From Anaerolineales bacterium (GTDB lineage Bacteria; Chloroflexota; Anaerolineae; Anaerolineales; Villigracilaceae): DNA of 64,000 bases. This document shows, piece after piece, positions 1-64,000 of the stretch; positions within the stretch are counted from its first letter, which is position 1; every line of letters starts with the position of its first letter. The stretch spans positions 1,331 to 65,330 of the forward strand of contig JBEKCT010000002.1 of assembly GCA_050014715.1 (NCBI GenBank), read 5' to 3'. The translations under genes were made by a program, and so were the position numbers. The notes under the pieces were generated by a model. The model saw only the letters and a list, made by a program, of their open reading frames with translations, did not search any database and was not told the origin of the DNA.

Positions 1-279
1 ATGGGAAATTTAGATTAGTTTTCGAGAGCCAACTTGAGGCCTGCTCGTTTAAGTCCCAATCTATATCACCCATTGCATCAATCAAGATCTCCTTATTTTG
101 ACTTGCCAAACCCTGAAGGAAATCTCTCATGGAAATTAACCCTTGAAGCACTATTTCTTCATTCCAGACCTTAAGGGCCCCTTGTTTTATAGAGATTTCC
201 TGAAGAGCTATTTCGTCTGGCAATAATAGGCCATCAGAGGATTGAAACAAATCTAATAGTTGTCGATTAAGGTTAGCCA
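1..279 (-). CDS. hypothetical protein (3' end cut by window edge)
   Basis: ATG at 279-277 is followed by 93 stop-free codons (MANLNRQLLDLFQSSDGLLLPDEIALQ...) down to position 1, in AT-rich DNA. No family recognised. Confidence 0.25.
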
Positions 280-502
280 TATCTCACCTGTTTCTATAAA
301 GTATTGTGCAGGATCTTCCAAGTATACAAAGAAAAGAAGGTCCTTCTTATATGAATCTTGTTTGTGAGCCTGAGTTTGAATCATTAACCACCTCACGCAG
401 AAACCGTAAAGCAGGCGCTTTTTTGCCACCATATCTGGACAAATTCTGACGAATCGGGCGGAAGGCAATAGATCTGGCGCATAGGGTGCGTAACATCACT
501 CA

Positions 503-1363
503 TTAACTCACCTTACGCAGTGAGAGAAACTTATAGAGTTGACGGAGCATAGGGTAAGCGGATTGAATGGCTTGAAAATACAATTTGGACTTGAGCGCAA
601 AATGGTTGAACTTGGTAGTACCTTTGAGTAGTTCGAGTTTGATGTAACCACATGGGGCTGCATAGAAATGGTTCGCCTGGGTGATCACTGTGTAGGTGGG
701 TGATTTCTCCAAGGAAGCATTTTGCTTCAAGGACTTGTAATATGGCTCCACGTTCCATCGTTTTTGATAGATAGTGGCAATACCATCACCAGATAATGTA
801 GCATCGCTGGTTACCAGATACATCGTGCCCATAGAGCAATCTTCATTTTTGTTTCCACACGCCTATTATGGCATAATTATTACCATCCGTAACTCTATTT
901 TTTCAAAATTCAGTAGTTGGCGTATAATCGGAATGATCGTTCGAAGTTGCCCTAACAAGGCTAAATGGGTCCCTTCCGGCAATGTCCCTTGCATCCTTTT
1001 GCTACCAACCAAATAACCGGCAAAGTCCGCTTCTGATAGACGGGATTGACCATCAACGTAATGCAGTCATGACCTACTTCACTACCATTCACAACCAATA
1101 CCAGGGGTCGCAGGATGGCCAAACTCGCCAAGACTTGCTCGACAAACGGCAGATAATAGGCTTCAAAGTTACTCCGCTCGTTGCCCTGAACCCAACGATT
1201 ATAACGTTTGATCTGGCTCTCCTCTTTGGCAGCCTCGGGCGTATGACACGCAATGGATGGCAACTGGCAATTCTTGCACGATTCCCGCCACCAAGGCTGT
1301 CAAAGTATTCAGATGACGAGCAAAGTTCCCTTCGGCTCGGTCGGATATAGTTACCAAAGTCAT
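503..1363 (-). mobile_element. IS4-superfamily (IS4/IS701-like) DDE transposase remnant, frameshifted and internally deleted
   Basis: Three collinear minus-strand fragments lie in different frames: MTLVTISDRAEGNFARHLNTLTALVAGIVQ (ATG at 1363), ..LVLVVNGSEVGHDCITLMVNPVYQKRTLPVIWLVAKGCKGH (961-1263), and ..IATIYQKRWNVEPYYKSLKQNASLEKSP.. (503-832). The YxxRWxVE..K.LKQ block is a C-terminal DDE-transposase signature. The summed length is too short for an intact gene. Confidence 0.7.
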
Positions 1364-1490
1364 GCTCTTATGTTACGATATACATGAAGTTTATCACTCA
1401 TGGCTACACTTGTTCTTTCTTGACCGAAAAACATAAGATAACCGGTTTGGCAACCGTTGTTCACGAAAGTGTCCGGTACTCAGAAAGAAA

Positions 1491-2555
1491 ATGGAGCATT
1501 TTATGAAACAACCCTATTTCATTCGCGTGGCCAACCAGACCCCGACCGAATTCTGGATCAACAACCCCACCTGCGAGCAGGCCGACCTAGCCCTCACCAA
1601 CGGGGCAACCGGCTGCACCAATAATCCCTCCTACTCGCAGAAGATGATCGAGCATCCTAGTGAAGGCCCCTACGCCTCCCGGCTTCTGGATGAGGCTCTC
1701 GGCGAATCCGAAAATGACAATGAGGTCGCAGCGATCTTCCAACGCAAGCTTGTCGCCTCCATCGCAGAGAAATTTATGCCGATTTTTGAGAAAACCAACG
1801 GTAAGCAGGGCTACGTCTCAATCCAGGGTGACCCGATCCTCGAAGACGATCCCCAGGTTATCATCCGCGAAGCCCTCGAAAACCGCAAGGTATCACCTAA
1901 TATCTGCTGTAAAATTCCTACCACTCATGCCGGCTTGATCGCGATGAAATACTTGGTGGAGGAAGGAGTACCGCTGAACGCTACAGAGGTCTTTGGAATC
2001 GCCCAAGGGGTTGCCTTGTGTGAGAGTTACCAGCAGGCAACTGAAAAGACGGGCAAACGTCCAAAGCTTTTCATCTCCCACATCGTCGGAATTTACGACG
2101 ACCACTTACGCAACACGGTCGAGCTTGAGAAGATCGAGATATCCCCGGACGTTTTGTGGCAGGCGGGGCTGGCGGTCTCCCGCAAGCTGTACCTACTCAT
2201 GGAAGAACGGGGCTACCCAGGGACGATGATCGTAGGTGGCGCGCGGGGCTTGCATCATTTCACCGAGGTGGTGGGAGGGAAGATCTGCTGCACGATCAAC
2301 TGGGAGGGGACGGCGGATAAGCTTCTCGAGCAAGACCCGCCGGTGGTGTACCGGCTGTTTAACCCGGTGCCGCAGAAGGTTATTGATGAGCTAATGGAGA
2401 AACTACCCGATTTCAAACGTGGGTATGCAGAAGATGGGCTAAGCATAGAAGAGTTTGAAGGCTTTGGTCCTGTACAATTATTCCGGAGCAGCTTTATCAA
2501 AAGCTGGAAGAGAATTCTCGAGCTTGCGAAAGAGAGACGTAGCATAGTGGCCTAG
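1491..2555 (+). CDS. transaldolase-family protein
   Basis: 354-aa ORF. TEFWINNPT and GATGCTNNPS match the transaldolase/F6P-aldolase signature, and CCKIPTTHAGL fits the Schiff-base lysine strand. GGAG 6 nt upstream of a second in-frame ATG at 1503 may mark the true start. Confidence 0.8.
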   Translation: MEHFMKQPYFIRVANQTPTEFWINNPTCEQADLALTNGATGCTNNPSYSQKMIEHPSEGPYASRLLDEALGESENDNEVAAIFQRKLVASIAEKFMPIFEKTNGKQGYVSIQGDPILEDDPQVIIREALENRKVSPNICCKIPTTHAGLIAMKYLVEEGVPLNATEVFGIAQGVALCESYQQATEKTGKRPKLFISHIVGIYDDHLRNTVELEKIEISPDVLWQAGLAVSRKLYLLMEERGYPGTMIVGGARGLHHFTEVVGGKICCTINWEGTADKLLEQDPPVVYRLFNPVPQKVIDELMEKLPDFKRGYAEDGLSIEEFEGFGPVQLFRSSFIKSWKRILELAKERRSIVA

Positions 2556-2594
2556 ACTCCAGATCGAATTCGCATATTACCAGGAGGGTCTACT

Positions 2595-3668
2595 TTGGCA
2601 AATCAATACCGAATTGCTGTCCTTCCGGGGGATGGGATTGGAAAAGAAGTAATGCCGGAGGGATTGAGAATCCTTCGAATGGTGGAGAGAAAAACCGGGG
2701 CATTCCATATGATGTTTGACATCTACCCATGGGGATCCGATACCTATTTGGGAACCGGTCGGATGATGCCAGAAGATGCACTTAAGATCTTAACGGATTA
2801 TGATGCAATTTATTTTGGCGCGGTTGGCCTCCCCGGGAAGATCCCCGATCACATCACCTTGTGGGAGTTTATCCTGCCTTTGCGGCAAGGATTCGACCAG
2901 TATATCAACTACCGGCCTACTCGGCTCCTTCCTGGCCTACGCGGCTCCCTCAGAGACAAGGGACCAGAAGATATCGACTTCGTGGTCATCCGCGAGAACA
3001 CCGAAGGGGAATATTCCGGGGCGGGCGGGCGTATCCATATCCACACCGACCAGGAAGTTGCCATCCAGACCAACATCTTTACCCGGCTGGGTACCGAGCG
3101 GGTCATGCGATATGGCTTTGAGCTGGCCTGCAAACGGAGGAAAAAGTTGACCAGCGCAACCAAATCCAATGCCTGTCAGTTTAGCATGGTGTTTTGGGAT
3201 GAAGTATTTGAGCTGGTCAAATCGAATTACCCTGAAGTCCAGGCTGAAAAATGGCACATAGATGCCCTGGCAGCCCGCTTCGTTACCAACCCAGAGACGC
3301 TGGATGTGGTGGTGGCTTCTAATCTGTTCGGCGATATCTTATCCGATCTGGGCGGGGCATTGCAAGGCAGCCTGGGCTTAGTGCCCAGCGCCAATCTCAA
3401 TCCGGAGAAGAAATACCCTTCGCTATTCGAGCCTGTCCATGGCTCAGCTCCCGATATTGCGGGAAAAAAGATTGCAAACCCCATCGCAATGATTTGGGCA
3501 GGATCCCTAATGCTCGATTTTCTTGGCGAGGCTGAGGCAGCCAACTTAGTAATGCGAGGGATTGAAACAACCATTCTCCAGGGGAAAGTGCTCACACCCG
3601 ATTTAGGGGGAAAAGCGAGTACGGCTCAGGTCGGACAGGTAATATACGAGCAAATCGAGCAGCTCTGA
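2595..3668 (+). CDS. tartrate dehydrogenase/decarboxylase-like enzyme (isocitrate/isopropylmalate dehydrogenase family)
   Basis: 357-aa ORF with a TTG start. It has the YRIAVLPGDGIGKEV N-terminus and the NLFGDILSDL and HGSAPDIAGK motifs of beta-decarboxylating dehydrogenases. Length and N-terminus look most like the TtuC/D-malate dehydrogenase type. Confidence 0.85.
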   Translation: MANQYRIAVLPGDGIGKEVMPEGLRILRMVERKTGAFHMMFDIYPWGSDTYLGTGRMMPEDALKILTDYDAIYFGAVGLPGKIPDHITLWEFILPLRQGFDQYINYRPTRLLPGLRGSLRDKGPEDIDFVVIRENTEGEYSGAGGRIHIHTDQEVAIQTNIFTRLGTERVMRYGFELACKRRKKLTSATKSNACQFSMVFWDEVFELVKSNYPEVQAEKWHIDALAARFVTNPETLDVVVASNLFGDILSDLGGALQGSLGLVPSANLNPEKKYPSLFEPVHGSAPDIAGKKIANPIAMIWAGSLMLDFLGEAEAANLVMRGIETTILQGKVLTPDLGGKASTAQVGQVIYEQIEQL

Positions 3669-3784
3669 TGATGGTCCCATCCCAACCAGGCTCAAGTTTC
3701 GGAATGATCCATTCCAACTTCGCCTTTGGCTTCTTCCAGTGTGGTTTTGACTGGCCATCTCATATCACTGATATGCACCAATTC
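3669..3784 (-). mobile_element. IS701-type transposase C-terminal relic (about 38 codons)
   Basis: The minus-strand translation ELVHISDMRWPVKTTLEEAKGEVGMDHSET*AWLGWDHH matches the RWxIE...AK.E.GLD...R.W.GW.RH block of IS701-type transposases. It has one in-frame stop and no start codon. Confidence 0.5.
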
Positions 3785-3871
3785 TTAGGTCGGACAATGC
3801 GTAGTAGAATTGCTCAAATAAAACTTCACTGCGGGTTGAGATCCCAAGCTACAACGATAAAGGAGAGATAG

Positions 3872-5329
3872 ATGACGGCTGAAGGATATCTCCGTAATTT
3901 TTCACCCCTCAAGATATTGAGCGAGGAACAGGTGGAAGCCATCCATCGTGGATCGTTGGAAATTTTAGAGAGTACTGGGATCCGTTTTGAGAGCGAAAAA
4001 GCACTCGAGTATTTATCCAAGAAAGGGTGCAAGGTGGATTTCAGCCAACATCGGGTCCGTTTCCCTTCGGGGTTGGTAGAGGAATGTGTGTGCCAAGCCC
4101 CGAGTTGCTTCCGGCTGAAAGGGCGCACTCCGGACAAAGATGTAAATTTGGGAGGTAATACCCTGTATTTTTCTCCCTCACCGGGTATGCGGACGGTGGA
4201 TCTGGACACCTGGGAACAGCGCGTGCCCACACTGGAAGAAAATCACGCAGCTGTCCGGGTGCTCGACGCACTTGAAAATATCCACCTAGCTTGTTCTTAC
4301 ACCCCATACTGCGAGATCGAAAACGTCTCCCCTAACATGGTATTGCCAGTTAGCGCATACAGCCGGATGAAGTACTTCACTAAGCCCCAACGGGTAGGGA
4401 CAATCCTGAATAGCCATATCTGGGAAATACACATGGCGGAGGTCGTAGGGATCGATGTATTTGGCGCCATGGAAGCGGCGCCACCTCTCACTTGGTATAA
4501 GGATGCAATCGATTGCGCCTGGGCATGCGCCGAACAAGGCTATCCAGTTGAGGTGGGCTGTGGTTGCGTTATGGGTGGTACCGGGCCGGCTACTCAGGCC
4601 GGAGCACTTGTGCAAAGTAACGCCGAAATCCTTTCTGGGATCGTGCTGGTTGAACTAATCCGACCGGGGACTGGGATTCTGGCGAATAGCTTTGTTTTTG
4701 CTCAGAATATGCGCTCGGGCTTACCGGTGGCAGGGGGAATTGAAGTATCTCTTTTTCAGGTAGCTTTCAATCAGATATGGCGTGGTAAATACAATCTTCC
4801 AACCATGCTCGGTGCCTGCGGGCCAAGTAATTCCAAGCGAATTGATATCCAATTAGGGTATGAGAAAGGGGTTAGTTCGACCTTGGCGGCGATCTCGGGG
4901 GCGAGCGTGATTAACCTCCATGGGGGGATAAGCGTCGAATTAACTTATCATCCTGTTCAATCCATACTGGATAACGATCTGGCAGGCATGTTGGGAAAAT
5001 TAGTAAAGGGTATCACTGTCACTCCTGAAACTCTTGCTTTAGACCTGATACAGGTAGTTGGCCCCATGCCGGGGCACTATTTGAATACCAAACACACCCG
5101 GGATTGGTGGAAGAAGGAACAGTATTTGCCACAAGTGATGGATCGGACAGGATATCCAGATTGGCTGGCGGGAGGAAAGAAAAGCGCTTTGGACCTCGCC
5201 CGGGCAAAGATGGAAAAGATTTTGGCCACCCATCACCCCGAGCAGGAGCTCAGTCAGGAACAGGAACGAGAGTTGGACCGCATTTTGAATGAAGCCAGCG
5301 CTTATTATAAAGAACTGGAAGGAAAATAA
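3872..5329 (+). CDS. MttB-superfamily methyltransferase, non-pyrrolysine member (quaternary-amine:corrinoid methyltransferase-like)
   Basis: 485-aa uninterrupted ORF behind an AAGGAGA SD. The N-terminal pattern LSEEQVEAIHRGSLEILESTGIRFESEKALEYL...RVRFPSGLVEE and the size are typical of the trimethylamine methyltransferase MttB family. There is no in-frame TAG. Confidence 0.85.
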   Translation: MTAEGYLRNFSPLKILSEEQVEAIHRGSLEILESTGIRFESEKALEYLSKKGCKVDFSQHRVRFPSGLVEECVCQAPSCFRLKGRTPDKDVNLGGNTLYFSPSPGMRTVDLDTWEQRVPTLEENHAAVRVLDALENIHLACSYTPYCEIENVSPNMVLPVSAYSRMKYFTKPQRVGTILNSHIWEIHMAEVVGIDVFGAMEAAPPLTWYKDAIDCAWACAEQGYPVEVGCGCVMGGTGPATQAGALVQSNAEILSGIVLVELIRPGTGILANSFVFAQNMRSGLPVAGGIEVSLFQVAFNQIWRGKYNLPTMLGACGPSNSKRIDIQLGYEKGVSSTLAAISGASVINLHGGISVELTYHPVQSILDNDLAGMLGKLVKGITVTPETLALDLIQVVGPMPGHYLNTKHTRDWWKKEQYLPQVMDRTGYPDWLAGGKKSALDLARAKMEKILATHHPEQELSQEQERELDRILNEASAYYKELEGK

Positions 5330-5458
5330 AGCGATATTTTGGGATTAGCAAATCGGGATTGTAATTCGTCGTTGCGGAGGCGGGATTGGCTTCGCAACAA
5401 TCATCATTTCTGTCGGATTTTCGCTACGATACCGATTTCTTGTTTTAGCAAAATTCTC

Positions 5459-5487
5459 TTGTATCCTGTTTAAGTGTATTATATAAT
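5459..5487 (+). promoter_or_regulatory. sigma70-type promoter of the LacI gene (TTGTAT-17-TATAAT)
   Basis: TTGTAT at 5459-5464, an exact 17-nt spacer, and TATAAT at 5482-5487. The 13-mer ACACGAGTAAATT follows at 5494-5506, and the start codon is at 5513. Confidence 0.45.
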
Positions 5488-5512
5488 AAGTATACACGAG
5501 TAAATTGATTCT

Positions 5513-6523
5513 ATGAATTCTAGGAAAACATTCTACAGACGACCCAAACGAGAAGACGTGGCCCGGCTTGCCGGCGTTTCCTCGGCAACAGTTTCGTACG
5601 TGCTGAACAACAGCCCAAAACCTGTTACCGAAGAGACTCGCAAAAAGGTCCTGTTAGCGGTTCAACAGCTTGGCTACAAGCCTCATGCTTTTGCGCGCGG
5701 CCTGAAAACTGGCAATACCTGTACGATCGGGTTAGTCATACCGGTAGTCGCCAGTTCGGGCATGGCCTATCTGGCCAGCATCGTGCAGGACGAATTATTG
5801 CTCCATGGCTACCAGGTAATTATGGCGAATGCCCATGAAGACCCGGAGCGAGAGAAGGACTTACTTGAAGTGCTTAGTGCTCAGCCAGTCGATGGGATGA
5901 TTGTCTCTCCGGCTTCCCTGTATGAAACCCGCCGGTTTGATCAGATCATAGATTTTGGCATCCCATTGGTCTTTATGGACCGGTACGCGCAAGGCGTCAA
6001 TGCCGATCGCGTTACCACGGATAATATCAGCGCAACCCGCTACGCGACCAATTACCTGATTGGCCAGGGCTGTCAAAAGATCCTAATTCTCTCTTTTAGC
6101 ATGGTTGCTTCTTCCGCACTGGAGCGCCTGGATGGTTTCCGACAGGCCATGTCGATGCAAGGGATTCCCGTCGAGACTAACCAAATCCTGGTCATCCGTG
6201 ATCCGAATGGGGATTCGATTGAGAGAACTGTCCTAGAGCATATCGGCCATCACGGGTTTCCGGATGGCGTACTTTGCACAACGCAAGAACTTGGTATCAA
6301 TTTTGTCCGCGCCCTTCAGCACCAGGGGATTCCCATCCCCAATAAGAAGGTCGTTATTTTCGATGCCGATTGGGCAGAGTTGCTAAGCCCCCCGATTCCG
6401 GTCATCAAGCAAAACCTTCACTCTATGGCTTCAACGGCTGTGCGGCTGCTTATTGACCGCCTTAATGGAAGCGCGTACCCGCCTCAGGTCATTCTCTGCG
6501 AGGCGGAAAAGATTCATTATTAA
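5513..6523 (+). CDS. LacI-family transcriptional regulator
   Basis: 336 aa. It has the N-terminal HTH REDVARLAGVSSATVSYVLNN plus a periplasmic-binding-protein-like sugar-sensor domain of typical length. Confidence 0.9.
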   Translation: MNSRKTFYRRPKREDVARLAGVSSATVSYVLNNSPKPVTEETRKKVLLAVQQLGYKPHAFARGLKTGNTCTIGLVIPVVASSGMAYLASIVQDELLLHGYQVIMANAHEDPEREKDLLEVLSAQPVDGMIVSPASLYETRRFDQIIDFGIPLVFMDRYAQGVNADRVTTDNISATRYATNYLIGQGCQKILILSFSMVASSALERLDGFRQAMSMQGIPVETNQILVIRDPNGDSIERTVLEHIGHHGFPDGVLCTTQELGINFVRALQHQGIPIPNKKVVIFDADWAELLSPPIPVIKQNLHSMASTAVRLLIDRLNGSAYPPQVILCEAEKIHY

Positions 6524-6703
6524 GCGCAGTCACTCGCCAGGCCCGATCGCAGAGCGGCTGGCCGCCCCGTGATAACCTTGGCTTTTTTGAGTGGGTAGTC
6601 GCAAACAATTCCCGAAGGCGGCGAAGTTGCGCACTTACTTAAGATGCGATCTTTCAAAGATATTAATAGATTCCACCCAGCGTATGTATGAAGGAGGCCC
6701 CCG

Positions 6704-7897
6704 ATGCAAATATCCCCCGAAAAACTAGCTCGAGCTCAAAGTGCGATGCTGGAAAATGGTCTGGATGCCCTTTTCTGCCGGCTGTCGGAGAACGTCTTAT
6801 ATTTTACCGGCTACTGGCCGCACGGCCACGTTGGCGCTGCGGTCCTGCCGGCCAACGGGAACCCGGTCCTGCTCATCGGGAAGCTGGAAGCCCAATTGGA
6901 ATTCAGCACATTTCCGCCATCGAGTCAGGTGGATGTAGTCACCTTCCCTTATGAGTCGAGTGAAGTAATGCGCGGGCCAAACGATGTTCTGGAAAAAGCC
7001 CTACCTGCGGTTTTCCAGAAGCTTGGGTTGAAAGGCAAGATCATCGGCATCGAACAAAGTTTTGAGGGGTGTAACGTAGGGGTGTTCCAGGGTGAGGTTA
7101 AGTACCCTAGCCTGCCGACCTGGGAAATGTTAAAGAACACTTTCCCCCACAATGAGTTTCGGGATGCAACTTCCCTCATCCTCAAATTACGACAGATCAA
7201 GAGTCCTGAAGAAGTGGATGCAATCCGGTTGGCAATCGAGACAGCTGCATTTGGGTTGCAGGCAGCGCGCGAAGCTGTCCACCCCGGGATGAAAGAAACC
7301 GAGCTGGCAATGGTAGTGGAAAGCGCCATCCATACCCGTGGGACGGGTTACAAGGATATCGCCCAGGCACGCGGCTATGCCGCGGTCAACGCCGGGGAGC
7401 ATTCTGCGATGCAGTGGGCGCATTATGCGAGCTCAAGTGAGCGGGTCATCCACAACAGCGATATGGTGATCATCGAGTTAGGCAGCTTTGCCGATGGCTA
7501 CTGGGCCGATCTGACCCGCAATATTGCTGTGGGAAAGGTCGACCCGAAGTTTTACGACCTGTACCAGGCTCTATGCGAGACCCAGCAGGCTGTTTATAAA
7601 ATTGCCAAGCCGGGCACCCCACTCTGTGATCTAGTGCGTGCTGCACGTGCGACCCTTGAAAAATATGGCTTCGCCGAGTATTGGCCACATGGTTTGGGCC
7701 ATGGCGTTGGATTTGCTTATCATGAAGGCCCCCCTATCCATATTGCCAATCCACAACCGATTGAGGCTGGTATGGTCCTGACTATTGAGCCTGGACTATA
7801 TATCCCGGGCCTGGGCGGTGTGCGTCCCGAGGACATGATCCTGGTGCATGAAGACCATGTCGAGGTGCTCTCAGACAGCATCCCCCGTGTACTCTGA
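6704..7897 (+). CDS. M24-family metallohydrolase (Xaa-Pro peptidase/creatinase fold)
   Basis: 397 aa, with AAGGAGG 6 nt upstream. Motifs seen are HGLGHGVGFAYHEGP, LTIEPGLYIPG and VRPEDMILV. A creatinase-like N-domain is present. Confidence 0.85.
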   Translation: MQISPEKLARAQSAMLENGLDALFCRLSENVLYFTGYWPHGHVGAAVLPANGNPVLLIGKLEAQLEFSTFPPSSQVDVVTFPYESSEVMRGPNDVLEKALPAVFQKLGLKGKIIGIEQSFEGCNVGVFQGEVKYPSLPTWEMLKNTFPHNEFRDATSLILKLRQIKSPEEVDAIRLAIETAAFGLQAAREAVHPGMKETELAMVVESAIHTRGTGYKDIAQARGYAAVNAGEHSAMQWAHYASSSERVIHNSDMVIIELGSFADGYWADLTRNIAVGKVDPKFYDLYQALCETQQAVYKIAKPGTPLCDLVRAARATLEKYGFAEYWPHGLGHGVGFAYHEGPPIHIANPQPIEAGMVLTIEPGLYIPGLGGVRPEDMILVHEDHVEVLSDSIPRVL

Positions 7898-7902
7898 CAA
7901 CT

Positions 7903-7925
7903 CCCCCGCTCTTAGGGGGCGGGGG
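7903..7925. terminator. GC hairpin between convergent genes (possible bidirectional terminator)
   Basis: CCCCCGC (7903-7909) pairs with GCGGGGG (7919-7925). The hairpin lies between the stop of the plus-strand M24 gene and the stop of the minus-strand ADH. The flanking T-run is weak. Confidence 0.35.
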
Positions 7926-7995
7926 TTCTGGCGATCCAACATGTTCCCATTAGTTGCATGGCGGGGCTCCCACGCCGCAAAGAATGGGAATATTT

Positions 7996-9021
7996 TCATT
8001 TGTGCAAAGGATTTCTTGGGTTAAAAGCGCCCACGAAGATCACTTTGCCGCATTGCCCTTCGCGAAAAACTCGGAAGGCTTCCTCGGCATCCGCATAGGT
8101 AAACCGGTGAGTGATCACCTGTTGGACTGGCAGCCCGGTACGGATCAGGCCAATCATCTCATCAAATTCAGCAGTATTAAAGTTGCGACTGCCATAGATG
8201 GTGGCTTCATTTTTTATCAGCTGTTCCCAGGGGTTAAGGGTCAGCTGGTGACTTACCCCCACCACGGCTAGTGTCCCCCGCCGTTTGAGGCTCGCCAAGG
8301 CTTGCTGGCAAACCGCCTCATTCCCTACGCAATCGAAGCCGACATCGATCCCTCGCCCGTTGGTCCAGTCTTTGATGACTTCGCTAACGTCCGCCTCGGC
8401 CGGATTGATGATCAGATCCGGGCCAAACTTACCGGCCATCTCACGGCGGTAAGAGCTCGTATCTATAGAAGCCACCTTGACGCCAAAGCGCTTGGCAGAC
8501 ATCAGTGCTCCCAACCCGATTGGCCCGGCACCCCAGATCGCGATCTTCTGCCCGGGTGTCAGGCGTGCGCGTTTGATTGCCCGGAAGGGAGTCCCCAGCA
8601 TATCCACCATTAAAGATGCCTGCTCGAAAGTGATTTCATCTGGGATGGGCATACAACTGGCCTCAGGAACGAGCATATACTCCCCAAACCCGCCGTCGTA
8701 ATCAAAGCCAATAACGGTGAGCTGGTCACAAAAGTAGAGGTCCCCATTCAAGCAGTACTCACAGTGCCCGCAGGTCACATGGCAGTTGATTGCTACCCGA
8801 TCACCAGGTTTGAGGTGGACCGGCTGATCGACCGCGGTCACGACCCCGGCACTCTCGTGCCCGGGTACGGTCTTCTGACCGGCCCCCATCAGGTTCTCCC
8901 GGTCGGTCCCGCAGATCGTTGCCGAACGAGTCTGGACGACCACCCAGCGATCGTGAGGTTGCGGTATGGATATCTCATCGATCGAAATTTTCCCCTGACC
9001 CAAGAAATGTACGCCAAGCAT
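7996..9021 (-). CDS. Zn-dependent alcohol/polyol dehydrogenase (MDR family)
   Basis: 341 aa. It has GHESAGVV, the structural-Zn motif CGHCEYCLNG, a GAGPIGLG Rossmann motif, and GGAGG 5 nt upstream of the ATG. Confidence 0.85.
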   Translation of the reverse strand: MLGVHFLGQGKISIDEISIPQPHDRWVVVQTRSATICGTDRENLMGAGQKTVPGHESAGVVTAVDQPVHLKPGDRVAINCHVTCGHCEYCLNGDLYFCDQLTVIGFDYDGGFGEYMLVPEASCMPIPDEITFEQASLMVDMLGTPFRAIKRARLTPGQKIAIWGAGPIGLGALMSAKRFGVKVASIDTSSYRREMAGKFGPDLIINPAEADVSEVIKDWTNGRGIDVGFDCVGNEAVCQQALASLKRRGTLAVVGVSHQLTLNPWEQLIKNEATIYGSRNFNTAEFDEMIGLIRTGLPVQQVITHRFTYADAEEAFRVFREGQCGKVIFVGAFNPRNPLHK

Positions 9022-9035
9022 TTTTCCTCCCGATC

Positions 9036-9800
9036 CTATGTATCCATGAACTCTCCGCCGGAGACAACCATCCCTTCTCCGGTTATATGCGATGCCAATG
9101 GCGAGGCCAGGAAGACAGCGGCGTTGGCCTGGTCGCGCGGATCAGCCATTTTCCCCAAAGGAGTCTTTGCAACCAATTCCTCAATGAGCCCTGGGACGTC
9201 TTTGATGAGCCCCCGCAGCATGTCGGTATCCGTAGCCCCCGGCAGGATTGCGTTGACCCGGATCCCATATTTGCCAAGCTCCAATGCAGCCACCCGCGTT
9301 ATCCCAATGATTGCGGATTTCGAGGAACAGTAGGCTGCTCCTTGCGGGTCTGGCTTTTTCCCGGATGCCGAAGACATATTGATGATTGACCCGCCTCGTT
9401 CCTGTTCGATCATTTGGCGGGCAACCGCTTGGATCATGAGGAAGCTACCACGCACGTTGACACGATAGACTAGATCCCAATCTTCGACCGGGAAATCGAC
9501 GATAAAATGCGGGCGGTGGATTCCCGCGTTATTGACCAGGATATCAATCCCACCGAAGGCAGCTGCCACTTCAGCGACGGTCTGCTGGATACTCTGCGGG
9601 TCACTTACGTCCAACATAAAGGCCTTGGCTTCGGGGTATCCTGCCCGGTTGATCCCCTCGGCGACAGCCTGTGCCTCGTAGAACAGCTTATCAGCCACGG
9701 CTAACCGTGCCCCTTGCTCAGCGTAGACCTCTGCAATGGCCCGACCAATGCCGCGTGCGGCGCCTGTTACCAAGGCCGTCTTTCCATCTAATAGCCCCAT
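9036..9800 (-). CDS. SDR-family oxidoreductase
   Basis: 254 aa. It has the TGAARGIGRAIA cofactor motif, NNAG, and the catalytic YCSSKSA. Confidence 0.9.
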   Translation of the reverse strand: MGLLDGKTALVTGAARGIGRAIAEVYAEQGARLAVADKLFYEAQAVAEGINRAGYPEAKAFMLDVSDPQSIQQTVAEVAAAFGGIDILVNNAGIHRPHFIVDFPVEDWDLVYRVNVRGSFLMIQAVARQMIEQERGGSIINMSSASGKKPDPQGAAYCSSKSAIIGITRVAALELGKYGIRVNAILPGATDTDMLRGLIKDVPGLIEELVAKTPLGKMADPRDQANAAVFLASPLASHITGEGMVVSGGEFMDT

Positions 9801-9831
9801 ATGGGTACCCTCCCTTTCTGAAAAGATTTAA

Positions 9832-11043
9832 CTATGCCAATTCCGCGACACGGGTTGCCAGAGTCTGCAAGAAGCGGGCGGCGGGGGCGCCATCCACCAA
9901 CCGGTGATCGATGGTCAGGCTGAGCGTCATTATCGGACACTGGACGATCTTTCCATCCTGAATGACCGGCCTCTCGGCGATCCGCCCAACTCCCAGAATC
10001 CCCACTTCTGGTGGGTTAAGTATAGGTGTAAAACCATCGATTCCAAAAATGCCCAGGTTCGTAATCGTGAAGGTCGAGCCGGAAAGGTCATCTGGCTGGC
10101 TTTTGCCCACCAGCGCCCGCTTTGTCAGGATGCCGAGTTCCTGGTGGATATCGATGATGGATTTTTGATCGGCGTCTCGCACGACCACAACCACCAAACC
10201 CGCCTCGGTATCCACTGCCAACCCGACGTGAACCTCCGGAAGCAGACGGATGGTCTGACCCTCCTGGCGAGCGTTCAAGCGCGGATGTTCGTGAAGCGCC
10301 CGAGCGACCAGTGAGATCAAAATTGCATTGTAGCTGGGCACGGGAGAAGATTCCCGCTGGGCATCGGCTTTTATCCGCTCGCGAGAGTTAACCAATCCAG
10401 AAGCATCGACTTCAGAGTGCAAGGTGAGCTGGGCAGTGGATTGCACAGAGAGGGTCATCCGTTCGGCGATGACTGCCCGAACCCCATTGATAGGCAGCGC
10501 TTGTTGTTGGAGCACAGCCGCCGGTTTCACCCTGGCAGGGGTAGAGGCGGACTGACGTCCGGCGATAGCCCGCTCGATGTCCTCTTGCCCGATGCGCCCG
10601 TCCGGACCACTGCTCTGGATGGACGCCAGATCGATGCCGTGTTCGGCCGCCAAGCGCTTGGCAAGAGGCGAAGCAAGGACCTTTCCCGGGCGAGCCATGG
10701 CTACTGTTGGCTGGGTGGGCGCTGCAGGCGCGCTGGCCTGTACGCTCGGAACGGAGGCACCGGTTGGCGCAGGGATTTCTTCCCTTACCAAACTGGCCTT
10801 CTCGCCTTCAGCTAAAATCATTGCTACAACTGTTCGCACCGGGACAGTTGCACCGGCTTCGACCAGGATCTTACCTAAAACACCATCCGCCTGGGCGGTC
10901 GATTCTGTTGTGACCTTATCGGTCTCGACAATAAAAAGTGACTCTCCACGTTTGACCGGGTCGCCCTCCTTCTTCAACCACTCAACGAGCAAACCCTCGC
11001 TCATGTTCAGTCCCAATTTAGGCATTACCACATAGGTTGGCAT
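9832..11043 (-). CDS. acoC: dihydrolipoamide acyltransferase (E2) of an acetoin/2-oxoacid dehydrogenase-type complex
   Basis: 403 aa. It has one lipoyl domain (VETDKVT), a peripheral-subunit-binding stretch (ASPLAKRLAAEHGIDL), and a catalytic domain ending in DHRLVDGA. Confidence 0.88.
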   Translation of the reverse strand: MPTYVVMPKLGLNMSEGLLVEWLKKEGDPVKRGESLFIVETDKVTTESTAQADGVLGKILVEAGATVPVRTVVAMILAEGEKASLVREEIPAPTGASVPSVQASAPAAPTQPTVAMARPGKVLASPLAKRLAAEHGIDLASIQSSGPDGRIGQEDIERAIAGRQSASTPARVKPAAVLQQQALPINGVRAVIAERMTLSVQSTAQLTLHSEVDASGLVNSRERIKADAQRESSPVPSYNAILISLVARALHEHPRLNARQEGQTIRLLPEVHVGLAVDTEAGLVVVVVRDADQKSIIDIHQELGILTKRALVGKSQPDDLSGSTFTITNLGIFGIDGFTPILNPPEVGILGVGRIAERPVIQDGKIVQCPIMTLSLTIDHRLVDGAPAARFLQTLATRVAELA

Positions 11044-11070
11044 GTAGGCATCTCTTTCTGAATCATATGA

Positions 11071-12084
11071 TTATGTCTTAAAAATAAATCGCTGGTCGCG
11101 AACAGCTTTCTCCAACACCCGGTCTACGTCAACAATCCATGGACCATCCATCCGCAAGCAGATAGCGGCATCTTCACCCGGTTTTACTTGAAGCTCGCGC
11201 TCCCCATCCAAAGCCAGCATCAATGGGCGCTCCGCGGTTAGTGGGTACAGCTGGTCAGGCTTCAGAACGTTTATCTCGCGCAGGGCAAGCCTGGCAAACA
11301 GACCAGGTCCAATAGGCGCCATGATAGTCATAACGCTTCCATCTTGGCCGATATTGGCGATCGCTCCGTAGGGATCGCGTGTCGAGATCGGACGGACCAT
11401 GCCGACGATGGTGGAAAGGCCGATCGTGGCAGGTGAGGCGCGTGTGACAGCCACCTGACGGATCTGCTCCGACTCCCAGACCGCCCGCGACCCGATAAAT
11501 GTGCTGGCGACTGCGGCGACATCCACCAGGGCATCGTCGACCGTCCGCCCGTCAATCTGGACCTCAAGCCGCTTGCTGCGAAAGCAGAGCTCCTGCTTTC
11601 CGGCTTCATTCTCTTGGGCAATTATCCCAGCGGCCAGTCCGGCAATCGTCCCCTCCACAAACTGCGGGAGCACATTATTCGTTCCGGTTGAGACGGGCAG
11701 GAGCGGAACATGGTAGGTTTCTTTCGCTGCCAGACGTGCAGTTCCATCACCGCCTATGGTGATGATGCAGCCAGCACCCATCTCGCGCAACATGCGGGCC
11801 GCGCGGATCGTGTCGATGCCAGCGCCGATGAAATCCATGTCCAGGATGCTCACCCCGGCAACCACTTCAGGGCTGCCGCGCCTGAGATCGTCGATCGCCT
11901 GCAGGCCAATCCCAAACTTATCAGGCATGACACGCACATCGCTGACCCCTGCTTCACTCAGGCCGAGTAGCATCCGGCGGACAATATTGGCTTTTTCGCG
12001 GTTCCCTATGAAGAAGGCATGCGCCACAAGTCGGCGGATATCTTTCCCGGAAGCCGGGTTGGCAATAATCCCTACCATTGTCAT
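11071..12084 (-). CDS. acoX: ATP-NAD kinase-like protein (AcoX-type)
   Basis: 337 aa. It has the GIIANPASGKD N-terminus and a GGDGT diacylglycerol/NAD-kinase motif. It is inserted between E1beta and E2, as in acoX-containing acetoin operons. Confidence 0.72.
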   Translation of the reverse strand: MTMVGIIANPASGKDIRRLVAHAFFIGNREKANIVRRMLLGLSEAGVSDVRVMPDKFGIGLQAIDDLRRGSPEVVAGVSILDMDFIGAGIDTIRAARMLREMGAGCIITIGGDGTARLAAKETYHVPLLPVSTGTNNVLPQFVEGTIAGLAAGIIAQENEAGKQELCFRSKRLEVQIDGRTVDDALVDVAAVASTFIGSRAVWESEQIRQVAVTRASPATIGLSTIVGMVRPISTRDPYGAIANIGQDGSVMTIMAPIGPGLFARLALREINVLKPDQLYPLTAERPLMLALDGERELQVKPGEDAAICLRMDGPWIVDVDRVLEKAVRDQRFIFKT

Positions 12085-12161
12085 CGTAAGTTCGCAATTC
12101 TAAACAGAACGGGGTTAGCCACAGCCCTCCTAGCTAACCCTGGCCACATCTACTTGCAGGT

Positions 12162-13148
12162 TCAGGCGGGAACACGCTTCAACACACGGTTCACTGCGGC
12201 GACAATATCAGATTCTTTGGGCAACACGAACTCCTCGAGCACGGGGCTGAAAGGCACCGGGACGTCCTTGGCGGTTACGCGCACGATTGGCCCATCCAGG
12301 TAATCCATTGCCTCTTCGGCCACCAGGGCAGATACTTCACTGGAGATAGAGCAGTCGCGCCAGGTCTCCTGCACTACCACCAGGTGTCCGGTTTTCTTAA
12401 CCGATTCGAGCACCATTTCGCGGTCCAGTGGATCGACGGTGCGCAGGTCGACTACTTCACAGTCGATACCCTGCTTGGCCAGCTGCTCGGCGGCTGCCAG
12501 GCTCTTGTGGACCATTAAGGAATAGGTGACGATAGTTACATCCGAACCTTTACGCTTGATATCAGCTTTCCCGATCGGAATGGTATAGTCTTCTTCGGGA
12601 ACGTCACCTTTCATGGCATACAGTTTTTTGTGTTCGAAGAATAGCACAGTGTTGTTATCCCGGATTGCACTCTTTAACAGGCCCTTGGCATCGTATGGAG
12701 TGGCGGGCATGATCACTTTGATTCCGGGGACGAAGGAGAATATTGATTCAAAACTATTGGAGTGCTGTGCTCCGGCACTCAGATATCCGCCGACCGGGGC
12801 GCGTATCACCAACGGCATCTCGAGCACGCCACCGAACATATAGCGCATTTTTGCAGCCTGGTTGATGATCATTTCGCTCGCCAGTGTAATCCAATCTGAA
12901 AACTGCAGTTCGATTACCGGGCGGATGCCGGTTGCCGCTGCGCCGACGCCCATCCCAACGTAGCCAAGTTCGGAAACGGGCATATCGATCACCCGCTCAC
13001 GACCAAACTGCTCATACAGACCTTTCGTGCAGGCATTGGCCCCCCCATATGGGCCGATATCAATCCCCCATAGGATGACGTTTGCATCCCGACGCATTTC
13101 TTCGGCTAAGGCTTCGGCTATGGCCTGGTTGTAGAATAGCTGTCTCAT
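12162..13148 (-). CDS. acoB: E1 beta subunit, acetoin/2-oxoacid dehydrogenase type
   Basis: 328 aa. It has the pyrimidine-binding plus transketolase-C fold pattern (DTPISE-like PVSELG, HSNSFE, FFEHKKLY). It lies directly downstream of E1alpha. Confidence 0.9.
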   Translation of the reverse strand: MRQLFYNQAIAEALAEEMRRDANVILWGIDIGPYGGANACTKGLYEQFGRERVIDMPVSELGYVGMGVGAAATGIRPVIELQFSDWITLASEMIINQAAKMRYMFGGVLEMPLVIRAPVGGYLSAGAQHSNSFESIFSFVPGIKVIMPATPYDAKGLLKSAIRDNNTVLFFEHKKLYAMKGDVPEEDYTIPIGKADIKRKGSDVTIVTYSLMVHKSLAAAEQLAKQGIDCEVVDLRTVDPLDREMVLESVKKTGHLVVVQETWRDCSISSEVSALVAEEAMDYLDGPIVRVTAKDVPVPFSPVLEEFVLPKESDIVAAVNRVLKRVPA

Positions 13149-13169
13149 CGGTTTTCTCCTCTCACCCGG

Positions 13170-14129
13170 CTAGGCCCACAGGTCCGCCAAGGCGGTTTCT
13201 GGTTCAGGGAATGGGCTCTGGCGAGCGAATTCAACGGCTTCGTCCAGTTCGGTGATGACCTGTTTTTCGATGACCTGGGCATCTGCTTCGGTAATCACAC
13301 CCTGGTCAATCAGGAGCTGGCGATAAGGAGCGATCGGCTCGCGTTTCAGCCAGGCGGCCACTTCCTCGGGCGGGCGATAGGTATCAGGCTCGCCCTCAAA
13401 ATGGGTTCGCCAGCGATATGTCTTGCATTCAATCAATGTCGGGCCTTCCCCGGCCCTGGCACGTTGCACCGCTACTTTGGTAGTTTCATATACAGCTATA
13501 ACATCGTTGCCATCCACCACCACGCCGGGCATTCCATAGCTGGCCGCACGATCGGCGATATCCTCGATCTTGCGAACCTCGCTCTGGCGGGTGCCGACGG
13601 CGTACAGGTTGTTCTCACACACATATACGACGGGCAGGTTGAATGCTCCGGCGATGTTTAGCGATTCATGAAAGGTGCCCTCATTCGAGGCTCCATCACC
13701 GAAGAAACAGGCCACCACCTGGCCGCTCTTGCGCAACTTGGCGGACATGGCCGCCCCGGTCGCGATCGGGATACCGGCGCTCACGATCCCATTCGCCCCC
13801 AGGATGCCGAGCTTTGGCCAGGCGATGTGCATCGAACCACCTTTGCCTTTGTTATAGCCGGTGGACTTGGCAAATAACTCAGCCATCATGCGGCGCATCT
13901 CGCCGCCCTTGGCGATAATGTGCCCATGACCGCGGTGAGTACTGGTGATGTAATCATCGTCATTCAGGTTGACGCACACCCCGACTGCCACCGCCTCTTC
14001 CCCCAGATACAGATGAACAAACCCGGGTAATTCGCCCGCAGCGAACAGGTCTTTCACCCGGTCCTCAAAGTGGCGAATTTTGAGCATTCGCTCATACATC
14101 ATCAACAGTTTTTCTTTTGGGATATCCAT
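13170..14129 (-). CDS. acoA: E1 alpha subunit (TPP-dependent), acetoin/2-oxoacid dehydrogenase type
   Basis: 319 aa. It has STHRGHGH and the TPP motif GDGASNEG-...-CENN (GDG-x26-NN). Confidence 0.9.
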   Translation of the reverse strand: MDIPKEKLLMMYERMLKIRHFEDRVKDLFAAGELPGFVHLYLGEEAVAVGVCVNLNDDDYITSTHRGHGHIIAKGGEMRRMMAELFAKSTGYNKGKGGSMHIAWPKLGILGANGIVSAGIPIATGAAMSAKLRKSGQVVACFFGDGASNEGTFHESLNIAGAFNLPVVYVCENNLYAVGTRQSEVRKIEDIADRAASYGMPGVVVDGNDVIAVYETTKVAVQRARAGEGPTLIECKTYRWRTHFEGEPDTYRPPEEVAAWLKREPIAPYRQLLIDQGVITEADAQVIEKQVITELDEAVEFARQSPFPEPETALADLWA

Positions 14130-14153
14130 ACAATCCTCCGTCAGATAGGTTGG

Positions 14154-14960
14154 TTAGCAGCGCATCAGGCTCAGGGCTTCTGCCGCTGCCTGCTCAGATG
14201 CAACAGTTGGGGCAAACTCCAGCCCTATATACTTCTCATAGCCGGCTTCCTTGAGCGCTTTGAATACGTTCGCGTAATTAATTTCTCCTGTCCCGGGCTG
14301 ATGGCGTCCAGGGACATCAGCTACATGGATGTGGCCGATGACATCCAGATTATGGGTCAAGGAGGTGATCAAATTCCCTTCCATCACCTGCATGTGATAA
14401 ATATCGTACAATAGACGGATGTTGGGGCTGTCCACCGCACGAATCAGGTCAAAACCGAGCGCTGAGCCGTGCAGATAGTAACCAGGATGGTCCACATAGA
14501 TGTTGAGCGGTTCGAGCACCAGGGTTACCCCGGCTTTTTCCGCCAATGGGGCAATCGTTTTCAGCCCGGCCAGCACGTTTTCGTATTTCTCTTCTGCGGA
14601 AAGCTGTGGGTACTGATAACGGACCGAGCGGTCATCGCCCAGCTCGTCGGTGAGCAGGAACAGGGTATGGACGCCCATCTCCCTAGCCTTCTCCAGCGAT
14701 TTCTGGATGCCTGCAACGAATTCTGTGCGGTGCTCTGGATGGATCAGGGTGCCACCCAGGTTCGATTGGAAAGTCGCGATCTTGATCCCGGCCCTCTGGG
14801 TAGTTTCTTTGACGGTCGGCATATCCTTGTTGTCCCAGTTCCAGAACTCGATCGCGTCAAAACCTTGTTGGGCCGCCTTCTGGATGCGTTCAAGGAACGG
14901 ATATTCAGTATAGATCATTTCAATACATACGGATGTTTTCATACTCCTTCTATTGTCCAT
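14154..14960 (-). CDS. hydroxypyruvate-isomerase-like TIM-barrel protein (xylose isomerase-like fold)
   Basis: 268 aa. The N-terminus CIEMIYTEYPFLERIQKAAQQGFDAIEFW and the HIHVAD..GRHQPG motif are typical of the Hyi/sugar-phosphate isomerase-epimerase family. Confidence 0.8.
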   Translation of the reverse strand: MDNRRSMKTSVCIEMIYTEYPFLERIQKAAQQGFDAIEFWNWDNKDMPTVKETTQRAGIKIATFQSNLGGTLIHPEHRTEFVAGIQKSLEKAREMGVHTLFLLTDELGDDRSVRYQYPQLSAEEKYENVLAGLKTIAPLAEKAGVTLVLEPLNIYVDHPGYYLHGSALGFDLIRAVDSPNIRLLYDIYHMQVMEGNLITSLTHNLDVIGHIHVADVPGRHQPGTGEINYANVFKALKEAGYEKYIGLEFAPTVASEQAAAEALSLMRC

Positions 14961-15036
14961 CGGTAAAATACCTCTTCTTTCGGCATGTGAGCTGAACTTC
15001 TTATTGAACGGTTTTTCTAACCATCATCCTTTCATT

Positions 15037-16110
15037 CTATGATTTTGGGGTTTTTGCCCCCATCTTTAATAGATCGATCAAGAACGCGATATCGCGGCGG
15101 CCTTTTTCGCCATTCGTAATCGGCTCTTCGCCATTAACAATGCAGCCATAAAAATGACGCCATTCGCGCTTGAATGCTTCATCGTAAGAGACCAGCACCT
15201 GTTTTGTCACGCAGGTTTCCCCCTCCATTTCGTTCATTGTGATTTGGGTATTCGCGTTCTTTAAGTAAGGGAAGGGAAATTTGACTTCAATCATCCGGTT
15301 GCTGCCATAGGCAGTAATGCTCTCATCCCATTCGGTGCGATCCGGAATTAATCCAGTTTCCCAGATACAGCGGGTGTGCGGACCATAATTCAGGACGGCG
15401 ACCACAAAGGTATCAAACAGTTCCACATGCTGGATTTTGTCTGCCAGACCGAAGGCCTCATGCAGAACAATCGCATCATGGGAGCAGTTGTACATCAGCA
15501 GGCTGAAAGTCTCGTACAGGTCAGCATTCTCTTTCCCGATGGCCTTGAGCATTGCTTCGTATTCGTGTTCCCGTGATTTCTGGATTTCAACCGCAGGGAT
15601 ATCGTCCCCTACAAATAAATCGTAAATCTTATTGTTAATGGTATAGGTTCCCCCAAAGTCATGCACCCGGATGAGACGCAGATTCTGGATGTCCTTGAAT
15701 TTTCTGAGGGCCCATTCGTAAGCTGGGTCATATCGCTTCATATAAGCCACCATCAATTTAACGTTATTTGCGTGCGCGGCTGCAATCATCTGGTCACATT
15801 CTTTCAGGTTGAAAGCCATCGGCTTTTCCGTAATCACATGTTTGCCGGCGTTCATCGCGGCGACAGCAACGGGCGCATGGTCTTTATTGCAAATGCAAAC
15901 GACATCCAGTTCCGGGAGATTAACCAAGTCCAGGTAGTTCGTAAAACAATGCCTAATTCCATACTTACCGGCTACCGCTTCAGCCACCTTTTTGGAGATA
16001 TCGCACACAGCGACGAGTTCAAGGTTTGGTAGTTCCAGAATGTAGGGGATGTGCGCGATTTGCGCAATTTGACCACATCCGACGACGCCAACTTTCAATG
16101 TCTTTTCCAT
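15037..16110 (-). CDS. Gfo/Idh/MocA-family oxidoreductase
   Basis: 357 aa. It has the LKVGVVGCGQIAQIAH Rossmann N-terminus, an EKP motif (ITEKPMA), and a C-terminal alpha/beta domain of typical length. Confidence 0.85.
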   Translation of the reverse strand: MEKTLKVGVVGCGQIAQIAHIPYILELPNLELVAVCDISKKVAEAVAGKYGIRHCFTNYLDLVNLPELDVVCICNKDHAPVAVAAMNAGKHVITEKPMAFNLKECDQMIAAAHANNVKLMVAYMKRYDPAYEWALRKFKDIQNLRLIRVHDFGGTYTINNKIYDLFVGDDIPAVEIQKSREHEYEAMLKAIGKENADLYETFSLLMYNCSHDAIVLHEAFGLADKIQHVELFDTFVVAVLNYGPHTRCIWETGLIPDRTEWDESITAYGSNRMIEVKFPFPYLKNANTQITMNEMEGETCVTKQVLVSYDEAFKREWRHFYGCIVNGEEPITNGEKGRRDIAFLIDLLKMGAKTPKS

Positions 16111-16125
16111 AAAGCTCTTCCTCGT

Positions 16126-16544
16126 TTAAAAATTTAGACCGTGAGACTTGAAAACTACCCCAGATACCAAAATGACGTTTGCATAAGGGGTAAATTCCCC
16201 AGTACGGATCACCGCTTTCGCTCTCGCAGAAAGCCCTTTGAGCTCATCATGGATGATTTCAATCATCTCCACTCCGGGGAAAAACTCTTTGAGCTTTGTT
16301 CCAATCTCGGGGCTGCTGGCAAATGTCTCGCGAGCGACCAGGATTTGCTGTACCTTAAGTTCTTCCGCGATGGTCTGAACGGTTTGCAGGAAGCCAGGCA
16401 CCCCTGGACAAAGGGCGAAATCGATCCGTTGCACACCTGCTGGAATAGGCCGGCCTGCATCGGCGATTACCAGCGCTTATCCAAGTGCCCCATGCCGGCA
16501 ACCACGTTAGAGATATCTTGATTGAGGATACCCATTTTTTTCAT
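16126..16544 (-). pseudogene. rbsD: D-ribose pyranase (RbsD/FucU family) with a 1-nt frameshift after codon ~23
   Basis: AGGAG SD precedes ATG at 16544. The ORF reads MKKMGILNQDISNVVAGMGHLDKRW* and stops at 16469-16467. Shifting one base continues as ALVIADAGRPIPAGVQRIDFALCPGVPGFLQTV...TGEFTPYANVILVSGVVF, collinear with RbsD end to end. Confidence 0.75.
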
Positions 16545-16647
16545 CGAAATCTCCTGCAGTATTTGATAAATGGTCCCGATGGGTTTACCAAATTCGATAT
16601 GCTGTTAACCGAAAATGTTCGTTTGTGTGAGGGTTATTAATTCGAGG

Positions 16648-16797
16648 CTACCGAGAAATGTGGTCAGGCGAGGAAAGGTCAAGCGGATTGAGGATCACAT
16701 GGGAAACGGTGGTTATCGAGACACCCGCAGATTCGGCAACATCCCGAATAGTCACATTGGTATCCAGAGTATCTCGCGAGAATACCTTGGCAGACAT
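16648..16797 (-). pseudogene. LacI-family HTH-only remnant (49 codons)
   Basis: The translation is MSAKVFSRDTLDTNVTIRDVAESAGVSITTVSHVILNPLDLSSPDHISR*. It has the canonical LacI DNA-binding helix-turn-helix, but no effector domain follows in any frame. Confidence 0.55.
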
Positions 16798-16898
16798 GGT
16801 TCAATCGATTTATTTAGAAGTTCTGCGTATAGAAAGCGTTTGCGCAATGGTTTAATTGATTTTAGCATCACTGATTGATGAAGTCAATAAGAATTAAG

Positions 16899-16927
16899 TT
16901 GACACGAGTAAATTTGTTTGCTATAAT
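16899..16927 (+). promoter_or_regulatory. consensus sigma70-type promoter (TTGACA-17-TATAAT) for block B
   Basis: TTGACA at 16899-16904, a 17-nt spacer, and TATAAT at 16922-16927. The motif ACACGAGTAAATT overlaps the -35 box (16902-16914). The first gene starts at 17001. Confidence 0.6.
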
Positions 16928-17000
16928 ATTCTTAATAACCAACTTGTTCCTTCGTAATTAATTATCCCTTCTCTGTTACGCAATTGCGTGCTGGTACCCG

Positions 17001-18047
17001 ATGAAAACACTTGTCTGGTATGGAGCATTGGATGTGCGGTTGGAAGAGCGCCCGCTTCCCCGGCCTGGCTTGGGTGAATTATTGGTCCGTATCAAAGCTC
17101 TCGGGATATGCGGATCCGATTTGAAGCTTTACAAGTACGGGATCTTGGGTACTTTACAGCCAACCCATCCGTTCATTATGGGTCATGAAGGTGCTGGGCA
17201 GGTGGCACAGGTTGGTGACAGCGTAGAAGGATTTGAGGTGGGTGATCCGGTGATCATCAATCCACAGAGTGTCTGTGAGGATTGCTTTTACTGCCGGAAG
17301 GGCGAGCAAAATCTATGCGAGCGATTGAATTTCAAGAGTGTGACGACAGATGGGGTCTATTCAGAATTCGTCCTGGTTCGGGCAATCCAAGCCATCCACC
17401 TTCCACCCGGTTTTGATTTTGGGCTGGCTACGACAATCGAGCCAGTATCGGTGGCCGTCCAGGCACTGCGTTCCACCAAAATCTCTCCCTCTGATTCGGT
17501 CCTGATATTGGGTGCCGGGTCGATTGGTCTGGCGATTCTGGGCATCCTAGGCTCTATGGGTATCAGCCGGGTAGCGACGGTCGATCCACAGGAATTTGCT
17601 CTTGAGCGTGCCCGACAGGCAGGAGCTGCCTTGACCATCAATACCCAAAAAGCGGATTTAACCGGGGAAATAAGCAAGTTCTTCGGGTCGCGGGGGCCGG
17701 ATGTGGTGGTCGAGGCATCTGGATCCAGTGCAGCCCAGTCATTGGCCTTTGAGTACGCCCGGCCAGGCGGCGCGATCATCCTGGTCGGGATCTCAGCAGA
17801 GGCAAGCACAAATGTGAATATAAACCGCCTAGTACGTTCCAACCTTCGTGTTTTTGGATCGGTGCGCACGAGCGGCGATGCTTTTCCGGCCGCTGCCCGG
17901 CTGGTGACCTCGGGGCAGGTTGACACGCGAGGGTGGATCAGTCAGGTCTTTCCCTTTGAGAAAGCTCCGCAAGCGTTTGCATACACGATTGACCCAAATC
18001 ATCGGGTGACGAAGTGCTTGCTGGAATTCCAAGATCCGGGCAATTAA
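17001..18047 (+). CDS. Zn-dependent alcohol/polyol dehydrogenase (MDR family)
   Basis: 348 aa. It has GICGSDL, GHEGAGQV, the structural-Zn motif CEDCFYCRKG, and GAGSIGLA. Confidence 0.85.
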   Translation: MKTLVWYGALDVRLEERPLPRPGLGELLVRIKALGICGSDLKLYKYGILGTLQPTHPFIMGHEGAGQVAQVGDSVEGFEVGDPVIINPQSVCEDCFYCRKGEQNLCERLNFKSVTTDGVYSEFVLVRAIQAIHLPPGFDFGLATTIEPVSVAVQALRSTKISPSDSVLILGAGSIGLAILGILGSMGISRVATVDPQEFALERARQAGAALTINTQKADLTGEISKFFGSRGPDVVVEASGSSAAQSLAFEYARPGGAIILVGISAEASTNVNINRLVRSNLRVFGSVRTSGDAFPAAARLVTSGQVDTRGWISQVFPFEKAPQAFAYTIDPNHRVTKCLLEFQDPGN

Positions 18048-18174
18048 TGGCCGACCAGATCGATAGCCAAACACCCTATATACTGAAAGCGGCCTGGCCG
18101 AATGCGCCTTTTACCAAAACCGCCATCCCCCCGCTGTTAGCGGTGGAGAATTTCAGAAGAGGAGATAAATTATT

Positions 18175-19251
18175 ATGAAAGCTATCGTTTTCTATAATGT
18201 GGGTGATATCCGCTTCGAATCCAAATGGCCAGAACCGCGTACCTTAAAACCGGACGAGGTGCGTATCTCGACCTCCTGGTGTGGGATTTGCGGTACGGAC
18301 ATGGAGGATTACAAAAAGGGTGCCATTATCCCGATTGGGAAGCCTCACCCTGAGTCGGGACGGATGGCGCCGCTGGTTATCGGCCATGAATACTCGGGGC
18401 GTGTGCTGGAACGGGGTTCTCGAGTGGAGGGTCTGGAGATCGGTCAGAGGGTGGCAATCGAGTGCGTGCGTCACTGCGGCCACTGCTATTGGTGCAAGCG
18501 GGGCGAGTTTGCCTCTTGCCTCAACCAGGTCTCGGTTGGCCAGGTCGATGACGGAGGTATGGCGGATTGCTTCAACATACCGGCCACGAATTGTATCCCT
18601 CTCCCGGATTCTCTCTCGGAAGATGAAGCAGCTTTGACAGAGCCGCTGGCTGTAATGATCCGCGCCGTCCACAAGGGCAGGGTTCAGGTCGGTGATATCG
18701 TCACTGTCATCGGGGCAGGCGCGATCGGCCTGTGCGGAATAGCCGCGGCCAGGGTGGCAGGAGCCAGCCACGTGATCTCTCTGACCCATGGTGGCAGCCG
18801 AGCAGAAGCGGCTCGCCAAATGGGCGCTACGACCGTGCTGAACACCCGTGAAGAGAACTGGAAGGAAACCTTCTACGAACTGACACATGGCTTGGGCTCA
18901 GATGTGGTGATAGACGCCGGTGCAAACTTGGATGGCATGCGCCAGGCCGTGGAACTGACCCGCCGCCAGGGACGTTGCGTCATCAACAGTGTTATCGATG
19001 GCGACGTGCCTCTTAACGCACTGGATATCATGTTGAACGAGAAAGAAATTATCGGTACTTGCGCTCATCAGGAAGACAGGGAATTTCTTTGGGCCGTACA
19101 GTATATGTCGGATGGACGTATTGACGTCAAACCGATTATCACCAGCCGGATTTATATCGCTGACGCGGTGGAAGCAGGTTTCAATCGCCTGCTTACCGAT
19201 CGATCTCAGATTAAAATTCTGGTAACCCCGCATAAAGAATTGATCCATTAA
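18175..19251 (+). CDS. 2,3-butanediol dehydrogenase-like Zn-ADH
   Basis: 358 aa. It has WCGICGTDMEDY, the insertion PIGKPHPESGRMAPLVIGHEYSG, and the C-terminal SQIKILVTP. All resemble (R,R)-butanediol dehydrogenase-type MDRs. Confidence 0.75.
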   Translation: MKAIVFYNVGDIRFESKWPEPRTLKPDEVRISTSWCGICGTDMEDYKKGAIIPIGKPHPESGRMAPLVIGHEYSGRVLERGSRVEGLEIGQRVAIECVRHCGHCYWCKRGEFASCLNQVSVGQVDDGGMADCFNIPATNCIPLPDSLSEDEAALTEPLAVMIRAVHKGRVQVGDIVTVIGAGAIGLCGIAAARVAGASHVISLTHGGSRAEAARQMGATTVLNTREENWKETFYELTHGLGSDVVIDAGANLDGMRQAVELTRRQGRCVINSVIDGDVPLNALDIMLNEKEIIGTCAHQEDREFLWAVQYMSDGRIDVKPIITSRIYIADAVEAGFNRLLTDRSQIKILVTPHKELIH

Positions 19252-19261
19252 GGACACACAA

Positions 19262-20065
19262 ATGCTCACAACTGAAGGAAGATTAAAAGATGTCAGGCCG
19301 GTCTTCAGCCTTTCTGAAAAAGTTGCTCTGGTGACCGGCGCAGGCTCTGGCCTGGGGAGAGGGATCGCGGAAGGGTTTGGCCAGTTTGGAGCCCGTGTCG
19401 CTGTCGTCGATCAAAACCCGGATACCGCAAGAGAAACCATCTCCTTTATTAAGCAGAGTGGGGGCAGGGCGATTGCAATCCAGTGTGATGTAACCAAGGA
19501 GGACCAGGTCAAAGCGGCTGTTGCGAAAACGGTCAAGGAATTTGGAAAGATTGACATCTTGGCTGCCATTGCCGGGATTGGCGATCGGAACCCAGCCGAG
19601 AAAATGACGCTTGAGCAGTGGGACAGGGTCATTGATATTAATTTAAAGGGGGTTTGGTTGTTCGATCAGGAGGTAGGGAAGCATATGATCGAGCGAGGCC
19701 AGGGTGGAAGCATTATCAATATGGCTTCGGTTGCCGGCATCGTTGGCATCACCACCGGCAACGCGAATTATGCTGCCAGCAAAGGCGGCGTCATTGCGCT
19801 TACCCACCTTTTGGCCATCGAATGGGCAAAATTTAACATCCGGGTGAATGCGATTGCCCCAGTCCAGTTTAAGACACCCCTCATTAAAAACCTCTTTCAT
19901 CAGAAACCAGAAACCGAACAATATTTCCTAGCCCATATCCCATTGGGAAGATTGGGCGACGTCGACGAGATCGTTGGACCGGCAGTTTTTCTGGCTTCCA
20001 GCGCGTCATCGATGGTCACCGGTCACGTGCTCGTGGTAGACGGGGGAAGTACCGTAGCTTTCTAG
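19262..20065 (+). CDS. SDR-family oxidoreductase
   Basis: 267 aa. It has TGAGSGLGRGIA, AAIAG, and the catalytic YAASKGG. Confidence 0.9.
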   Translation: MLTTEGRLKDVRPVFSLSEKVALVTGAGSGLGRGIAEGFGQFGARVAVVDQNPDTARETISFIKQSGGRAIAIQCDVTKEDQVKAAVAKTVKEFGKIDILAAIAGIGDRNPAEKMTLEQWDRVIDINLKGVWLFDQEVGKHMIERGQGGSIINMASVAGIVGITTGNANYAASKGGVIALTHLLAIEWAKFNIRVNAIAPVQFKTPLIKNLFHQKPETEQYFLAHIPLGRLGDVDEIVGPAVFLASSASSMVTGHVLVVDGGSTVAF

Positions 20066-20078
20066 AAAGGTCATAAAT

Positions 20079-20987
20079 ATGATCACCGGTCTCTTTCATG
20101 CCAGTTACACCATCTCGGATGTAGAAAAAACCGTTTCCTTCTGCAAAGAGGTGTTAGGGCTGGAACACACGCGATGGCAGATCAGCAATCAACCCTATCT
20201 TGCATCAGTCACAGGTATTCCCGGCTGCAGTTTGCGAATTGGCTTTGCTCGGGCAGAGGGCGACGATACATCGTACGAAATGGTGGAGTATGTACAGCCC
20301 AAAGGCCCGCGCGCCAGAACAGGGTTCGGAATCCCCGGATCCATTTACATGAGTTGGGAAGTGGACAATTTGGAAGCAGCCATTGAAAGGTTAAGGAAGG
20401 CCAATACCTCCATTATCGCCAGTCCAGCTACGATTGAGGATGGTTTATGGAAAGATGCCCGGGGAGTATTTTTCCTGGGTCCAGATGATATTCTCACTGA
20501 ATTGGTGGAGATCAAGCACCAACCCGATGGAAATGGAAGGTTGTTACGTCTTCATCATGTCACCTTCTCAATTACCAGTATTGAAAAAGCGCTTGGGATT
20601 TTTTGTGAAAAGTTAAAATTGACCTTGGATCTCATCGTTAATTCCTCGGGAGATTATGTGTCCAATTTCATTCGACTTCCTGATCCGTCCATGCGTAAAG
20701 CATATTTATCAATACCGAATACAAATTGCAAAATGGAATTGTTGGAGTATCGTACAGCCGCTGGCCCAACTGCGGATATGGCAACAAACAACCTGGCCAG
20801 TGGTCACGCATGTTTTCGGGCAGACGACATGAATTCGACTTATCGTGAATTGAGATCGGTCGGGGTAGAATTTGTTGGCAAACCAACGGAGATTACCGCG
20901 GGAGTAAATAAGGGTGGATACGCAACATATTTTAAAGGCACGGACGGTATCCGTTTTGAGCTCTTTCAAAATCCGCCAGCGGTCTGA
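20079..20987 (+). CDS. two-domain VOC (glyoxalase/dioxygenase) family protein
   Basis: 302 aa. It has two tandem beta-alpha-beta-beta-beta modules. Each starts with an H-containing strand (LFHASYTISD and LHHVTFSITS) and has a conserved E near its end. Confidence 0.8.
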   Translation: MITGLFHASYTISDVEKTVSFCKEVLGLEHTRWQISNQPYLASVTGIPGCSLRIGFARAEGDDTSYEMVEYVQPKGPRARTGFGIPGSIYMSWEVDNLEAAIERLRKANTSIIASPATIEDGLWKDARGVFFLGPDDILTELVEIKHQPDGNGRLLRLHHVTFSITSIEKALGIFCEKLKLTLDLIVNSSGDYVSNFIRLPDPSMRKAYLSIPNTNCKMELLEYRTAAGPTADMATNNLASGHACFRADDMNSTYRELRSVGVEFVGKPTEITAGVNKGGYATYFKGTDGIRFELFQNPPAV

Positions 20988-21052
20988 AGCCGGGTTTAAC
21001 GACCCGGTTTTCAGAATCGCTATTCGGTAAAAATTATCAAAAGGAGAAATAT

Positions 21053-21823
21053 ATGACAACTCGGATCCAATTCTTTGGTGTTGCTGGTTATCAAATCATT
21101 ACCGCGAGCGGCAAACATGTGGTGATTGACCCATTCCTGGATGGGAATGTTCAATCGCCGGTGAAAGTGGCCGATCTGGAACAAGTCGATCTGCTTCTCA
21201 TCACCCATAATGCATCGGATCACATGGGGAATGCCCCCGACATCCTCCGCAAATTCCACTGCCCGGTGATTTGCGCCAAGGATGTGATTCACAACCTGAC
21301 CCGGAATCATGGTATCGATCCGGACCTGTTCCGGGTAACCATATGGGGGATGGTAATCGAGGAGGCTGGTGTACGAGTACGCCCGGTAGAAAGCCATCAC
21401 TGGTCATTTGCTGTCACTCCGAGTGGCGAACTGCTCTCTGGTCCGGCGCTGGGATTTATTGTTGAGGCGGGTCCGGGCGTACGTATTTATCATCCGGGCG
21501 ATACAGCCATGACCTACGACATGCGATTGTGGGGAGAACTCTATAAACCCACAGTGGGGTTGATGCATGTGACCCTACCGGAAGGTCCAAGCGTTTCATT
21601 GCCTCATATGGAATGCTACCAGTGTGGAGAATTAACCCCTTACGAAGCGGCACTGGCCAGCCAGTGGCTGGGCCTTCAGCACGTGGTGGTCAGTCATTAT
21701 ATGGATCCTAACTGTAAAGATGTCCAGGATTTCCTGCAAATTATGAAAGCGTCTGACCGAGGCGATGGCACTGGTCCGAAAGTAAGTGTTATGAATCCCG
21801 GTGAATGGTTGGATTTGGTCTGA
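21053..21823 (+). CDS. MBL-fold metal-dependent hydrolase (UPF0173-like), variant metal motif
   Basis: 256 aa. Motifs seen are IQFFGVAGYQI..HVVIDPFL, LLITHNASDHMGN (HxHxDH reads HNASDH), YHPGDTA and VVSHY. Confidence 0.75.
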   Translation: MTTRIQFFGVAGYQIITASGKHVVIDPFLDGNVQSPVKVADLEQVDLLLITHNASDHMGNAPDILRKFHCPVICAKDVIHNLTRNHGIDPDLFRVTIWGMVIEEAGVRVRPVESHHWSFAVTPSGELLSGPALGFIVEAGPGVRIYHPGDTAMTYDMRLWGELYKPTVGLMHVTLPEGPSVSLPHMECYQCGELTPYEAALASQWLGLQHVVVSHYMDPNCKDVQDFLQIMKASDRGDGTGPKVSVMNPGEWLDLV

Positions 21824-21835
21824 AAAGGCCTCCTC

Positions 21836-22612
21836 ATGGAGTTCGACCAACAGGGTGTTCATATCCGGATGATTTCCGGGCTTTCAAGTAGACATCTTGT
21901 CGGTGCAACAGGCTTGATCAAAAGCCTGAATTTCCACACCGAGATCAAGACAACACGCAAAACGCTTCCCCTTGGTCACCCTACTTCCCCTAGCCTGGGC
22001 GTTGTCCTCAACGGCGAGGGCGCCACATTAGAATGGGCTGGCCGCGCCACCCCACTGCAACGCTGGTCCTGGTTCTACTTACCAGCCGGCTGCCCGGCAA
22101 ACCTGGATTCCAGGGAAGGCTCTCTTTCTCTTTTGCTGACCAAGCCTGTCAGTATCAATCCAGCCATGCTTGAGGCTGCCTTGCAAGGCGAGCCTGTTGT
22201 GGCGTCACTTAACACGCTTCGAGTTATCCGTAAAGAAGGGCGTATCACTTTTAATGCAGCGGGGGATGGCTGCCCAATCAACCGGCCATTCTTCATGGCC
22301 TCCTTTTGTATCTACGACCAAGAATATGGCAGCATGGCTCAGCACGTGCATACCGACCAGGAGGAATGCATGTTTGTTTTGCGCGCAACTGGCAGCCAGC
22401 CCATCTTCCGCTTCTCCAGTCATTCGGTCAATCTCCAAGATGAGACCCTGATCCACGTTTTCCCGGGGGATTACCATGGGTTCATCCCCTCAGCAGACGG
22501 TAAGATCGCGATCGTGGCATTGTACCTTTTCCCTTCCAGTAACGCAGGTGTGAAGTTGGAACCCATGAGCCCAAAAGATATTACCTTGTGGGAAGCGGTC
22601 GCTGGCAGCTAG
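21836..22612 (+). CDS. cupin-like hypothetical protein
   Basis: 258 aa. The C-terminal HVHTDQEECMFVL...HVFPGDYHGF resembles a cupin metal motif. It is co-oriented and close-packed with block B. Confidence 0.45.
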   Translation: MEFDQQGVHIRMISGLSSRHLVGATGLIKSLNFHTEIKTTRKTLPLGHPTSPSLGVVLNGEGATLEWAGRATPLQRWSWFYLPAGCPANLDSREGSLSLLLTKPVSINPAMLEAALQGEPVVASLNTLRVIRKEGRITFNAAGDGCPINRPFFMASFCIYDQEYGSMAQHVHTDQEECMFVLRATGSQPIFRFSSHSVNLQDETLIHVFPGDYHGFIPSADGKIAIVALYLFPSSNAGVKLEPMSPKDITLWEAVAGS

Positions 22613-22626
22613 CTGCCCCCGTCTTG

Positions 22627-23664
22627 CTATTTGTATAGCTTCGTCGGAAATGGATTTCGCTCAGTAAACTGGCGTTGGTGCCAGTATGGATAAATGGTGT
22701 CCGTTTCGCTGACTGCATCCATCCGCGCTACTTGCTCCGCGCTCAAATTCCATCCAACGGCTCCCAAGTTTTCCCGCAACTGTTCTTCGTCGCGAGCACC
22801 AATAATCACGCTGGCGACTGTTGGTCTTTGCAACAGCCAGTTGAGCGAGACTTGCGCCACCGTTTTGCCCGTTTCTGCACTTATTGCATCCAACACGTCC
22901 ACAATGTTGTAGAACCATTCGTCAGGAATCGCTGGTCCCTCGCCAGCGCCTTGTGCTACGCGACTCCCGGCCGGAATAGGTTGGTTGCGCCGGAATTTTC
23001 CACTCAGGCGTCCTTGTGATAGTGACCCCCAGACGATAGTACCAACCTTTTGATCAATCGCCAGCGGCATCAGATCCCATTCGTATTCCCGCCTGAGCAA
23101 TGAATAATGGGCTTGATGAGCTATATAGCGTGCCCAGCCGTACTTTTCGGAAATAGCCAGTGATTTCATCAATTGCCAGCCAGAGAAATTGGAACAGGCG
23201 ATATAACGCACCTTACCACTTTGCACCAGCGTCTCCAGTGTTCGCAGCGTTTCCTCAACCGAAGTTTGTGCATCGAACCCATGTATGATATAAATATCGA
23301 GGTAATCCGTATTGAGGCGACGCAGGCTGGCTTCGCATGAGCGAATGAGGTGGTAACGTGAAGTTCCCACCGCGTTCGGCTCATCACTCATGCGGAAGGT
23401 AGCCTTCGTAGAAACCAGCAATTTATCACGCCGTCCGCTGATTGATTTCCCCAGAATTTCTTCCGACTGTCCCGCCGAATAAACATCTGCTGTATCAAAC
23501 AGGTTAACACCTGCTTCGATACAAATATTGACCAGGCGCCTGGCTTGCGCGGCATCGCTGTTCCCCCATTTGGCAAAGAAGGGATCGTCGCCGCCAAACG
23601 TCCCCGTCCCGAAACTGAGGGCTGACACACTTAGACCTGAGTCACCAAGTAATCTATATTCCAC
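22627..23664 (-). CDS. aldo/keto reductase
   Basis: 345 aa, GTG start behind AAGGAG. It has the MEYRLLGDSGLSVSALSFGTGTFGG N-terminus, DTADVY, and an AKR-length TIM barrel. Confidence 0.9.
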   Translation of the reverse strand: MEYRLLGDSGLSVSALSFGTGTFGGDDPFFAKWGNSDAAQARRLVNICIEAGVNLFDTADVYSAGQSEEILGKSISGRRDKLLVSTKATFRMSDEPNAVGTSRYHLIRSCEASLRRLNTDYLDIYIIHGFDAQTSVEETLRTLETLVQSGKVRYIACSNFSGWQLMKSLAISEKYGWARYIAHQAHYSLLRREYEWDLMPLAIDQKVGTIVWGSLSQGRLSGKFRRNQPIPAGSRVAQGAGEGPAIPDEWFYNIVDVLDAISAETGKTVAQVSLNWLLQRPTVASVIIGARDEEQLRENLGAVGWNLSAEQVARMDAVSETDTIYPYWHQRQFTERNPFPTKLYK

Positions 23665-23864
23665 GTTTGTTTCTCCTTAAAGAAAGTGAAACTATGGATT
23701 CGGTTATCATGGCTAAATCCTTGCATTGCGTAAAACGTCTTGAGGTTTCAAGTAGGCGAAGAGGGGACCTTCATACGGTAATGTGGACCAGTGGTCATTC
23801 GTGGCCAGAAAAGCTGTTGCCATCAGGCGACAGAGATCGGCACTGGAATAATTTGATCTGATGA

Positions 23865-24818
23865 TCAAACATGGATCTTCCCATTATGGATCAGCCACTC
23901 CACCGATTCAACTACGCCTTGCAGAGAACTATAACGCGGGTGATAGTCGAGCAGGCGTTGCGCTTTGGCAATGCTGCAGTTGGGGCTATGGGCAATATGA
24001 TCCCACGTTGCAGAAGACTCTTCGGCAGAAACGGTAGTGCGCCATTGTTCCCAGGGCAGGTAACTTAGATTGGCGGGTTGTCCGAACCAGTCAGCCACGG
24101 CTTCAGCGTAGCCGCGCAGGGTCAGCGCTGCAGGGGAAACGACATGGAAACTTTCACCCACTGCCGCGCTCCAGTTTGCCAGGGCTTTCATGAAGCTCTG
24201 GGCTACGTCGCCAGCGTGGACGTGATGCACGGTCTCCATCCCCATGTTGGGTAAAACCAGCTCTTCCCCGTGCGCTATCTTCTCGAAGACTATGGGATTA
24301 AAGTGTCCTGCTGGATTGAGCGGTACCCAACCGGGACCCACAATATGACCTGGGTGCAGGATGGTCGCGGGAAAACTACAGCGATGCGCCTGGTCGAGCA
24401 AGTAGTTTTCAATGGCAGCTTTTTGGATCCCATATTCGCCAAAAGGACGACGTGGCTGCTGCTCGGTGGTCGGCACCACCTTGCTGGGGCCATGTACCCA
24501 AATGGTGCCGCAAAATAGAAAGTGTTGTACTTGCCCATTCAATGCTTCGACCAGTTGACGGGCACTTTCGAGTTTGAAACAGATCAAATCGATCACTACA
24601 TCAGGACGTAGAGCGCTCACCCGCCCGCCGAAGGAACCAGCAGTTTCCTCCAGATCCCGGTCAACATTTACTTGCTGGACTTTCGTCCAGGCTTTGTCCG
24701 ACTGGTAAGGCTCACGTTGCTGCCGACTAAGGTTAAAGACCTCATGACCGGCCTCGACCAAGTAAGGCACCAGGTAAGTACCCACATGCCCAGTTCCGCC
24801 AATGGTTATGACACGCAT
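23865..24818 (-). CDS. NAD-dependent epimerase/dehydratase family protein (extended SDR)
   Basis: It starts MRVITIGGTGHVGTYL (GxxGxxG). The start is set at ATG 24818, which has GGAG 8 nt upstream. The ORF track's 24830 start is a TTG 4 codons further up. Confidence 0.8.
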   Translation of the reverse strand: MRVITIGGTGHVGTYLVPYLVEAGHEVFNLSRQQREPYQSDKAWTKVQQVNVDRDLEETAGSFGGRVSALRPDVVIDLICFKLESARQLVEALNGQVQHFLFCGTIWVHGPSKVVPTTEQQPRRPFGEYGIQKAAIENYLLDQAHRCSFPATILHPGHIVGPGWVPLNPAGHFNPIVFEKIAHGEELVLPNMGMETVHHVHAGDVAQSFMKALANWSAAVGESFHVVSPAALTLRGYAEAVADWFGQPANLSYLPWEQWRTTVSAEESSATWDHIAHSPNCSIAKAQRLLDYHPRYSSLQGVVESVEWLIHNGKIHV

Positions 24819-24835
24819 CGCCAACTCCAACCCCT

Positions 24836-25816
24836 CTAATCCATTACCTTGTGAACGGCTGCAATAATATCCTTCTCGCTTGGGATAACTTCCGCTTCTA
24901 GCGCATGGTTATACGGGATTGGAACGTCCTCCGCCGCGACCCGCTGGACCGGGGCGTCCAGGTCATAAAAGCATTCGTCCATGATCCGCGCGGCTAGTTC
25001 GTTAGTAAACCCGCCGGTGCGATGACTTTCACAGACCACAACTACCTTATGGGTCTTCCTGGCTGACTGCCCGATTGTTTCCATATCCAAGGGTTTAAGC
25101 GTGCGAGGATCAATGAATTCCACGTCGATTTTCTGCTGCTCTAGTTCTCTTATGGCCTTTTCCGCCATCCAACACATCCGGCTGGTTGCAACGAGCGTCA
25201 CATCCTTGCCTGGACGACGCAGCGCTGCTTTTCCAATGGGGACAAAGCAGTCCTCGGCCGGAACGGGACCAGATTCTCCGTACAGGAGCTTGTTTTCGAT
25301 AACCAGGACCGGATTATCATCCTGAATGGCCGCCTTAAGCAGCCCTTTGGCATCATAGGGCGTAGATGGCATCACCACCTTTAGCCCGGGAATCAGAGTG
25401 AACCAAGTCTCCAGCGCCTGGGAATGCTGAGCAGCGTTGCCTCGCCCAGCACCAAAGGCAGTGCGGATGGTCAGTGGGACCACGGCGTGCCCTCCGAACA
25501 TGTACTTCACCTTTGCCGCCTGGTTAACAATCGAATCCATGGCCATACAGATAAAGTCCATGTACATGATCTCAACGATCGGGCGCATCCCCATGAGAGC
25601 GGCGCCTACACCTGCCCCAACGATCACTGACTCGCTGATCGGTGTGTTTCTCACCCGCTGGGCGCCAAACTCATCAAAGAGGCCTTTGCTGGCAGCAAAC
25701 GCACCGCCGTGTTTCCCCACGTCCTCTCCCATCAGGAACACCGCCGGGTCCCGGCGCATCTCCTCCGCCATCGCCTCTGCCACTGCCTGTCGATAAGTCA
25801 GTATCCGTTCGCTCAT
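24836..25816 (-). CDS. E1 beta subunit, paralogue 2
   Basis: 326 aa. Motifs seen are RNTPISE, HSQALE and VIENKLLY. Its start abuts the E1alpha stop (25816/25817). Confidence 0.9.
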   Translation of the reverse strand: MSERILTYRQAVAEAMAEEMRRDPAVFLMGEDVGKHGGAFAASKGLFDEFGAQRVRNTPISESVIVGAGVGAALMGMRPIVEIMYMDFICMAMDSIVNQAAKVKYMFGGHAVVPLTIRTAFGAGRGNAAQHSQALETWFTLIPGLKVVMPSTPYDAKGLLKAAIQDDNPVLVIENKLLYGESGPVPAEDCFVPIGKAALRRPGKDVTLVATSRMCWMAEKAIRELEQQKIDVEFIDPRTLKPLDMETIGQSARKTHKVVVVCESHRTGGFTNELAARIMDECFYDLDAPVQRVAAEDVPIPYNHALEAEVIPSEKDIIAAVHKVMD

Positions 25817-26791
25817 CTATGCACCTCCTGTATATATATCTTCAAAGAGGGCCGCGGAATCGGGTTCTGGGGAGGCTTCAGCAAACTGGACCGCTTCATC
25901 TATTTCCTGCTGTACCGAGGCCTGGATTTGGCGGCAATCTGACTCGGTCAGAAGACTGCGCTCGATCAACCGCTGTTCTACCCGCAAGATCGGATCTTTC
26001 TTGCGCCATTCATCGGTCTCTTCTTTACTGCGATAGACCATCGCATCCCCGTAATAATGCCCTTCGATCCGGTAGGTGTTACACTCCAAGACATAGGGTC
26101 CCTTCCCGGAGCGTACATACTGGATCGCTTCGCGGGCGGCAAAATAGACAGCTTCCAGGTCGTTACCGTCCACCGCCTGAGCGGGGAGTCCATACCCGGC
26201 TGCCCGCTTAACCATTGATCCACCTGCCATGGAATAATCTGAGCAAGTAGAGACGGCATAACAATTATTTTCAAATAAGAACAGCACCGGCAATTTCCAG
26301 ATAGCAGCCAGGTTCATTGATTCATGGGTGTTGCCTTCGTTCGAAGCTCCGTCCCCAAACGAGACCACCGTAATCTGATCCGTTCCGCGCATCTGGACAG
26401 CCAAGGCAGCTCCGACCGCAATGGGTAACCCGCCGCTGACAATGCCGTTGGCGCCCAAGTTCCCTAGCTTCAGGCTGGCAATATGCATACTGCCCCCCTT
26501 GCCCTTGCAGTATCCGGTGGATTTGCCCAGGATTTCGGCAAGCATCAGCTTGAGCTCTCCGCCTTTTGCCAGCATATGGCCATGACCGCGGTGAGTGCTG
26601 ACAATGTTGTCGTCTGGCCGAAGCTGGGCGATCACCCCGACGGCAATTGCTTCCTGACCGATGCATAGATGGGTCGTTCCGCCGATTTTTCCTGCCGAGA
26701 AAAGGACTTTGATTGCCTCTTCATGCAGACGAATACGCAACATTAACCGGTAATCTGCTATCAAGGTTTCTCGATCGAGTTGTTGGTTCAT
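25817..26791 (-). CDS. E1 alpha subunit (TPP-dependent), paralogue 2
   Basis: 324 aa. It has STHRGHGH and GDGASNEG...FENN. Its ATG overlaps the stop of the upstream gene as ATGA (26788-26791). Confidence 0.9.
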   Translation of the reverse strand: MNQQLDRETLIADYRLMLRIRLHEEAIKVLFSAGKIGGTTHLCIGQEAIAVGVIAQLRPDDNIVSTHRGHGHMLAKGGELKLMLAEILGKSTGYCKGKGGSMHIASLKLGNLGANGIVSGGLPIAVGAALAVQMRGTDQITVVSFGDGASNEGNTHESMNLAAIWKLPVLFLFENNCYAVSTCSDYSMAGGSMVKRAAGYGLPAQAVDGNDLEAVYFAAREAIQYVRSGKGPYVLECNTYRIEGHYYGDAMVYRSKEETDEWRKKDPILRVEQRLIERSLLTESDCRQIQASVQQEIDEAVQFAEASPEPDSAALFEDIYTGGA

Positions 26792-27699
26792 TTTTGATCT
26801 TCTTCTAATTGGGTTCTGGCCTGCACTCTAGCCAAATCTTCCAAGATTGTGATCACCGCGGAGTGATCCAGATCACCCCGGCCTGCGCATACCAGTGCAT
26901 TAAATAACTGCTGTGTTATGGCCGTACAAGGTAAAGGGACATTGAGGTCTTTAGCGGTCTCGATGATAATATTGAGGTCCTTCAGATGGAACTTGCTTTT
27001 GAATCCGGGTTCGAAGTCACCGTGGATCAATCGCGGCCCACGTACGTCCATCACCCGAGTCTGGGCATATCCGCCGCTCAGCACCTTGAGGATGATCGCT
27101 GGATCCACACCGGCTTTCGCCCCCAGCACGAAGGCTTCTGCCATGCCAACGAAATTTAACGCTACCTGAATCTGGTTGCAAGCTTTGACGATCTGGCCTG
27201 TGCCGTTCGTTCCGCATAAGGTAATGGTCTTCCCCAAGACTTCAAAGATAGGTTTGACCTCCTCAAACAGATCCTCGGGGCCGCCCACCATGATCGAAAG
27301 GGTCGCATTGTAGGCCCCGGTTTCACCCCCGCTTACCGGTGCATCCAGGCAGCGCATCCCCAGCGCCCCCAGCTCTTGAGCTACCCGGACGGCCACCCGC
27401 GGGGAAATGCTGCTCATATCCACATAGATCAACCCCGGCCGGGCGGCATCCCGAATCCCATTCTTCCCCAAGGCAACTTGCTCTACGTCGGGGGAATCGG
27501 GGACCATAGAAATGACAAGGTCACTTTGGGCGGCCACATCTGCGGACGAGAGTCCACGCTTGGCGCCCATAGAAACGAGTGCATCCACCGGTGATGAAAT
27601 GACGTCAAATACGGTCAGGGAATAACCTGCTTGCAACAGGTGGGATGCCATATGCTTCCCCATGATCCCCAACCCAATAAAACCGATTCTTGGCTGCAT
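26788..27699 (-). CDS. beta-hydroxyacid dehydrogenase (3-hydroxyisobutyrate / tartronate-semialdehyde reductase family)
   Basis: 303 aa. It has the IGFIGLGIMGKHMASHL Rossmann N-terminus and DAPVSGG, with the length and helical C-domain of the HIBADH/GarR family. Confidence 0.88.
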   Translation of the reverse strand: MQPRIGFIGLGIMGKHMASHLLQAGYSLTVFDVISSPVDALVSMGAKRGLSSADVAAQSDLVISMVPDSPDVEQVALGKNGIRDAARPGLIYVDMSSISPRVAVRVAQELGALGMRCLDAPVSGGETGAYNATLSIMVGGPEDLFEEVKPIFEVLGKTITLCGTNGTGQIVKACNQIQVALNFVGMAEAFVLGAKAGVDPAIILKVLSGGYAQTRVMDVRGPRLIHGDFEPGFKSKFHLKDLNIIIETAKDLNVPLPCTAITQQLFNALVCAGRGDLDHSAVITILEDLARVQARTQLEEDQK

Positions 27700-27719
27700 A
27701 GTATCCTTTCTTAAATTAT

Positions 27720-28904
27720 TTAGACAGACGGGTTCTCAACCAGCTGTTTTAGACGCTGCAAAAAGCGTCCCGCTGGAGCACCATCCACCAGGCGGTGATC
27801 AAACGCCAGAGTCAAAACCATCCTAGGCCGAATAACGACCTGATCGTCGACAACTACGGGTTTTTTGATGATCGCACCTATTCCAAGGATTGCGCACTCG
27901 GGAACATTTATGATGGGCAGAAAGGTTTCGATCTCCAGACTGCCCAGATTAGTGATGGTAAATGTGCCTCCTTCCAGTTCTTCCAACTTATTTTTCCCTT
28001 TTAAAGCGCGACCGGCAATCTCGTCAAACTCACGTTGCAACGCACCCACGTCTTTCGTGTTAGCCTGATGCAAAACCGGAACCAATAGCCCGCGATCGGA
28101 GTCAACCGCGACCCCAATATTGATCTCTTCCATTAAGCGTATCGAATTGCCTTCCAATTGAGCATTCATATATGGAAATTCCGCCAGCGCCTGAGAGGCA
28201 AGCTTGGCCAGTAGGACATTGTAGCTGCCTTTTATTCCGCTGGCTTGGAGCCGTTCCCGCCATACCAACAGCGCCGTAGCATCTACTTCCAGCGAAAGCC
28301 CAACCCGTGCTACCGTTCGGGCACTTTGGCTCATGTGCTCGGCAATCCTCCGGCGAATGGAAGTCATTTCCTGCTTGGCCGCTCTGGGTTGGGTCGACTG
28401 ACTGGCCTGCATCGCCTGGTATGCTGCCTCGATATCCTCCCGCATGATTTTGTCTTTTCGCGGAACGACTTTGGCGATATCGACCCCCAATTCGCGCGCC
28501 AGAGTCCTGGCAGCCGGTGAGATGGGGATATGAGCCGGGCTGCCCCCCGCCGCGCTTTGGGAGGATGCGGCCGCGCCTGCCCCGGTCAGAACTTTGACCT
28601 CGACCTCCGCCTTGGGTGCGACCCCTTCCGCGATCACATCCGGCACATTAGCAGGCATCGCTTCCCCAGGCTGGAGAATGACTGCTAAAACCACATTACA
28701 GGGGACAATCTCCCCTTCTTGTTTAAGGATGGAGGCGAGGAAGCCACCTGCGGGCGCTTCCACTTCTTGAGTGGCTTTATCGGTCTCAATTTCAAGGATT
28801 GCCTGCCCGGCTTTAACGGCAGTCCCTTCCGGAAACAGCCAGCGGATGATCACCCCCTCGACCATGTTTAGTCCCAGTTTGGGCATTGCGACAAATGTAG
28901 CCAT
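27720..28904 (-). CDS. dihydrolipoamide acyltransferase (E2), paralogue 2
   Basis: 394 aa. It has a lipoyl domain (IETDKAT), a binding domain (ISPAARTLARELGVDI), and the catalytic DHRLVDGA. Confidence 0.9.
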   Translation of the reverse strand: MATFVAMPKLGLNMVEGVIIRWLFPEGTAVKAGQAILEIETDKATQEVEAPAGGFLASILKQEGEIVPCNVVLAVILQPGEAMPANVPDVIAEGVAPKAEVEVKVLTGAGAAASSQSAAGGSPAHIPISPAARTLARELGVDIAKVVPRKDKIMREDIEAAYQAMQASQSTQPRAAKQEMTSIRRRIAEHMSQSARTVARVGLSLEVDATALLVWRERLQASGIKGSYNVLLAKLASQALAEFPYMNAQLEGNSIRLMEEINIGVAVDSDRGLLVPVLHQANTKDVGALQREFDEIAGRALKGKNKLEELEGGTFTITNLGSLEIETFLPIINVPECAILGIGAIIKKPVVVDDQVVIRPRMVLTLAFDHRLVDGAPAGRFLQRLKQLVENPSV

Positions 28905-28935
28905 TGAATAACCTCTCTGCAGTTGCGGTCCGTTG

Positions 28936-29916
28936 CTATTGGTCCATTAAATTCAAGATTGCTTGCTTGACCTTCTCTTCGCTTGGGATGACCATCGCCT
29001 CAAGGTTCTTACTGTACGGCATGGGCACATCCAACCCCGCCACAATGACCGGCTTGACATCGAATAGATCAAATGCTCGTTCCGTGAGCTGGGAGACAAT
29101 TTCACTACCAATTCCACTGCGGCGGTTTGCTTCATGCGTTACAACCAGTCGATGGGTTTTCGATAATGAGCGGATCACGGTTTCGTAATCAAAAGGATAG
29201 ATGGTGCGCGGGTCGATCACCTCACATTCAATACCCATGGCGCTCAGGTCCTTGGCTACTGCTAGGGCTTTGTGGACCATAATCGAAATCGCAACGATGG
29301 TCACATCCCGGCCTTCGCGGCAGACCGCAGCCTTTCCAAAGGGGAGCGTGTACTCTTCTTCCGGCACCTCACCCTGAATCTCATATCCGCGCTTATGTTC
29401 AAAGAAGAGTACTGGATCATTGCCGCGCAGCGAGGTTTTGAGCAGCCCCTTGACATCGTAAGGTGTGATCGGCATCACAACCTGCAACCCCGGGACATGG
29501 CTGAACCATGATTCAAAAGATTGAGAATGCTGAGCTGCCTGGCCGCCCCCCGCACCAACCGGGGCACGAATCACCATCGGGACATTAATCTTTCCGCCAA
29601 ACATATAGCGAATCTTTGCCACCTGGTTGACCAATTGATCCATCCCAATGGTGATCCAATCCGAATAAAGAATTTCGCCGATTGGACGCAGACCGGTCAC
29701 TGCTGCCCCCAGGCATGTACCGACAATCGCTGCCTCGGAGATTGGTGTATCCAGGACCCGCTCGGGGCCGAATTCATCATAGAGGCCTTTGGTTAATCCA
29801 AAAGGATTGCCACGGTGTCCAACATCGCAGCCCATGATAATGATGGTTGGATCGCGGCGAAATTCCTCAAAGAGGGTCTCGTTAATTGCCTGTTTGATGG
29901 TCAGTACTCTGGTCAT
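28936..29916 (-). CDS. E1 beta subunit, paralogue 3
   Basis: 326 aa. Motifs seen are LDTPISE, HSQSFE and FFEHKRGY. It overlaps the E1alpha stop as ATGA (29913-29916). Confidence 0.9.
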   Translation of the reverse strand: MTRVLTIKQAINETLFEEFRRDPTIIIMGCDVGHRGNPFGLTKGLYDEFGPERVLDTPISEAAIVGTCLGAAVTGLRPIGEILYSDWITIGMDQLVNQVAKIRYMFGGKINVPMVIRAPVGAGGGQAAQHSQSFESWFSHVPGLQVVMPITPYDVKGLLKTSLRGNDPVLFFEHKRGYEIQGEVPEEEYTLPFGKAAVCREGRDVTIVAISIMVHKALAVAKDLSAMGIECEVIDPRTIYPFDYETVIRSLSKTHRLVVTHEANRRSGIGSEIVSQLTERAFDLFDVKPVIVAGLDVPMPYSKNLEAMVIPSEEKVKQAILNLMDQ

Positions 29917-31034
29917 GACCCAATTCCTTGTTCTTTCATGAACTCAGGCGAGAAAAGTCCATCGAACAACGTATCCGGGGAAGGTTCAGGGGCAAGCTTG
30001 GCATATTCGATGGCCTCCTCAACTGTTTTGCGTGCGGACGCATAGATGCCATCTACGGTTGCGCGGGTCGAGGTGTGCGAGTCAACCAGGTAGTTGGCCA
30101 TACGATCCAACGGATCAAATTCCTTCCAAGGTTCGTTGGTACGGGTATCCCGGTAGCGTTCGTCATCGGCGACAAAGTGCCCGATAAAACGGTAATACTT
30201 GGCTTCGATCAAGGTTGGCCCGCTGCCATTTCGCGCCAGCTGAGCAGCTTCCTGTACTGCGGAATATACCGCGAAAGGATTGAATCCATCCACGGTCACT
30301 CCAGGTATGCCGTATCCAACTGCCCGGTCAGAAACCTTTGGATTTTTGGCTGCCCGGTAATAGGGTAAGCTGATCGCCCATTGGTTGTTCTCGCACAAGA
30401 AGATGACGGGCAGGTTCCAGATGGCTGCCAGGTTGATCGACTCATGCCAGATACCCTGGTTTGTTCCGCCGTCGCCATGGAAACATACGGTTACATAATC
30501 CTTTTTCAACGTCTTCGCGGTCAAGGCCGCCCCGACGGCGATAGGCATACCGCTGCCAACGATTCCAGTAGCCCCCAGCATCCCTTCATCGACCGCCGCG
30601 ATATGCATCGAACCACCTTTCCCATGACAATAGCCATCAGCCTTGCCCATCAGCTCTGCCATCATCTTCTTGAGGTCCCCCCCTTTGGCGATGGTATGCC
30701 CATGGCCACGGTGGGTGCTGGAAATGAAATCAGATGTGCGCAGGGCCGCGCAGGCTCCCACTGCCACTGCTTCAGCACCGACATAGGAATGGGCTAATCC
30801 GTAGATGAAATTCTGTTTCCAAAGTTCCTTGACGTTAGTATCGAACTCGCGGATGAGGGCCATCTTCCGGTACATTTCGAGCTGCTGGTCGACGGATAGA
30901 TCAGCCGGGGCTTTCAAGGGCGTCAGAATATTCTTTCGAAATACTTTTATCGCTTGAGCGGTCTCTTCAAGTGTTACTGCTGTCGACATAATTATTTTCC
31001 TTTCTTGTTTGATTTGCCAAAACAATTGGAGCAT
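29913..31034 (-). CDS. E1 alpha subunit (TPP-dependent), paralogue 3
   Basis: 373 aa from ATG 31034; an alternative ATG at 30989 gives MSTAVTLEE. It has STHRGHGH and GDGGTNQG...CENN. Even from the alternative ATG at 30989 it keeps a longer N-terminal extension than the other three alphas. Confidence 0.88.
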   Translation of the reverse strand: MLQLFWQIKQERKIIMSTAVTLEETAQAIKVFRKNILTPLKAPADLSVDQQLEMYRKMALIREFDTNVKELWKQNFIYGLAHSYVGAEAVAVGACAALRTSDFISSTHRGHGHTIAKGGDLKKMMAELMGKADGYCHGKGGSMHIAAVDEGMLGATGIVGSGMPIAVGAALTAKTLKKDYVTVCFHGDGGTNQGIWHESINLAAIWNLPVIFLCENNQWAISLPYYRAAKNPKVSDRAVGYGIPGVTVDGFNPFAVYSAVQEAAQLARNGSGPTLIEAKYYRFIGHFVADDERYRDTRTNEPWKEFDPLDRMANYLVDSHTSTRATVDGIYASARKTVEEAIEYAKLAPEPSPDTLFDGLFSPEFMKEQGIGS

Positions 31035-31052
31035 TGCTAAGTGCTTATTTCC

Positions 31053-31805
31053 CTACAGCTGCTGGTGATCAGCCGGGTTGCTGCTCTTCTTCTCCAATTT
31101 CTCCTTTAAAGCTTGAGCTGTTACGCGTTGGGACTGACAGAGATGAGCATACATCTCTTTACTCGCACCCTCGCCGTCATGGGCAATTACATTCTCGAAT
31201 ATTCGGAGGTGAAATTGGTAACCTTCTTCCTTTACACCGGGAAGTTGGCTCGATTGTTTAATCCCTTCCAATAGGGCATCCGTCAGAGGATCTAGCAATA
31301 ATTCAAAAAAGACATTATGGGTAGCACGGGCAAGAGCAAAATGAAATTCGAGATCGACTTCCGGGTAATTCACAGGATCATCAAGATCCTCAGCCATGCA
31401 CTGGAGAATCTGCCGCATCTCAGCCAGATCTTGTTCATTTGCTCTTTCGGCTGCCAATTTAGCAGTTTGAACCTCCAGCGCCCACCGCACCTCTATCAGA
31501 TCGTCTACGGTCGCAGGGTGACCTTTAAGGTTGATCAGCATCCCGATGGAGTTGGCAACCTCCTTTCCTTGCAATATGCGCACGTAAGTACCATTACGCC
31601 CCTTCGACTCAATTAATCCTTTAGCTCTTAAAATACTGATTGCTTCCCGAACAACTGTTCGGCTTACATCAAAGGTTTGACATAACTCGCGCTCCGTTGA
31701 CAGGCGATGCCCGGCCTGAAGAGTGCCCGAGAGGATCATCTGAGTAATTTGTTCGGCCACTTGTTGAGTAAGCCTGTCGGTGCGTTTAACCGGGACGTAG
31801 TCCAT
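31053..31805 (-). CDS. GntR-family (FadR/FCD subfamily) transcriptional regulator
   Basis: 250 aa. It has the winged-HTH LSTERELCQTFDVSRTVVREAISILRAKGLI plus an all-helical FCD-type C-domain. Confidence 0.9.
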   Translation of the reverse strand: MDYVPVKRTDRLTQQVAEQITQMILSGTLQAGHRLSTERELCQTFDVSRTVVREAISILRAKGLIESKGRNGTYVRILQGKEVANSIGMLINLKGHPATVDDLIEVRWALEVQTAKLAAERANEQDLAEMRQILQCMAEDLDDPVNYPEVDLEFHFALARATHNVFFELLLDPLTDALLEGIKQSSQLPGVKEEGYQFHLRIFENVIAHDGEGASKEMYAHLCQSQRVTAQALKEKLEKKSSNPADHQQL

Positions 31806-31825
31806 AAAAACTTTTCATTGCCATA

Positions 31826-31871
31826 GAATTTGGTATGACCATATTATATAATATGGTCATACCAAATTCAA
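31826..31871. promoter_or_regulatory. perfect 44-bp palindrome with two GntR/FadR-type boxes and back-to-back -10 hexamers; minus-strand promoter TTGAAT-17-TATAAT
   Basis: GAATTTGGTATGACCATATTAT|ATAATATGGTCATACCAAATTC (31826-31869) is its own reverse complement. It contains the boxes TGGTATGACCA and TGGTCATACCA. On the minus strand, -35 is at 31871-31866 and -10 at 31848-31843. On the plus strand, TATAAT is at 31847-31852. Confidence 0.7.
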
Positions 31872-31947
31872 GAGGCAAATATATATTGGGTATATCCTTT
31901 TTTCGGGAAAAGGGTAAGGTGGGGAAAATGCCACGTAAGGAGGCCAC

Positions 31948-32169
31948 GTGAAGATTGAAGAGGTTAGTTACGGGGCGGCGAAATTGCGGCAGGTCCATCC
32001 ATGGGTGACCTTTCGCGAGATCGAGGCAGAGATGGATCGGGATTAGGATGAGTTTCGAGCGAATATGCTGTCGGACCCAGATAACGTGAATGGAAGTGCG
32101 GAATGGAAAGAGGGACTGGATGGACCGGTGTGTCCACACTGTGGAGCAAGGTTGGAAATGTTTCCTTAA
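31948..32169 (+). other. small SD-preceded ORF interrupted by one in-frame TAG (probable pseudogene)
   Basis: AAGGAGG lies 4 nt upstream of GTG 31948. The translation is VKIEEVSYGAAKLRQVHPWVTFREIEAEMDRD-TAG(32044-32046)-DEFRANMLSDPDNVNGSAEWKEGLDGPVCPHCGARLEMFP*. No family recognised. Confidence 0.25.
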
Positions 32170-32486
32170 CCTCTGCCCGGGTTAGATGGCCTTTGCAAAA
32201 GTTCCTGAAGATCAACCGGACCTGTTTGTCTGTCAGCCACCGCGAAGTTGTCCCATGAGGATACCTCTGTTTTGGCCGACACCTTACCACAGACTGTCAA
32301 GTTTTCAAGTTGTGGATAACAAGGCAACACGGCCTTCTTAAGGTCGGAATACACAGCCAAAATAAATCAATCCTTCGCCAACCAGCCGAGATTTTTGAGT
32401 AAAAAGGAAAAATCTTTTCGGCTTCTGCGGTTGGTCTTCACAATTTACGCACCTTCACAACGGACTTTAAGAAGGCCCTAAACAAA

Positions 32487-32515
32487 GCAATTCGATATAT
32501 GGCAATTCGATATAT
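32487..32515 (+). repeat. tandem direct repeat GCAATTCGATATAT x2 (period 15) abutting a -35 box
   Basis: Identical 14-mers at 32487-32500 and 32502-32515, separated by one G. The last T is the first base of TTGACA. Confidence 0.7.
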
Positions 32516-32543
32516 TGACAAGACCAAGGTAGCGTGCTAATAT
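32515..32543 (+). promoter_or_regulatory. sigma70-type promoter of the sorC operon (TTGACA-17-TAATAT)
   Basis: TTGACA at 32515-32520, a 17-nt spacer, and TAATAT at 32538-32543. The sorC start is at 32579. Confidence 0.5.
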
Positions 32544-32578
32544 GTTGAAAATCTTTTCAGGTATGAAAAAAAAACCAT

Positions 32579-33565
32579 ATGGCCGTTCTCCAGAGAGAAG
32601 ACATGCCCCGATTAATTCCCACTGATGAGCTGCGACTTCTCAGCAAAGTGAGCAAGTTCTATTACGATGAGGGTATGACTCAGGATGAGATAGTTGAGAA
32701 GCTGCTGCTCTCACGCTCAAAAATCTCACGGTTGTTAAAACAGGCTAGGGAGGCGGGCATCGTTAAGATTACGGTCATCCCTCCACCGGGAGTCTTTCCC
32801 GATCTGGAAATGCAGTTGGAGAGTCGTTTCCACCTAAGGGATGTGATTGTGGTAGAGGCTCGCCAGCCAGATTCGCAGGCAGCTGTTGCGCGCGAACTGG
32901 GAATTGCCGCTGGCAGCTATTTGCACCGCACAGTCAGGGAAAGGGATGTAATTGGGATTACGTGGGGCTCGACCCTGCATTTGATGGTGGACACCATGCA
33001 ACCCAGCTCGATGCCGACCGTCCAGGTGATCCAGATCCTCGGCGGATTGGGCAGGCCCGAATCGGAGGTCCATGCCACTGATCTGTGCCGCCGGCTGTCA
33101 CGTTTGTTGAACTGCAAGCTGACCCTCCTGCCGGCACCAGGGATTGTAGATAACCAGCAGGTCAAAGAGGTCTTCCTCTCGGACAGCCACGTCCAAGGGG
33201 CAATGAGCTTTTTCCGAAAATTGACGATAGCTATCGTGGGGATCGGCTCGCCAACACCGGATTCAGCGGTGATGCGGGATGGATCAATTATTAATAAGGT
33301 TGAACTAAATGATTTATTGAAGCGAGGTGCAGTTGGAGATATTGCCTTGCGTTTCTTTGACTCGTTCGGCCAACCGGTACTATCAGATGTCAATGACCGG
33401 GTGATAGGGATCACCATGGAGCAGCTTTCAAAAGTAGAGCGGGTGGTGGGGGTAGCCGGCGGCCCGCATAAATTTACTGTTATACAGGCCGCCTTACGGG
33501 GCAGATTGATCAATACACTAATTACCGATCATGCAACCGCTCGCAGGCTGCTCGAATCGGATTAA
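32579..33565 (+). CDS. SorC/DeoR(B. subtilis-type)-family sugar-binding transcriptional regulator
   Basis: 328 aa. It has the N-terminal HTH LLSKVSKFYYDEGMTQDEIVEKLLLSRSKISRLLKQAREAGIV and a C-terminal sugar-phosphate-binding (SorC) domain. Confidence 0.88.
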   Translation: MAVLQREDMPRLIPTDELRLLSKVSKFYYDEGMTQDEIVEKLLLSRSKISRLLKQAREAGIVKITVIPPPGVFPDLEMQLESRFHLRDVIVVEARQPDSQAAVARELGIAAGSYLHRTVRERDVIGITWGSTLHLMVDTMQPSSMPTVQVIQILGGLGRPESEVHATDLCRRLSRLLNCKLTLLPAPGIVDNQQVKEVFLSDSHVQGAMSFFRKLTIAIVGIGSPTPDSAVMRDGSIINKVELNDLLKRGAVGDIALRFFDSFGQPVLSDVNDRVIGITMEQLSKVERVVGVAGGPHKFTVIQAALRGRLINTLITDHATARRLLESD

Positions 33566-33595
33566 GGTACACCCATAACAATCAGGAGCCTTTCA

Positions 33596-34204
33596 TTGGT
33601 ACCGGATGAAATTTTGCAGCTCGCTTCGACAGTGATCAGGCAGGAAAGCGCTGGGATTGCAACACTCTGCGACCAGCTGGACCAGTCTTTCGTTGAGGCT
33701 GCCTACAAACTGTTCAATTGTAAAGGGCATGTGTTGGTGACCGGCTCAGGTACATCGCATGCGGTCGGTGCTCGCTTGGCCCATCTGTTGTCGTGCTGCG
33801 GCACCCCGGCACTGTTTATCCACCCAGGAGACAGTCAGCACGGCTTGGCCGGAGCGGTGCTGGGAGATGACGTGCTGATTGCGCTCTCCAAGGGCGGTGA
33901 GACGGTTGAGGTCAACTACCTGGCCAGCTACGCCAAAAAAATTGGCGCATCCCTGATCGGCCTGACCGAAAAACCCGCCTCAACTTTGGGCAAGATGTGT
34001 GACGTGGTGTTAAAGGTCCAGGCTCCGGCTGACATTGACCCTTATGGCATGATTGCCACCGGTAGTTCCCTGGTAAATGCAGCTCTCGGCGACGCTCTAT
34101 GTGTGGTATTGCTTAAATTGCGCGGTTATACCCGCGAAGACTTTGGCAGGACCCATCCAGGTGGGGCGGTAGGCATCAAACTGTCCCAAGAGCCGGGCAA
34201 GTAA
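33596..34204 (+). CDS. SIS-domain sugar-phosphate isomerase (KpsF/GutQ-like, no CBS pair)
   Basis: 202 aa, TTG start behind AGGAG. The segment VLVTGSGTSHAVGARLAHLLSCCGTPALFIHPGD..HG and ALSKGGET match the SIS fold of arabinose-5-P isomerase-type proteins. Confidence 0.8.
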   Translation: MVPDEILQLASTVIRQESAGIATLCDQLDQSFVEAAYKLFNCKGHVLVTGSGTSHAVGARLAHLLSCCGTPALFIHPGDSQHGLAGAVLGDDVLIALSKGGETVEVNYLASYAKKIGASLIGLTEKPASTLGKMCDVVLKVQAPADIDPYGMIATGSSLVNAALGDALCVVLLKLRGYTREDFGRTHPGGAVGIKLSQEPGK

Positions 34205-34213
34205 GGGAGCGGC

Positions 34214-35272
34214 ATGAAAGCAGCGTTTTTGATCGGCGCCAGCCAATTTGAAGTTCGCGATGTTCCAGCTCCGAATCTTCCACCCGACGGTATTTTGTTA
34301 AAGGTGGTGACCTGCGGGATATGCGGCTCGGATCTGCGGCGCTGGAAGGAAGGTCCCTACCCTGGCAGTGACCGGCTGGTCCCCGGGCACGAGGCAGCCG
34401 GTATCATCGAGGCGGTAGGCGCTGAAGTGAAAGACTTTCGGCTTGGCGAGCGCCTGGCGATTGCCCCGGATGTTCACTGCGGCACCTGCTACTACTGCCA
34501 ACGCGGCCTATACAACCTATGCGATGACCTGCGCTTTTTAGGAATCACTCCAAACTATTCGGGCGGCTTCGCCGAAAAAATGGTATTAACCGGCCAAGTG
34601 CTTGAAAATGGTATTGTACACCGCATGCTGGAGGGTATGAGCTTTCCCCAGGCTTCTTTTGCCGAGCCGTGCAGCTCGGTGCTGGCCTCCCACGACAAAG
34701 CCGGGACCAGTCTGAGGGATACCGTGCTGGTGATGGGCGCCGGTCCGATTGGCTGCCTGCATATCGTGATAGCAAAGGCGCGCGGGGCGCGGGTGATACT
34801 GTCCGAGCCCAGCGAAATCCGCCGCAACCTGGCACAGCGGTTTGGACCCGATCTGGTGATCGATCCATCCAGTGAATCTGTGGTCGAGCGCGTCCGCCAA
34901 TTCACCGGCGGGTTGGGTGCCGATATTGCCATTTGCGCCAACCCGATAGCAGCTACCCAGGCCGAGGCGGTCGAGGCGGTCCGCAAAGCGGGCAGGGTCA
35001 TTCTTTTCGGCGGCCTGCCGAAGGCAGATCAATTGACATCAATGAACGGCAACCTGATCCATTACGGTGAAATCACGGTGATCGGGGCTTTCTCTTATCA
35101 CCCAACCTATCACCAACAGGCCATCGAGGCGATCGGCCGCGGTTTGATCCCGGTAGATCACTTTATCACACACACATTTGCATTGGAACATATAAACGAA
35201 GCCTTCTATGCTGCTGCTGGTGGGCAGGCTTTGAAGGTAATGATAGAAATACAACAAAAAACTAAAGTCTGA
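34214..35272 (+). CDS. Zn-dependent polyol dehydrogenase (MDR family, sorbitol/iditol-DH-like)
   Basis: 352 aa. It has [16 protein letters not shown], the structural-Zn motif [10 protein letters not shown], and GAGPIGCL. Confidence 0.85.
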
Positions 35273-35278
35273 GAACCG

Positions 35279-36625
35279 ATGATTGGATTAAACCAGGAAC
35301 TAGAAGAGCGAGAAGCTTCTGGAAAGCCCGTGCGGATTGGGCTGATAGGGGCCGGGCAAATGGGCACCGATGTGGTGGCCGAAACCAGGATGATGAAGGG
35401 CATCCAGGTTATTGCTGCCGCGGATATAGATATCGAACGAGCGCGCGAGTCCTATGAGATTGCCGATATTAATGCAGAAGTGGTCGTTGCCTGTACTCCT
35501 GAAGAAGCAGATGCCGCGGTTGCTTCAGGGAAACGGGTGGCCACTCAGGATTACCGCGTGATCACGGATATGAAAAACATCGATGTCATGCTGGAGGCAA
35601 CCGGTGTGCCGGAGATCGGGACACGCGCAGCCTTGCGAGCGGCTCGCCACGGACATGACCTTTCCATGATGAACGTTGAAACCGACATAACCGTTGGCCC
35701 ACTTTTAAATTGGTATGCCAGGCAAAAAGGCGTTTTATATGCTCTGGCAGCCGGTGATGAGCCAGCCGCCTGTAAAGAACTGTACGATTTCGCTGATTCA
35801 CTTGGTTTCACGATCGTGGCGATTGGCAAAGGGAAAAACAATCCACTCGATCGGCACGGAACCCCGGCTGATCCGGTTGTAATGAAGGAAGCTGCCCGGC
35901 GCGGGCTGAGCCCGAATATGCTGATCGAGTTTGTTGATGGCAGCAAGACAATGGTTGAGATGGCTGCTGTCTCCAACGCCACCGGGCTGGTTCCGGATGT
36001 GCGCGGCATGCATGGCCCGGAAACCAACCGGGATATCCTCAACCAGACCTTCGCTCTCAAAGAGGACGGCGGCATTTTGAACAAAATGGGAGTGGTTGAT
36101 TTTGGGATCGGACATGTTGCCCCGGGAGTTTTTGCCATTGTCCGCACCGACCACCCCCGTCTGCGCCAGGCGATGATCTTGCGCGATATGGGCAATGGTC
36201 CATACTACACTCTTTTCCGCCCCTTCCATCTGTGCAGCATCGAGGTTCCCCTGACCTGCGCCATGCTGACCATCCGCAAGAAACCCAACATGGTCCCGCT
36301 GAACCGGCTGGTTTCCGAGGTATTTGCAGTGGCCAAGCACGACTTGATGTCCGGCGATGTGCTGGACGGGATTGGCGGGACAGCCTACTACGGCCTAATC
36401 GATACTTTCGAGAACGCCAAGGCTGAAAACCTGCTGCCAATCGGTCTGGCCAAGGGCGCTAAAGTACTCCATCCACTTAAGATCGACCGCCCCATTTCGT
36501 GGAGTGACGTGGAAATTAATCCCTCGACTGTGCTGGACCTGCGCCGGTTGCAGGATGCCTGGTTTGAAGGAAAGATCGGCGATCCAGAACTGTTGGCGGC
36601 CATCGATGCCCTGGCGAATGACTGA
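35279..36625 (+). CDS. NAD(P)-binding oxidoreductase with C-terminal SAF domain (COG4091-type, 'predicted homoserine dehydrogenase' family)
   Basis: 448 aa. Motifs seen are [53 protein letters not shown], and a C-terminal [21 protein letters not shown]-like segment. Architecture was recognised by eye. Confidence 0.7.
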
Positions 36626-36669
36626 GAAGTCTGATCGATTCTGTTAACCTAATGAGAGGAGCGCAAACC

Positions 36670-38079
36670 ATGTCACGAGCTACCCTGGGAGTGATTGTTG
36701 GAAACCGAGATTTCTTCCCTGACCGATTGGTCACCGAAAGCCGTAAAGATATCCTGACTCTGTTCAAGGAGCTGGATATAAAGCCGGTGATTTTGAAAGA
36801 AACCGATACCAAGTTGGGTTCCGTTGAAACCTACAGCCATGCGAAAGCCTGCGCCGAGCTCTTCCGCCAAAACCGGGACCGTATCGACGGCATCCTGGTT
36901 ACCCTGCCAAACTTTGGCGATGAAGGCGGTGTTGCGGAAACGATCAAGTTGTCCGGGCTGAATGTACCTATCCTGGTACAGGCTTATCCGGATGATTTAA
37001 ACCAGCTCAACGTGGAGCGCCGCCGGGATGCATACTGCGGCAAGATCTCCGTTTGTAACAACCTGCGGCAATATGGTTATGCCTACACCTTGACCGAGCT
37101 GCACACCGTTCACCCACTCAGCCCGAGTTTTCGCAAGGACCTAGAAAAGTTTGTGGGCATTTGCAGCGTGGTCAAGGGCATGCGCTCTGTGCGCCTGGGC
37201 CTGGTGGGCGCTCGGCCGAACAATTTTAAGACCGTCCGCTTTAGCGAGAAACTCCTGCAGTCCTACGGCATTACGGTCTGCACGATCGATCTCTCCGAAA
37301 TCTTCGGGGAAGCCAAACGGATCGCGGACGATGATGCAAGGGTCAAGACCAAGCTGGGCGAAATAACCAGTTATATCAAGACAACCGGCGTGCCGTCTGA
37401 ATCGCTGGTGCGCATGGCCAAATTTGGGATTGTCCTGTCAGATTGGATGAGCTCCAATGACCTGCAGGCCAGCGCTTTACAATGCTGGGACTCGATCCAG
37501 AAAAACTATGGTGTCAATGCCTGCACCTTGATGAGCATGATGAGCGACCAGCTGATGCCCAGCGCCTGCGAAACAGATATCACCGGTGTGGCATCGATGT
37601 ATGCCCTGCAGCTGGCATCGAAAAAACCAAGCGCACTGGTTGATTGGAATAACAATTACGGCGATGATCCGGACAAGGTAGTGTTCTTCCACTGTGGCAA
37701 TTGGGCAAAAAGCTTCCTGCCCGGGTTTGAAATGAAGACCGCTGAGATCCTGGCGACCACCCTAGGCGAGCGCAATACATACGGCGCAGTCGCCGGGCGA
37801 GTCCCACCAGGACCGGTCACTTTTGCCCGCATCACCACCGACGATGTGGTTGGCATGATCCGGACCTATGTTGGCGAAGGCCGCTTTACCGACGACCCGC
37901 TGGATACTTTCGGCAGCCGGGCGGTGGTCGCCATCCCCGGTCTACAAAAGATGATGCATTATATTTGCAAGAACGGCTTCGAGCATCATGCTGCCATGAA
38001 CGGCTCATTGACGGCAGATATTCTAGCGGAAGCCTTCGAGAACTATTTCGGTTGGGAAGTTTATCAACATCATGGGTAA
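36670..38079 (+). CDS. L-fucose/L-arabinose isomerase-family protein
   Basis: 469 aa from ATG 36670, which has GAGGAG 8 nt upstream; the ORF-track start at 36652 lacks an SD. Motifs seen are [19 protein letters not shown] and FHCGN, with the domain length of the FucI-like family. Confidence 0.75.
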
Positions 38080-38082
38080 TTC

Positions 38083-39606
38083 ATGAACTTGATCGGTCTG
38101 GATATCGGCACGACCGGGTGCAAAGCTTCGTTGTTTGCTGACGACGGCCAGCTGTTAGGCAGCGCCAGCCGGGAATACCCGGTGGATATCCCCCAGCCTG
38201 GTTGGGCCGAGCAGGATGCTGAACGGGTCTGGTGCCTGGCGCAGGAAGCCCTGCGCCAGGCGCTGGCTGCGGCAGGCGTCAGCCGGGTCGAAGCGTTGGG
38301 GCTGTCAGTGCAGGGCGAAGCGGTCTTGCCGGTTGATGCGGATGGACTGGCTCTCCGTCCGGCCATCTTGGGCATGGACACCCGCACCGGCGATCAAAAT
38401 AAATGGTTATCCGAGCGCGTTGGCGCGAAGTATCTGTTTCGTCACACGGGCATGCCAGTTCACACAATCAATACGCTGCCCAAGCTGCTCTGGTTGAAAC
38501 AAAATGAGCCGGAGGTCTGGAAGCAGGCCACCCATTTCCGCCTTTATGAAGATTTCTTGATCCAAAAGATGACTAGCAAGGCTTTGATCAGCCGCTGCCT
38601 GGCATCCCGCACCCAGTTATTCGACCTGTCGGCGGATGATTGGTCGGATAGGATTTTGCAGGCCATCCAACTGGATCGGAGGCGGCTCTCCACCGTCAGT
38701 CCCTCGGGCGTGGCCGCAGGTGAAATGCTGCAGGAGCTGGCGGAAGGGCTGGGTTTGAAAAACCGCCCCCTGGTGGTTACCGGCGGTCACGACCAGGCGT
38801 GCGGCGCCCTGGGCTGCGGATTGACGCGACCTGGCCTGTCGATGGTATCGACTGGAACGGCGGAGGTAATGGAAGTCGCGCTGGCAACTCCGGTTCTCAC
38901 TCCCTCCCTCGAGCGGAGGAACATCTCTGTCTATGCCCATGTCGTACCCGGGCTTTACTTGGCGATGGCCTTGAACCACAGTGGCGGACTGGTGCTTCGC
39001 TGGTTCCGCGATACGTTTTGCGAGGAAGAAATGCGCACGGCAGAAGCGAGCCATCAGGACCCATATGATCTGATTTTCGAGGGTGCTGACCGGGACCCAT
39101 CTCCGCTCCTACTCCTGCCCCATTTTGCGGGGAGCGGGACACCCGATTTCGATACCCAGTCCAAAGGGGCGTTGATCGGGTTGACCTTTGCAACGACCAA
39201 GCAGGATATTGCCAAGGCGATATTGGAAGGATTGACGTTCGAGCTGCGCTGCAACCTGGAGGTGTTTAAAGCCGGTCATATCGATATCCAGGAGCTGCGC
39301 GCAATCGGCGGAGGGGCCCGGTCAAAGCTGTGGCTGCAGATCAAGGCTGACGTAACCGGCATCCCTGTTCGGGTGCCGAAGATTACTGAAAGCGCCTCCT
39401 GGGGCGCCGCGATTCTAGGCGGGGTGGCAGCAGGTTGTTTCGCGAGCATCCTGGAAGGGGCTGAGCGGTCTTTACAGTTTGAGGCTGTGGTAGCACCCGA
39501 TCCTCACCAGCAAGCACGGTACGAACCCCGCTACCATCTCTACCGAAGTCTGTACCCACTCTTAAAACCGGTCCTCCACGAGGTCGGTGAGGTGAAAAGA
39601 ATGTAA
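38083..39606 (+). CDS. FGGY-family carbohydrate kinase (xylulokinase-like)
   Basis: 507 aa. It has the LIGLDIGTTGCKA phosphate-1 motif, GGHDQACGALG, and IGGGARSKLWLQIKADV. Confidence 0.9.
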   Translation: MNLIGLDIGTTGCKASLFADDGQLLGSASREYPVDIPQPGWAEQDAERVWCLAQEALRQALAAAGVSRVEALGLSVQGEAVLPVDADGLALRPAILGMDTRTGDQNKWLSERVGAKYLFRHTGMPVHTINTLPKLLWLKQNEPEVWKQATHFRLYEDFLIQKMTSKALISRCLASRTQLFDLSADDWSDRILQAIQLDRRRLSTVSPSGVAAGEMLQELAEGLGLKNRPLVVTGGHDQACGALGCGLTRPGLSMVSTGTAEVMEVALATPVLTPSLERRNISVYAHVVPGLYLAMALNHSGGLVLRWFRDTFCEEEMRTAEASHQDPYDLIFEGADRDPSPLLLLPHFAGSGTPDFDTQSKGALIGLTFATTKQDIAKAILEGLTFELRCNLEVFKAGHIDIQELRAIGGGARSKLWLQIKADVTGIPVRVPKITESASWGAAILGGVAAGCFASILEGAERSLQFEAVVAPDPHQQARYEPRYHLYRSLYPLLKPVLHEVGEVKRM

Positions 39607-39729
39607 GAAAAAAATTATCTTGAAAAGGGTCAGCAGGATGCAGAGTGGGCTGAATCGGCTGATCAGCGAAATGCCGTTACGGACACGGTGGAAAATTGGA
39701 CCGCATATTAAAAACTTGATGTTTGTCTA

Positions 39730-39757
39730 TTGACACGAGTAAATTATTGTCTATAAT
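39730..39757 (+). promoter_or_regulatory. sigma70-type promoter (TTGACA-16-TATAAT) upstream of the ABC-transporter block
   Basis: TTGACA at 39730-39735 and TATAAT at 39752-39757. ACACGAGTAAATT overlaps the -35 box (39733-39745), and the variant ACATCAGTAAATT lies at 39766-39778. Confidence 0.5.
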
Positions 39758-40172
39758 TAAAAATGACATCAGTAAATTCTTTTGTCCCTCGCGATAAGAA
39801 ATGTGCAAAAGTGAACATTTCTGCAATTATTGCTCACTCGAAAGCTCAATGACTTTTCTGTTTTGGAGCCTAATGAATAATCAGCCTTAGTCGATTTTAC
39901 TGAGACGTTTGCCAGGAGAAATTCCTCCACTTCCGATTGCGGTTTTGTGTATCTGGATCGATAAAGTGCCTGCAATCATCTTACCTCTATTAGCGGACGT
40001 GTAATCTGTGAAAGCCAATAGCTCGCCTGTAAACGAACAAAGGCGGCTGAGCTTGAGAGGAGGTGCGCGAGAGAGAAAAGAAAACAAACCTGTAGTTGCT
40101 GTTCGTTCCAAAACCATGGTTCGTGTTTTGTATCTGTAGGATCCATAAAAATCAATAAGAAGGAGAATAGTT

Positions 40173-41309
40173 ATGAAAACCCGAATATTGCTTGTATCTT
40201 TAATCGTGGCGGCGTCCATGATCCTGAGTGCCTGCGGATCAACCCCCACGGCTGCGCCTGCTACGGTTGCGCCTGCTGGTCCAACCGCTACGCCGCAGAT
40301 TATCATCCAGACCCAGGTGGTCATGGAGACCGCTGTTCCATCGAAGAAAAGTGTGGTCATCGGTTATGCCGCCCCAGGCCTGGTCGGTGGGCAAATTAAC
40401 ATCCAGGAGACCCTGCTCCGCTACGCTCAGAATAAGGGCTGGCAGGTGTCCGTTACCAACTCGAATGGCGATGCCCAGAAGCAAAATGATGATATTGACT
40501 ATTTGATCTCCCAGGGCGTCAGTGCGATCGTGGCCGTCCCTCAGGACAGCGCCGCGATTTGCGCCGGTGCTGCCAAGGCTAAGGCGGCCAATATCCCCTT
40601 CTATACCATTGACCGCGCTCCGTCTGGCTGCGCCATCAATATGACTATCGAATCCGATAACACCCTCGCCGGGAAGCAGGCTGGGCAGGCAATGGTTGAC
40701 GCCCTCAAGGTGAAAAACGGCTCCGAAAAGGGTATTGTGCTGGAGATCACCGGCGATCTGGGCCAAGATGTGGGCCAGAAACGCCGCGATGGCTTCCACA
40801 GTGTCGTGGATACGTTCCCGAACATCAAAGTCATCCAGAAGGTCGGTAACTGGGATGCCGCGACAGGCGCCACGGCCGTTCGCGACGTTTTGACCGCGAA
40901 CCCCACCCTGGACGGCATCTACATGGCCTCCGACGCCGTGTATATCTCCGGCACCATGGCTGAACTCAAGGCGGCCAATAAGCTCTTCAAGGTCGGCCAA
41001 CCGGGCCATGTCATCCTGACTTCCGTCGACGGCTCTCCGGCTGGTGTCCAGGCCATCAAGGATGGCTGGGGGGACGAATCCTCCAACCAACCCATCCCGG
41101 ATTTCGGGCTGATCGTGAACTTCATCGATCAGGAATTGGGTGGTAAGCCGGTCCAGGAAGGCGCATTCACCCAGGCTGGCGCCCTCTGGTCACCTGCCCA
41201 GATCGTAAAAAACTCTGACGGCACCCCTACCTGCCTGTTAGCCACTACCGCTGTCACAGCCGCCAATGACACCGATCCCGGTCTGTGGGCGAACTACGTA
41301 GTGAAATAA
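40173..41309 (+). CDS. sugar ABC transporter substrate-binding lipoprotein (CUT2/RbsB-like, PBP type I)
   Basis: 378 aa, with AAGGAG SD. It has a signal peptide with the lipobox ILSAC|G, a Thr/Pro/Ala linker, and then a periplasmic-binding-protein fold. Confidence 0.88.
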   Translation: MKTRILLVSLIVAASMILSACGSTPTAAPATVAPAGPTATPQIIIQTQVVMETAVPSKKSVVIGYAAPGLVGGQINIQETLLRYAQNKGWQVSVTNSNGDAQKQNDDIDYLISQGVSAIVAVPQDSAAICAGAAKAKAANIPFYTIDRAPSGCAINMTIESDNTLAGKQAGQAMVDALKVKNGSEKGIVLEITGDLGQDVGQKRRDGFHSVVDTFPNIKVIQKVGNWDAATGATAVRDVLTANPTLDGIYMASDAVYISGTMAELKAANKLFKVGQPGHVILTSVDGSPAGVQAIKDGWGDESSNQPIPDFGLIVNFIDQELGGKPVQEGAFTQAGALWSPAQIVKNSDGTPTCLLATTAVTAANDTDPGLWANYVVK

Positions 41310-41348
41310 ACTACTGTTCTCCAAAGATCGGTAATTAGTTTGTAATGT

Positions 41349-41388
41349 CCTGCCCCGTGTTCTTTGAGCCCTTTAGCACGGGGCAGGA
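41349..41388 (+). terminator. 11-bp GC hairpin after the binding-protein gene (attenuator/partial terminator)
   Basis: CCTGCCCCGTG (41349-41359) pairs with CACGGGGCAGG (41378-41388). The T-run is displaced 8 nt downstream. This is the usual position for differential expression of an SBP. Confidence 0.4.
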
Positions 41389-41442
41389 TCCAAAATTTTC
41401 CCGATTATCAACGGGCTTATACTTTAAAGAAGAGCGGAGCTT

Positions 41443-42963
41443 ATGATAGCAACGGATAGCTCACCTGTAATTCAAATGCAAGATATTGTAAAAACCTTCC
41501 CTGGGGTGCGCGCTCTGGACCACGTCAATTTTGAATTGAAACGCGGCGAGTTGCGATCCCTGGTGGGTAAAAATGGCGCAGGGAAGAGCACCCTGATGAA
41601 CGTCCTGACAGGTATCTACCAACCGGATCAGGGCAAGATCTTCATCAACGGGGAACTCATTCACCCGATGACGACCGAGCGGTCCAGGCAACTGGGGATC
41701 GCTTACGTTCACCAGCAATCTCAACTCATCCCTGCTCTTTCCATAGCAGAGAACATCTTTTTAGGCAGTCCGCTTACCCGCAGTGGCGGGTTTGTGGATT
41801 GGAAACGGCTGATTTCGGAAGCTACCAAACAGTTGCACACACTCGGTCTGGAGATTGATGCCGAACGAAAGATAGAAGACCTGACCGTTGCGGAAAAACA
41901 AATTATCGAAATTGCCAAAGCCTTGTTTGCAAACGCCCATACGATTATCCTGGACGAGGCGACGGCTCCCCTGCCCAAAGAAGAGGTCAATATGTTATTT
42001 GACTTCGTGCGCCGGCAGAGCGAGCAGGGCGTGGCATTCGTTTACATTTCCCACTACCTCGAAGAGGTATTCGAGCTGTGCCAGGTGGTCACGGTGATGC
42101 GCGATGGCCAGATCATCGGTGAAAACCAAGTCTGCGATCTTGACCAGTCGGAATTGATTCGCCTGATCAGTGGAACACAGGTGGAGCAGTTCCACCGCGA
42201 ATCGCATAACACACAGCGGAAACCAGTTCTGGAGATTAAGGGCCTGACCCGTCCCGGGTTCTATAGGGATATCCATCTGACGGTTTGTGAGGGCGAGGTG
42301 GTCGGCCTGACCGGGCTGGAGGGATGTGGTAAAGGCAACCTGGCGCGTGGTGTATATTCGCTCGAGCCGCGCGGGAATGGCGAAGTTTTATTGGCTGGCC
42401 AACCGTTTTCTCCCACCGGGCCCGAAAGCGCGCTTAATGCTGGCGTGGCTTACCTTCCCCGCGACCGGCATGGGATGGGCCTTATAGGGATGCGGCCGGT
42501 TGGGGAAAATGTTACCCTTTCTATCCTCAGGCGGTTATGCAACCGATTTGGTTTACTGGACCCCGGTAAAGAACGCAGACATATCAGTTACTTTATCAAA
42601 AAGTTAGGCATCATGACCCCTTCGGTCAATCAGCCGGTGGAGTTCTTGAGCGGCGGCAACCAGCAGAAAGTTGTGTTCGCCAAGCTGGCATCCACCGAGC
42701 CCAAAGTCCTTTTTCTGGATGAGCCCACCCAGGGTGTTGACGTCCAGGCCAAGGTCGAGATCATGAGGATCATCGACCAGCTGGCTGGCCAAGGAGTGGC
42801 GGTTATCTATATTTCCGAAGAAATTCGTGAGCTGCTGGATGTGTGTGATCGCATCCTGGTCATGTATAACGGCGAAATCTCCTCGGAATTCAAGCCTGGT
42901 GACCCGAACTACAACGCTCACCAGATCCTCGGTGCCGTGGAAGGAGAGCGGGTGACCCTATGA
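41443..42963 (+). CDS. sugar ABC transporter ATP-binding protein (duplicated ATPase, RbsA-like)
   Basis: 506 aa. It has Walker A GKNGAGKST, the signatures in LTVAEKQIIEIAKAL and LSGGNQQKV, and two NBDs in one chain. Confidence 0.92.
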   Translation: MIATDSSPVIQMQDIVKTFPGVRALDHVNFELKRGELRSLVGKNGAGKSTLMNVLTGIYQPDQGKIFINGELIHPMTTERSRQLGIAYVHQQSQLIPALSIAENIFLGSPLTRSGGFVDWKRLISEATKQLHTLGLEIDAERKIEDLTVAEKQIIEIAKALFANAHTIILDEATAPLPKEEVNMLFDFVRRQSEQGVAFVYISHYLEEVFELCQVVTVMRDGQIIGENQVCDLDQSELIRLISGTQVEQFHRESHNTQRKPVLEIKGLTRPGFYRDIHLTVCEGEVVGLTGLEGCGKGNLARGVYSLEPRGNGEVLLAGQPFSPTGPESALNAGVAYLPRDRHGMGLIGMRPVGENVTLSILRRLCNRFGLLDPGKERRHISYFIKKLGIMTPSVNQPVEFLSGGNQQKVVFAKLASTEPKVLFLDEPTQGVDVQAKVEIMRIIDQLAGQGVAVIYISEEIRELLDVCDRILVMYNGEISSEFKPGDPNYNAHQILGAVEGERVTL

Positions 42964-44000
42964 ACAGTCGAAAAATCATATTATGGGTTTTGAATAACTT
43001 GATTTGGTTCTTATTATTGTTGACGGTCATTTTCTTTGCGCTGATATCGAAACACTTCCTGACCCGCATCAACCTGACGAACATCGTTATCCATGCTGCC
43101 GTAATCGGCCTTTTGGTGGTCGGCCAGGTGTTTACGCTGGTTACCGGGAACTTTGACCTATCCTCGGAGGCAACGCTGGGATTAACTGCGCTCATCGCCG
43201 CCTGGCTGATGCTCCCCAAGGGGGCACCGACTTTTGGTGGGGGAATCCTGTTCAGCGTCTATCTGGCCGTTCCGATCATGCTCCTTATCGGGGTGTTGAT
43301 CGGCTTGATCAATGGGCTGCTGATTACCCGCCTTAAAGCAAATGCCTTTATTGTGACCCTGACCATGCAACTGATCATCCGCGGGGTCATGATGCCAATC
43401 ACCGCGGGCAATACCATGGCCCGACTTCCGGCTGATTTTAAGTTCCTGGGTAATAACTCGCTCGGCCCTATCCCGATTTCAGTGATCGTCCTGGTCGTGG
43501 CGTTCGCAATCGGCCATATTATTTTGCAATACCGGCCTTTTGGCCGCAGTTTATTTGCGGTCGGCGGGAATAAGACTGCAGCCCTGGCGGCGGGTATTAA
43601 CCCCGACAGGCGCATCCTCCAAGTCTATGTAATCAGTGGTCTTATGGCAGCTATCGCCGGGTGGCTGATGGCAGGCCGAACGGGTGTGATTGTCCAGAAT
43701 ATGGGCCAGGGTTACATCTTTGAGGTGATGGCGGCCTCGGTTATCGGTGGGATCAGCCTGAACGGGGGGCGCGGTACAATGGTGGGTGCATTCGGCGGGG
43801 TGCTTCTCCTCTCGACAATTGAATCCGGGTTGAGCCTTATGCGGATCTCAACATTCTGGATTGAAATCGCGAGTGGTCTGATTATCCTGATCGCCATGCT
43901 CATTGATGCCCAGAAAGTCCGCTTCACCTCCTCTCAGGCAGCCCCCCTGGCCAAAATTAGTGCCAAAGCCACGGCCTCCGAGTCTGCTGGGAACGATTGA
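42960..44000 (+). CDS. sugar ABC transporter permease (RbsC-like)
   Basis: 346 aa, polytopic and hydrophobic. It has the FGRSLFAVGGN motif. Its start overlaps the ATPase stop (ATGA). Confidence 0.9.
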   Translation: MNSRKIILWVLNNLIWFLLLLTVIFFALISKHFLTRINLTNIVIHAAVIGLLVVGQVFTLVTGNFDLSSEATLGLTALIAAWLMLPKGAPTFGGGILFSVYLAVPIMLLIGVLIGLINGLLITRLKANAFIVTLTMQLIIRGVMMPITAGNTMARLPADFKFLGNNSLGPIPISVIVLVVAFAIGHIILQYRPFGRSLFAVGGNKTAALAAGINPDRRILQVYVISGLMAAIAGWLMAGRTGVIVQNMGQGYIFEVMAASVIGGISLNGGRGTMVGAFGGVLLLSTIESGLSLMRISTFWIEIASGLIILIAMLIDAQKVRFTSSQAAPLAKISAKATASESAGND

Positions 44001-44068
44001 GCGGTATCCATTCGGCCGACTGGTGGAATCTCTTTTTTCATTTTTAATATAGAAAGGTTGGACACTCC

Positions 44069-45106
44069 ATGGATGTGCGCAAATATGTTCCGGCGGTGCT
44101 AGATAACCTGATCTGGGTTCTCCTGATAGGTGTGATCATCCTATTTTCTACCCAGAACTCAGCTTATCTGTCACCATTGAACTTTCTCAATATTCTATTT
44201 TCAGCAGCGGTATTGGGACTGATGGTTATCGGAGAAACTTTTGTCCTGATTACCGGGAATATAGACCTATCGGTCGAATCGACCGTTGCTCTGTGCGCTT
44301 TGCTCGGAGCCTGGTTAACGGTGCGCCTAGGACCTCCGGATAATGGTTTGGGGATCCAGATGAACCCTTTCCTAGCCATTGCGGCCCTGCTTGCTGCCGG
44401 CGCTTTCGTGGGTTGGTTCAACGGGTTCCTGATTACGCGCATGAAGATGAATGATTGGGTGGTCACGCTCGCCATGCTGATTGCACTGCGGGGATTGATG
44501 CACTTGCTTCCGGCTGGGAACACGGTTTACAACACGACCATGCCCTACAATTTTCTTGGCCAATCGAGGATTGGGCCGATCCCCTTACCTGTGATCGTCA
44601 TCATCGTGGCATTCGCCGCAGCCTTTATTGTTCTGAAATATACTCCCTTCGGGCGGAGCCTGTACGCGATCGGAGGTAACCGGATGGCCGCAAGGGCCTC
44701 GGGGATCAACCCCGAGCGGCGCATACGCCAGGTTTACCTGATCTCGGGGATCCTGTCGGCGGTTGCGGGCTGGATGCTGGGCGCCCGGATCACTGCCGTA
44801 CCCCCGAACCTGGCGAGTGGCTATGTATTCGATGTGATGGCCGCCTCCGTGATTGGCGGGATTAGCCTGCAAGGGGGGCGTGGCTCGATGCTGGGCTCCT
44901 TTGGAGGGGTGCTGCTGCTGGCTGCGATCAGCTCAGGCCTAAACCTGACAGATGTGAACGCTTTCTGGATAGATCCGATCCGCGGCGGCGTTATCCTTTT
45001 GGCTATGCTGATCGATGCCCAGAAAGTTCGCTACCGGGCGCCGGTGGTGAAATCTGCCCCCACGCCTGCGTCGGCTTCTCCAGGAGCGCCTCCTACATCA
45101 GGCTAA
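44069..45106 (+). CDS. sugar ABC transporter permease (RbsC-like), second copy
   Basis: 345 aa, polytopic. It has FGRSLYAIGGN and is paralogous to the preceding permease. Confidence 0.9.
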   Translation: MDVRKYVPAVLDNLIWVLLIGVIILFSTQNSAYLSPLNFLNILFSAAVLGLMVIGETFVLITGNIDLSVESTVALCALLGAWLTVRLGPPDNGLGIQMNPFLAIAALLAAGAFVGWFNGFLITRMKMNDWVVTLAMLIALRGLMHLLPAGNTVYNTTMPYNFLGQSRIGPIPLPVIVIIVAFAAAFIVLKYTPFGRSLYAIGGNRMAARASGINPERRIRQVYLISGILSAVAGWMLGARITAVPPNLASGYVFDVMAASVIGGISLQGGRGSMLGSFGGVLLLAAISSGLNLTDVNAFWIDPIRGGVILLAMLIDAQKVRYRAPVVKSAPTPASASPGAPPTSG

Positions 45107-45152
45107 GCTTCGACCGATAGCATTACTTGAGACGTCGTGCGAACCGTAGGAA

Positions 45153-45226
45153 GGAGTTGGGGAAGGCAAACCGTCGATCTGTAGAACTTGGCCGAGCCCG
45201 GATATTCATGCCCAACTCCTTTTTTT
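45153..45226 (+). terminator. long-loop hairpin followed by T7 (possible terminator or structured RNA)
   Basis: GGAGTTGGG (45153-45161) pairs with CCCAACTCC (45211-45219) and is followed by TTTTTTT (45220-45226). The loop is about 49 nt, which is atypical. Confidence 0.3.
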
Positions 45227-45284
45227 ACCCTGGCAATGCTCTCGTTCTTAGCCTCACCCCTTCACCAGAAAACAAAGAGGCCTC

Positions 45285-46256
45285 ATGAACGCTTCTCCAT
45301 CCACAATTCAAGAACAGCGGGTGGCCTTGGGAGATGCCCTTGTTCACCTGGGAGGAGAATTCTCCAACCTGGTGGTGCTCTCCCCGGATGTATCCATATC
45401 TACCCGGGCTATCAAGTTTAAAGCTGCTTTCCCTGATCGATTCATTTGCACCGGCATCTCGGAGCAGAACACAATTGGAATGGCAGCGGGTCTCTCGACC
45501 ATGGGCTGGGTACCGGTCGTCGTCGGATACGCGATGTTCGTAGGCGGGAAAGCCTGGGAACCCACGCGCAACTCGATCGCCTACCCTCACTTGAATGTAA
45601 AGATCGTTGCGACGCATGGAGGAATCGGGGTGGGCCCGGATGGTGTGACGCACCAGGCGATCGAAGACTTGGCATTGATGCGATCGATCCCTGGAATGAT
45701 CGTCCTGACACCGATGGACGCCAACCAGGTAGAACCGGCGCTGAGAGCAGCCCTGACGACCCAAGGGCCGGTTTATATCCGGCTGGAACGGGCAGCGATG
45801 CCGATTCTTTCCGAAACGGGGGCACCCTATCTGATCGGTGGATCCATCCGGCTGCGCGAAGGCCGGGATGCCACGGTCCTGGCCATTGGTGGGATGTCTG
45901 CTGCGGCGGTTGAGGCGGCGGATGCACTTGTACAGGAGGGTATCCACATCCGCGTGGTGAGTATGCTTTCGGTCAAACCACTCGATGAAGCGGCAATCGT
46001 CGCCGCTGCACACGATACAGGCGCTATCGTCACCGCTGAAGACCATAATCGCCTTGGCGGGCTGGGCGGAGCTGTAGCCGAGACGCTGGCCCGCTTGGCC
46101 CCCGCACCCATGGAGCAGATTGCCGTAGAAGATACCTTCGCTGAAAGCGGTTCCGTCAAAGCGCTTTACACGAAATACCACCTGACCTCCAGTGATATCG
46201 CCAGTGCAGTGAAAAAAGCGATCTCCAGAAGCCAGGCGACCACCAAGGGTCTTTAA
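45285..46256 (+). CDS. transketolase, C-terminal (pyrimidine-binding) subunit
   Basis: 323 aa. Motifs seen are FICTGISEQNTIGMAAGL, HGGIGVGPDGVTHQAIEDLALMRSIP, and a C-terminal regulatory-like domain. Confidence 0.9.
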   Translation: MNASPSTIQEQRVALGDALVHLGGEFSNLVVLSPDVSISTRAIKFKAAFPDRFICTGISEQNTIGMAAGLSTMGWVPVVVGYAMFVGGKAWEPTRNSIAYPHLNVKIVATHGGIGVGPDGVTHQAIEDLALMRSIPGMIVLTPMDANQVEPALRAALTTQGPVYIRLERAAMPILSETGAPYLIGGSIRLREGRDATVLAIGGMSAAAVEAADALVQEGIHIRVVSMLSVKPLDEAAIVAAAHDTGAIVTAEDHNRLGGLGGAVAETLARLAPAPMEQIAVEDTFAESGSVKALYTKYHLTSSDIASAVKKAISRSQATTKGL

Positions 46257-47096
46257 ATGGTAAACGCCGCATCACAAATTGACCTTCCCAAGATTGTGCT
46301 GCTGACCGAACGGGCGCGCTGTATGCGCTGCGACATCATCCGCATGACTAGCGCCGCCGGCAGCGGCCACCCGGGACCATCCTTCTCGCCGGTGGAGTTC
46401 CTCTCGGCCCTCTATTTTTCGGAAATGCGCATCGACCCTGTCAATCCGAGCTGGCCTGAACGGGACCGGTTTGTGTTGTCCAAAGGGCATGCCGCACCGG
46501 TTCTGTACGCTGCGCTACACGAGGCAGGTTATTTCTCCGACGAAGTGATGCTCTCCCTGCGCCAGGTAGGCAGCCTGCTGCAAGGCCATCCGACCGTGAA
46601 GACCCCTGGCGTGGATGCGACAACGGGCTCGCTGGGGCTCGGTCTTTCCCAAGTGGTCGGTATGGCGCTGGGCGCCCGCATGCGCGGGGCCAACAGCCGG
46701 GTCTATGCCGTCATCGGAGATGGTGAATGTGATGAGGGCCAGATCTGGGAGGCCGCCCTGGCAGCGGCCCATTTCCACCTGGGCAACCTGGCCGTATTCC
46801 TCGACCATAACGGCTACCAGTTCGACGGGCCGGTAAGCCAGGTAATGGGCCTCGAACCCCTGGCCGATAAATGGCGCGCATTTGGTTGGCGGGTTGAAGA
46901 GATCAATGGCCATTCGTTCGAGGACATCCTCGGCTTTCTCGAGCGTTCGCGCGCCTTCCCGGACCAGCCCTCGATGGCGGTCGCCCGTACGATAAAAGGG
47001 TACGGGGTGTCTTTTATGGCTGGAAGCCAGGAATACCATGCCCGATCGCTGACCCCCGAAGAGACGCAGCGGGCACTCGCCGAATTGGAGTGCTAA
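46257..47096 (+). CDS. transketolase, N-terminal (TPP-binding) subunit
   Basis: 279 aa. Motifs seen are SGHPGPSFS, LSKGHAAPVLYA, GSLGLGLS and GDGECDEGQIWEA. Its ATG immediately follows the TAA of the previous gene. Confidence 0.9.
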   Translation: MVNAASQIDLPKIVLLTERARCMRCDIIRMTSAAGSGHPGPSFSPVEFLSALYFSEMRIDPVNPSWPERDRFVLSKGHAAPVLYAALHEAGYFSDEVMLSLRQVGSLLQGHPTVKTPGVDATTGSLGLGLSQVVGMALGARMRGANSRVYAVIGDGECDEGQIWEAALAAAHFHLGNLAVFLDHNGYQFDGPVSQVMGLEPLADKWRAFGWRVEEINGHSFEDILGFLERSRAFPDQPSMAVARTIKGYGVSFMAGSQEYHARSLTPEETQRALAELEC

Positions 47097-47099
47097 ACG

Positions 47100-48047
47100 A
47101 TGCCCACACCCAAGATTGCAGTAGTCGGCAGTTGCAATATGGATATTTATTCGTGGACCGATCACCTGCCGGAGCCCGGCGAGACGGTGATCGGCGACCG
47201 GTACCTGATGGTCATGGGTGGCAAAGGCGCCAACCAGGCAGTGGCTGCCTGCCGCCAGGGCGCCCAGGTGAGCATGATTGGCCGGGTTGGGGATGACCTG
47301 TTCGGTCAGCGCATGCTGGATACCCTGGTCAGCTACGAGGTAGACACATCCTTTGTCCAGGTGGATCACCAGACCGGGTCAGGAGTGGCACTGGTGATCG
47401 TGGACAAAAAGCCGGAGAACATTATCCTGGTGGTGCCGGGGACCAATATGCGCATTGAGCCAACCGATATTGACCCCGCGGCCGAGAGACTCCATGAGGC
47501 GGATGTATTGCTGCTTCAGATGGAGATCCCGCTCCCGACCATCGAGCATGCCCTCGACATCTCACGGCAGGGAAAGACGTTCTGCATCCTCAACCCTGCG
47601 CCGGCCCGGCCTCTCCCGGATCAGATTTTCCGGAAGATCGACTTAATCACCCCCAACCAGAACGAAGCTAAAGTCCTGACCGGCATCCCGGCGGATACGG
47701 TCAAAGGTGCGGAAGCAGCCGGAAAGGCGCTGATCGAGCGTGGGGTTCCGGCGGTAATCATCACGCTGGGAGCGCAGGGTGCGCTGCTTGTGCTTCCCAA
47801 CGAGACACACCACGTGGAAGGATTGCGCATCGAGGATGCGCTGGACACCACCGGCGCCGGGGATGCCTTCATGGGCGGGCTCTCGGTCGCCCTCGCCAAA
47901 GGAAAATCCTTGCAGCCGGCTGTCCGGTTTGCCAACGTCGTCGCGGCGCTCTCAACCCGGCGGCGAGGGGCAATGCCCTCCATGCCCAGCCGGGAGGAGG
48001 TGGAAGTGTTCATTCGGGATCATAATCTTGAATCCCTGGTCGCCTAA
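47100..48047 (+). CDS. rbsK: ribokinase (PfkB family)
   Basis: 315 aa, collinear with RbsK. Motifs seen are VVGSCNMD, PGETV.G, GGKGANQAVA, LNPAPA, TPNQNEA and DTTGAGDAF. Confidence 0.88.
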   Translation: MPTPKIAVVGSCNMDIYSWTDHLPEPGETVIGDRYLMVMGGKGANQAVAACRQGAQVSMIGRVGDDLFGQRMLDTLVSYEVDTSFVQVDHQTGSGVALVIVDKKPENIILVVPGTNMRIEPTDIDPAAERLHEADVLLLQMEIPLPTIEHALDISRQGKTFCILNPAPARPLPDQIFRKIDLITPNQNEAKVLTGIPADTVKGAEAAGKALIERGVPAVIITLGAQGALLVLPNETHHVEGLRIEDALDTTGAGDAFMGGLSVALAKGKSLQPAVRFANVVAALSTRRRGAMPSMPSREEVEVFIRDHNLESLVA

Positions 48048-48060
48048 AAGAGAGGAAAAA

Positions 48061-49158
48061 ATGGGCATTTCGAATGAGGCAAAGGTAAAAGAAGAACGGA
48101 TCCATCACCTGCTGGGTCAGCGTGGGTATGATTCGTTGCTGGTTGTGCGCCGGGAGAACTTTGCCTGGCTCAGCTGCGGTGGGCGGGCAGTCACTTCGTA
48201 TGTGGTGGAGAATGCGCCGGTGTATCTGCTGGTGACCCCCACCCGCAAGTATGCCATCGGATACTGCATGGACGTGCCGCGCACCTTTGACGAGGAACTG
48301 GCCGGCCAGGGGTATGAACCAGTGGCGCTGCCCACTTTTGGGAAGACCCCCGACCAGGCTGCCTTGGAGCTTGCCACGGGCCGCCTGGCAGCAGATTGCG
48401 CCATCGCCGGGCTGGATAACCTGGGGCCGGCGGTGACCGCACTCCACGAGCCGCTTTTGTCCGAGGAGATGGAGCGCTACCGTGCAGCCGGAAAAGAGGC
48501 CGGCGAGTTAATTCACGATCTGGCCAGCTGGGTCAGGCCCGGGATGTCCGAGCGCCAGGTCCTCGGCCACATGTGGGGGTTGTACGCCGAACACAATTTT
48601 GATGGGGACTGCATGTTCGTCGTTTCGGACGAGCGGATCCGCCGCTACCGGCACGCGGTGCCCTCCAATAAGGTCATCGAGCGGGTGGTGATCCTGGCTC
48701 CGGCAACCTATAAGTACGGCCTGCATTTTCCGGTCAGCCGGGTTGTTTATTTTGGCCAGCCCACGAAAGATGAACGCCGGCGTCATCTGGCGGCCTCCTC
48801 TATCCAGGCGGCGATGGTCGCCAGCGCAAAACCGGGCATGCACCTTACGACCATGCGTCAGACTTGCCTGGACCTCTTTGACCAGCTCGGCTTCCCAGAA
48901 GAGAAAACCAACCACATGCACGGTGGGCCGACTGGCTACCGAGTCAGCTATCCAGAACGCTGCCAGGATCCGAACGAAATGGTCAAGCCCGGTATGGCTC
49001 TTGGCTGGTATATCACCCTCGCAGGGGCAAAGAGCGAGGAGGTTACCCTGGTAGATGAGCAGGGTGGCCAGCTCATCACTGTAGATCCGACCTGGCCGAT
49101 GCTCGAGATCGAGTATCAGGGACAAAAAGTGGTTGTTCCGGATGTCCTGCTGCAATAG
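48061..49158 (+). CDS. M24-fold (creatinase/prolidase-like) protein, probably non-peptidase
   Basis: 365 aa from ATG 48061 (GAGAGGAAAAA upstream). The ORF-track start at 47779 overlaps rbsK and is rejected. It has the pita-bread-fold pattern HMHGGPTGY and KSEEVTLV. The usual Asp-Asp metal pair is not evident. Confidence 0.65.
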   Translation: MGISNEAKVKEERIHHLLGQRGYDSLLVVRRENFAWLSCGGRAVTSYVVENAPVYLLVTPTRKYAIGYCMDVPRTFDEELAGQGYEPVALPTFGKTPDQAALELATGRLAADCAIAGLDNLGPAVTALHEPLLSEEMERYRAAGKEAGELIHDLASWVRPGMSERQVLGHMWGLYAEHNFDGDCMFVVSDERIRRYRHAVPSNKVIERVVILAPATYKYGLHFPVSRVVYFGQPTKDERRRHLAASSIQAAMVASAKPGMHLTTMRQTCLDLFDQLGFPEEKTNHMHGGPTGYRVSYPERCQDPNEMVKPGMALGWYITLAGAKSEEVTLVDEQGGQLITVDPTWPMLEIEYQGQKVVVPDVLLQ

Positions 49159-49476
49159 GAGATTGAGACGTCAACTACCACCCGCTAATGGCTTATATCT
49201 GGAGTAATAGAGTGCCCTACTTTCAAAGCTGCTTACCTTTTCCGATACATTCGTCAGTAATCAGGGTTATGCGCTGGTGTACCCTGTGGCATTTCGATTG
49301 GATGACTTCTCTTACGACAGAGAGTGGGGCCTCCGGTCCCACAACAGCCCAGTTGGCAAGAATTTCTCGTACTTCCTGCAAACACCAGTGCCGTTTAATT
49401 AGAACAATCGTACCGCAAGAAAGGAGAGGCGGCTTTCTCCCGTGTTGAAACGGGTGGTTTCCACCGCCAAGAAACT

Positions 49477-50640
49477 ATGAAAATTGCGATTGGCAGCGAC
49501 CACGCAGGTTTTCCCTTGAAACAGACCGTTATGGCAGAGCTGCAGGAACTGGGTCATGAGGTGACCGACCTGGGCGCTTTTACCGATGCACACGCGGCTG
49601 ACGATTACCATTTCACCGGAGTGCGCGTGGCGGAGACGGTGGTCAGCGGACAGGCAGACCGGGGGATTGTCATCTGCGGGACGGGGATCGGCATCAGCAT
49701 CGCCGCCAACAAGATCCCCGGGGCAGACGTCGCCCTATGCAACGATCTCTATACAGCGCAGAAATCGCGCGAGCACAACAACGCCAATGTCCTGGCGATG
49801 GGGTCACGGGTCGTCGGCGAAGGTCTGGCGAAGGAGATCGTGCGTGTCTGGCTGGCGACCCCCTATGCAGGCGGCCGTCACGAGGCCCGCAATCTTAATC
49901 TGCGCAAAATAGAAGCCAGGTATTCCCGCACACCGCAGACCGGATCACGCCGCGCCAGCCGAGGGAAACCCGCACCTCTCCGCGGGCGTCTGGTCGATCT
50001 CTCTCAATTGATATATCCCTCCCAAGAGGAGTACCGCTTCGACGCGCAGGTTTACCCGGTTAGCGAACTGCTCCCCCAATACCACACCCCGGTGGGGCAG
50101 TGGTATGTCATGACCGAGGTGACCTTGTGGAGCCACGTAGGTACGCATATCGAGTCGCCGCTTCACTACATAAAGGATGGACCAGATGTGGCTGACCTGC
50201 CGCTCGAGCAGTTGATCGGCCCGGCGGTGGTCCTCGATTTCAGCCACAAGCAGACCAACGAACCCATCCAGCTGGAAGAACTGCGCGAAGCAGGGGACGT
50301 GCAGGTCGGGGATATCGTCATCCTCAAAACTGGGCGCGACCGGCTGTATCGGACGCCGCAGGCGCATGACCGTCCTTACCTCGCTGTGGAAGCCACCCAT
50401 TGGCTGGCGGAAGACCGCCGGATCGCCCTACTGGGTACAGATGCCTCGGGTTTTGAGGTGCGCGGGATCGATACTCAGCCGAACCACCAGATCCTGTTCG
50501 AGCGTGGCATCCCGGTGATCGAACACCTGACCAACCTGTCATCCCTCACCCGGAGCCGGGTTACACTAATCGTCCTGCCCTGGAAGGCCCGCGGCTTGGA
50601 TAGCTGCCCGGTGCGGGTGGTAGCCTTCGAAGAAGAATAA
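49477..50640 (+). CDS. fusion protein: RpiB/LacAB sugar-phosphate isomerase (N) + putative cyclase/formamidase-family domain (C)
   Basis: 387 aa. Residues 1-~148 read MKIAIGSDHAGFPLK...VICGTGIGISIAANK...GGRHEARNLNLRKIE (RpiB). An Arg/Ser/Pro linker follows. Residues ~170-387 carry the motif SHVGTHIESPLH (HxGTHxExPxH, 50134-50166), typical of the cyclase family. Confidence 0.8.
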   Translation: MKIAIGSDHAGFPLKQTVMAELQELGHEVTDLGAFTDAHAADDYHFTGVRVAETVVSGQADRGIVICGTGIGISIAANKIPGADVALCNDLYTAQKSREHNNANVLAMGSRVVGEGLAKEIVRVWLATPYAGGRHEARNLNLRKIEARYSRTPQTGSRRASRGKPAPLRGRLVDLSQLIYPSQEEYRFDAQVYPVSELLPQYHTPVGQWYVMTEVTLWSHVGTHIESPLHYIKDGPDVADLPLEQLIGPAVVLDFSHKQTNEPIQLEELREAGDVQVGDIVILKTGRDRLYRTPQAHDRPYLAVEATHWLAEDRRIALLGTDASGFEVRGIDTQPNHQILFERGIPVIEHLTNLSSLTRSRVTLIVLPWKARGLDSCPVRVVAFEEE

Positions 50641-50652
50641 ATAAGGTGACTT

Positions 50653-51105
50653 ATGAAAATCATTATTGGCAGTGATCACGTTGGCTTCCCACTGAAGGAA
50701 ACGATTGTGCAGCATCTCAAGGACCGCGGATATGAGCCGGTAGATTTGGGCGTGCGGGACGAGACGCCGGTCGATTATCCGGATATCGGTCAGAAGCTGG
50801 CGGAGTGCGTTGCCCGAGGGGAGTACGAACGGGGGATCCTGGTGTGCGGTACGGGGATCGGCATGGCAATTGTGGCTAACAAAATCCCGGGTGTGCGAGC
50901 AGCAGTATGCCATGATCCCTATTCGGCTGACCGTGCGCGTAAAAGCAACAATGCTCAGATAATGACTCTGGGCTCCCTGGTGGTCGGCGCGGAGCTGGCC
51001 AAAATACTGGTTGATATCTGGCTGGCATCTGAATTTTCCGGTGGGCGATCAGCACCCAAGGTGGAAAAGATCAATGCCTTGGACGCTTATTACCGGAAAC
51101 GCTAA
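50653..51105 (+). CDS. rpiB: ribose-5-phosphate isomerase B / LacAB-family sugar-phosphate isomerase
   Basis: 150 aa. Motifs seen are MKIIIGSDHVGFPLK, ILVCGTGIGMAIVANK and GGRSAPKVEKI. Confidence 0.9.
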   Translation: MKIIIGSDHVGFPLKETIVQHLKDRGYEPVDLGVRDETPVDYPDIGQKLAECVARGEYERGILVCGTGIGMAIVANKIPGVRAAVCHDPYSADRARKSNNAQIMTLGSLVVGAELAKILVDIWLASEFSGGRSAPKVEKINALDAYYRKR

Positions 51106-51120
51106 GAAATCTGGTGAACC

Positions 51121-52113
51121 TTGAATACTGACCCATTGGCAGTAGATAAATCGACATTACAGCATCTTCTGTATCAAATGCTTGTCATCCGGCGCTTTGA
51201 GGAAGCACTTTATCGGGCTTTTCAAACTGAGAAAATGCCCGGCACCATGCACCAAACGACCGGCCAGGAGGCGATTGCGGCGGGGGTTGGAGAGGCGCTC
51301 CAGCCCGGGGATGTGATGACTTCTACCCATCGCGGCCATGGGCATGCGATTGCCAAGGGGCTAAGCATTCGGAAACTGATGGCGGAGATGTACGCTCGCC
51401 AGACGGGAACGAGCCGGGGGATAGGCGGTTCGATGCACCTCTTCGACCTTGCCAACGGGTTTTTGGGCACGACAGGCGTGGTGGGGGCCGGGGTGCCGAT
51501 CGCGGCCGGTGCCGCGCTGGCCCTGCATCTGGAAGGCAATCACAGGGTGGCGATCGCATTCATGGGAGATGGAGCCATGAACCAGGGTGCCGTCCACGAG
51601 GCGATCAACCTGGCGGCGGTTTGGAAGCTGCCGGTGGTCTTTGTATGCGAGAACAACGGTTATGCCGTTTCACTGCCCATGCAGAAGGCTTTTGCAATCA
51701 GCGCCATCGCCGAACGGGCGGCAGGGTACGGTATTCCTGGGATGACGCTGGATGGCAACGATGTGTTGGCGATCTATGAAGCGGCCTGTGCCGCAGTTGC
51801 CCGGGCGCGGGCAGGTGATGGCCCCTCTTTCCTGGAGTGTCTGACTTACCGCCATAAAGGCCATTCACGCTTTGAGCCGGCCAGCTACAGACCAGCCGGG
51901 GAGCTGGATGCATGGCTAGAAAAAGACCCAATCAAAGGATTCTGTCAGCGGCTCATCAGCTCGGGTATTTTCAAAAATAGCGAGATCGATGCCGTGCAGG
52001 CTGAGGCTCAGGTGGCAGTGGACGATGCAATCGCCTTTGCCCACTCCAGCCCACCCGCATCGTTGGAGGAAGCGCTGCACTTGACCTTTGCTGACGGCGA
52101 AGAGAGCAGGTAG
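51121..52113 (+). CDS. E1 alpha subunit (TPP-dependent), paralogue 4
   Basis: 330 aa, TTG start 15 nt after the rpiB stop. It has STHRGHGH and GDGAMNQG...CENN (GDG-x26-NN). Confidence 0.9.
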   Translation: MNTDPLAVDKSTLQHLLYQMLVIRRFEEALYRAFQTEKMPGTMHQTTGQEAIAAGVGEALQPGDVMTSTHRGHGHAIAKGLSIRKLMAEMYARQTGTSRGIGGSMHLFDLANGFLGTTGVVGAGVPIAAGAALALHLEGNHRVAIAFMGDGAMNQGAVHEAINLAAVWKLPVVFVCENNGYAVSLPMQKAFAISAIAERAAGYGIPGMTLDGNDVLAIYEAACAAVARARAGDGPSFLECLTYRHKGHSRFEPASYRPAGELDAWLEKDPIKGFCQRLISSGIFKNSEIDAVQAEAQVAVDDAIAFAHSSPPASLEEALHLTFADGEESR

Positions 52114-52115
52114 TC

Positions 52116-53156
52116 ATGCTAACCATGAATATGTCACAAGCGATCAACCTGGCCCTGCGCGAGGAGATGCGCCGGAACGCTAAAGTAGTTCTATTGGGCG
52201 AGGATATCGGCCGCTTCGGCGGGGCTTTCCAAGTAACCAAAGGGCTGCTGGAGGAATTTGGAGAGGACCGCGTTCGGGACACCCCCCTGTCTGAGGCGGC
52301 GATCATCGGCTGTGCGGTCGGGATGGCCCTGATGGGCTGGCATCCGGTAGCCGAGATGCAGTATTCCGATTTCGTCACCTGCGGGTTTGACCAGCTGGTC
52401 AACCAGGCGGCAAAAATTCACCTGATGTCCGGAGGAGGGGCGTGCGTCCCGATGGTGTTGCGCTTGCCGATCGGGGCCAAAGAGCACGGTGCGCAGCACG
52501 ACCAGAGCCCGGAAGCCTGGTTCATGCACACCCCCGGTCTGAAAGTTGTCATCCCTTCTACCCCCTACGATGCCAAAGGCCTGCTGAAGAGCGCCATCCG
52601 CGACCCCAATCCGGTGGTCTTCTGCGAACACAAAGTCCTGTATGGTACCCAATCGGTGGGCGGCCGCGGGCTGCCGGATCCGAAAAACGGAGAGACCGGG
52701 AGCGGCCTGGGGGCACAGGTCCCTGAGGAAGAATATACGATTCCTTTGGGAGTAGCGGATTTAAAGCGGCCCGGCCGGGACGTGACGATCATTGCCACGG
52801 CACTCATGGTCCACCGGTCAGTTGAGGCCGCCCTCCAACTTGCACAGGAGGGGATCGAGGCGGAGGTTGTCGATCCACGCACGCTCGTCCCGCTCGACCG
52901 AGAGACCATCCTAGGGTCGGTTGCCCGCACTCACCGGGTGATGGTGGTGACCGAGGAAGCCCGAACAGGGTCAGCGGGAGCGGAGATCGCCGCGCTGATC
53001 GCCGAAGAGGGCTTTGACGAGCTGGATGCTCCGGTGGTGAGGCTGGGCGCACCGGATGTTCCCCTCCCCTTCGCGCCTCACTTGCAGGCGAAATTTATCC
53101 CAAGCGCTGCGGAGATCGCGCGGGTGGCCCGTAGGCTCGTCCAGAAACAGATTTAG
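52116..53156 (+). CDS. E1 beta subunit, paralogue 4 (with ~20-aa insertion)
   Basis: 346 aa. Motifs seen are RDTPLSE, QHDQSPE and FCEHKVLY. The extra segment SVGGRGLPDPKNGETGSGLGA is absent from the other three betas. Confidence 0.9.
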   Translation: MLTMNMSQAINLALREEMRRNAKVVLLGEDIGRFGGAFQVTKGLLEEFGEDRVRDTPLSEAAIIGCAVGMALMGWHPVAEMQYSDFVTCGFDQLVNQAAKIHLMSGGGACVPMVLRLPIGAKEHGAQHDQSPEAWFMHTPGLKVVIPSTPYDAKGLLKSAIRDPNPVVFCEHKVLYGTQSVGGRGLPDPKNGETGSGLGAQVPEEEYTIPLGVADLKRPGRDVTIIATALMVHRSVEAALQLAQEGIEAEVVDPRTLVPLDRETILGSVARTHRVMVVTEEARTGSAGAEIAALIAEEGFDELDAPVVRLGAPDVPLPFAPHLQAKFIPSAAEIARVARRLVQKQI

Positions 53157-53170
53157 TCTTTTGGAGAACT

Positions 53171-54415
53171 ATGTCGTTTGAAGTGATCATGCCCAACCTG
53201 GGAGTAGTAAGCGAAACCTCAACCTTACTGCGCTGGCTTGTCCAGCCGGGTGATGAAGTGCGGAGAGGGCAGCCCTTTTTTGAAGCTGAATCCGATAAAG
53301 CGACCGTAGAGATCGAAGCCGGGGAGTCGGGGCGGTTTATCCCTCTTGCAAGTGCAGGGGACTTGATTGAGGCTGGTAAGGTGATCGGGATGCTGTTGAG
53401 TCCAGGGGAAGAATATCCGCAGGAAGAAGACCTCCCAAACAAGACCTCCTCCGCATCCGTTGCCAGTCCCCTCAGGCCAGTCGCGTTGCCGATGAACAAC
53501 CCGGAGCCACCCACCACGGCTCGTTCGGGCCGGGTGATGGTCACCCCACTTGCCAGGCGTCTGGCTGCCCGGCAGGGTGTGGATATCACCAAAATTAGTG
53601 GGTCAGGACCGCGCGGAAGGATTGTGGAATCGGACGTGCGGCAGGTCATGGAGCAACAAGCCGGGAGGGGATTCTCGCTCGAGGAAAAATCCCCGTTGTC
53701 GACTTTGCGCGGTGTAATTGCCCGCCGGATGGAAGAGTCAGCGCATACCACCGCACCGGTCACCCTGGTCACCGAGGGGAATGCTGAAAGGCTGGTTTCC
53801 CTCCGCGAAAACCTGCAGCATCACCCGGGCATGACAGGGGAATGGGTTACCTATAACCTGCTCCTGGCCCGGATAACCGGGCAGGCTTTGCTTGACTTTC
53901 CCCTTTTGAATGCCTCGTTGAGCGCTGGCGAGATTACCTTCCATGATATGGTCAACATTGGTGTGGCAGTGGATACCGAGAGAGGTCTGATCGTGCCGGT
54001 CTTGAAAGATGTCACCCACCGCCCGCTCCTTGAGCTGGGGAAGGAATTGGCTGACCTGATCGGGCGGGCCCGCGCGGGCCGCTCTTTCCCAGAAGACTTA
54101 CAAGCCGGGACATTTACAATTACCAACTTAGGCCAATATGGGATCGATGCGTTCACCCCGGTGATTAATTTACCCGAATGCGCAATCTTAGGTATTGGTC
54201 GGATCCGCCGATCGCCGGTCGAACGGGATGGAGGGCTGATACTGGGACAGATGATTACCCTTTCGTTAACCTTTGATCATCGCCTGGTGGACGGCGCCCC
54301 CGCCGCCCGCTTCTTGCAACGCTTGATTCAGATCGTAGAGGCACCGGATCAGATTGGGATTTTACATTCAGGAGGGCTTGGTGAGCAGGAGGAAGGCTTA
54401 TCAACTGCGGCGTAA
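53171..54415 (+). CDS. dihydrolipoamide acyltransferase (E2), paralogue 3
   Basis: 414 aa, with TGGAGAA SD. It has a lipoyl domain (EAESDKAT), a binding domain (VTPLARRLAARQGVDI), and the catalytic DHRLVDGA. Confidence 0.9.
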   Translation: MSFEVIMPNLGVVSETSTLLRWLVQPGDEVRRGQPFFEAESDKATVEIEAGESGRFIPLASAGDLIEAGKVIGMLLSPGEEYPQEEDLPNKTSSASVASPLRPVALPMNNPEPPTTARSGRVMVTPLARRLAARQGVDITKISGSGPRGRIVESDVRQVMEQQAGRGFSLEEKSPLSTLRGVIARRMEESAHTTAPVTLVTEGNAERLVSLRENLQHHPGMTGEWVTYNLLLARITGQALLDFPLLNASLSAGEITFHDMVNIGVAVDTERGLIVPVLKDVTHRPLLELGKELADLIGRARAGRSFPEDLQAGTFTITNLGQYGIDAFTPVINLPECAILGIGRIRRSPVERDGGLILGQMITLSLTFDHRLVDGAPAARFLQRLIQIVEAPDQIGILHSGGLGEQEEGLSTAA

Positions 54416-54629
54416 AACAATTGCCTTTAATGGAGTAGTTTTTATGTTGGGTTTATGAAGTTGATAGGCTATGCGCATTTCATGAAAGACCTCCCCTCCA
54501 TCAACCAATTCTATATCACATTCTTCTGCCTGGCTATACCCATGCCATCCGACCCACTAGGTAGCTAAGGGGCTGTTTGAAAAGTAGACAACCTCTTACT
54601 ATTACTCACAGCCGGACACGCCTCAGCAT

Positions 54630-55493
54630 TTATTTCAGCACACCACGTATGAAGGCGAGAGCTTTCCTCGCCTCCTCATCAAGGTCCATGTTGGTGCTGA
54701 GATCGCGAAATAATTTGATATCTTCACCAACCTTTCCACCAGGCATCACAAACGGCTCCATAACCACATAGCGGTTGTAGTCTATCTTTCGCAGAGCTGC
54801 CCCAATCTCAGTCCACGGGATATGCCCATAACCAGGTGGCATACGGTTGTTTTCGCCAACGTGCAGGTGCCCCAATTTTCCACCTGCCCTTACGATGGCA
54901 TCATCAATAAAATCTTCTTCGATATTCATGTGGAATGTATCCAGCATGACTCTTGCGTTCAGGCTGCCCACCGCATCCACATACTCAAGCGCTTCCTCGC
55001 AGGTATTCAACAAAAACTGCTCGAAGCGGTTGACCACTTCCATGTTGAAGAACACCTGATTATCCTCAGCAGCCTTGATTGCTTCTTTCATGTTAGTGAC
55101 ACTGCGGTCAAAATAAGGCCGCCTGTCTGTCTCTCCAGCCGGTAATGTCGCAGGCCAACAAGAATACAGGATACCCCCTAATTGGCCGCCGCCCATCTTG
55201 CCAATAGCTGCAGCCATTTTCTTAAGATATGCGACACCTGCGGCGCTCACGGTCTTATCTTCAGACGCAATATTATATTTTGCTGGCAAGCCAATACAAT
55301 AGGAGAGAGTGATATTCTTCTCATCCGCGTGAGCCTTGAGGCTTTTTCGCTCTGCGCGGGTCATGTTGGCGATGGTACCACCGTTTACTTCAAGGATATC
55401 AAACCCGAGGTCAGCTATTTTATCCACGAAGGGATGAAAATCCGCATCCCATTCATGCGTCCAATATGCATAATAAATTCCAATCTTAATCAT
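54630..55493 (-). CDS. D-psicose (allulose)/D-tagatose 3-epimerase-family ketose epimerase
   Basis: 287 aa, collinear with characterised ketose 3-epimerases. Motifs seen are IGIYYAYWTHEW, GFDILEV, EVVNRFEQFLLNT, MLDTFHMNIEED, HLHVGENNR and VMEPFV. Confidence 0.88.
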   Translation of the reverse strand: MIKIGIYYAYWTHEWDADFHPFVDKIADLGFDILEVNGGTIANMTRAERKSLKAHADEKNITLSYCIGLPAKYNIASEDKTVSAAGVAYLKKMAAAIGKMGGGQLGGILYSCWPATLPAGETDRRPYFDRSVTNMKEAIKAAEDNQVFFNMEVVNRFEQFLLNTCEEALEYVDAVGSLNARVMLDTFHMNIEEDFIDDAIVRAGGKLGHLHVGENNRMPPGYGHIPWTEIGAALRKIDYNRYVVMEPFVMPGGKVGEDIKLFRDLSTNMDLDEEARKALAFIRGVLK

Positions 55494-55502
55494 AAAATTT
55501 AC

Positions 55503-56489
55503 CTATTTAGCGTTGAACAGGATTTCACGGAAGAAGCTCATCATCGCCATGCCGTCACCTTGTTTGATCAATGCATCCAGCTTCTCCACCCTTATTTTCT
55601 CAATGAAGTCATACATGGCTTGAATCCATTTCAGGCTTTCCAGCACTGTCTGAGAAGGGTCTGTGCGGTAGGGGAAGATATCGACAGAATGCCAACCTTG
55701 ATAGTTGGTACGCACCAGCCAATAAACAAATTCAACATATCCCAGGAAATGCACCGAGCCAAAAGCCATATCGCTATCTGAGTCAGCGTAATTATCGTTC
55801 ATATGAAGGTGGAACAGCTTCTTTTCACGCTGGGCTAAAGACACCACCGCCGCCAGATTCTCGTGCCCATACAGCGAATGCCCGATATCCAATGTAAGCC
55901 CGACATTCTCACGCCCAATGTCACGAGCTAACATCATCACTTTTGCAGGGGTATCGATGAAAGAAAAGGAACGCGGTTCAAACGGTTTAGGCTCAAGACC
56001 TAGCTGGATCTTTGGGTTATAATCCGCCAGCTCTTGCATTCCTTTGACCCACCAATCGTACATCTTCTGATAATCCACCTCGAAGTAATAATCCCAACCA
56101 TCCTGTCCTGGCCATTGACCGACATAGGGGCAATCTAGCTCCGCGGCCAGGTCAATCGCTTTCTTTACCAGGTCGATGGCTTTCAAGCGGATATGTGCAT
56201 CGGCTGCGCCCAGAGAGCCTTTATAGAATTCTTCGCTGTAAGTTATTGGTAGGATTGCAACAGTCTGTAAATTGTTGTCTTTCAGTACAGCCTTGACTTC
56301 CTTCTTGTTACCATCATTAACGCAAACCGGACCATCACCCATGTGCAGTTCTACACCCTGAGCGACGCCCTGTTTGCCACAGGTCTCGATCATTGCAATC
56401 GAATCTTTTTGAGTCCCACCGTAAGACGTGAAACGGTCATTCGGAGTGTTATAGTTCGATAGAATAACAGATAGTTTTGGCTTTGCCAT
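55503..56489 (-). CDS. xylose-isomerase-like TIM-barrel sugar isomerase/epimerase
   Basis: 328 aa from ATG 56489 (MAKPKL), which has GGAGGAG directly upstream; the ORF-track TTG at 56504 would translate the SD itself. It has LTLDIGHSL and HLHMNDN metal-site-like motifs. Confidence 0.8.
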   Translation of the reverse strand: MAKPKLSVILSNYNTPNDRFTSYGGTQKDSIAMIETCGKQGVAQGVELHMGDGPVCVNDGNKKEVKAVLKDNNLQTVAILPITYSEEFYKGSLGAADAHIRLKAIDLVKKAIDLAAELDCPYVGQWPGQDGWDYYFEVDYQKMYDWWVKGMQELADYNPKIQLGLEPKPFEPRSFSFIDTPAKVMMLARDIGRENVGLTLDIGHSLYGHENLAAVVSLAQREKKLFHLHMNDNYADSDSDMAFGSVHFLGYVEFVYWLVRTNYQGWHSVDIFPYRTDPSQTVLESLKWIQAMYDFIEKIRVEKLDALIKQGDGMAMMSFFREILFNAK

Positions 56490-56917
56490 TGTATACTCCT
56501 CCAAAAATTTAATATTGAAAATAGTGATTTTTCATCGCACCAGCATCCCTGGCACGAGTATCGGGCCTTTTTCCGTCTCCACTGAGATCGTTGGCCAATG
56601 GTCACTCAGTGAAACAATCTCGAAGCCTTCGGTGGTCAGGATCGAAAGCCCTTCCACCTTAGCCCCACGGATCGTCGTAAACCATGAATATGGTTGTAGC
56701 AATCGGATCATGTTGTCCGTTTGGTTCTGGCTCATATCAACAATCTCATAGCCAGTTGGTCCACCTTGAAAATGGTAGTTCTATCCATCTGGATAACCTA
56801 ATTCAGTATATCACCTCTTCTGAAGCTCGAGATTTTTGAGAATTTTAACCCTTCCCTTAATTTTTAGAAAATCCTCCTCTCAGTCGCTGCAGCTGCGTGA
56901 TCCGTAAAGCTCCAATT

Positions 56918-57271
56918 AGTGGTGACGGGATCGCTACTGCCCTGCAGCAGACTCAGACCAACCTGGCAGTGATCAACGAAAAACTTGCCCATTTGGAACC
57001 TGCCACCCAGGCTATCCAGAACACTTTGACCGGGGAACTAGCCAAGGTGCAGCAAGGATAAGCCGCCTTGAATTCGATCGTCCAGGCCATGCAGGACGAA
57101 CTCGACGGGAGATTCGCAAAGGCACTCACCATGCTCGCTAATTCGGGCTAAGATATGCGTGAGCAGCAGATCGGCAAGGCCTCGAGCAACCTGATCAGCC
57201 TGCAGATTCGCACATCATTAAGTACGCCGGCATTGAGTGGTCCGGAAGCGCTTGAAGAGACAAAGGTATAA
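56918..57271 (+). pseudogene. decayed coiled-coil ORF (copy A), two internal TAA stops
   Basis: The translation is SGDGIATALQQTQTNLAVINEKLAHLEPATQAIQNTLTGELAKVQQG*AALNSIVQAMQDELDGRFAKALTMLANSG*DMREQQIGKASSNLISLQI.. The stops are at 57059-57061 and 57149-57151. It is homologous to 62365-62547. Confidence 0.45.
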
Positions 57272-57622
57272 GCCTTCTCGTCTCTTTTGTTCTGCTCCTG
57301 CTTGGATGAGTAGGTCAAACAGCTGGAACATCCTGATAAGATACGAATTCTTGGGGGGTCTATTACAGAACTGTAGGGAATACAGCCGTTTCAAGATGAG
57401 ATTTCATCGGAGCAGATACTGCGCACGCCGACCGATTGAGTAAGAGCAGCCCCCTCCCCTACCGCGTGGAGATCTATGGGGATAGAGATTGGGTGTTCTT
57501 TTTGATAGGAAGTTCTATTTCTATTTGAGCAAGGATAAAAATAGGCTATGCGCATTATATCTCCCCCCTACCTATAAATCAGATGCGTCACTCATTTAGC
57601 CTGGCTAAGCCGCGGGAGGCGA

Positions 57623-58639
57623 TCAAAAACCCTCAAGCACGATCTTACCCTTTGTTTTGCCGCTCTCGATTAGTTCGTGTGCACGCTTCAAGTTGTCCGC
57701 ATTGATGCGTCCAAAATGTTCACCGAGGGTAGTGCGGATCACGCCGTCGTCAACGAGATCGGCCATTTCACAAAGCAGACGGTGTTGAGCGACCATATCA
57801 AGCGTAGCATACACCGGGCGCGTGAACATATATTCCCAATACAAGGAAATGCTCTTACGGCGGAGCAATCCAATGTCGCTCTGCCCCAGGTCATCGATCA
57901 GGGCAAATTTGCCCTGCGGTGCAAGCAACTCGACGATTTCAGGATAATGCAGCGGAGTTTGGGTCAGGCTGGCGACGTGGCTCAAATGCGAAATACCGAT
58001 GCGCCGTAACTCATCTGGAAGCGGCTGGCTGTGATCGATGACGTAATGCGCACCATGCGACAGTACCCAATCCGCGGTTTCTTTGCGAGAGGCCGTTCCG
58101 ATTACGGTCATATTTGTCAGCCTGCGAGCCAGCTGTGTGAGGATCGACCCCACACCGCCTGCCGCGCCGATGATCAGAAGAGATTCTTCGGTAGGATACT
58201 TACCCGGCATTACACCGAAACGCTCAAACAACAGCTCCCATGCCGTGATCGTTGTTAGCGGCATAGCTGCGGCTTCGGCGAATCCCAGCGAAATGGGTTT
58301 CTTACCGACGATGCGCTCGTCAACCAGCTGTACCTCTGAGTTGCTACCCGGCCTGTCGATGGAGCCTGCATACCAGACCGCATCCCCAGGCTTGAAAAGC
58401 TGTGCGTCCGGGCCAGTCTTCAGTACGATTCCTGCCGCGTCCCACCCCAATACTTTTACTCCCTCGCCGTCTCGGGGAGCGGAACGCTTACGGATTTTGG
58501 TGTCGACCGGGTTGACCGATATTGCTTTCACCTGCACGAGCAAGTCCCGCCCCAACGGTTCTGGATCGGGAAGTTCGACATCGATCAGTGAATCTGCTTC
58601 GGTTATTGGAAGTGACTGGCGATACCCGACAGCTTTCAT
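57623..58639 (-). CDS. zinc-binding alcohol dehydrogenase family protein (quinone-oxidoreductase/zeta-crystallin type)
   Basis: 338 aa. Motifs seen are MKAVGY...LLVQVKAISVNPVDTKIR and GAAGGVGS. It lacks the catalytic-Zn GHE motif, as QOR-type MDRs do. Confidence 0.88.
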   Translation of the reverse strand: MKAVGYRQSLPITEADSLIDVELPDPEPLGRDLLVQVKAISVNPVDTKIRKRSAPRDGEGVKVLGWDAAGIVLKTGPDAQLFKPGDAVWYAGSIDRPGSNSEVQLVDERIVGKKPISLGFAEAAAMPLTTITAWELLFERFGVMPGKYPTEESLLIIGAAGGVGSILTQLARRLTNMTVIGTASRKETADWVLSHGAHYVIDHSQPLPDELRRIGISHLSHVASLTQTPLHYPEIVELLAPQGKFALIDDLGQSDIGLLRRKSISLYWEYMFTRPVYATLDMVAQHRLLCEMADLVDDGVIRTTLGEHFGRINADNLKRAHELIESGKTKGKIVLEGF

Positions 58640-58797
58640 AGGTGCCCTTCCTAACTTTTCTAAATAAGTAATAATACAATTCTTGCAAATCCTGTTCCGA
58701 TTTTTCCCGGGTCATAACCACATAAAGACATTTTCACGCTTTTCTGTCCATTATATCTTATACTCTATTTCCGCAAATCGAAACCGGATCTCGCCAT

Positions 58798-58872
58798 CAA
58801 TTCTCAATATAGCAAAGCTGGGGAGATGCGAGAAGTAAAAAAGAGAAAGCCGGTTCTGTTGAAAAGCAGTTG
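58798..58872. repeat. ~75-nt dispersed repeat, copy 1 (partner at 62189-62266)
   Basis: CAATTCTCAATATAGCAAAGCTGGGGAGATGCGAGAAGTAAAAAAGAGAAAGCCGG.. aligns by eye with CAATTCTTAATATAGCAAAAAAATGGGGAGATGTGAGAAGCAGAAAAGATAAATCCGG.. in the same orientation. Confidence 0.6.
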
Positions 58873-59094
58873 AAGGACTCAGGTAACTATTACCGAGATT
58901 CCATGTCGAAATCATTTTGCCATCAATTTCGCCCAAATCGGGAGAAAACTTTGGCTGAGCCATCTTAAGTGTAGCATTGTTTTTGCCATTTCCCAATGAT
59001 TTTCGCAACTAATTGCTCAGAACCGAACATTTTGAAACGTTTTCATCGTCCCGATTAAATAGAAATAACAGTTTGGGGTATTTAAGAACGATCA

Positions 59095-60447
59095 TTATGT
59101 CAGGCATTTTTCATACCCATCTTGATATGGGTATTTTGCCGGGAGCTTCATGACAATATATCTTACCGATCTGATAATTATCCCGGCAAGAGAAACATAT
59201 TTCAAACAGAATGTCTTGATTTGCTTCCTGAATTCTGAAATGCCCATAAGATCGAATTTGAACAGCAAAAACAGATTGAATGAAAGCATCATCATTTGAA
59301 ACACAGCCTCATTGGCCCAAAACGATTTCAATAATAGATGCCCTACTGCCATATCATACTTGGCTTCTTAGATGTAATTCTCAGCATTGTCACGCTTTTC
59401 GTAAGAAATAACCACTTTTTCTGAAGGGAGTTCAGTATTGGTTACAAAGAAAAAGTAATCGTATTCGTCGCCGTCTATGAGAGATAATTGCACCCTTTCT
59501 TTTTCTGGTTTCCCTGGCCTAGTCTGCCAGGACAGCCAATACCCGAGAGACTACAAATCTTCTGTCTTTGTCCCATGTGTTTTGTTTCGTAAAAAGTTCA
59601 GCCGTTTCCCTGCCCTCTTCACCTGTCACGAATAAAACCGATGAATCCATTACTTGAGATATAAGGGTTGGATATTCTTTGGCCTTGATCAATTACTTGC
59701 AACCCAGAGATTCGATCGTTTCAATAATTTCTTTATCAAAATAGCCGCTGTCCATTCGGAACATGATTTCCAACTCATCGGTTTTGATATTGGCAACGAT
59801 CTCTTTGATCATTTCAGCTGCGCCATTGGCCGTATAGGTGTTGCCGCTTCTCACAAAGCCAGTGATGTATGCCTTTAGTTCTTCACAGAAGGCAAACTGG
59901 ATGTTGTAACAAAGATTGCCAAGCTTTTTGGGATTATATCCCCTGGCAGTTCCTTCCTGATGACCTTCCACGTTGACTACACTGCTGTCAATGTCGATAG
60001 TGAAAGTACCACGAAGTGGCATGGATCTTAGTTTGCTTCGATCAAGCAGCTTTTTAAAGACTTTGAAAATAATATCTCTGAGCATTTGAGTTGTTTTATA
60101 GCTGAAGTTTCCCAAAAATCTGGATACCGTTTCTGGTTCTTTCACCGAAATACCAAACTCGTTGACCAGTGCATCCTCTTGCAGCAGTTTGAGCCGTTCC
60201 AGTTTATCAATTCCAATAAAGTGGCCGCAGAGCAGCGTTTTGACATGGTTCATCTTGATCGTGTTTGTTGATTCATTATCAAACACAAGGTCTTTGTCAA
60301 TGAGTTCAAAGATACGATTGCCTTTGCATTTTCAAACAATAGAAATAAATCTGCTTTGGACGTCAGATTCCTGGCTGTAAAATCAATATTATTGATCACA
60401 ATTCGTACTTCTTCGTGCTTGTTTTTTTCTCCTTCAAATTTTAACAT
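59095..60447 (-). mobile_element. IS1380-family transposase pseudogene (multiple lesions)
   Basis: The fragments are collinear: MLKFEGE..DFTARNLTSKADLFLL, then ..IDIDSSVVNVEGHQEGTARGYNPKKLGNLCYNIQFAF..RSGNTYTANGA, and ..FFFVTNTELP..YEKRDNAENYI*EAKYD... In-frame stops lie at 59690-59692 and 59368-59370. Frameshifts lie near 60270 and 59520. The segment is strongly AT-rich. Confidence 0.75.
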
Positions 60448-60756
60448 GCAGGTTTTTCTTTCCCTTAATGGGTGAAAGTCAAACTTGACACAACTCCTGT
60501 GTTTTCAGACTGGAAAGGCAGGCTGACAATATTTTTAGGGAAAAGTGGGGGTAATGGTCTTGTTTTGGGTTCATATCTAGCACAATTTACCATTTTCTGG
60601 GCCCTTTTACCACCTGAGTAGGAGAATAAATTATGGTATATTTAACCGGGCTAAAAATGTTGTTATCTATGATTTTGCAACGTAGAATCCGGGTACTAGA
60701 CCATGCGGGACGGTGTAATTAATCAAACAGGCAGATAGCTCAACCTTGGAAATCTC

Positions 60757-60790
60757 AAAACAGGGATGTGCGGAAATGCATCTCTGTTTT
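60757..60790 (-). terminator. rho-independent-type terminator of the glycerate kinase gene
   Basis: AAAACAGGGATG (60757-60768) pairs with CATCTCTGTTTT (60779-60790), with one G-U pair. It lies 4 nt downstream of the minus-strand stop (60795-60797). The A/T tracts flank the stem. Confidence 0.55.
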
Positions 60791-60794
60791 ATTT

Positions 60795-62141
60795 TCAGAA
60801 AATGAACATGAACACCAGATCATTCACATTTGTGCCGGTTGGGCCGGGCTTGAGCAGGTCATCCAGAGCAGCAAAAAAGGAGTAGGAATCATTCCGGGAA
60901 AGAAAATCGTCCGGACTCAGAGCCAGCGCGACGGCGCGGTGAAATGTTTCGCCGGTGACGACCGCCCCAGCCGCGTCGGTGAGGCCATCCTCGCCATCCG
61001 TGGCCAGCGTGACCAGCATCACGCCGGGAAAGTCCGCTAATTTGGCCACGGCAGCCAGGGCCAGTTCGGTATTGCGCCCGCCTTTCCCCTTTCCCTGCAG
61101 GGTAACTGTCGTCTCACCGCCTGCCACAATACAGGCCGGGCGCGGGGCCGGCTTGCCGTTCTTTTTGGCCTGACGTAGGAAGGTACCAAGTTCAAAGGCA
61201 GCCTGGCGCGCTTCGCCCTGCAGGTTGGTGCGCAAAAGAAATGGATGGAATCCCTCCGTCCTGGCCTGTGCCAGCGCAGCCTCGGCAGCCAGCAGGCCGC
61301 TCCCCACAACTACATTCTGAACCTTCTTGAAGATGGAATCGCCCGGCTTGGGAGTTTCCCGGGCCTGTTCCAAAGCGGCCAAAATGGAGGCGGGGACTTT
61401 ACTGCGCAATCCATATTTTTCCACCAATGCCAGTGCATCGGCGCGCGTGGCCTGGTCGGGGGCAGTCGGGCCGGAGGCGATCGCTTCGAGAGGGTTCCCA
61501 ACCACATCCGAGAGGATCAGGCTGACAATGGTAGCCCCATTCGATAAACGTGCCAACCCGCCACCTTTTATCCGCTCCAGGCGGCGGCGCAGGAGATTGA
61601 TTTCGTCTATGCGCGCCCCACATGCCAGCAAAACAGCTGTAAGGGCCTGCATATCCTCCAGAGAAACGCCCTCCAGTGGGGCAGTAAGCAGGGCAGAGCC
61701 GCCGCCGGAGATCAAGCAAAAGAGCAGGTCGTTCGGGCCGTGCGTGGAGATGAATTCAAGCGTTTTTTGACCCGCTGCCAGGCTGCGCGCGTCCGGGACA
61801 GGGTGGCCGCCGGCGAGAATGGTAAATCGGGATGCGGGGATGGCAGGTGCATGTTTGGTAATGACCAGCCCGGCATCCAGGCGACCTGCCAGTATCTCGG
61901 CCAGGCGTGTGCTCATCGCGACCGAAGCTTTCCCAATTCCCAACATCTGCACGCTCCGGAAATCTGCCAGGTGATATTCACGCCCGGCAACGTTCAGAAT
62001 ATCGCCGGAGCGGCGGATAAAGCGTTCCACCGCCGCACCCGGTTCCACGGCATTTATGGAGGCGGCGAGGATGCGGGAAATCGATTCACCCTCCCGGGCC
62101 AGGCGCAGGCTGGCGGTACGGAAAGACTCGGCAGAAAACAT
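60795..62141 (-). CDS. glycerate 2-kinase (DUF4147 + MOFRL family; TtuD/GckA-type)
   Basis: 448 aa. Motifs seen are LGIGKASVAM, GGHPVPD, LISGGGSALL, CIVAGGETTV and LATDGEDG, typical of MOFRL glycerate kinases. Confidence 0.9.
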   Translation of the reverse strand: MFSAESFRTASLRLAREGESISRILAASINAVEPGAAVERFIRRSGDILNVAGREYHLADFRSVQMLGIGKASVAMSTRLAEILAGRLDAGLVITKHAPAIPASRFTILAGGHPVPDARSLAAGQKTLEFISTHGPNDLLFCLISGGGSALLTAPLEGVSLEDMQALTAVLLACGARIDEINLLRRRLERIKGGGLARLSNGATIVSLILSDVVGNPLEAIASGPTAPDQATRADALALVEKYGLRSKVPASILAALEQARETPKPGDSIFKKVQNVVVGSGLLAAEAALAQARTEGFHPFLLRTNLQGEARQAAFELGTFLRQAKKNGKPAPRPACIVAGGETTVTLQGKGKGGRNTELALAAVAKLADFPGVMLVTLATDGEDGLTDAAGAVVTGETFHRAVALALSPDDFLSRNDSYSFFAALDDLLKPGPTGTNVNDLVFMFIF

Positions 62142-62188
62142 GTTCCTATGATAGCATTAAAAAATATCCAAGCCCAGAGTTTTCGCAG

Positions 62189-62266
62189 CAATTCTTAATA
62201 TAGCAAAAAAATGGGGAGATGTGAGAAGCAGAAAAGATAAATCCGGAGTTGTTAGAATGCAGACTG
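62189..62266. repeat. ~78-nt dispersed repeat, copy 2 (partner at 58798-58872)
   Basis: See the 58798-58872 entry. Both copies lie just upstream (on the plus strand) of short ORF starts MRE../MRS.., and just upstream of a minus-strand gene start. Confidence 0.6.
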
Positions 62267-62364
62267 TGTGCATGCCCTATTCTAATTTCAATCCTTTCAA
62301 TCCCCCCAACCATAAAAAACCTGCGGTCGATTGGTCTGCAGAGGCTCGAAGCCCATCTACATGC

Positions 62365-62547
62365 CGTCCAGGCAGTATCCTTGGAATGCAGGATGAATTG
62401 GACGGTAGGTTTGCCAAGGCGCTAACCATGCTCTCAAACAGCCGGGATGATATGCGCGCCCTGATTGGGAAAGCGAATACCGGACTTACCTCTCTCCAGC
62501 TCGGAGTACCCCAGTCGGCCGCCCTACCAGATCAGGCCAATCAGTAA
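62365..62547 (+). pseudogene. decayed coiled-coil ORF (copy B), 3' portion of ORF 62221-62547
   Basis: ..SILGMQDELDGRFAKALTMLSNSRDDMRALIGKANTGLTSLQLGV.. is homologous to copy A at 57080-57230. Upstream, the coiled-coil-like reading LQRLEAHLHAVQAVSLE is in a different frame, so this copy is also frameshifted. Confidence 0.4.
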
Positions 62548-62562
62548 AAGGAGCCATTTTTT

Positions 62563-63402
62563 ATGAGTAATAATATCCAATTCCCCCATAAATCACCTTT
62601 CGAGGAAATCAAGCGCACCGACCCAGATACCGGGGGCGAGTTCTGGTCGTCCCGCGACTTTTACAAGGTGCTGGGATATACAAGTTATAAATACTTCGAA
62701 CCGGTCATCAAGAAAGCCAAGCTGGCCTACCTGAACAGTGGACATAAAATCGAAGATCATTTCATGGAGTTGCATGATATGATCAAAATCGGCAAAGGCG
62801 GACAGCGACAAGTTGAGACCGTTCTCATGTCGCGGTACGCCTGTTATCTGGCCATACAAAACGCCGACCCAAAAAAAGAAATCGTAGCCCAGGGGCAAAC
62901 CTACTTCGCGGTGCAGACCCGGATACAAGAAATCCAGGAAGCGGAACTTGAGGACGATCGGCGGTTTCATTTGCGGGACGAGATCCGCCACCATAACACC
63001 CAGCTGGCCGGTGCCGCCAGGAACGCCGGCGTGGTCGAACCGGTAGACTACGCAATATTCAAAAACCACGGCTATATGGGATTGTACTACGGCTTGAAAA
63101 CGGCCGACATCCACAAGCACAAAGGTCTCAAACCGAGCCAGAAGATCCTGGATCATATGGGCAGCGCTGAACTGGCCGTAAATTATTTTCGCGCAACCAA
63201 GGCAGAGGAGAAGCTCCGGCACGATGGTGTAAAGGGGAAAGCAGCCGCGAATGCCACCCATTTCACTGTGGGTCGGGAGGTACGAGAGACCATCAAAAAG
63301 CTCGGCGGTACGATGCCGGAGGATCTGCCGATTGCCGACAGTATCGAGAAGATTGATGCCAAACGCAAGAAACGGCTCTCTGGAGAAGAACATATTAGAT
63401 GA
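62563..63402 (+). CDS. dinD: DNA-damage-inducible protein D
   Basis: 279 aa, with AAGGAG SD. It is collinear with E. coli DinD. Motifs seen are PFEEIK, HFMELHDMIKIG, LSRYACYLAIQNADP, QTYFAVQTR, FKNHGYMGLY, ILDHMGSAELAVNYFRAT and GGTMPEDLP. Confidence 0.9.
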   Translation: MSNNIQFPHKSPFEEIKRTDPDTGGEFWSSRDFYKVLGYTSYKYFEPVIKKAKLAYLNSGHKIEDHFMELHDMIKIGKGGQRQVETVLMSRYACYLAIQNADPKKEIVAQGQTYFAVQTRIQEIQEAELEDDRRFHLRDEIRHHNTQLAGAARNAGVVEPVDYAIFKNHGYMGLYYGLKTADIHKHKGLKPSQKILDHMGSAELAVNYFRATKAEEKLRHDGVKGKAAANATHFTVGREVRETIKKLGGTMPEDLPIADSIEKIDAKRKKRLSGEEHIR

Positions 63403-63817
63403 AGAGAAGGGGTTGCCACTCGAGAATGAATAATTACGCTTTCTATTGTACACTTACCAACCTACAGGAATGGAGATATTTACATGGGATTAAATGACCT
63501 CACTGGAATTTTGACCGCCCGCCGGCATGGAACTCCTCCGAAGATCGTCGTAGGTTTCCCGATTTGCCGGGACGGAGATGATCGCAGCCTGGTTTGGATA
63601 CGTACTTCAAATGGTAGGACGTTCCTGGGCGGCCCGCGCACGGTCCAGCTGCCTTGCTAGGAAACAACGAAATACAGGTCCCCGGATTCCGGCGGTTTCC
63701 GATACCGATCTCCCATCCCTATCCCCTAATGGGGACTTTGCTCTGACTAAGGAGATCGAAACGATTTGGAAATTATATTCGCCTAGCTGATGTCCTTTTC
63801 TGTTGCTTCGACATAAT

Positions 63818-64000
63818 CTAAAAGCCCGGTTTATTATCGGCCATCGGCAGAGGCTCTTCAACTTTACCCCGGGCTTTGTCATATTCGGCAAGATCTTCAC
63901 GTGACATGGGCTGGTCGTTATCGTCTTTTATACCGCGGAAAAACTCGCTGAGATAGCCCTGATAAACTGGCGTTACCATACTTGAAAGCATGGCAACTGC
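63818..64000 (-). CDS. hypothetical protein, C-terminal 60 codons (5' end outside window)
   Basis: An open frame enters from the right edge, ..AVAMLSSMVTPVYQGYLSEFFRGIKDDNDQPMSREDLAEYDKARGKVEEPLPMADNKPGF*, with its stop at 63820-63818. No family recognised. Confidence 0.3.
   Translation of the reverse strand, partial: AVAMLSSMVTPVYQGYLSEFFRGIKDDNDQPMSREDLAEYDKARGKVEEPLPMADNKPGF

Follow-up and report, generated by a model that had tools for sequence, protein, structure and literature searches.

Among described sugar and polyol systems, the glucitol operon of E. coli has the gene order srlAEBD-gutM-srlR-gutQ. For the branched sugar D-apiose, a transketolase pathway cluster (ApsI, AplK, AptA/AptB; Carter et al. 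2018) is known in Pectobacterium, and the function of the E. coli ST131/SE15 apiose cluster (ECSF_RS02670-02715) was confirmed via growth on apiose (PMC13001218). Three oxidative apiose routes are also known to include the D-apionate oxidoisomerase ApnO (EC 1.1.1.421; PMC13753588). For the DRL/DXR-II family, reductoisomerase activity converting DXP to MEP has been demonstrated and a fosmidomycin-bound crystal structure solved (PDB 3UPL/3UPY), and the DXR-II of Chloroflexus aurantiacus complements a dxr mutant (PMC3847144). This family is known only for making isoprenoid precursors, yet in the window (the whole 64,000-nt stretch of DNA analysed here) one member lies inside a sugar-breakdown operon.

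The six-gene block is encoded entirely on the + strand with gaps of 30, 9, 6, 26, and 3 nt, and the positions, gene order, families, and short junctions (measured at 3-30 nt) given in the earlier note all hold. The first gene (nt. 32579–33565, 328 aa) encodes a sugar-binding transcriptional regulator of the SorC/DeoR(Bsu) type (PF04198, 246 bits, with an HTH); it does not reach the DeoR and LsrR equivalog cut-offs and shares 40% identity with its SorC-type counterpart in the E. coli SE15 apiose cluster. It is followed by a single-domain, KdsD/GutQ-like SIS sugar-phosphate isomerase with a TTG start (nt. 33596–34204, 202 aa; PF01380, no CBS pair), well short of the KdsD model's cut-off (159 versus 505 bits), whose nearest structures are 3FXA (a Listeria SIS-only protein) and 2XHZ (the KdsD SIS domain). 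The third product is a Zn-dependent medium-chain polyol dehydrogenase/ketose reductase (nt. 34214–35272, 352 aa; PF08240 and PF00107), which resembles ketose reductases, its nearest structures being 4EJ6, the NADP(H) ketose reductase 1E3J, sorbitol dehydrogenase, and L-arabinitol 4-dehydrogenase. The fourth gene (nt. 35279–36625, 448 aa) encodes a DRL/DXR-II-family NAD(P)-dependent reductoisomerase (PF21135 DRL_cat at 207.6 bits plus a C-terminal SAF domain).

The fifth gene encodes a predicted AraA/FucI-fold aldose-ketose isomerase of a ~470-aa branch (nt. 36652–38079, 475 aa; Fucose_iso_C domain only). The protein had no sequence match in the PDB, and its model (pLDDT 89) aligned to L-arabinose isomerases with TM scores of 0.81-0.83 at 10-14% identity and to FucI with a TM score of 0.76; it thus represents a third branch of the fold, in agreement with the earlier view of these proteins as distinct from canonical FucI and AraA. 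Residues E307, D331, H347, and H445/H446 are invariant among 20 homologues, with numbering that we take to lie near that of the metal and catalytic residues in AraA, and the protein appears, from sequence and model, to keep an AraA-like metal and catalytic set. The final gene encodes an FGGY-family sugar or polyol kinase (nt. 38083–39606, 507 aa; FGGY_N and FGGY_C), which stays below the XylB model's cut-off (341 versus 380 bits), has LsrK (5YA0) and XylB (2ITM) as nearest structures, and is 24% identical to the apulose kinase AplK of E. coli SE15.

Upstream of the block lies a promoter-like site (nt. 32515–32543, + strand; TTGACA-17-TAATAT with TG before the -10 box). It is identified by consensus alone, and the region contains as many such sites in total as expected from shuffling. 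Two identical 14-mers (GCAATTCGATATAT; nt. 32487–32515, + strand, period 15) abut the -35 box and may be a candidate SorC operator, a reading that gains no comparative support since no copies with up to 3 mismatches were found upstream of sorC among 16 related loci. A perfect consensus promoter of the next, transporter block (nt. 39730–39757, + strand; 12/12 matches) marks the 3′ boundary of the six-gene unit, and a terminator scan found none convincing within the block or past its last gene. Since the six-gene order recurs in many other genomes at 50-83% protein identity, we judge the arrangement to be far beyond chance. Another 35 loci, drawn from at least seven phyla (Chloroflexota, Planctomycetota, Verrucomicrobiota, Acidobacteriota, Bacillota, Calditrichota, and Spirochaetota, plus one alphaproteobacterium), carry the module SIS–Zn-ADH–DRL(–FucI-like)–FGGY, with DRL adjacent to ADH in 34/35, SIS in 32/35, FGGY in 28/35, and FucI-like genes in 26/35. 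Two cultured bacteria, Massiliimalia massiliensis Marseille-P2963 and Pleomorphomonas carboxyditropha SVCO-16, also have it. Ribulose-phosphate 3-epimerase (RPE)-family genes in five loci and xylose-isomerase-like TIM barrels in three lie near the module, and would fit a pentulose-phosphate product. The proposal in the earlier note, of a catabolic block headed by sorC and acting on a sugar or polyol yet to be assigned, is supported, and a literature search found no publication assigning an orthologous cluster to a pathway.

We assign the fourth product to the DRL/DXR-II family on its sequence, and regard it as the key enzyme of the block. It is a full-length homologue of Brucella abortus DRL (PDB 3UPL/3UPY), which it matches over residues 1-428 (E 2e-115; 46% identity over the full alignment), keeps K191, K193, T229, H250, R320, G121, and V351 (Brucella numbering), and retains every DXR-II diagnostic and phosphonate-binding residue named in PMC3847144. 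The earlier view that the COG4091/SAF family lacks an experimentally defined sugar substrate was thus wrong, given the known DRL/DXR-II activity and structure (PMC3847144). The DXR-II catalytic core was invariant in every context group of DRL homologues compared, and a tree placed the window DRL, which is single-copy in the host genome, between Listeria-type and Brucella-type DXR-II proteins. Seven positions (33, 171, 263, 308, 325, 350, and 397; Brucella numbering) consistently separate the window clade from the alphaproteobacterial clade, a difference that would suit an identical substrate (MEP/DXP) as well as a hydroxylated analogue.

Downstream on the + strand are several operons with a bearing on the block. 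A CUT2-type ABC importer (nt. 40173–45106; binding protein, ATPase, and two permeases by Pfam) is the probable uptake partner; homologues (46-52% identity) lie downstream of the six-gene block in loci L003, L005, and L010, while other relatives have a different ABC set inserted within the block, and the window binding protein is weakly similar to known sugar binders. A split transketolase follows (nt. [quoted passage not shown] An M24-fold protein without a named family (nt. 48061–49158; PF00557, no NCBIfam match) has a homologue directly after the FGGY gene in L003, and in each of L003, L005, L009, L010, L011, and L039 one is encoded on the same strand no more than 6 kb away. Finally, a group encoding an RpiB-cyclase fusion, RpiB, E1-alpha, E1-beta, and E2 of a pyruvate-dehydrogenase-like complex (nt. 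49477–54415) travels with the block in some relatives: the cyclase-E1-E2 module also flanks it in L003, L011, and L039, and the window E1-alpha (nt. 51121–52113) groups with those copies (99% SH-aLRT). This synteny in other genomes backs the link to neighbouring thiamine enzymes (E1/E2 and transketolase) drawn in the earlier note.

A further association was with apiose. GH140 apiosidase-like genes (PF13204, up to 377 bits) occur inside the orthologous operon of L008/L090 (DRL 77% identical) and, in L019 and L029, immediately upstream in the same orientation, and in the spirochaete locus L033 the module is joined to an AptA/AptB/AplK-like trio (44, 37, and 41% identity). Across 401 genomes of the class, GH140-like genes were present in 35/89 DRL-positive versus 46/312 DRL-negative genomes (odds ratio 3.7, p = 1.3e-6, on raw genome counts that ignore phylogeny and genome size), and in 9/89 DRL-positive genomes, spanning three DRL clades, the two genes are no more than 10 kb apart. 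Some of the GH140-like neighbours match weakly (23-26% identity to the references used, with E values of roughly 1e-21 to 1e-30) and are not necessarily apiosidases, and the host genome contains no GH140 gene.

Our tentative reading, to which we give a probability of about 0.45, is that the block breaks down a branched C5 sugar by a route not yet described, the likeliest substrate being plant-derived D-apiose or its alditol, and that the operon is accessory and SorC-repressed, with the DXR-II/DRL enzyme working in the breakdown direction. The substrate is assigned here solely from gene neighbours and chemical analogy; the likeliest role of a DXR-II-family enzyme in a host without that isoprenoid pathway would be to straighten a branched plant sugar, and its physiological direction is probably oxidative. 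The neighbouring ABC system would import the free sugar, and the subsequent steps are modelled on enzyme families and chemistry: the AraA/FucI-fold isomerase would convert D-apiose to the achiral ketose apulose, which the Zn ketose reductase would reduce to apiitol, setting the configuration because apulose is achiral. The FGGY kinase would then yield apiitol phosphate, a hydroxylated analogue of methylerythritol phosphate (MEP), and this polyol phosphate is probably the phosphorylated intermediate that DRL oxidises and rearranges. With NAD(P)+, oxidation followed by a retro-aldol/aldol skeleton shift, the DXR reaction in reverse, would give a linear pentulose 5-phosphate, a hydroxylated analogue of DXP. 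The SIS isomerase (RPE-type or other epimerases in other genomes) would lead on to pentose-phosphate intermediates for cleavage by the neighbouring transketolase or E1/E2 complexes, with the reductase and DRL steps cancelling out in redox terms. As the DRL/DXR-II identity changes the likely chemistry, the linear order suggested earlier (polyol/aldose to ketose to ketose phosphate to SIS) is probably incomplete. Against the apiose route, the role of SIS is unexplained if DRL already gives xylulose or ribulose 5-phosphate, C1-phosphorylated D-apiitol would be opposite in configuration to MEP if the isomerase and reductase did not together invert it, and some loci, such as L029, carry no FucI-like gene.

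Other roles for the enzyme were weighed against this one. That it supplies MEP for isoprenoids beside unrelated neighbours would accord with the activity that defines the family and with the rescue of the dxr mutant by the C. aurantiacus enzyme (PMC3847144), but is close to negligible in likelihood given the genomic setting. Among the genome of this uncultured Anaerolineales host and those of 30 relatives there were no real matches to DXR-I and none to IspG (0/31), and HMG-CoA reductase was present in 29/31, indicating that the lineage uses mevalonate; DRL is itself accessory, being found in only 2 of these 31 genomes and absent from 29, and its gene has junctions of 6 and 26 nt in a regulator-headed sugar operon conserved across phyla. 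The same activity in reverse could instead serve breakdown of 2-C-methyl-D-erythritol or 1-deoxy-D-xylulose, with the kinase forming MEP or DXP, DRL converting MEP to DXP, and an acetoin-dehydrogenase-like E1/E2 cleaving the methyl acyloin DXP to acetyl-CoA and glyceraldehyde 3-phosphate. Such a route would use exactly the chemistry proven for the family in an active site nearly identical to that of the DXP-using clade, and it draws on the E1/E2 operons on both sides of the window block, the cyclase-E1-E2 module kept in the three relatives above, and 13 loci (alphaproteobacteria and a Halanaerobium) in which E1-alpha, E1-beta, and E2 directly follow DRL, several continuing with LpdA and LipA and accompanied by a SorC regulator as well as a divergently oriented ABC importer plus PfkB kinase. 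The verified Brucella DXR-II nests within this E1/E2-linked subclade (99% SH-aLRT). We nevertheless consider it improbable, as it leaves no role for SIS, Zn-ADH, and FucI-like proteins, the most constant partners in the window clade, a 2-C-methyl aldose is an impossible substrate for an aldose-ketose isomerase, and the GH140 linkage is unexplained. In addition, E1/E2 is adjacent in only 3/35 loci of the window DRL clade, and the E1-alpha tree ties no window E1 specifically to the DRL-linked group.

A rather stronger contender, albeit still on the unlikely side, is an unbranched pentose or pentitol route (e.g., D-arabinose, D-arabitol, ribitol, or xylitol), where the isomerase and dehydrogenase would produce a pentulose or pentitol for the kinase, DRL would be a plain polyol-phosphate 2-dehydrogenase without skeleton rearrangement, and SIS would interconvert arabinose 5-phosphate and ribulose 5-phosphate. 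The nearest characterised relatives of all families act on linear C5/C6 sugars (KdsD/GutQ for SIS, XylB and LsrK for the kinase, sorbitol/arabinitol dehydrogenases for the ADH, and AraA/FucI for the isomerase), the RPE-family neighbours fit, and, DXP being a linear C5 ketose phosphate, the DRL active site could bind pentulose 5-phosphates. Moreover, Listeria/Ligilactobacillus DRL homologues fill the sorbitol-6-phosphate dehydrogenase slot of glucitol-type PTS operons beside tkt and fsa. What such a route does not explain is the invariance of the full DXR-II catalytic core, including reductoisomerase-tied residues, the repeated physical linkage to GH140 apiosidase-like genes, the reduction of a ketose before phosphorylation when pentuloses can be phosphorylated directly, and the dedicated E1/E2/E3 complexes adjoining DRL in alphaproteobacteria.

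Compared with these known systems, the window DRL shares its three-domain architecture, including SAF, with Brucella abortus DRL (Carretero-Paulet et al. 2013, PMC3847144) but differs in that its gene lies within a sugar operon under SorC control, which also encodes two isomerases, a kinase, and a polyol dehydrogenase, in a host without the MEP pathway. In the glucitol operons of E. coli and Listeria/Ligilactobacillus (PTS), too, a polyol-phosphate dehydrogenase is found together with a SIS isomerase of the GutQ type, the latter operons having a DRL homologue in the dehydrogenase slot behind a SorC-type regulator, whereas the window block relies on an ABC importer and kinase rather than a PTS, has a SIS without GutQ's CBS pair, and adds an isomerase and Zn-ADH. 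Like the apiose transketolase cluster, the window has a CUT2 ABC importer, an FGGY kinase, and a SorC-type regulator (40% identical to its counterpart there), together with oxidoreductases for which an alditol intermediate is proposed; it also has a split transketolase, which lies in the operon after the block and shows only family-level identity (36-40%). The known transketolase route lacks DRL, SIS, and an AraA/FucI-fold isomerase, and was rejected as the identity of the block, the window kinase being only 24% identical to AplK. ApnO has no sequence or fold relation to DRL, its fold being ketol-acid-reductoisomerase-like and its substrate an unphosphorylated sugar acid; the analogy is functional, in that a single active site combines NAD-dependent oxidation with carbon-branch migration to yield a linear skeleton from apiose carbon.

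The six-gene block occupies nt. 32579-39606 on the forward strand, comprising a SorC-type regulator (nt. 32579-33565), a SIS-only KdsD/GutQ-like protein (nt. 33596-34204), a Zn medium-chain dehydrogenase (Zn-ADH, nt. 34214-35272), a protein joining the catalytic domain of the DXP reductoisomerase-like enzymes (DRL, or DXR-II; PF21135) to a SAF domain (nt. 35279-36625), a FucI-like protein with the C-terminal fucose-isomerase domain only (nt. 36652-38079), and a FGGY kinase just below the XylB cut-off (nt. 38083-39606). ORF calling, together with Pfam and NCBIfam, bore out all six ORFs of the earlier note in both position and family, with successive junctions of 30, 9, 6, 26, and 3 nt. A promoter-like consensus match (TTGACA-17-TAATAT, nt. 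32515-32543) lies upstream of the block, and a perfect consensus promoter was matched for the ABC-transporter block downstream (nt. 39730-39757). In 16 related loci, the region upstream of sorC held no counterpart (≤3 mismatches) to the tandem 14-mer at the sorC promoter of the window (nt. 32487-32515). On sequence grounds, the six genes are a real operon and belong to a conserved module found in multiple phyla.

The window DRL matched PF21135 at 207.6 bits (cut-off 27) and its C-terminal SAF domain scored 27.7 bits (cut-off 21) in Pfam, while residues 1-428 aligned with residues 7-435 of the Brucella abortus structure 3UPL (E 2.3e-115), i.e., homology over the full length. DRL/DXR-II is an alternative DXP reductoisomerase of the MEP pathway, and both 3UPL and 3UPY represent the B. 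abortus enzyme, with fosmidomycin in the latter (PMC3847144). Carretero-Paulet et al. distinguished true DXR-II from the DLO1 and DLO2 oxidoreductases, its inactive sister families, with Lys191, Lys193, and Thr229 (phosphonate anchors) as well as His250, Arg320, Gly121, and Val351 as the residues that mark DXR-II and contact fosmidomycin or the substrate (PMC3847144). The window DRL keeps all of these (Brucella numbering), and K191, K193, T229, H250, and R320 were invariant in an alignment of 36 clade members. Judged by its sequence, it is a bona fide member of the DXR-II clade. Given these marker residues and the homology to 3UPL, the statement in the earlier note that this COG4091/SAF-type family has no defined sugar substrate was wrong.

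A biosynthetic role, as known for DXR-II in the MEP pathway, is very unlikely for the window DRL given that this pathway is missing from its host. No DXR-I was found in the window genome (93.8% complete), nor any real match to it across the genomes of the genus and order (0/31), and IspG was likewise absent (0/31). HMG-CoA reductase was present in 29 of the 31, the window genome included, and the lineage therefore uses mevalonate. The absence of IspG and DXR-I from the 31 genomes argues against service of the window DRL in the MEP pathway, and since only two of the 31 carry DRL, it is an accessory gene. DXR-II has already been noted in Chloroflexus, which relies on mevalonate only, and in Finegoldia, where both pathways are missing, with no explanation offered (PMC3847144).

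We surveyed 80 DRL loci (one genome per species), comparing their ORFs with the window proteins. In the 35 loci of the window group, DRL was adjoined by the Zn-ADH in 34, the SIS protein in 32, the FGGY kinase in 28, the FucI-like protein in 26, and a sugar-binding protein in 20 (all lower bounds, six contigs being short). Binding proteins lie within the operon at L004 and L008. Cultured carriers of the module include Massiliimalia massiliensis Marseille-P2963 (L029) and Pleomorphomonas carboxyditropha SVCO-16 (L037). These loci span Chloroflexota, Planctomycetota, Verrucomicrobiota, Acidobacteriota, Bacillota, Calditrichota, Spirochaetota, and one alphaproteobacterium. Locus L003 (1.68-Mb contig; DRL 83% identical) has the complete block with its gene order unchanged; there, an M24-fold gene and an ABC importer come after the six genes, and a set of aldolase-II, PfkB, cyclase, E1, E2, and cupin genes comes before them. 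DRL also occurs in other contexts. At 13 loci (rhizobia, Aminobacter, Rhodobacteraceae, and one Halanaerobium) it is directly followed by E1-alpha, E1-beta, and E2, accompanied by a SorC-type regulator, a divergent ABC importer, and a PfkB kinase; on Sinorhizobium plasmids, LpdA follows the DRL-E1-E2 genes, with LipA in addition in S. meliloti Rm41. In Listeria and Ligilactobacillus, DRL takes the dehydrogenase slot of a glucitol-type PTS operon. The solo DRL genes of Ochrobactrum and Mesorhizobium have no sugar-catabolism genes beside them, their neighbors being a HAD hydrolase, the transhydrogenase PntB, a P5C reductase, and an O-antigen-ligase-like gene; the sugar context is thus not universal in the family.

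In a maximum likelihood tree of 96 sequences, the window DRL fell in a clade of SIS/ADH-linked genes only (95% SH-aLRT). This clade, a smaller SIS/ADH-linked clade, and the alphaproteobacterial clade that holds Brucella 3UPL join in an unresolved fork, and the verified Brucella enzyme is nested within an E1/E2-linked subclade (99% SH-aLRT). The Listeria-type branch lies outside the window and alphaproteobacterial clades, a bracketing made insecure by the single long outgroup branch that roots the tree. All groups share an invariant catalytic core. The window clade differs consistently from the alphaproteobacterial clade at only seven positions, and these do not discriminate between a methyl and a hydroxymethyl substrate branch. 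A second, older DRL paralogue (41-47% identical) was noted in many Chloroflexota and one spirochaete (loci L012, L013, L014, L015, L017, L022, L033, L091, and L096-L098); it has its own FGGY kinase, often with a glyoxalase-fold gene, and adjoins the main module, often alongside GH140-like genes. Aminobacter aminovorans BE290 carries two near-identical DRL copies (L069 and L080, noted together with L084), one followed by E1/E2 and one apparently alone, possibly a snapshot of recruitment from a catabolic operon.

Among the partner enzymes, the FucI-like protein lies outside AraA and FucI proper at the sequence level in both PDB and NCBIfam. It had no PDB sequence match at E 1e-3, and its sole NCBIfam match (sulfoquinovose isomerase SftI) reached 100 bits against a cut-off of 700, which agrees with the view of the earlier note that these ~470-aa proteins are distinct from the canonical enzymes. 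Its structural model (pLDDT 89) nonetheless showed the three-domain AraA/FucI fold, the set of metal/catalytic acids and histidines included, with TM scores of 0.81-0.83 to L-arabinose isomerases and 0.76 to L-fucose/D-arabinose isomerases at 10-14% identity. Glu307, Asp331, His347, and His445/446 were invariant in 20 homologues, at numbering that we take to be close to the metal and catalytic positions of AraA. The protein very probably works as an aldose-ketose isomerase and represents an uncharacterised AraA/FucI branch. The structures nearest to the Zn-ADH are a ketose reductase, sorbitol dehydrogenase, and arabinitol dehydrogenase. The FGGY kinase fell outside XylB (TIGR01312; 341.4 bits, cut-off 380.25) and was equally near LsrK and XylB in structure matches. 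The SIS protein (202 aa), which is SIS-only with no CBS pair, fell outside both KdsD (159 bits vs. 505) and GutQ (131 vs. 481), its nearest structures being the SIS-only Listeria protein 3FXA (closest) and the SIS domain of KdsD.

The link to D-apiose comes from the gene neighborhoods. We clustered the unlabelled neighbors of the 35 loci and scanned the recurrent ones for domains, which identified GH140 apiosidase-like genes (PF13204) in several. At locus L008, such a gene (377 bits) lies within the operon, between the binding protein and the permease; L090 holds the same operon, which is orthologous to the window block. Another lies directly upstream of sorC (L019), and two copies directly precede the SIS-ADH-DRL-FGGY genes of the cultured Massiliimalia massiliensis (L029). 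Genes of the ribulose-phosphate-3-epimerase family were found near five loci and xylose-isomerase-like barrels near three. Among 401 genomes of the class, 89 carry DRL and 81 a GH140-like gene, and 35 have both, where 18 would be expected (odds ratio 3.7; Fisher p 1.3e-6, a test which ignores shared descent and genome size). In nine genomes, that of L090 among them, no more than 10 kb separates the two genes; the chance expectation, roughly estimated, is well under one, and this physical linkage spans three DRL clades. GH140 is absent from the window genome, which would need to take up free sugar that other organisms release. The window binding protein (nt. 40173-41309; nearest structures 4Y9T/5BR1, E 5e-30; 30% identical to that of the E. 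coli apiose cluster) is uninformative on specificity.

The surroundings of the block are also rich in enzymes of sugar type. E1/E2 sets lie at nt. 7996-16110 (reverse strand), 23865-31805 (reverse strand), and 49477-54415 (forward strand), the 64-kb window containing four E1-alpha/beta pairs and three lipoyl-E2 genes, all amid sugar-type enzymes; the lineage seems to make wide use of acetoin-dehydrogenase-like complexes in sugar breakdown. The set at nt. 7996-16110 additionally holds a NAD-kinase-like (AcoX-like) protein, a Gfo/Idh/MocA oxidoreductase, a xylose-isomerase-like barrel, an SDR, and a Zn-ADH. The window E1/E2 proteins all fall slightly short of the PDH equivalog cut-offs, so none can be named. 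In the E1-alpha tree, the grouping that would tie a window E1 to the DRL-linked E1 group is an unresolved polytomy with long branches; the E1-alpha at nt. 51121-52113 alone grouped firmly, with cyclase-linked copies. Downstream of the six genes, the PfkB kinase (nt. 47100-48047) scored 341 bits, above the ribokinase equivalog cut-off of 299.65. On paper, this gives the transporter block a ribose-like look, even though relatives carry it together with the six genes. The ribokinase gene is followed by an M24 peptidase-fold protein of no named family (nt. 48061-49158), which may be a non-peptidase pathway member; its counterpart at L003 (nt. 14317-15441 of that locus) directly follows the FGGY kinase, and same-strand homologues occur no more than 6 kb away in L003, L005, L009, L010, L011, and L039. 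At the window start, a gene of the MttB family (trimethylamine methyltransferase-like; nt. 3872-5329) adjoins isocitrate/isopropylmalate-dehydrogenase-like and transaldolase-like genes.

The analysis directly establishes the family assignments and conserved residues, the lack of a MEP pathway in the host, the synteny, and the linkage to GH140. The most likely role of the six-gene block is the catabolism of a branched C5 sugar, a reading to which we assign a probability of roughly 0.45, with D-apiose as the best candidate. The FucI-like isomerase would convert apiose to the achiral apulose, which the Zn-ADH, acting as a ketose reductase, would reduce to apiitol, thereby fixing the configuration. 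Phosphorylation by the FGGY kinase would give apiitol phosphate, i.e., MEP with its methyl group hydroxylated, and the DRL could then convert this to a pentulose 5-phosphate by a DXR-type oxidation and rearrangement, parallel to the conversion of MEP to DXP. The SIS protein, or epimerases of the RPE type or other kinds in other genomes, may trim the product for the pentose-phosphate pathway, and the neighboring transketolase or E1/E2 complexes could possibly cleave it. The substrate, the reaction direction, and the sequence of steps are inferred; the SIS step and the stereochemistry are the weak points. The searchable literature, outside which most subscription journals fall, held no account of such a pathway (methylerythritol catabolism, DXR-II after 2013, and apiitol/apulose), and none of the conserved module either.

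A plainer route for a pentitol or pentose, in which the DRL is a simple polyol-phosphate dehydrogenase, would suit the characterised proteins to which each enzyme is most closely related, and the PTS-type DRL operons as well. We nevertheless regard it as rather unlikely, given its poor fit to both the GH140 linkage and the invariant reductoisomerase core. Still less probable is the breakdown of methylerythritol or deoxyxylulose, with the E1/E2 complex splitting DXP, which leaves the SIS protein, the ADH, and the FucI-like isomerase without a role, even though the alphaproteobacterial E1/E2 operons and the E1/E2-rich surroundings in the window are consistent with it.

The presence of a DXR-II-clade gene in a mevalonate-only host and in a multi-phylum sugar operon turns a puzzle into a testable proposal, that the main job of the family is catabolic. 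We tentatively propose that DXR-II may at root be a catabolic enzyme which linearises branched C5 polyol phosphates, forming here the core of a fifth D-apiose pathway and serving methylerythritol degradation in the E1/E2-linked alphaproteobacterial operons, and that Brucella, Bartonella, and Mesorhizobium would have recruited such a catabolic gene for isoprenoid synthesis later, once DXR-I had been lost. DXR-II has been described as a redundant and patchy substitute for DXR, and its persistence alongside DXR-I or without a MEP pathway was left open in 2013 (PMC3847144). A catabolic root would explain the redundant DXR in such bacteria. Were the substrate D-apiose, the operon would represent a new route in abundant anaerobic Chloroflexota, Planctomycetota, Clostridia, and others for a sugar that is present in all higher-plant cell walls (rhamnogalacturonan-II, apiogalacturonan, and apiosides). 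The DRL would then be a second enzyme, unrelated to ApnO, that couples oxidation to branch migration, and the ~470-aa AraA/FucI-like isomerase branch would gain its first function.

The known apiose routes comprise one transketolase route and three oxidative routes via D-apionate and ApnO (PMC13753588), and E. coli ST131 can grow on apiose by means of its transketolase cluster (PMC13001218). Using E. coli SE15 as the reference cluster, we noted that its SorC-type regulator is 40% identical to the window SorC, whereas its kinase AplK is only 24% identical to the window FGGY kinase (100 bits), leaving the block with no AplK orthologue; on this account, the six genes are not the known apiose route. 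The split transketolase of the neighboring operon in the window shares 40% identity with AptA and 36% with AptB, which does not exceed the similarity among unrelated split transketolases. ApsI is a TIM-barrel protein of the xylose-isomerase-like family, and the corresponding domain (PF01261) is absent from all six block proteins, with two AP_endonuc_2 genes located elsewhere in the window (nt. 14154-14960 and 54630-55493). The families of the oxidative routes (the KARI-fold oxidoisomerase ApnO, the DUF1537 kinase OiaK, and the RuBisCO-like OiaC/OiaX) were not found in the six genes or in the other window ORFs scanned. ApnO was considered as a relative of DRL and rejected, as it has a KARI-like fold unrelated to DRL. 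In a spirochaete (locus L033, nt. 15471-18762), an AptA/AptB/AplK-like trio (44, 37, and 41% identity) lies directly beside a DRL module, so this one locus may combine the established apiose pathway with the putative new route.

Follow-up and report, generated by a model that had tools for sequence, protein, structure and literature searches.

A cyclase, RpiB and E1/E2 module recurring across phyla lies in a probable ribose-type sugar operon of an uncultured Anaerolineales bacterium

The window analysed here is a stretch of 64,000 nucleotides. An initial annotation had described 13 co-oriented genes in it, from an ABC transporter to an E2 acyltransferase, and their families, coordinates and junctions were all confirmed: 13 of 13 open reading frames were found on the plus strand, with matching Pfam and NCBIfam assignments. 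These genes, the block upstream of them and the associated features are as follows.

32579..33565, plus strand: SorC/DeoR-type sugar-binding regulator that opens the upstream block (Pfam Sugar-bind and HTH)
33596..39606, plus strand: block of five catabolic genes (Pfam/NCBIfam), the next five entries
33596-34204, plus strand: SIS isomerase
34214-35272, plus strand: Zn-dependent alcohol dehydrogenase (Zn-ADH)
35279-36625, plus strand: DRL_cat/SAF oxidoreductase
36652-38079, plus strand: fucose-isomerase-like (FucI-like) protein
38083-39606, plus strand: FGGY kinase
39730..39757, plus strand: sigma-70 promoter, TTGACA-N16-TATAAT, at the start of the 13-gene unit
39731..39778, plus strand: two copies (39731-39745 and 39764-39778) of the 15-nt operator-like motif TGACAYSAGTAAATT
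40173..41309, plus strand: CUT2-type solute-binding protein (SBP; Peripla_BP_4), its N-terminus reading as a lipoprotein signal
41443-42963, plus strand: ABC ATPase of 506 aa with two ABC domains (Pfam/NCBIfam)
42960-44000 and 44069-45106, plus strand: two BPD_transp_2 permeases (Pfam/NCBIfam)
45285..47096, plus strand: split transketolase, the Pyr+C half (45285-46256) preceding the ThDP half (46257-47096) (Pfam)
47100..48047, plus strand: ribokinase-type PfkB kinase
48061..49158, plus strand: degenerate M24 (pita-bread fold) protein (Pfam; alignment to prolidase 1pv9)
49159..49476, no strand: insertion of 318 nt
49477..50640, plus strand: RpiB::cyclase fusion, Pfam LacAB_rpiB (about 49483-49890) and Cyclase (metal hydrolase, about 49993-50637)
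50653..51105, plus strand: second RpiB, of the subtype adjoining E2 in other loci
51121-52113, plus strand: ThDP-dependent E1alpha (Pfam E1_dh), TTG start, with an alternative in-frame TTG at 51136
52116-53156, plus strand: E1beta (Pfam Transket_pyr/Transketolase_C)
53171..54415, plus strand: E2 acyltransferase with lipoyl, PSBD and catalytic domains (Pfam)

Within the 13-gene unit, junctions measure 0, 3, 13, 12, 15, 2 and 14 nt, and the ABC ATPase overlaps the first permease by 4 nt. The promoter at its start, an addition to the initial annotation, matches the consensus at 12 of 12 positions and is kept in locus L006, the closest relative. Both copies of TGACAYSAGTAAATT are also retained there; the window holds four matches to this motif versus 0.32 expected, the other two lying at 16900, in the promoter of the Zn-ADH operon, and upstream of a LacI gene at 5492. 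The unit itself showed no credible internal promoter or terminator, and no terminator was detected after E2, its final gene, which is followed by a convergent gene. A promoter belonging to the E1/E2 genes, which the initial annotation had named as evidence that would speak against its reading, was looked for directly before E1alpha: no match was found, and the 15-nt junction leaves no room. Three wider gaps had been proposed as internal punctuation. Two of them (41310-41442 and 45107-45284) keep their length in L006, at 81% and 63% identity; the third (49159-49476) shrinks to 33 nt at the matching junction of L005 and to 11 nt at that of L006, gave no match in an Rfam search, has a fold z-score of −0.18 and occurs once in the window, and is a recent lineage-specific insertion rather than conserved punctuation.

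On this layout the 13 genes are predicted to form a single transcription unit. They make up the 3′ half of a sugar island that extends over 32579-54415, and not the self-contained cluster first described. All five catabolic genes flank an orthologous SBP/ABC system in L091 (38-49% identity), and a FucI-like gene and an FGGY-family kinase do so in L092. Because of this synteny with the transporter elsewhere, the six genes at 32579-39606 probably belong functionally with the 13-gene unit.

Several enzymes of the unit resemble ordinary ribose and pentose phosphate pathway proteins. The SBP passes no NCBIfam SBP equivalog (for example RbsB, 69.8 versus 337 bits), and the solved structures nearest to it are 4y9t/5br1 (108 bits) together with ribose binders. 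The PfkB kinase passes the ribokinase equivalog TIGR02152 (341 versus 299.65 bits), as do the kinases of the minimal modules L001, L008, L011 and L066, and scores 239 bits against E. coli RbsK. The second RpiB passes TIGR01120 (164.6 versus 138.65 bits), falls below the DerI cut-off (174.8 versus 240 bits) and scores 163 bits against Clostridium thermocellum RpiB (3he8); both RpiB paralogues retain the catalytic Asp/His, Cys and Arg. The transketolase is closest to the generic split type, its N half scoring 300 bits against 6yak, compared with 40%/36% identity (190/147 bits) to E. coli AptA/AptB. Its C-before-N order recurs in L002, L005, L006, L047 and L069. It is the only split transketolase, and E1alpha and E1beta stand in normal order, contrary to the second transketolase-type enzyme in reversed order noted earlier. 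A tetrose or polyol substrate, also proposed, is not indicated, since the kinase and both RpiBs pass curated ribose cut-offs, the erythrulose-4-phosphate isomerase cut-off is failed and the transketolase is generic.

The RpiB::cyclase fusion is rare; among the matches listed, only three full-length fusion clusters (P0001-P0003) were seen. In the cyclase domain the motif HxGTHxExPxH, His178 and Glu190 are invariant. The ATG start of the M24-like protein at 48061 is backed by homologues of exactly 365 aa. Its fold had been recognised correctly, but the metal site is degenerate: in the alignment to 1pv9, Asp209, Asp220 and His284 are replaced, the position of Glu313 is gapped and only Glu327 is retained, so that at least three of five metal ligands are lost and the protein is probably not a metallopeptidase. 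The family is narrow (70 clusters).

Using the cyclase half of the fusion as a marker, we collected relatives from 80 species. E1 lies within 10 kb of the cyclase in 45 of the 80 loci, and in 41 E1alpha is directly downstream on the same strand. These E1-linked loci span Chloroflexota, Aerophobetes, Clostridia, Actinomycetes, Verrucomicrobiota, Victivallales, Bacteroidota, Planctomycetota, Omnitrophota, Firestonebacteria and Bathyarchaeia, and in at least 45 species from about ten phyla the cyclase is found in company with E1alpha, E1beta, a lipoyl carrier or E2, and RpiB. The co-occurrence of these genes is far beyond chance, and they recur as a group in other phyla. We found no description of the module in the literature. 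Neighbours of cyclase-E1 pairs are almost always a sugar kinase, an aldose/ketose-phosphate isomerase and a lipoyl domain, in the recurring order isomerase, cyclase, E1alpha, E1beta; in some Bacteroidota loci the kinase directly precedes the isomerase, and in other loci it follows E1beta. Among cyclase loci the partners are RpiB (16) and a ribokinase-type PfkB kinase (12), or a cupin phosphoglucose isomerase (PGI; 20) and a ROK kinase (17); SorC-type genes occur in 14 of the 80. Kinase and isomerase are swapped by non-orthologous displacement while the cyclase and E1alpha/E1beta stay, and the cyclase domain, rather than RpiB, is the constant partner of E1. The initial annotation had missed this partner. 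It had listed the two RpiB paralogues as not explained by a plain ribose route, and the comparison supports both as conserved module partners.

Of the E1-linked loci, 26 encode a lipoyl domain, which is part of a full E2 or forms a free protein of about 80 aa immediately 3′ of E1beta; several loci with the free protein also encode a separate, catalytic-domain-only E2 that retains DHRMLDG. This type-B E2 has neither a lipoyl domain nor a PSBD, the E1/E3 docking domain. In the other 19 E1-linked loci no lipoyl domain was found within the fetched DNA, some of those contigs being short. The window's own E2 shows the lipoyl-lysine context ESDKAT and the catalytic motif DHRLVDG. What the genes are, how the operon is built, that the linkage is conserved and that the system depends on lipoyl can all be read from sequence. 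In rough neighbour-joining trees, midpoint-rooted and without outgroups, the window's E1alpha4 falls in a cyclase-linked clade, nearly all members of which adjoin a cyclase gene, separate from the three other E1alpha of the window; a clade-specific insert of roughly 12-18 residues marks E1beta.

These data bear on the simplest account, a plain ribose operon (uptake, RbsK, RpiB and transketolase) standing by chance beside an ordinary pyruvate or acetoin dehydrogenase of an unrelated regulon. The kinase, RpiBs and transketolase would suit it, as would the canonical domain make-up of E1alpha/E1beta and E2. It is strongly disfavoured, with very little chance of being right: the cyclase-E1 linkage persists in 41-45 species of about ten phyla while kinases and isomerases change, E1alpha (355 versus 394 bits), E1beta and E2 all score under the pyruvate dehydrogenase (PDH) equivalog cut-offs, E1 has its own clade and specific insert, and the 15-nt junction before E1alpha carries no promoter match. 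The earlier view that a ribose/pentose phosphate reading is insufficient and that E1/E2 belongs to the sugar route is borne out by the spread of the module.

We consider it nearly an even chance that the module acts like an acetoin dehydrogenase, but on a ketose phosphate, cleaving it by ThDP/lipoyl chemistry to a triose phosphate and a C2 acyl-CoA after ribose-type uptake. The E1/E2 genes are tied to the sugar genes by the 15-nt junction, the lack of an internal promoter and, in L002, overlapping E1beta, cyclase and E2 genes. AcoAB-type E1 enzymes cleave acyloins, and transketolase and phosphoketolase use ThDP to cleave the same ketol bond in Xu5P and F6P; the proposed cleavage to triose phosphate and a C2 unit parallels phosphoketolase. 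We infer the substrate, bond cleaved, acyl product and cyclase reaction as follows. The CUT2 system would import a pentofuranose-type sugar, with ribose or D-apiose as candidates, the ribokinase-type kinase would phosphorylate it, and RpiB would convert the aldose phosphate to a ketose phosphate. The latter could then enter the generic split transketolase non-oxidatively or the five-gene module (cyclase-family metal enzyme, two RpiBs, E1alpha/E1beta and E2). There, ThDP-bound E1 would attack the C2 carbonyl and cut the C2-C3 ketol bond, releasing a triose (or shorter aldose) phosphate, and the C2 fragment would pass to the lipoyl arm of E2 and on to CoA, giving glycolyl-CoA, or acetyl-CoA if dehydrated as in phosphoketolase. 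Glycolyl-CoA is an awkward metabolite, and the cluster has no obvious consumer for it. Reoxidation of the lipoyl arm is left unexplained, because no E3 gene is encoded in the window or in any of the 84 loci examined.

The cyclase-family protein is most likely an obligate partner acting on the phosphorylated sugar one step before E1. In the 35 of 80 cyclase loci without E1, whose cyclases form one derived clade sister to the window's in a tree built in the same rough way, a ribulose-phosphate-3-epimerase-family gene follows the cyclase (31) and a GHMP kinase precedes it (28), which fits a cyclase acting on a ketose phosphate independently of E1. The established chemistry of the family is hydrolysis of amides, esters and lactones, and its known members, among them an esterase and a dienelactone hydrolase, are hydrolases (PMC5341072). 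Since a ketose phosphate has no amide, ester or lactone bond, the position before E1 comes without a known reaction.

The absence of E3, together with the type-B E2, would suit a variant with central metabolites as products, which we judge distinctly improbable. Here the cyclase would dehydrate Ru5P to a 1-deoxy-2,3-diketone (phospho-DPD), which an AcoAB-like E1 would cut to an acetyl unit (acetyl-CoA) and 3-phosphoglycerate; or E1 would dehydrate dihydroxyethyl-ThDP as phosphoketolase does and pass acetyl to a permanently reduced lipoyl arm, a redox-neutral cycle in which E3 is not needed. With RpiB, cyclase and E1 encoded in that order, and with RpiB fused to the cyclase, the cyclase stands between the isomerase and E1. 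Ru5P gives DPD-phosphate spontaneously, and DPD-phosphate is also an intermediate of RibB; MtnB turns a ketose phosphate into a diketone, and AcoAB-type E1 enzymes cleave diacetyl. However, we know of no dehydratase with the cyclase fold, the hexose-type loci (cupin PGI and ROK) would yield 4-phosphoerythronate, not a central intermediate, the window's own E2 keeps its PSBD, and E3 genes are frequently located elsewhere in a genome.

E1 may instead use a 2-oxoacid or small acyloin, since its alpha subunit resembles PDH E1alpha most closely (219 bits to the human protein and 355 to the PDH model). In a fuller form of this idea, E1/E2 would come later in the route and use a small product of the island that carries no phosphate: acetoin or butanediol-like acyloins, erythrulose, hydroxypyruvate or some other 2-oxoacid. 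The cyclase would then serve this branch as a lactonase or (thio)esterase, cutting an acyl thioester for instance, a role the family's known esterase and dienelactone hydrolase would allow. Three further E1alpha/beta sets lie in the window among alcohol/polyol dehydrogenases, and one of these sets is accompanied by an AcoX-like NAD-kinase-fold gene, an arrangement shared with aco operons. In L090 the orthologous transporter and kinase have orthologues of set 3 and of the Zn-ADH operon as immediate neighbours, and in L087 the M24-like gene adjoins an aldehyde:ferredoxin oxidoreductase and E1alpha/beta. We nevertheless rate it as quite unlikely: many loci embed RpiB in the E1/E2 operon, the constant neighbours are kinases and phospho-sugar isomerases and not dehydrogenases, and a function that depends on an E1 product sits poorly with the E1-less cyclase clade.

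A further candidate route starts from D-apiose, a branched pentose of plant walls, which GH140-type apiosidases would free and the transporter would take up. The FucI-like isomerase and FGGY kinase of the upstream block, or the ribokinase-type kinase and RpiB, would make apulose-4-phosphate, to be split to DHAP and a C2 unit by transketolase and/or E1/E2, the latter as a lipoyl-dependent replacement for the AptAB transketolase. The CUT2 ABC system, SorC regulator, FGGY kinase and split transketolase share the architecture of the E. coli SE15 apiose cluster, which has been validated by experiment (PMC13001218), with regulators 39.6% identical. Apiosidase-like GH140 genes occur in 13 of the 80 cyclase loci. 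L085 and L086 hold the M24-like gene within apionate-lactonase/RLP clusters (D-apionate lactonase domains, a RuBisCO-like protein, a DUF1537-type kinase and split transketolases). In L092 an SBP orthologue (55%) has as neighbours two genes with Apiosidase domains, the FucI-like gene and the M24-like gene, the last of which is next to GH140-like genes. Against 4ry0/5ibq, the SBP of a Verrucomicrobia-type locus reaches 79 bits; these are structures which we take to be apiose binders. We regard this route as unlikely, however, because the transketolase is far closer to the generic type than to AptA/AptB, the FGGY kinase shares no more than 24% identity with AplK, the kinase and RpiBs meet ribose-specific cut-offs, the 64-kb window holds no GH140 gene, and the minimal modules of Aerophobetes and Clostridia come without apiose-associated genes.

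If cleavage of a ketose phosphate by the E1/E2 module proves true, sugar phosphates would have a new route of cleavage that depends on lipoic acid.

The thirteen genes that the initial annotation had placed between 40173 and 54415 are all real open reading frames on the + strand whose positions and families (Pfam/NCBIfam) held up, and the tight junctions described between them were borne out. The ABC ATPase is one protein of 506 aa carrying two ABC domains, the M24-like gene starts at the ATG at 48061 and has homologues 365 aa long, and E1alpha starts with a TTG at 51121 or 51136. For the transketolase, the reversed order of the subunits stands, with the Pyr+C half (45285-46256) preceding the ThDP half (46257-47096), but the second transketolase-type enzyme suggested earlier does not, there being only one split transketolase. 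The 3' end of the unit, at 54415, faces a convergent gene, and no credible promoter or terminator was found inside it. The G+C content is 0.58-0.61 over 46001-54000 (transketolase to E2), compared with 0.45-0.49 directly downstream and 0.53-0.56 over the transporter genes.

Promoter upstream of the 13-gene unit.
39730-39757, + strand: sigma-70-type promoter TTGACA-N16-TATAAT, a perfect match, kept in the closest relative (locus L006)

The promoter is followed by a leader of 415 nt, in which the block 40020-40075, including GAGAGGAGGTG, is 88% conserved relative to L006, against 49-76% for the flanking leader; this block could be the start of a small ORF or a cis-regulatory element. Three wide gaps within the unit had been proposed as internal punctuation. 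Two of them keep their length in L006, whereas the third (49159-49476) is an insertion, the junction measuring 318 nt in the window, 33 nt in L005 and 11 nt in L006, the two closest relatives, which lack the insert. Within it lies an 86-codon ORF without Pfam match, and no meaningful terminal repeats or second copy within the window were found that would mark it as a mobile element. A riboswitch or other RNA in the leader or the 318-nt gap was rejected: neither the whole leader, conserved block included, nor the insert has an Rfam match at gathering or E<=1, and the fold z-scores are weak (-1.0, not significant, for the leader; -0.2, no signal, for the insert).

The transport and sugar-processing genes share with E. 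coli rbsDACBK plus RpiB a CUT2 ABC importer whose ATPase has two domains, together with a ribokinase-type kinase and RpiB, and differ in having two permease genes, no RbsD among the genes found, and seven more unit genes that do not fit into the Rbs route. The transporter components (SBP, ATPase and permeases) all score far under every curated sugar-specific cut-off, and similarity at the level of the Rbs transporter is lacking (RbsB 69.8 vs 337, RbsA 451.8 vs 745 and RbsC 181.8 vs 398 bits). The PfkB kinase scores above the ribokinase equivalog cut-off (TIGR02152, 341 vs 299.65 bits), misses the stricter NF008353 (309.8 vs 341 bits) and matches E. coli RbsK with 239 bits. Both RpiB copies pass TIGR01120 (fused 157.2, free 164.6 vs 138.65 bits) and keep the catalytic Asp/His, Cys and Arg. 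Judged from these sequence comparisons, the kinase, RpiB and transketolase would most simply point to ribose. An EryI-type erythrulose-4-P isomerase had been put forward as an option for the RpiB paralogues; neither copy reaches the score of the DerI equivalog NF051858 (174.8 and 127.6 vs 240 bits), and the erythritol/threitol (EryI/DerI) reading was rejected.

D-apiose is a serious alternative as the transported sugar. Its transketolase pathway reportedly consists of ApsI, AplK and AptAB. The M24-like family occurs in clusters that also encode apionate-lactonase domains, a RuBisCO-like protein and a DUF1537-type kinase (loci L085 and L086), and apiosidase-like genes adjoin an SBP relative (L092) and cyclase relatives (13 of the best 80 loci); such apiose-releasing or apionate-processing genes are found beside these orthologues and relatives, and none is present in the window. 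The overall architecture also resembles the validated apiose cluster of E. coli SE15, with its CUT2 ABC system, SorC regulator, FGGY kinase and split transketolase (PMC13001218). However, the transketolase and FGGY kinase do not look specifically Apt- or AplK-like: identities are 24% for the FGGY kinase with AplK, 40% for TK-N with AptA and 36% for TK-C with AptB, and TK-N is closer to the generic split transketolase 6yak of Carboxydothermus (300 bits). E1/E2, the cyclase, RpiB and the ribokinase-type kinase are not known to belong to any described apiose pathway. A ribose-type pentose appears somewhat more likely than D-apiose as the substrate.

Gene neighborhoods of SBP relatives indicate that the transporter belongs with genes outside the 13-gene unit, and that the unit is part of a larger island. 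In L091 (SBP 60%), FucI-like, SIS, Zn-ADH, DRL oxidoreductase and FGGY kinase genes adjoin the ABC system, corresponding to window block 33596-39606, and in L092 (SBP 55%) two Apiosidase-domain genes, an M24-like gene and a FucI-like gene lie beside it. Around the transporter of L090 (SBP 62%) are orthologues of the window's E1 set 3 (75-80%), its HIBADH-like gene (77%), its Zn-ADH/SDR/glyoxalase operon (45-72%) and its ribokinase-type kinase (61%). A 15-nt motif, TGACACGAGTAAATT, has four matches in the window (5492-5506, 16900-16914, 39731-39745 and 39764-39778) vs 0.32 expected. It overlaps the -35 box in two perfect promoters that are near-identical, at 16899 (5' of the Zn-ADH operon) and at 39730; the unit promoter has two copies, both kept in L006, and the copy at 5492-5506, with two mismatches, lies 5' of a LacI-family gene (5513-6523). 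This distribution suggests a single regulon comprising the Zn-ADH operon (17001-22612), the LacI gene and the 13-gene unit. Assigning the upstream FGGY kinase and SorC regulator to an AI-2 (Lsr) system was rejected, as they are far under the LsrK and LsrR cut-offs, and so was assigning the Zn-ADH and TIM-barrel genes to inositol IolM/IolO, since these genes are under the cut-offs.

More rare-sugar enzymes are found at the border of the unit: in 54630-56504 (- strand), a gene convergent with E2 scores above the D-psicose 3-epimerase equivalog cut-off (382 vs 300 bits), and a second xylose-isomerase-like TIM-barrel gene comes after it. Farther out, the window encodes a transaldolase-family protein, a tartrate/isopropylmalate-dehydrogenase-like protein and a non-Pyl MttB-family methyltransferase (3872-5329) within 1491-5329, and, within 59693-63402, a DDE transposase fragment (59693-60286), a DUF4147/MOFRL protein of the glycerate-kinase family (60795-62141) and a BRO-N domain protein (62563-63402).

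The oxidation of 2-oxoacids and acetoin by E1/E2 lipoyl complexes is textbook biochemistry. In the unit, E1alpha matches the ThDP-binding E1_dh domain PF00676 (294.7 bits) and E1beta the Pyr and C-terminal domains PF02779 and PF02780 (158 and 134 bits), as in an E1 of such complexes, and E2 contains a lipoyl domain (PF00364), a peripheral subunit-binding domain (PSBD, PF02817) and a catalytic domain (PF00198), with the lipoyl-lysine context ESDKAT and the catalytic DHRLVDG read in the translation. Like pyruvate dehydrogenase of the E1alpha/E1beta type, which gives the best sequence matches (human PDH E1alpha, 219 bits, for E1alpha, alongside the TIGR03182 and NF006667 models for E1 subunits), the set has the same E2 domain architecture. 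However, E1alpha (355 vs 394) and E2 (265 vs 722 bits) are under the PDH equivalog cut-offs, and E1beta misses the equivalog NF008854 (329 vs 454) and passes only the subfamily model NF006667 (340 vs 321 bits). The set further differs from pyruvate dehydrogenase in its sugar-catabolic context, in a clade-specific E1beta insert of roughly 12-18 residues common to the cyclase-linked clade, and in being one of four E1alpha/E1beta sets in the 64-kb window.

The other E1 sets of the window.
Set 1, minus strand: E1alpha 13170-14129, E1beta 12162-13148, E2 9832-11043, AcoX-like NAD-kinase-fold gene 11071-12084
Set 2, minus strand: E1alpha 25817-26791, E1beta 24836-25816
Set 3, minus strand: E1alpha 29913-31034, E1beta 28936-29916, E2 27720-28904, GntR/FCD regulator 31053-31805

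Four paralogous sets per 64 kb is unusual, and sets 1-3 (window 7996-16110 and 22627-31805) sit among sugar/polyol oxidoreductases. In a rough neighbor-joining tree, the E1alpha of the 13-gene unit (E1alpha4) falls in the cyclase-linked clade, apart from the three other E1alpha proteins. Alignment of E1beta with TK-C and AptB was uninformative on phosphate binding, the canonical transketolase phosphate-binding Arg being absent from the split transketolases themselves. A scan of the window and the related loci L001-L084 for ORFs of 350 aa or more bearing the E3 redox-disulfide motif found none.

The M24-like protein lacks the full set of five metal ligands (Asp, Asp, His, Glu, Glu) of an M24 metallopeptidase: aligned with the P. 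furiosus prolidase 1pv9, it has Asp209, Asp220 and His284 replaced and the Glu313 region gapped. Its Pfam score is 53 bits, and the family is narrow (70 protein clusters). In L087 (1873-10860) and L088, an orthologue (58%) lies between genes for an FGGY kinase and two class-II aldolases and those for ferredoxin and aldehyde:ferredoxin oxidoreductase, with E1alpha/beta (77% to window set 1) and an SDR next, another sugar-linked E1 context. The window also has a canonical M24 peptidase gene (6704-7897), 3' of the LacI-family gene; it was considered as the orthologue of the extra M24 of L002 and rejected as unrelated.

The RpiB::cyclase fusion (49477-50640) is rare, with three full-length fusion clusters among the matches listed (P0001-P0003), and stand-alone cyclases at 41-85% identity are common. 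A search of plasmids for cultured carriers of the cyclase returned two distant matches only. The binuclear-metal motif is preserved in the cyclase half, Glu taking the place of Asp throughout the subfamily (HxGTHxDxPxH is the formamidase form). Arg12, Lys99 and Arg140 are invariant in the subfamily and His138 is nearly so; the solved hydrolases 1r61, 8hmo and KynB lack equivalents of Lys99, His138 and Arg140. The protein scores 69.1 vs 223 bits on the kynurenine formamidase (arylformamidase) model TIGR03035, and these extra conserved Arg/Lys/His residues set it apart from kynurenine formamidase, isatin hydrolase and cyclase-like esterases (PF04199), as does its context, which is sugar phosphate rather than the tryptophan catabolism of kynurenine formamidase. 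The known chemistry of the family is hydrolysis of amides, esters and lactones (PMC5341072), which does not map onto a simple ketose phosphate; an alternative is that the cyclase acts as a thioesterase. Two gene families with no obvious sugar-catabolic role also occur near cyclases: a creatininase-family gene directly 5' in three loci (L039:8979-9965, L043 and L048), and URO-D-like genes in eight cyclase loci (e.g., L057:17216-18376) and in the apionate cluster L086.

To survey the linkage, one genome per species was scanned with a cyclase alignment, and the best 80 loci were retained and analyzed by local BLAST and clustering. An E1 lies within 10 kb of the cyclase gene in 45 of the 80, and in 41 E1alpha is directly 3' of the cyclase on the same strand.

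Partner genes in E1-linked and E1-less cyclase loci.
E1-linked with cupin PGI: 20 of the best 80 loci
E1-linked with ROK kinase: 17 of the best 80 loci
E1-linked with RpiB: 16 of the best 80 loci
E1-linked with PfkB kinase: 12 of the best 80 loci
E1-linked with transketolase: 7 of the best 80 loci
E1-less with GHMP kinase: 28 of the best 80 loci
E1-less with ribulose-phosphate-3-epimerase-family gene: 31 of the best 80 loci

The module is spread over about ten bacterial phyla and the Bathyarchaeia, and its loci form three archetypes. Archetype C, the window type (Anaerolineae, Aerophobetes, Clostridia, Actinomycetes and one Bathyarchaeon), combines a ribokinase-type PfkB, RpiB, cyclase and E1alpha/beta, with E2, split transketolase and M24-like genes optional; its minimal form is RpiB-cyclase-E1alpha-E1beta-ribokinase, in which the kinases pass the ribokinase cut-off. 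Archetype B occurs in Opitutales, Akkermansiaceae, Victivallales, Bacteroidota and Planctomycetota, its fullest order being catalytic-domain-only E2, cupin PGI, cyclase, E1alpha, E1beta, free lipoyl protein (~80 aa), SorC regulator, ROK kinase and CUT2 ABC. Archetype A (Caldilineaceae and others) comprises the 35 E1-less loci, in which a GHMP (mevalonate-kinase-like) kinase, the cyclase and a ribulose-phosphate-3-epimerase-family gene follow one another among dehydrogenases; these cyclases form one derived clade, sister to that of the window, in a rough neighbor-joining tree. Kinase and isomerase have thus been displaced non-orthologously while cyclase-E1alpha/beta remained constant. In ~30 species (L012-L038 and others, e.g., L014:6771-11000) the E1-less block runs from a 653-aa protein without Pfam match through the GHMP kinase, which just passes the mevalonate-kinase cut-off, cyclase and epimerase-family gene to GFO/MocA, 2-hydroxyacid dehydrogenase and SDR genes, and looks like an uncharacterized pathway.

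Integration is close in the E1-linked loci: RpiB is often embedded within the E1/E2 operon, and L002 has overlapping E1beta, cyclase and E2 genes. Of the 45 loci, 26 encode a lipoyl domain. In Verrucomicrobiota and Bacteroidota the E2 is split, with a stand-alone lipoyl protein of ~80 aa encoded 3' of E1beta (L064 ~12750; L068, L071 and L076) and, in several Verrucomicrobiota-type loci, a separate catalytic-domain-only E2 upstream; that of L064 (8339-9181) was checked and has neither a lipoyl domain nor a PSBD. E1alpha/beta, a lipoyl carrier and the cyclase are a unit kept by evolution beside makers of ketose phosphates.

AcoAB cleaves acetoin, and transketolase and phosphoketolase cleave the C2-C3 ketol bond of Xu5P or F6P with ThDP. 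Acetoin dehydrogenase (AcoA/AcoB E1, AcoC E2 and AcoL E3; acoXABC in Cupriavidus), which splits a ketol (acyloin) C-C bond without decarboxylating a 2-oxoacid, is like the module in placing a heterotetramer-type ThDP E1alpha/beta and a lipoyl-E2 in a catabolic operon, and the AcoX-like gene of the window lies beside another E1 set (set 1). By the same ketol chemistry, the E1 of the module would cleave the C2-C3 bond of a ketose phosphate, releasing triose-P from pentoses or erythrose-4-P from hexoses, and the C2 unit would be loaded onto lipoyl-E2 and then passed to CoA. Unlike in acetoin dehydrogenase, sugar kinase, phospho-sugar isomerase and cyclase-family metalloenzyme genes are the constant neighbors, no E3 was found nearby, E2 is split in many lineages and the substrate is presumably phosphorylated. 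An alternative is that the true E1 substrate is a small non-phosphorylated acyloin or 2-oxoacid.

The ketose-phosphate cleavage proposed for E1 has a parallel in transketolase, encoded in the same 13-gene operon, and phosphoketolase (Xfp), and the pentose-type and hexose-type versions of the module parallel the dual Xu5P/F6P specificity of Xfp. The module differs in that the lipoyl arm, followed by CoA, would accept the C2 unit in place of an aldose or phosphate, and in its protein family, which is E1alpha/beta rather than TK or XFP. A phosphoketolase-like, E3-independent acetyl transfer is an alternative, as is dehydration to a 1-deoxy-2,3-diketone, yielding acetyl-CoA and 3-phosphoglycerate. 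The cyclase probably acts just before E1, as suggested by gene order, the fusion to RpiB, the E1-independent sister clade with a ketose-phosphate epimerase 3', and the conserved cationic residues.

We tentatively put forward, as a possibility on which we would not ourselves wager, that Cyc-E1alpha/beta-lipoyl carrier-E2 is an unrecognized "lipoyl-dependent ketolase", a third ThDP-dependent way, beside transketolase and phosphoketolase, to split ketose phosphates (Ru5P/Xu5P, F6P or apulose-4-P), in which C2 goes directly to CoA, the system may operate E3-free with a lipoyl arm that stays reduced permanently, and a cyclase-fold protein performs a new sugar-phosphate reaction. Its parts are members of known superfamilies, and their combination is new as far as our literature search reached: a full-text search, whose coverage did not extend to the original apiose-pathway paper, found no description of a cyclase-E1 sugar module. 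Relative to aco and pdh operons, the module differs in its partners, the apparent lack of a nearby E3 and the split E2. Because it is small (4-5 genes) and the candidate substrates are commercially available, the hypothesis is directly testable. Annotation would also be affected, as module genes now carry the labels pyruvate dehydrogenase, arylformamidase and Xaa-Pro peptidase, and for pathway engineering the module is a possible alternative to phosphoketolase. If true, the proposal would give E1/E2 complexes a new substrate class and open a new entry from sugar phosphates to acyl-CoA, which would bear on carbon flow in the abundant uncultured fermenters of the Anaerolineae, Verrucomicrobiota, Bacteroidota and Bathyarchaeia.

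Follow-up and report, generated by a model that had tools for sequence, protein, structure and literature searches.

The window, i.e., the whole 64,000-nucleotide stretch of Anaerolineales DNA that was analysed, includes a long sugar-catabolic operon comprising a CUT2 ABC transporter, a split transketolase, a ribokinase-like kinase, an M24-family protein, a fusion of ribose 5-phosphate isomerase B (RpiB) to a cyclase-fold domain, a second RpiB, and PDH-like E1 alpha and E1 beta together with an E2 acyltransferase. The solute-binding protein of the operon is encoded at 40173–41309. On the + strand follow the two parts of the transketolase, TK-C (45285–46256) and TK-N (46257–47096), the ribokinase-like PfkB kinase (47100–48047; 341 bits against a ribokinase cut-off of 299.65), the M24-family protein (48061–49158), the fusion, the second RpiB, E1 alpha (51121–52113), E1 beta (52116–53156) and E2 (53171–54415); the transketolase, M24, E1 and E2 genes were assigned with Pfam and NCBIfam. 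The upstream order TK-C, TK-N, PfkB, M24 is common to the related loci L002, L013 and L014. A non-coding spacer of 318 nt (49159–49476, + strand) separates the M24 gene from the fusion, at a place where relatives have 11–24 nt. A riboswitch or other RNA element was considered for this spacer and rejected, as Rfam gave nothing at E ≤ 1 and a promoter scan revealed no sigma-70-like site.

The fusion gene (49477–50640, + strand) begins with ATG, ends with TAA and encodes 387 amino acids, which comprise a complete RpiB domain (residues 1–150; 49477–49926, + strand), a linker (residues ~151–170) and a complete PF04199 domain, a putative metal-dependent hydrolase of the cyclase fold (residues 171–387, plus the stop codon; 49987–50640, + strand). 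The preliminary description had read one 387-codon ORF with the same three parts, and the ORF itself, Pfam, NCBIfam and the RpiB structure 3he8 all confirm this. Pfam LacAB_rpiB matches residues 3–138 (174.5 bits, cut-off 24.7; E value 1.5e-51; model positions 1–134 of 138), while Cyclase PF04199 matches residues 173–327 (101.6 bits, cut-off 23.1; E value 5.6e-29; model positions 1–141 of 142), a score that upholds the earlier assignment of the C-terminal domain to the cyclase family. Beyond these two domains, the Pfam scan of the fusion gave just one 13-bit chance match. In the AF2 model (pLDDT 93.5; pTM 0.62) both domains are confident and the linker is disordered; the pTM value indicates that the relative orientation of the domains is not fixed in the model, and it has no bearing on a domain-domain interface. 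RpiB structures and proteins of the cyclase fold are alike oligomeric.

The RpiB domain, a paralogue that we call RpiB_A, scores above the cut-offs of two NCBIfam models, the rpiB equivalog TIGR01120 (157.2; cut-off 138.65) and NF004051 (178.1; cut-off 135). It aligns end to end with the 148-residue RpiB of C. thermocellum (PDB: 3he8), the final IEKKYS of which corresponds to IEARYS of the window (ending at residue 150), and the domain is therefore complete. For the greater part of residues 1–150 the pLDDT of the AF2 model exceeds 95, and the model superposes on 3he8 in Foldseek with a TMt of 0.97 and an rmsd of 0.8 Å. With E. coli RpiB/AlsB (PDB: 1nn4/2vvr) and 3he8 the domain shares ~50% identity, the Cys-type catalytic base and the phosphate-binding arginines (rmsd 0.8–0.9 Å); unlike them, the window protein bears a C-terminal extension of 237 residues. 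The motifs VICGTGIG (residues 65–72) and GGRHEARNL (residues 132–140) are in place. The catalytic and phosphate-binding residues D8, H9, C67, T69, H100, N101, R134 and R138 are present and are conserved throughout all fusions; we take them to correspond to Asp9, His10, Cys66, Thr68, His99, Asn100, Arg133 and Arg137 of E. coli RpiB, with the roles established from RpiB structures. The domain is thus predicted to be a catalytically intact sugar-phosphate isomerase.

As previously noted, a canonical stand-alone RpiB of 150 residues (RpiB_B; 50653–51105, + strand; Pfam E value 2.7e-55) begins 12 nt past the stop codon of the fusion. It exceeds the cut-off of the NCBIfam rpiB model (164.6; cut-off 138.65) and falls below that of the D-erythrulose-4-phosphate isomerase model (174.8; cut-off 240). 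In the RpiB tree, which like the cyclase tree discussed below was built by neighbour-joining without support values, RpiB_B forms a clade separate from RpiB_A, and the RpiB domains that are fused in both Glu-type clades (see below) fall into one RpiB_A clade. As the fused RpiB is one of two paralogues in the operon, its physiological substrate may differ from ribose-5-phosphate.

The cyclase-fold domain was assigned by Pfam and by sequence and fold matches in the PDB. Its sequence matches are 1r61/3krv, 8hmo, KynB, isatin hydrolase and the phosphotriesterase C-PTE; its fold matches have TMt values of 0.7–0.87 overall, with 3krv, 8hmo, 8f9x and 4cob at 0.78–0.87. Stand-alone orthologues are 220–232 residues long and share up to 85% identity with it. 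The metal-binding motif SHVGTHIESPLH (residues 219–230; 50131–50166, + strand) aligns with the family hallmark HxGTHxDxPxH, of which the three His residues are present (H220, H224 and H230) and the Asp is replaced by E226. The end of the motif had already been placed at 50166; the start then given, 50134, is that of the first His, a trivial offset. The distal metal ligands are predicted to be H337 (50485–50487) and E349 (50521–50523), both on the + strand, which align with the His and Glu of 1r61, 8hmo and KynB and are conserved across the Glu-type subfamily, to which the window domain belongs, and the Asp-type subfamily. The Glu in place of the motif Asp, pointed out before, is real and fixed: of 39 Glu-type members at least 90% carry Glu at position 226, and of 44 Asp-type fusions at least 90% carry Asp there. 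It is a conservative carboxylate swap and a signature of the whole subfamily.

In C-PTE the equivalent Asp bridges two Zn ions (PMC12135135), and work on the esterase MGS0169 shows that motif variants can remain active (PMC5341072). A Glu at the metal-bridging position could mean another metal content or another chemistry. The domain shares its fold and the His/His/acid/His plus His plus Glu site with KynB (4co9/4cob), isatin hydrolase (4m8d/5nna), MGS0169, trans-dienelactone hydrolase and C-PTE (8f9x), and the mechanism expected for it is likewise that of the characterized PF04199 hydrolases, in which a metal-activated water attacks a carbonyl or phosphoryl centre. Unlike them, it is only 19–27% identical to any of these enzymes, carries Glu for the metal-bridging Asp and is found in a sugar-catabolic context, whereas theirs is aromatic or xenobiotic. 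Furthermore, the conserved Glu-type motifs WSHVGTH[IL]E, YRTPxAHDRPY and TDASGFE are absent from the characterized PF04199 enzymes, and Lys258 and His297 are conserved specifically in the Glu-type subfamily.

A survey of 86 loci of this cyclase subfamily, 35 of type A and 45 of type B, bears on what the domain might hydrolyse. The best-characterized PF04199 enzymes act on formylkynurenine and isatin, and JGI auto-annotation names relatives of the window protein 'arylformamidase'. The domain would on such grounds be an amidase, i.e., a formamidase or deacylase resembling kynurenine formamidase or isatin hydrolase, with a ribosylamine derivative or an N-formyl or N-acyl amino-sugar phosphate as its substrate and RpiB then isomerizing the product. 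A Glucosamine_iso-family gene near L001 could be fitted to such a role, as could the M24 neighbour, whose family is named for metallopeptidases (Pfam PF00557 'Metallopeptidase family M24'). However, with the arylformamidase equivalog model (KynB; TIGR03035) the domain scores 69.1 bits, where the cut-off lies at 223.05, and the M24 gene is confined to the clade of the window. The annotated part of the window (33.6–63.4 kb) contains no tryptophan, kynurenine or amino-sugar genes; that part and the 86 related loci display sugar transport and catabolism instead, and the cyclase has as conserved partners epimerases, kinases of sugars or hydroxy acids, and dehydrogenases of 2-oxoacids or 2-hydroxyacids. 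We therefore consider an amidase unlikely. The earlier suggestion that the fusion couples hydrolysis to isomerization of a sugar derivative is plausible, whereas its formamidase version is weak. As to current labels, 'arylformamidase' is probably wrong and 'RpiB' hides half of the protein.

A second alternative is a phosphoesterase, in which a binuclear centre such as that of C-PTE would hydrolyse a pentose phosphate ester or a cyclic pentose phosphodiester. C-PTE, the structure of which is a domain-swapped dimer, demonstrates that enzymes of this fold are able to act on phosphorus centres (PMC12135135). HAD-type phosphatase-like genes lie beside the cyclase in 10 type B loci, and an anion could be bound by the subfamily-specific Lys258 and His297, and likewise by the Arg in the conserved motif HDRPY. 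Nevertheless, the activity of C-PTE on industrial organophosphate plasticizers was reported to be low, its authors suggesting a recent evolution from isatin hydrolases (PMC12135135); a physiological sugar-phosphate esterase would be without precedent in PF04199; and it would be futile to remove the phosphate where a kinase adds it and RpiB requires it. This role is accordingly very improbable.

Between the two domains, residues 151–170 (RTPQTGSRRASRGKPAPLRG; 49927–49986, + strand) form a linker of low pLDDT (below 50 in the AF2 model for residues 152–165) that diverges fast from its counterpart in L013. The basic linker quoted in the preliminary description, SRTPQTGSRRASRGKPAPLRG, corresponds to residues 150–170 (49924–49986), and the 22-residue stretch YSRTPQTGSRRASRGKPAPLRG (residues 149–170) contains 5 Arg, 1 Lys, 3 Ser and 3 Pro. 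Since the window comes from a metagenome-assembled genome, and its nearest stand-alone relatives, L002 and L007, have two genes in place of one, with a junction that in L007 differs by a net 2 nt, the fusion might be an assembly or sequencing error, or a recent inactivating read-through of two genes, and so be biologically meaningless. Against this, the fusion sequence, junction included, is identical in separately assembled data from two samples (JGI 3300037993 and 3300038418), the sample and contig identifiers of which are closely numbered and may thus represent one study and one population. Moreover, L013, from a different GTDB species representative, also has a 387-codon fusion; at ~77% nucleotide identity to the window its frame is undisrupted and its linker is of equal length. 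Synonymous and non-synonymous codon differences between window and L013 number 64:23 in the RpiB part and 86:29 in the cyclase part, and amino acid identity is 85–87% in the domains and 55% in the linker, a pattern that indicates purifying selection maintaining the fusion across two species. The presence of the same sequence in two samples and the mostly synonymous changes in L013 thus argue that the fusion is not an artefact and dispose of the concern, voiced at the outset, about a lost stop codon or assembly error. In addition, both cyclase start codons have been replaced, which one error could not explain, and all catalytic residues are kept in both domains. An artefact or pseudogene is extremely improbable, and the fusion is almost certainly real and functional.

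The loci L002/L003 (Chloroflexi MAG DBS2-1.bin152) and L007 contain orthologous, unfused rpiB_A and cyclase genes in the shared order TK-C, TK-N, PfkB, M24, rpiB_A, cyclase, rpiB_B, E1a, E1b, E2. Unlike in the window, these are two genes with an overlap of 4 nt or 26 nt, in which the rpiB stop codon overlaps the ATG-ATG start of the cyclase, itself preceded by a GGAG-type ribosome-binding site; amino acid identity between the cyclases is 79–85%. The window has lost this stop codon and the two ATG starts, and its frames have been merged by +2 nt in comparison with L007 and by +13 nt in comparison with L002. The linker derives from the former 3' end of rpiB, the intergenic overlap and the start region of the cyclase. 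In the cyclase tree, the window and L013 are nested within the unfused L002, L007 and L014. Together, trees and junctions point to a recent local event in an Anaerolineales lineage that merged neighbouring, overlapping rpiB_A and cyclase genes, and the comparison of window and L013 with L002 and L007 offers a clean, datable case of an overlapping gene pair turning into a fusion. A separate cyclase arising from an internal translation start was considered and rejected, as in-frame ATG or GTG codons are absent between residues 140 and 182 of the fusion. CTG172 and TTG178 alone are possible rarer starts near the junction, and TTG178 lies within the conserved N-terminal RLVDLS segment. With the rpiB stop and the cyclase starts lost, the hydrolase domain would therefore be made only as part of the fusion. 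The L001 and P0003 fusions, by contrast, still have an internal Met with a GGAG-like sequence in front of it.

These latter fusions belong to a second Glu-type clade (L001/P0002 and P0003), which in the cyclase tree lies beside the unfused L015 and L017. P0140, P0151 and at least 85 Asp-type protein clusters are fused as well, mostly in Chloroflexota, and the Asp-type fusions, some of them already in NCBI, are annotated merely as 'ribose 5-phosphate isomerase B'. The RpiB-cyclase architecture is thus common in Chloroflexota, catalogued yet uncharacterized, and what is new here is its Glu-type variant. The literature consulted agreed with the earlier remark that no characterized fusion is known, but the rarity which that remark implied is contradicted by these database entries. 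The Asp-type fusions of Chloroflexota/Dehalococcoidia (P0140, P0273, P0350) match the window in domain order (PF02502, then PF04199), RpiB catalytic residues, metal-ligand positions and phylum. They differ from it in sequence (33–37% identity), in having Asp where the window has Glu, in a tight junction of 14 residues that is invariant in 44 members (27 disordered residues in the window), and in a housekeeping-like context of RPE, transketolase, 6PGD and PGI, as opposed to a catabolic operon. Their loci read RpiB~cyclase-RPE/transketolase and lack E1; the P0151 locus alone, with the order PGI-6PGD-RpiB~cyclase, has PGI and 6PGD next to the fusion (6PGD at 405 bits against a cut-off of 297). 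In the cyclase tree the Asp-type fusions branch outside the Glu-type subfamily, and the nearest members of the latter are unfused; the Asp-type fusion is therefore independent of that in the window. In all, the sequences indicate that the same two families have been fused independently at least three times. Such repetition is "Rosetta-stone" evidence that the two work together, and it ties a large, uncharacterized branch of cyclase-fold hydrolases to sugar-phosphate metabolism. The fusion is therefore a clue to an uncharacterized sugar pathway and not a one-of-a-kind oddity. In the literature consulted we found no paper that deals with an RpiB-cyclase fusion or with a part of PF04199 in sugar metabolism, and no biochemical data for the Glu-type cyclase subfamily or for any RpiB-cyclase fusion.

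Across the 86 loci, the cyclase is most steadily accompanied either by PDH-like E1 alpha/beta, its most consistent neighbour in type B loci, or by a GHMP kinase together with an RPE-like gene. Glu-type cyclases are thereby paired with a kinase for sugars or hydroxy acids (a ribokinase-like PfkB or a mevalonate-kinase-like GHMP) and with enzymes of 2-hydroxy or 2-oxo acids (a PGDH-like dehydrogenase or PDH-like E1). E1a is present in 45 of the 86 loci and stands directly 3' of the cyclase in 34, in many phyla and often without E2; RpiB is found in 21 of the 45 type B loci and none of the 35 of type A, and is directly upstream or fused in just 8. These counts would suit a cyclase tied to the TPP-dependent E1 alpha/beta, e.g., one hydrolysing an acyl-thioester, an acyl-phosphate or another reactive product of E1 (or E1/E2), the RpiB fusion being a by-product of gene order that became fixed as operon partners tolerate fusion; the crystallization of MGS0169 with an acetyl-phosphate-like ligand (PMC5341072) would also agree. 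Yet all 35 type A loci, with the same cyclase subfamily, have no E1, Asp-type RpiB-cyclase fusions recur in loci without E1, and the fused RpiB derives from one conserved partner paralogue, RpiB_A. We regard this link to E1 as rather unlikely.

Overall, we are inclined to explain the protein as an aldose-ketose isomerase fused with a metal-dependent hydrolase that acts on a lactone or ester of a phosphorylated sugar, both activities serving one pathway. That the two domains are active in a single sugar-phosphate pathway is probable; that the substrate of the hydrolase is a lactone or ester, as opposed to an amide or phosphoester, is proposed more tentatively. In such a pathway, the kinase would yield a sugar phosphate, and water activated by the metal of the cyclase-fold domain would hydrolyse a carbonyl ester. 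The ester would most likely be a phospho-sugar lactone, and the reaction would resemble that of 6-phosphogluconolactonase in the oxidative branch of the pentose phosphate pathway. The RpiB domain would interconvert aldose and ketose phosphate within the same route, the products would pass to the TPP-dependent enzymes of the operon (transketolase and E1/E2), and fusion would set a 1:1 stoichiometry and co-localize both activities. Coupling of hydrolase and isomerase is made more plausible by the independent fusions, by the ester, lactone and phosphotriester hydrolases of PF04199, which include a Mn-stimulated carboxylesterase and trans-dienelactone hydrolase (PMC5341072) as well as C-PTE (PMC12135135), and by the pentose-phosphate genes beside other fusions. 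The product of a lactonase, an aldonate, is no substrate of RpiB, and so the two domains need not act one directly after the other; nor does the cyclase strictly need RpiB, since this is missing from 35 of 35 type A and 24 of 45 type B loci.

The comparison with 6-phosphogluconolactonase is one of functional analogy only and consists in the proposed hydrolysis of a phospho-sugar lactone and in a neighbourhood of 6PGD, RpiB, RPE and transketolase. Known 6-phosphogluconolactonases have unrelated folds, namely the DevB/Pgl type of the Glucosamine_iso family and the YbhE beta-propeller family, and the Pfam scan gave no homology of the fusion to a known family of this enzyme. The annotated ORFs of the window (33.6–63.4 kb) include no gene for an aldose-phosphate 1-dehydrogenase or G6PD beside the fusion. 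With considerable doubt, we speculate that the PF04199 domains which repeatedly come to be fused or adjacent to RpiB might be an unrecognized class of metal-dependent phospho-sugar lactonases. The Asp-type would then provide the 6-phosphogluconolactonase step in many Chloroflexota, and the Glu-type an equivalent step in an undescribed oxidative route for plant pentoses or branched sugars, ending at PDH-like E1/E2 in type B loci or, in type A loci with their apiosidase and apionate-lactonase genes, at a PGDH-like dehydrogenase and RPE. If the hydrolase did turn out to be a phospho-sugar lactonase or esterase, it would represent a new fold for that enzyme class, could fill a pathway hole in the pentose-phosphate metabolism of Chloroflexota, and would make it easier to interpret two sugar-catabolic gene clusters that are widespread and so far unassigned.

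The uncharacterized branch of cyclase-fold hydrolases is almost confined to uncultured Chloroflexota, Spirochaetota, Aerophobetes and Actinomycetota. An SDR gene stands immediately upstream of the cyclase in 14 loci, and the one SDR scanned (L001) scored above the cut-off of the broad 'glucose 1-dehydrogenase' subfamily model of NCBIfam. A GHMP-kinase~cyclase fusion in L034 was set aside as a probable frameshift, neighbouring genes in that MAG being split too. Apiosidase and apionate-lactonase-family genes accompany type A loci and not the window; the Apionate_lact and AbpE_bact assignments are precomputed annotations, and for the recurrent type A partner of ~640 residues a Pfam scan did not confirm the apionate-lactonase family. 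The cluster of the D-apiose transketolase pathway includes, as cited in PMC13001218 from Carter et al. (2018), the kinase AplK and the split transketolase AptA/AptB. TK-N and TK-C of the window share 40% and 36% identity with AptA and AptB of E. coli SE15, respectively, and its FGGY kinase just 24% with AplK.

The uninterrupted ORF at 49477-50640 on the + strand (387 codons, ATG to TAA) encodes an RpiB domain (LacAB_rpiB; residues 3-138; E value 1.5e-51) and a cyclase-fold domain (PF04199; residues 173-327; E value 5.6e-29), separated by a basic Ser/Arg/Pro linker at residues 150-170. The ORF call and Pfam thus bear out the three-part protein of the preliminary description, including the cyclase-family assignment of its C-terminal domain. 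The N-terminal part exceeds the NCBIfam rpiB equivalog cut-off and aligns over the full length of the 148-residue RpiB from C. thermocellum (PDB: 3he8), whose C-terminus (...IEKKYS) corresponds to ...IEARYS of the fusion, at residue 150. This end-to-end alignment indicates that the isomerase domain is complete, as had been described, and that the remainder of the protein is additional. Profile, fold and catalytic residues all place the fusion in PF02502 and PF04199, except that the motif Asp of the latter is replaced by a conserved Glu, Glu226, within SHVGTHIESPLH (50131-50166, + strand; residues 219-230), a substitution already noted from the sequence. The next gene, also on the + strand, encodes the stand-alone RpiB (RpiB_B; 50653-51105) and, as previously described, is 150 aa long and starts 12 nt past the fusion stop.

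A lost stop codon or assembly error had been raised as a concern. The exact fusion protein is already recorded from an Anaerolineales MAG, contigs from each of two JGI samples match the surrounding DNA without a mismatch over 7164 and 5165 nt, and another GTDB species representative, Anaerolineaceae SMAG_U9539 (L013), carries an in-frame fusion ORF of equal length with ~77% nucleotide identity. The identical DNA and the L013 counterpart all but rule out the artefact reading, to which we assign a very small probability. Synonymous codon differences between the window and L013 outnumber non-synonymous ones in both the RpiB (64:23) and the cyclase (86:29) parts, while the linker is only 55% identical with its length and reading frame preserved. 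At the codon level, this pattern is expected when purifying selection acts on a functional protein whose two domains are joined by a freely evolving tether. In the AlphaFold2 model (84-sequence alignment) both domains are confident (mean pLDDT 93.5), residues 152-165 are predicted to be disordered, and the pTM of 0.62 indicates that the modelled domain orientation is not fixed. The modelled RpiB domain superposes on 3he8 (TM 0.97, 0.8 A) and the cyclase domain on 3krv, Mn-bound 8hmo, isatin hydrolase, C-PTE and KynB; none of the PDB matches spans both halves.

The cyclase half belongs to a Glu-type subfamily with the signature WSHVGTH[IL]E[AS]PxH, YRTPxAHDRPY, TDASGFE, QPNH and PVIEH. The metal-ligand set H220, H224, E/D226, H230, H337 and E349, together with D322, is common to this subfamily and the Asp-type; at position 226, at least 90% of the former have Glu and at least 90% of the latter Asp. 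In the crystal structure of the phosphotriesterase C-PTE, also a PF04199 member, the equivalent Asp bridges two zinc ions (PMC12135135), so the exchange to Glu226 lies at the centre of the metal site. Also included in PF04199 are a Mn-stimulated carboxylesterase and a trans-dienelactone hydrolase (PMC5341072). Kynurenine formamidase and isatin hydrolase are amidases among the characterized members; the C-terminal part of the fusion scores 69 for arylformamidase, far under the cut-off of 223, and falls outside the KynB equivalog family. We consider it unlikely that the domain is an amidase acting on N-acyl sugar derivatives, and a phosphoesterase of the C-PTE kind is more improbable still.

The cyclase half has its nearest relatives, at 79-85% identity, in stand-alone proteins of ~222 aa. 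The close relatives L002/L003 and L007, in which the genes are unfused, share with the window the operon order TK-C and TK-N (a split transketolase), PfkB, M24, rpiB, cyclase, rpiB and the PDH-like E1a, E1b and E2. In these relatives the upstream rpiB stop overlaps the ATG-ATG start of the cyclase by 4 or 26 nt. In the window the rpiB stop is absent, both cyclase ATGs are substituted, and the frames are joined, the shift being +13 nt against L002 and +2 nt against L007. Because no in-frame ATG or GTG lies between residues 140 and 182, the hydrolase domain can be made only within the fusion. In a neighbour-joining tree of the cyclase domain (without support values) the fused window and L013 sequences form a sister pair lying among the unfused L002, L007 and L014 sequences, indicating a single event in the common ancestor of the pair. 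The fusion formed recently and is a clear case of two overlapping genes becoming one.

The fusions L001/P0002 and P0003, with 56% identity to the protein from the window, fall in a second Glu-type clade and retain an internal Met with a GGAG-like sequence ahead of it. The clade also includes unfused Aerophobetes loci in which rpiB lies immediately 5' of the cyclase gene (L015, L017), and other loci lacking rpiB at this position (L016, L018). An exhaustive HMMER search over 1.84 billion representatives yielded two further full-length, Pfam-confirmed fusions, P0140 and P0151, with ~35% identity and the canonical Asp. A search with P0140 found at least 85 clusters (90% identity) of Asp-type fusions of 342-372 aa, those with a named organism being from Chloroflexota/Dehalococcoidia, and several are listed by NCBI under the name "ribose 5-phosphate isomerase B". 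The earlier impression of rarity was therefore mistaken as regards databases; a literature search for published characterization of such a fusion found none, in line with the preliminary description, and the window protein is a variation on a catalogued architecture lacking a characterized member. The junction is an invariant 14 residues in 44/44 aligned Asp-type fusions versus 25-29 residues in Glu-type fusions, which fits a single ancient fusion and several more recent ones. In an RpiB tree, likewise without support values, the fused RpiBs of both Glu-type clades lie in one clade (RpiB_A) beside unfused neighbours, and RpiB_B forms a separate clade. Asp-type and window fusions do not share common descent, their architecture being convergent, and these comparisons show at least three independent fusions of the two families. 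RpiB is often a fusion partner (P0128, P0165, P0189, P0225, P0238, P0247); other partners are DUF436, class II aldolase, UPRTase, RPE and a second RpiB.

On four independent Dehalococcoidia-like contigs (L094, L096, L097 and L098/L099), HcyBio, a NIL/4Fe-4S ferredoxin and an AbpE-family gene precede the Asp-type fusion, which is followed by ribulose-phosphate 3-epimerase (RPE), in a strictly conserved block facing a full-length transketolase on the opposite strand. The P0151 locus reads PGI (3' end), 6PGD, fusion and acetyltransferase, the 6PGD scoring 405 bits against an equivalog cut-off of 297. Both kinds of locus are pentose-phosphate-pathway neighbourhoods. The sole carbonyl-ester hydrolysis of that pathway is the lactonase step ahead of 6PGD. 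HcyBio functions in homocysteine biosynthesis (sulfur incorporation), and sulfur-amino-acid genes thus adjoin pentose-phosphate genes on the four contigs.

Scanning GTDB species representatives with the Glu-type alignment gave 80 loci, nearly all from MAGs, in Chloroflexota, Spirochaetota, Aerophobetes, Actinomycetota and other phyla. Contexts were counted over 86 non-redundant loci: 45 of type B, 35 of type A and six others (short or unclassifiable). Type B comprises cyclase-E1a-E1b(-E2), often with PfkB, RpiB or SDR; E1a is directly downstream of the cyclase in 34 loci and SDR directly upstream in 14. Type A comprises GHMP kinase, cyclase, RPE-like protein, (KpsF/GutQ-like SIS), PGDH-like 2-hydroxyacid dehydrogenase and SDR, frequently with a GFO/IDH/MocA oxidoreductase and a GntR (GntR/FCD) regulator, and often a CUT2 ABC transporter. 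The kinase is mevalonate-kinase-like (192.6 bits; cut-off 163) and is taken as a hydroxy-acid kinase. Six type A loci encode an apiosidase-like hydrolase (GH, PF13204), annotation assigns genes of L008 and L009 to the apionate-lactonase family, and a ~640-aa partner recurs in 12 loci. This conserved module (L008, L009, L019-L046 and others), apparently not previously described, may be an additional pathway for D-apiose/D-apionate or a similar branched sugar acid. RpiB is present in 21/45 type B and 0/35 type A loci. The constant companions of the Glu-type cyclase are thus a sugar/hydroxy-acid kinase and 2-hydroxy/2-oxo acid enzymes, with RpiB a frequent, non-obligatory partner. A reading in which the hydrolase is linked to the E1 reaction and RpiB is an incidental fusion partner is doubtful, marginally less so than the amidase.

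Three related loci carry apparent RPE-like~2-hydroxyacid dehydrogenase fusions immediately 3' of the cyclase (L081 6649-8301, L084 6651-8339, L086 6522-8351), another fusion within a type A-like module. An apparent GHMP-kinase~cyclase fusion (L034 4819-6639) is probably an assembly frameshift, since the locus has further split genes and an additional GHMP fragment in a different frame. In L010/L011 (Armatimonadota; 1861-6974, 11676-12827) several URO-D-family paralogues (MtaA/CmuA-like methyltransferase fold) flank the cyclase-PfkB-RpiB-E1ab-RpiB module, as also in L039, L051, L052 and L077, which hints that some pathway versions begin with a methylated (O-methyl) sugar or similar.

In the window, the + strand sugar cluster runs from SIS, Zn-ADH, DRL oxidoreductase, fucose-isomerase-like protein, FGGY kinase and CUT2 ABC transporter to the split transketolase, ribokinase-like PfkB (341 bits, over its cut-off), M24, fusion, RpiB_B and PDH-like E1 alpha/beta/E2. 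The transketolase is 36-40% identical to AptA/B of the D-apiose transketolase pathway, but the FGGY kinase is only 24% identical to AplK. No aldose-phosphate dehydrogenase lies beside the fusion in the annotated part of the window (33.6-63.4 kb). These results show a genuine fusion under selection, with both active sites intact and a flexible tether, in a sugar catabolic operon; its sequence shows what should be a bifunctional protein. We infer that both domains would serve one phosphorylated-sugar route, in which the likeliest role of the hydrolase is to open a lactone or ester of a phospho-sugar by metal-activated water and RpiB would interconvert aldose and ketose phosphates, fusion fixing their stoichiometry and proximity. 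RpiB does not act on aldonates, so the two steps may be non-consecutive; the lack of an adjacent aldose-phosphate dehydrogenase and the frequent occurrence of the cyclase without RpiB are further weaknesses of this reading. As comparative evidence, the fusion connects a cyclase-fold subfamily that is so far unstudied with sugar-phosphate metabolism.

The fusion is separated from the M24 gene by a 318-nt non-coding spacer (49159-49476, + strand), versus 11-24 nt at this position in L013 and L002. Neither an Rfam match nor a sigma-70-like promoter was found in this spacer, which holds a AAAGGAGAGG stretch and, just 5' of the fusion ATG, a small hairpin, CCCGTGTTGAAACGGG; it could be an insertion by which the operon gained an internal promoter or a regulatory site. 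In its upstream half, the cluster includes a SAF-domain DRL-type oxidoreductase unnamed by NCBIfam (35279-36625) and a fucose-isomerase-C-domain protein (36652-38079), whose sole NCBIfam match is a weak one to SftI, a sulfoquinovose isomerase (100 bits; cut-off 700). Downstream of the cluster, a truncated DDE transposase ORF (59693-60286, - strand) and a Bro-N domain protein (62563-63402, + strand) are signs of mobile-element activity near its boundary.
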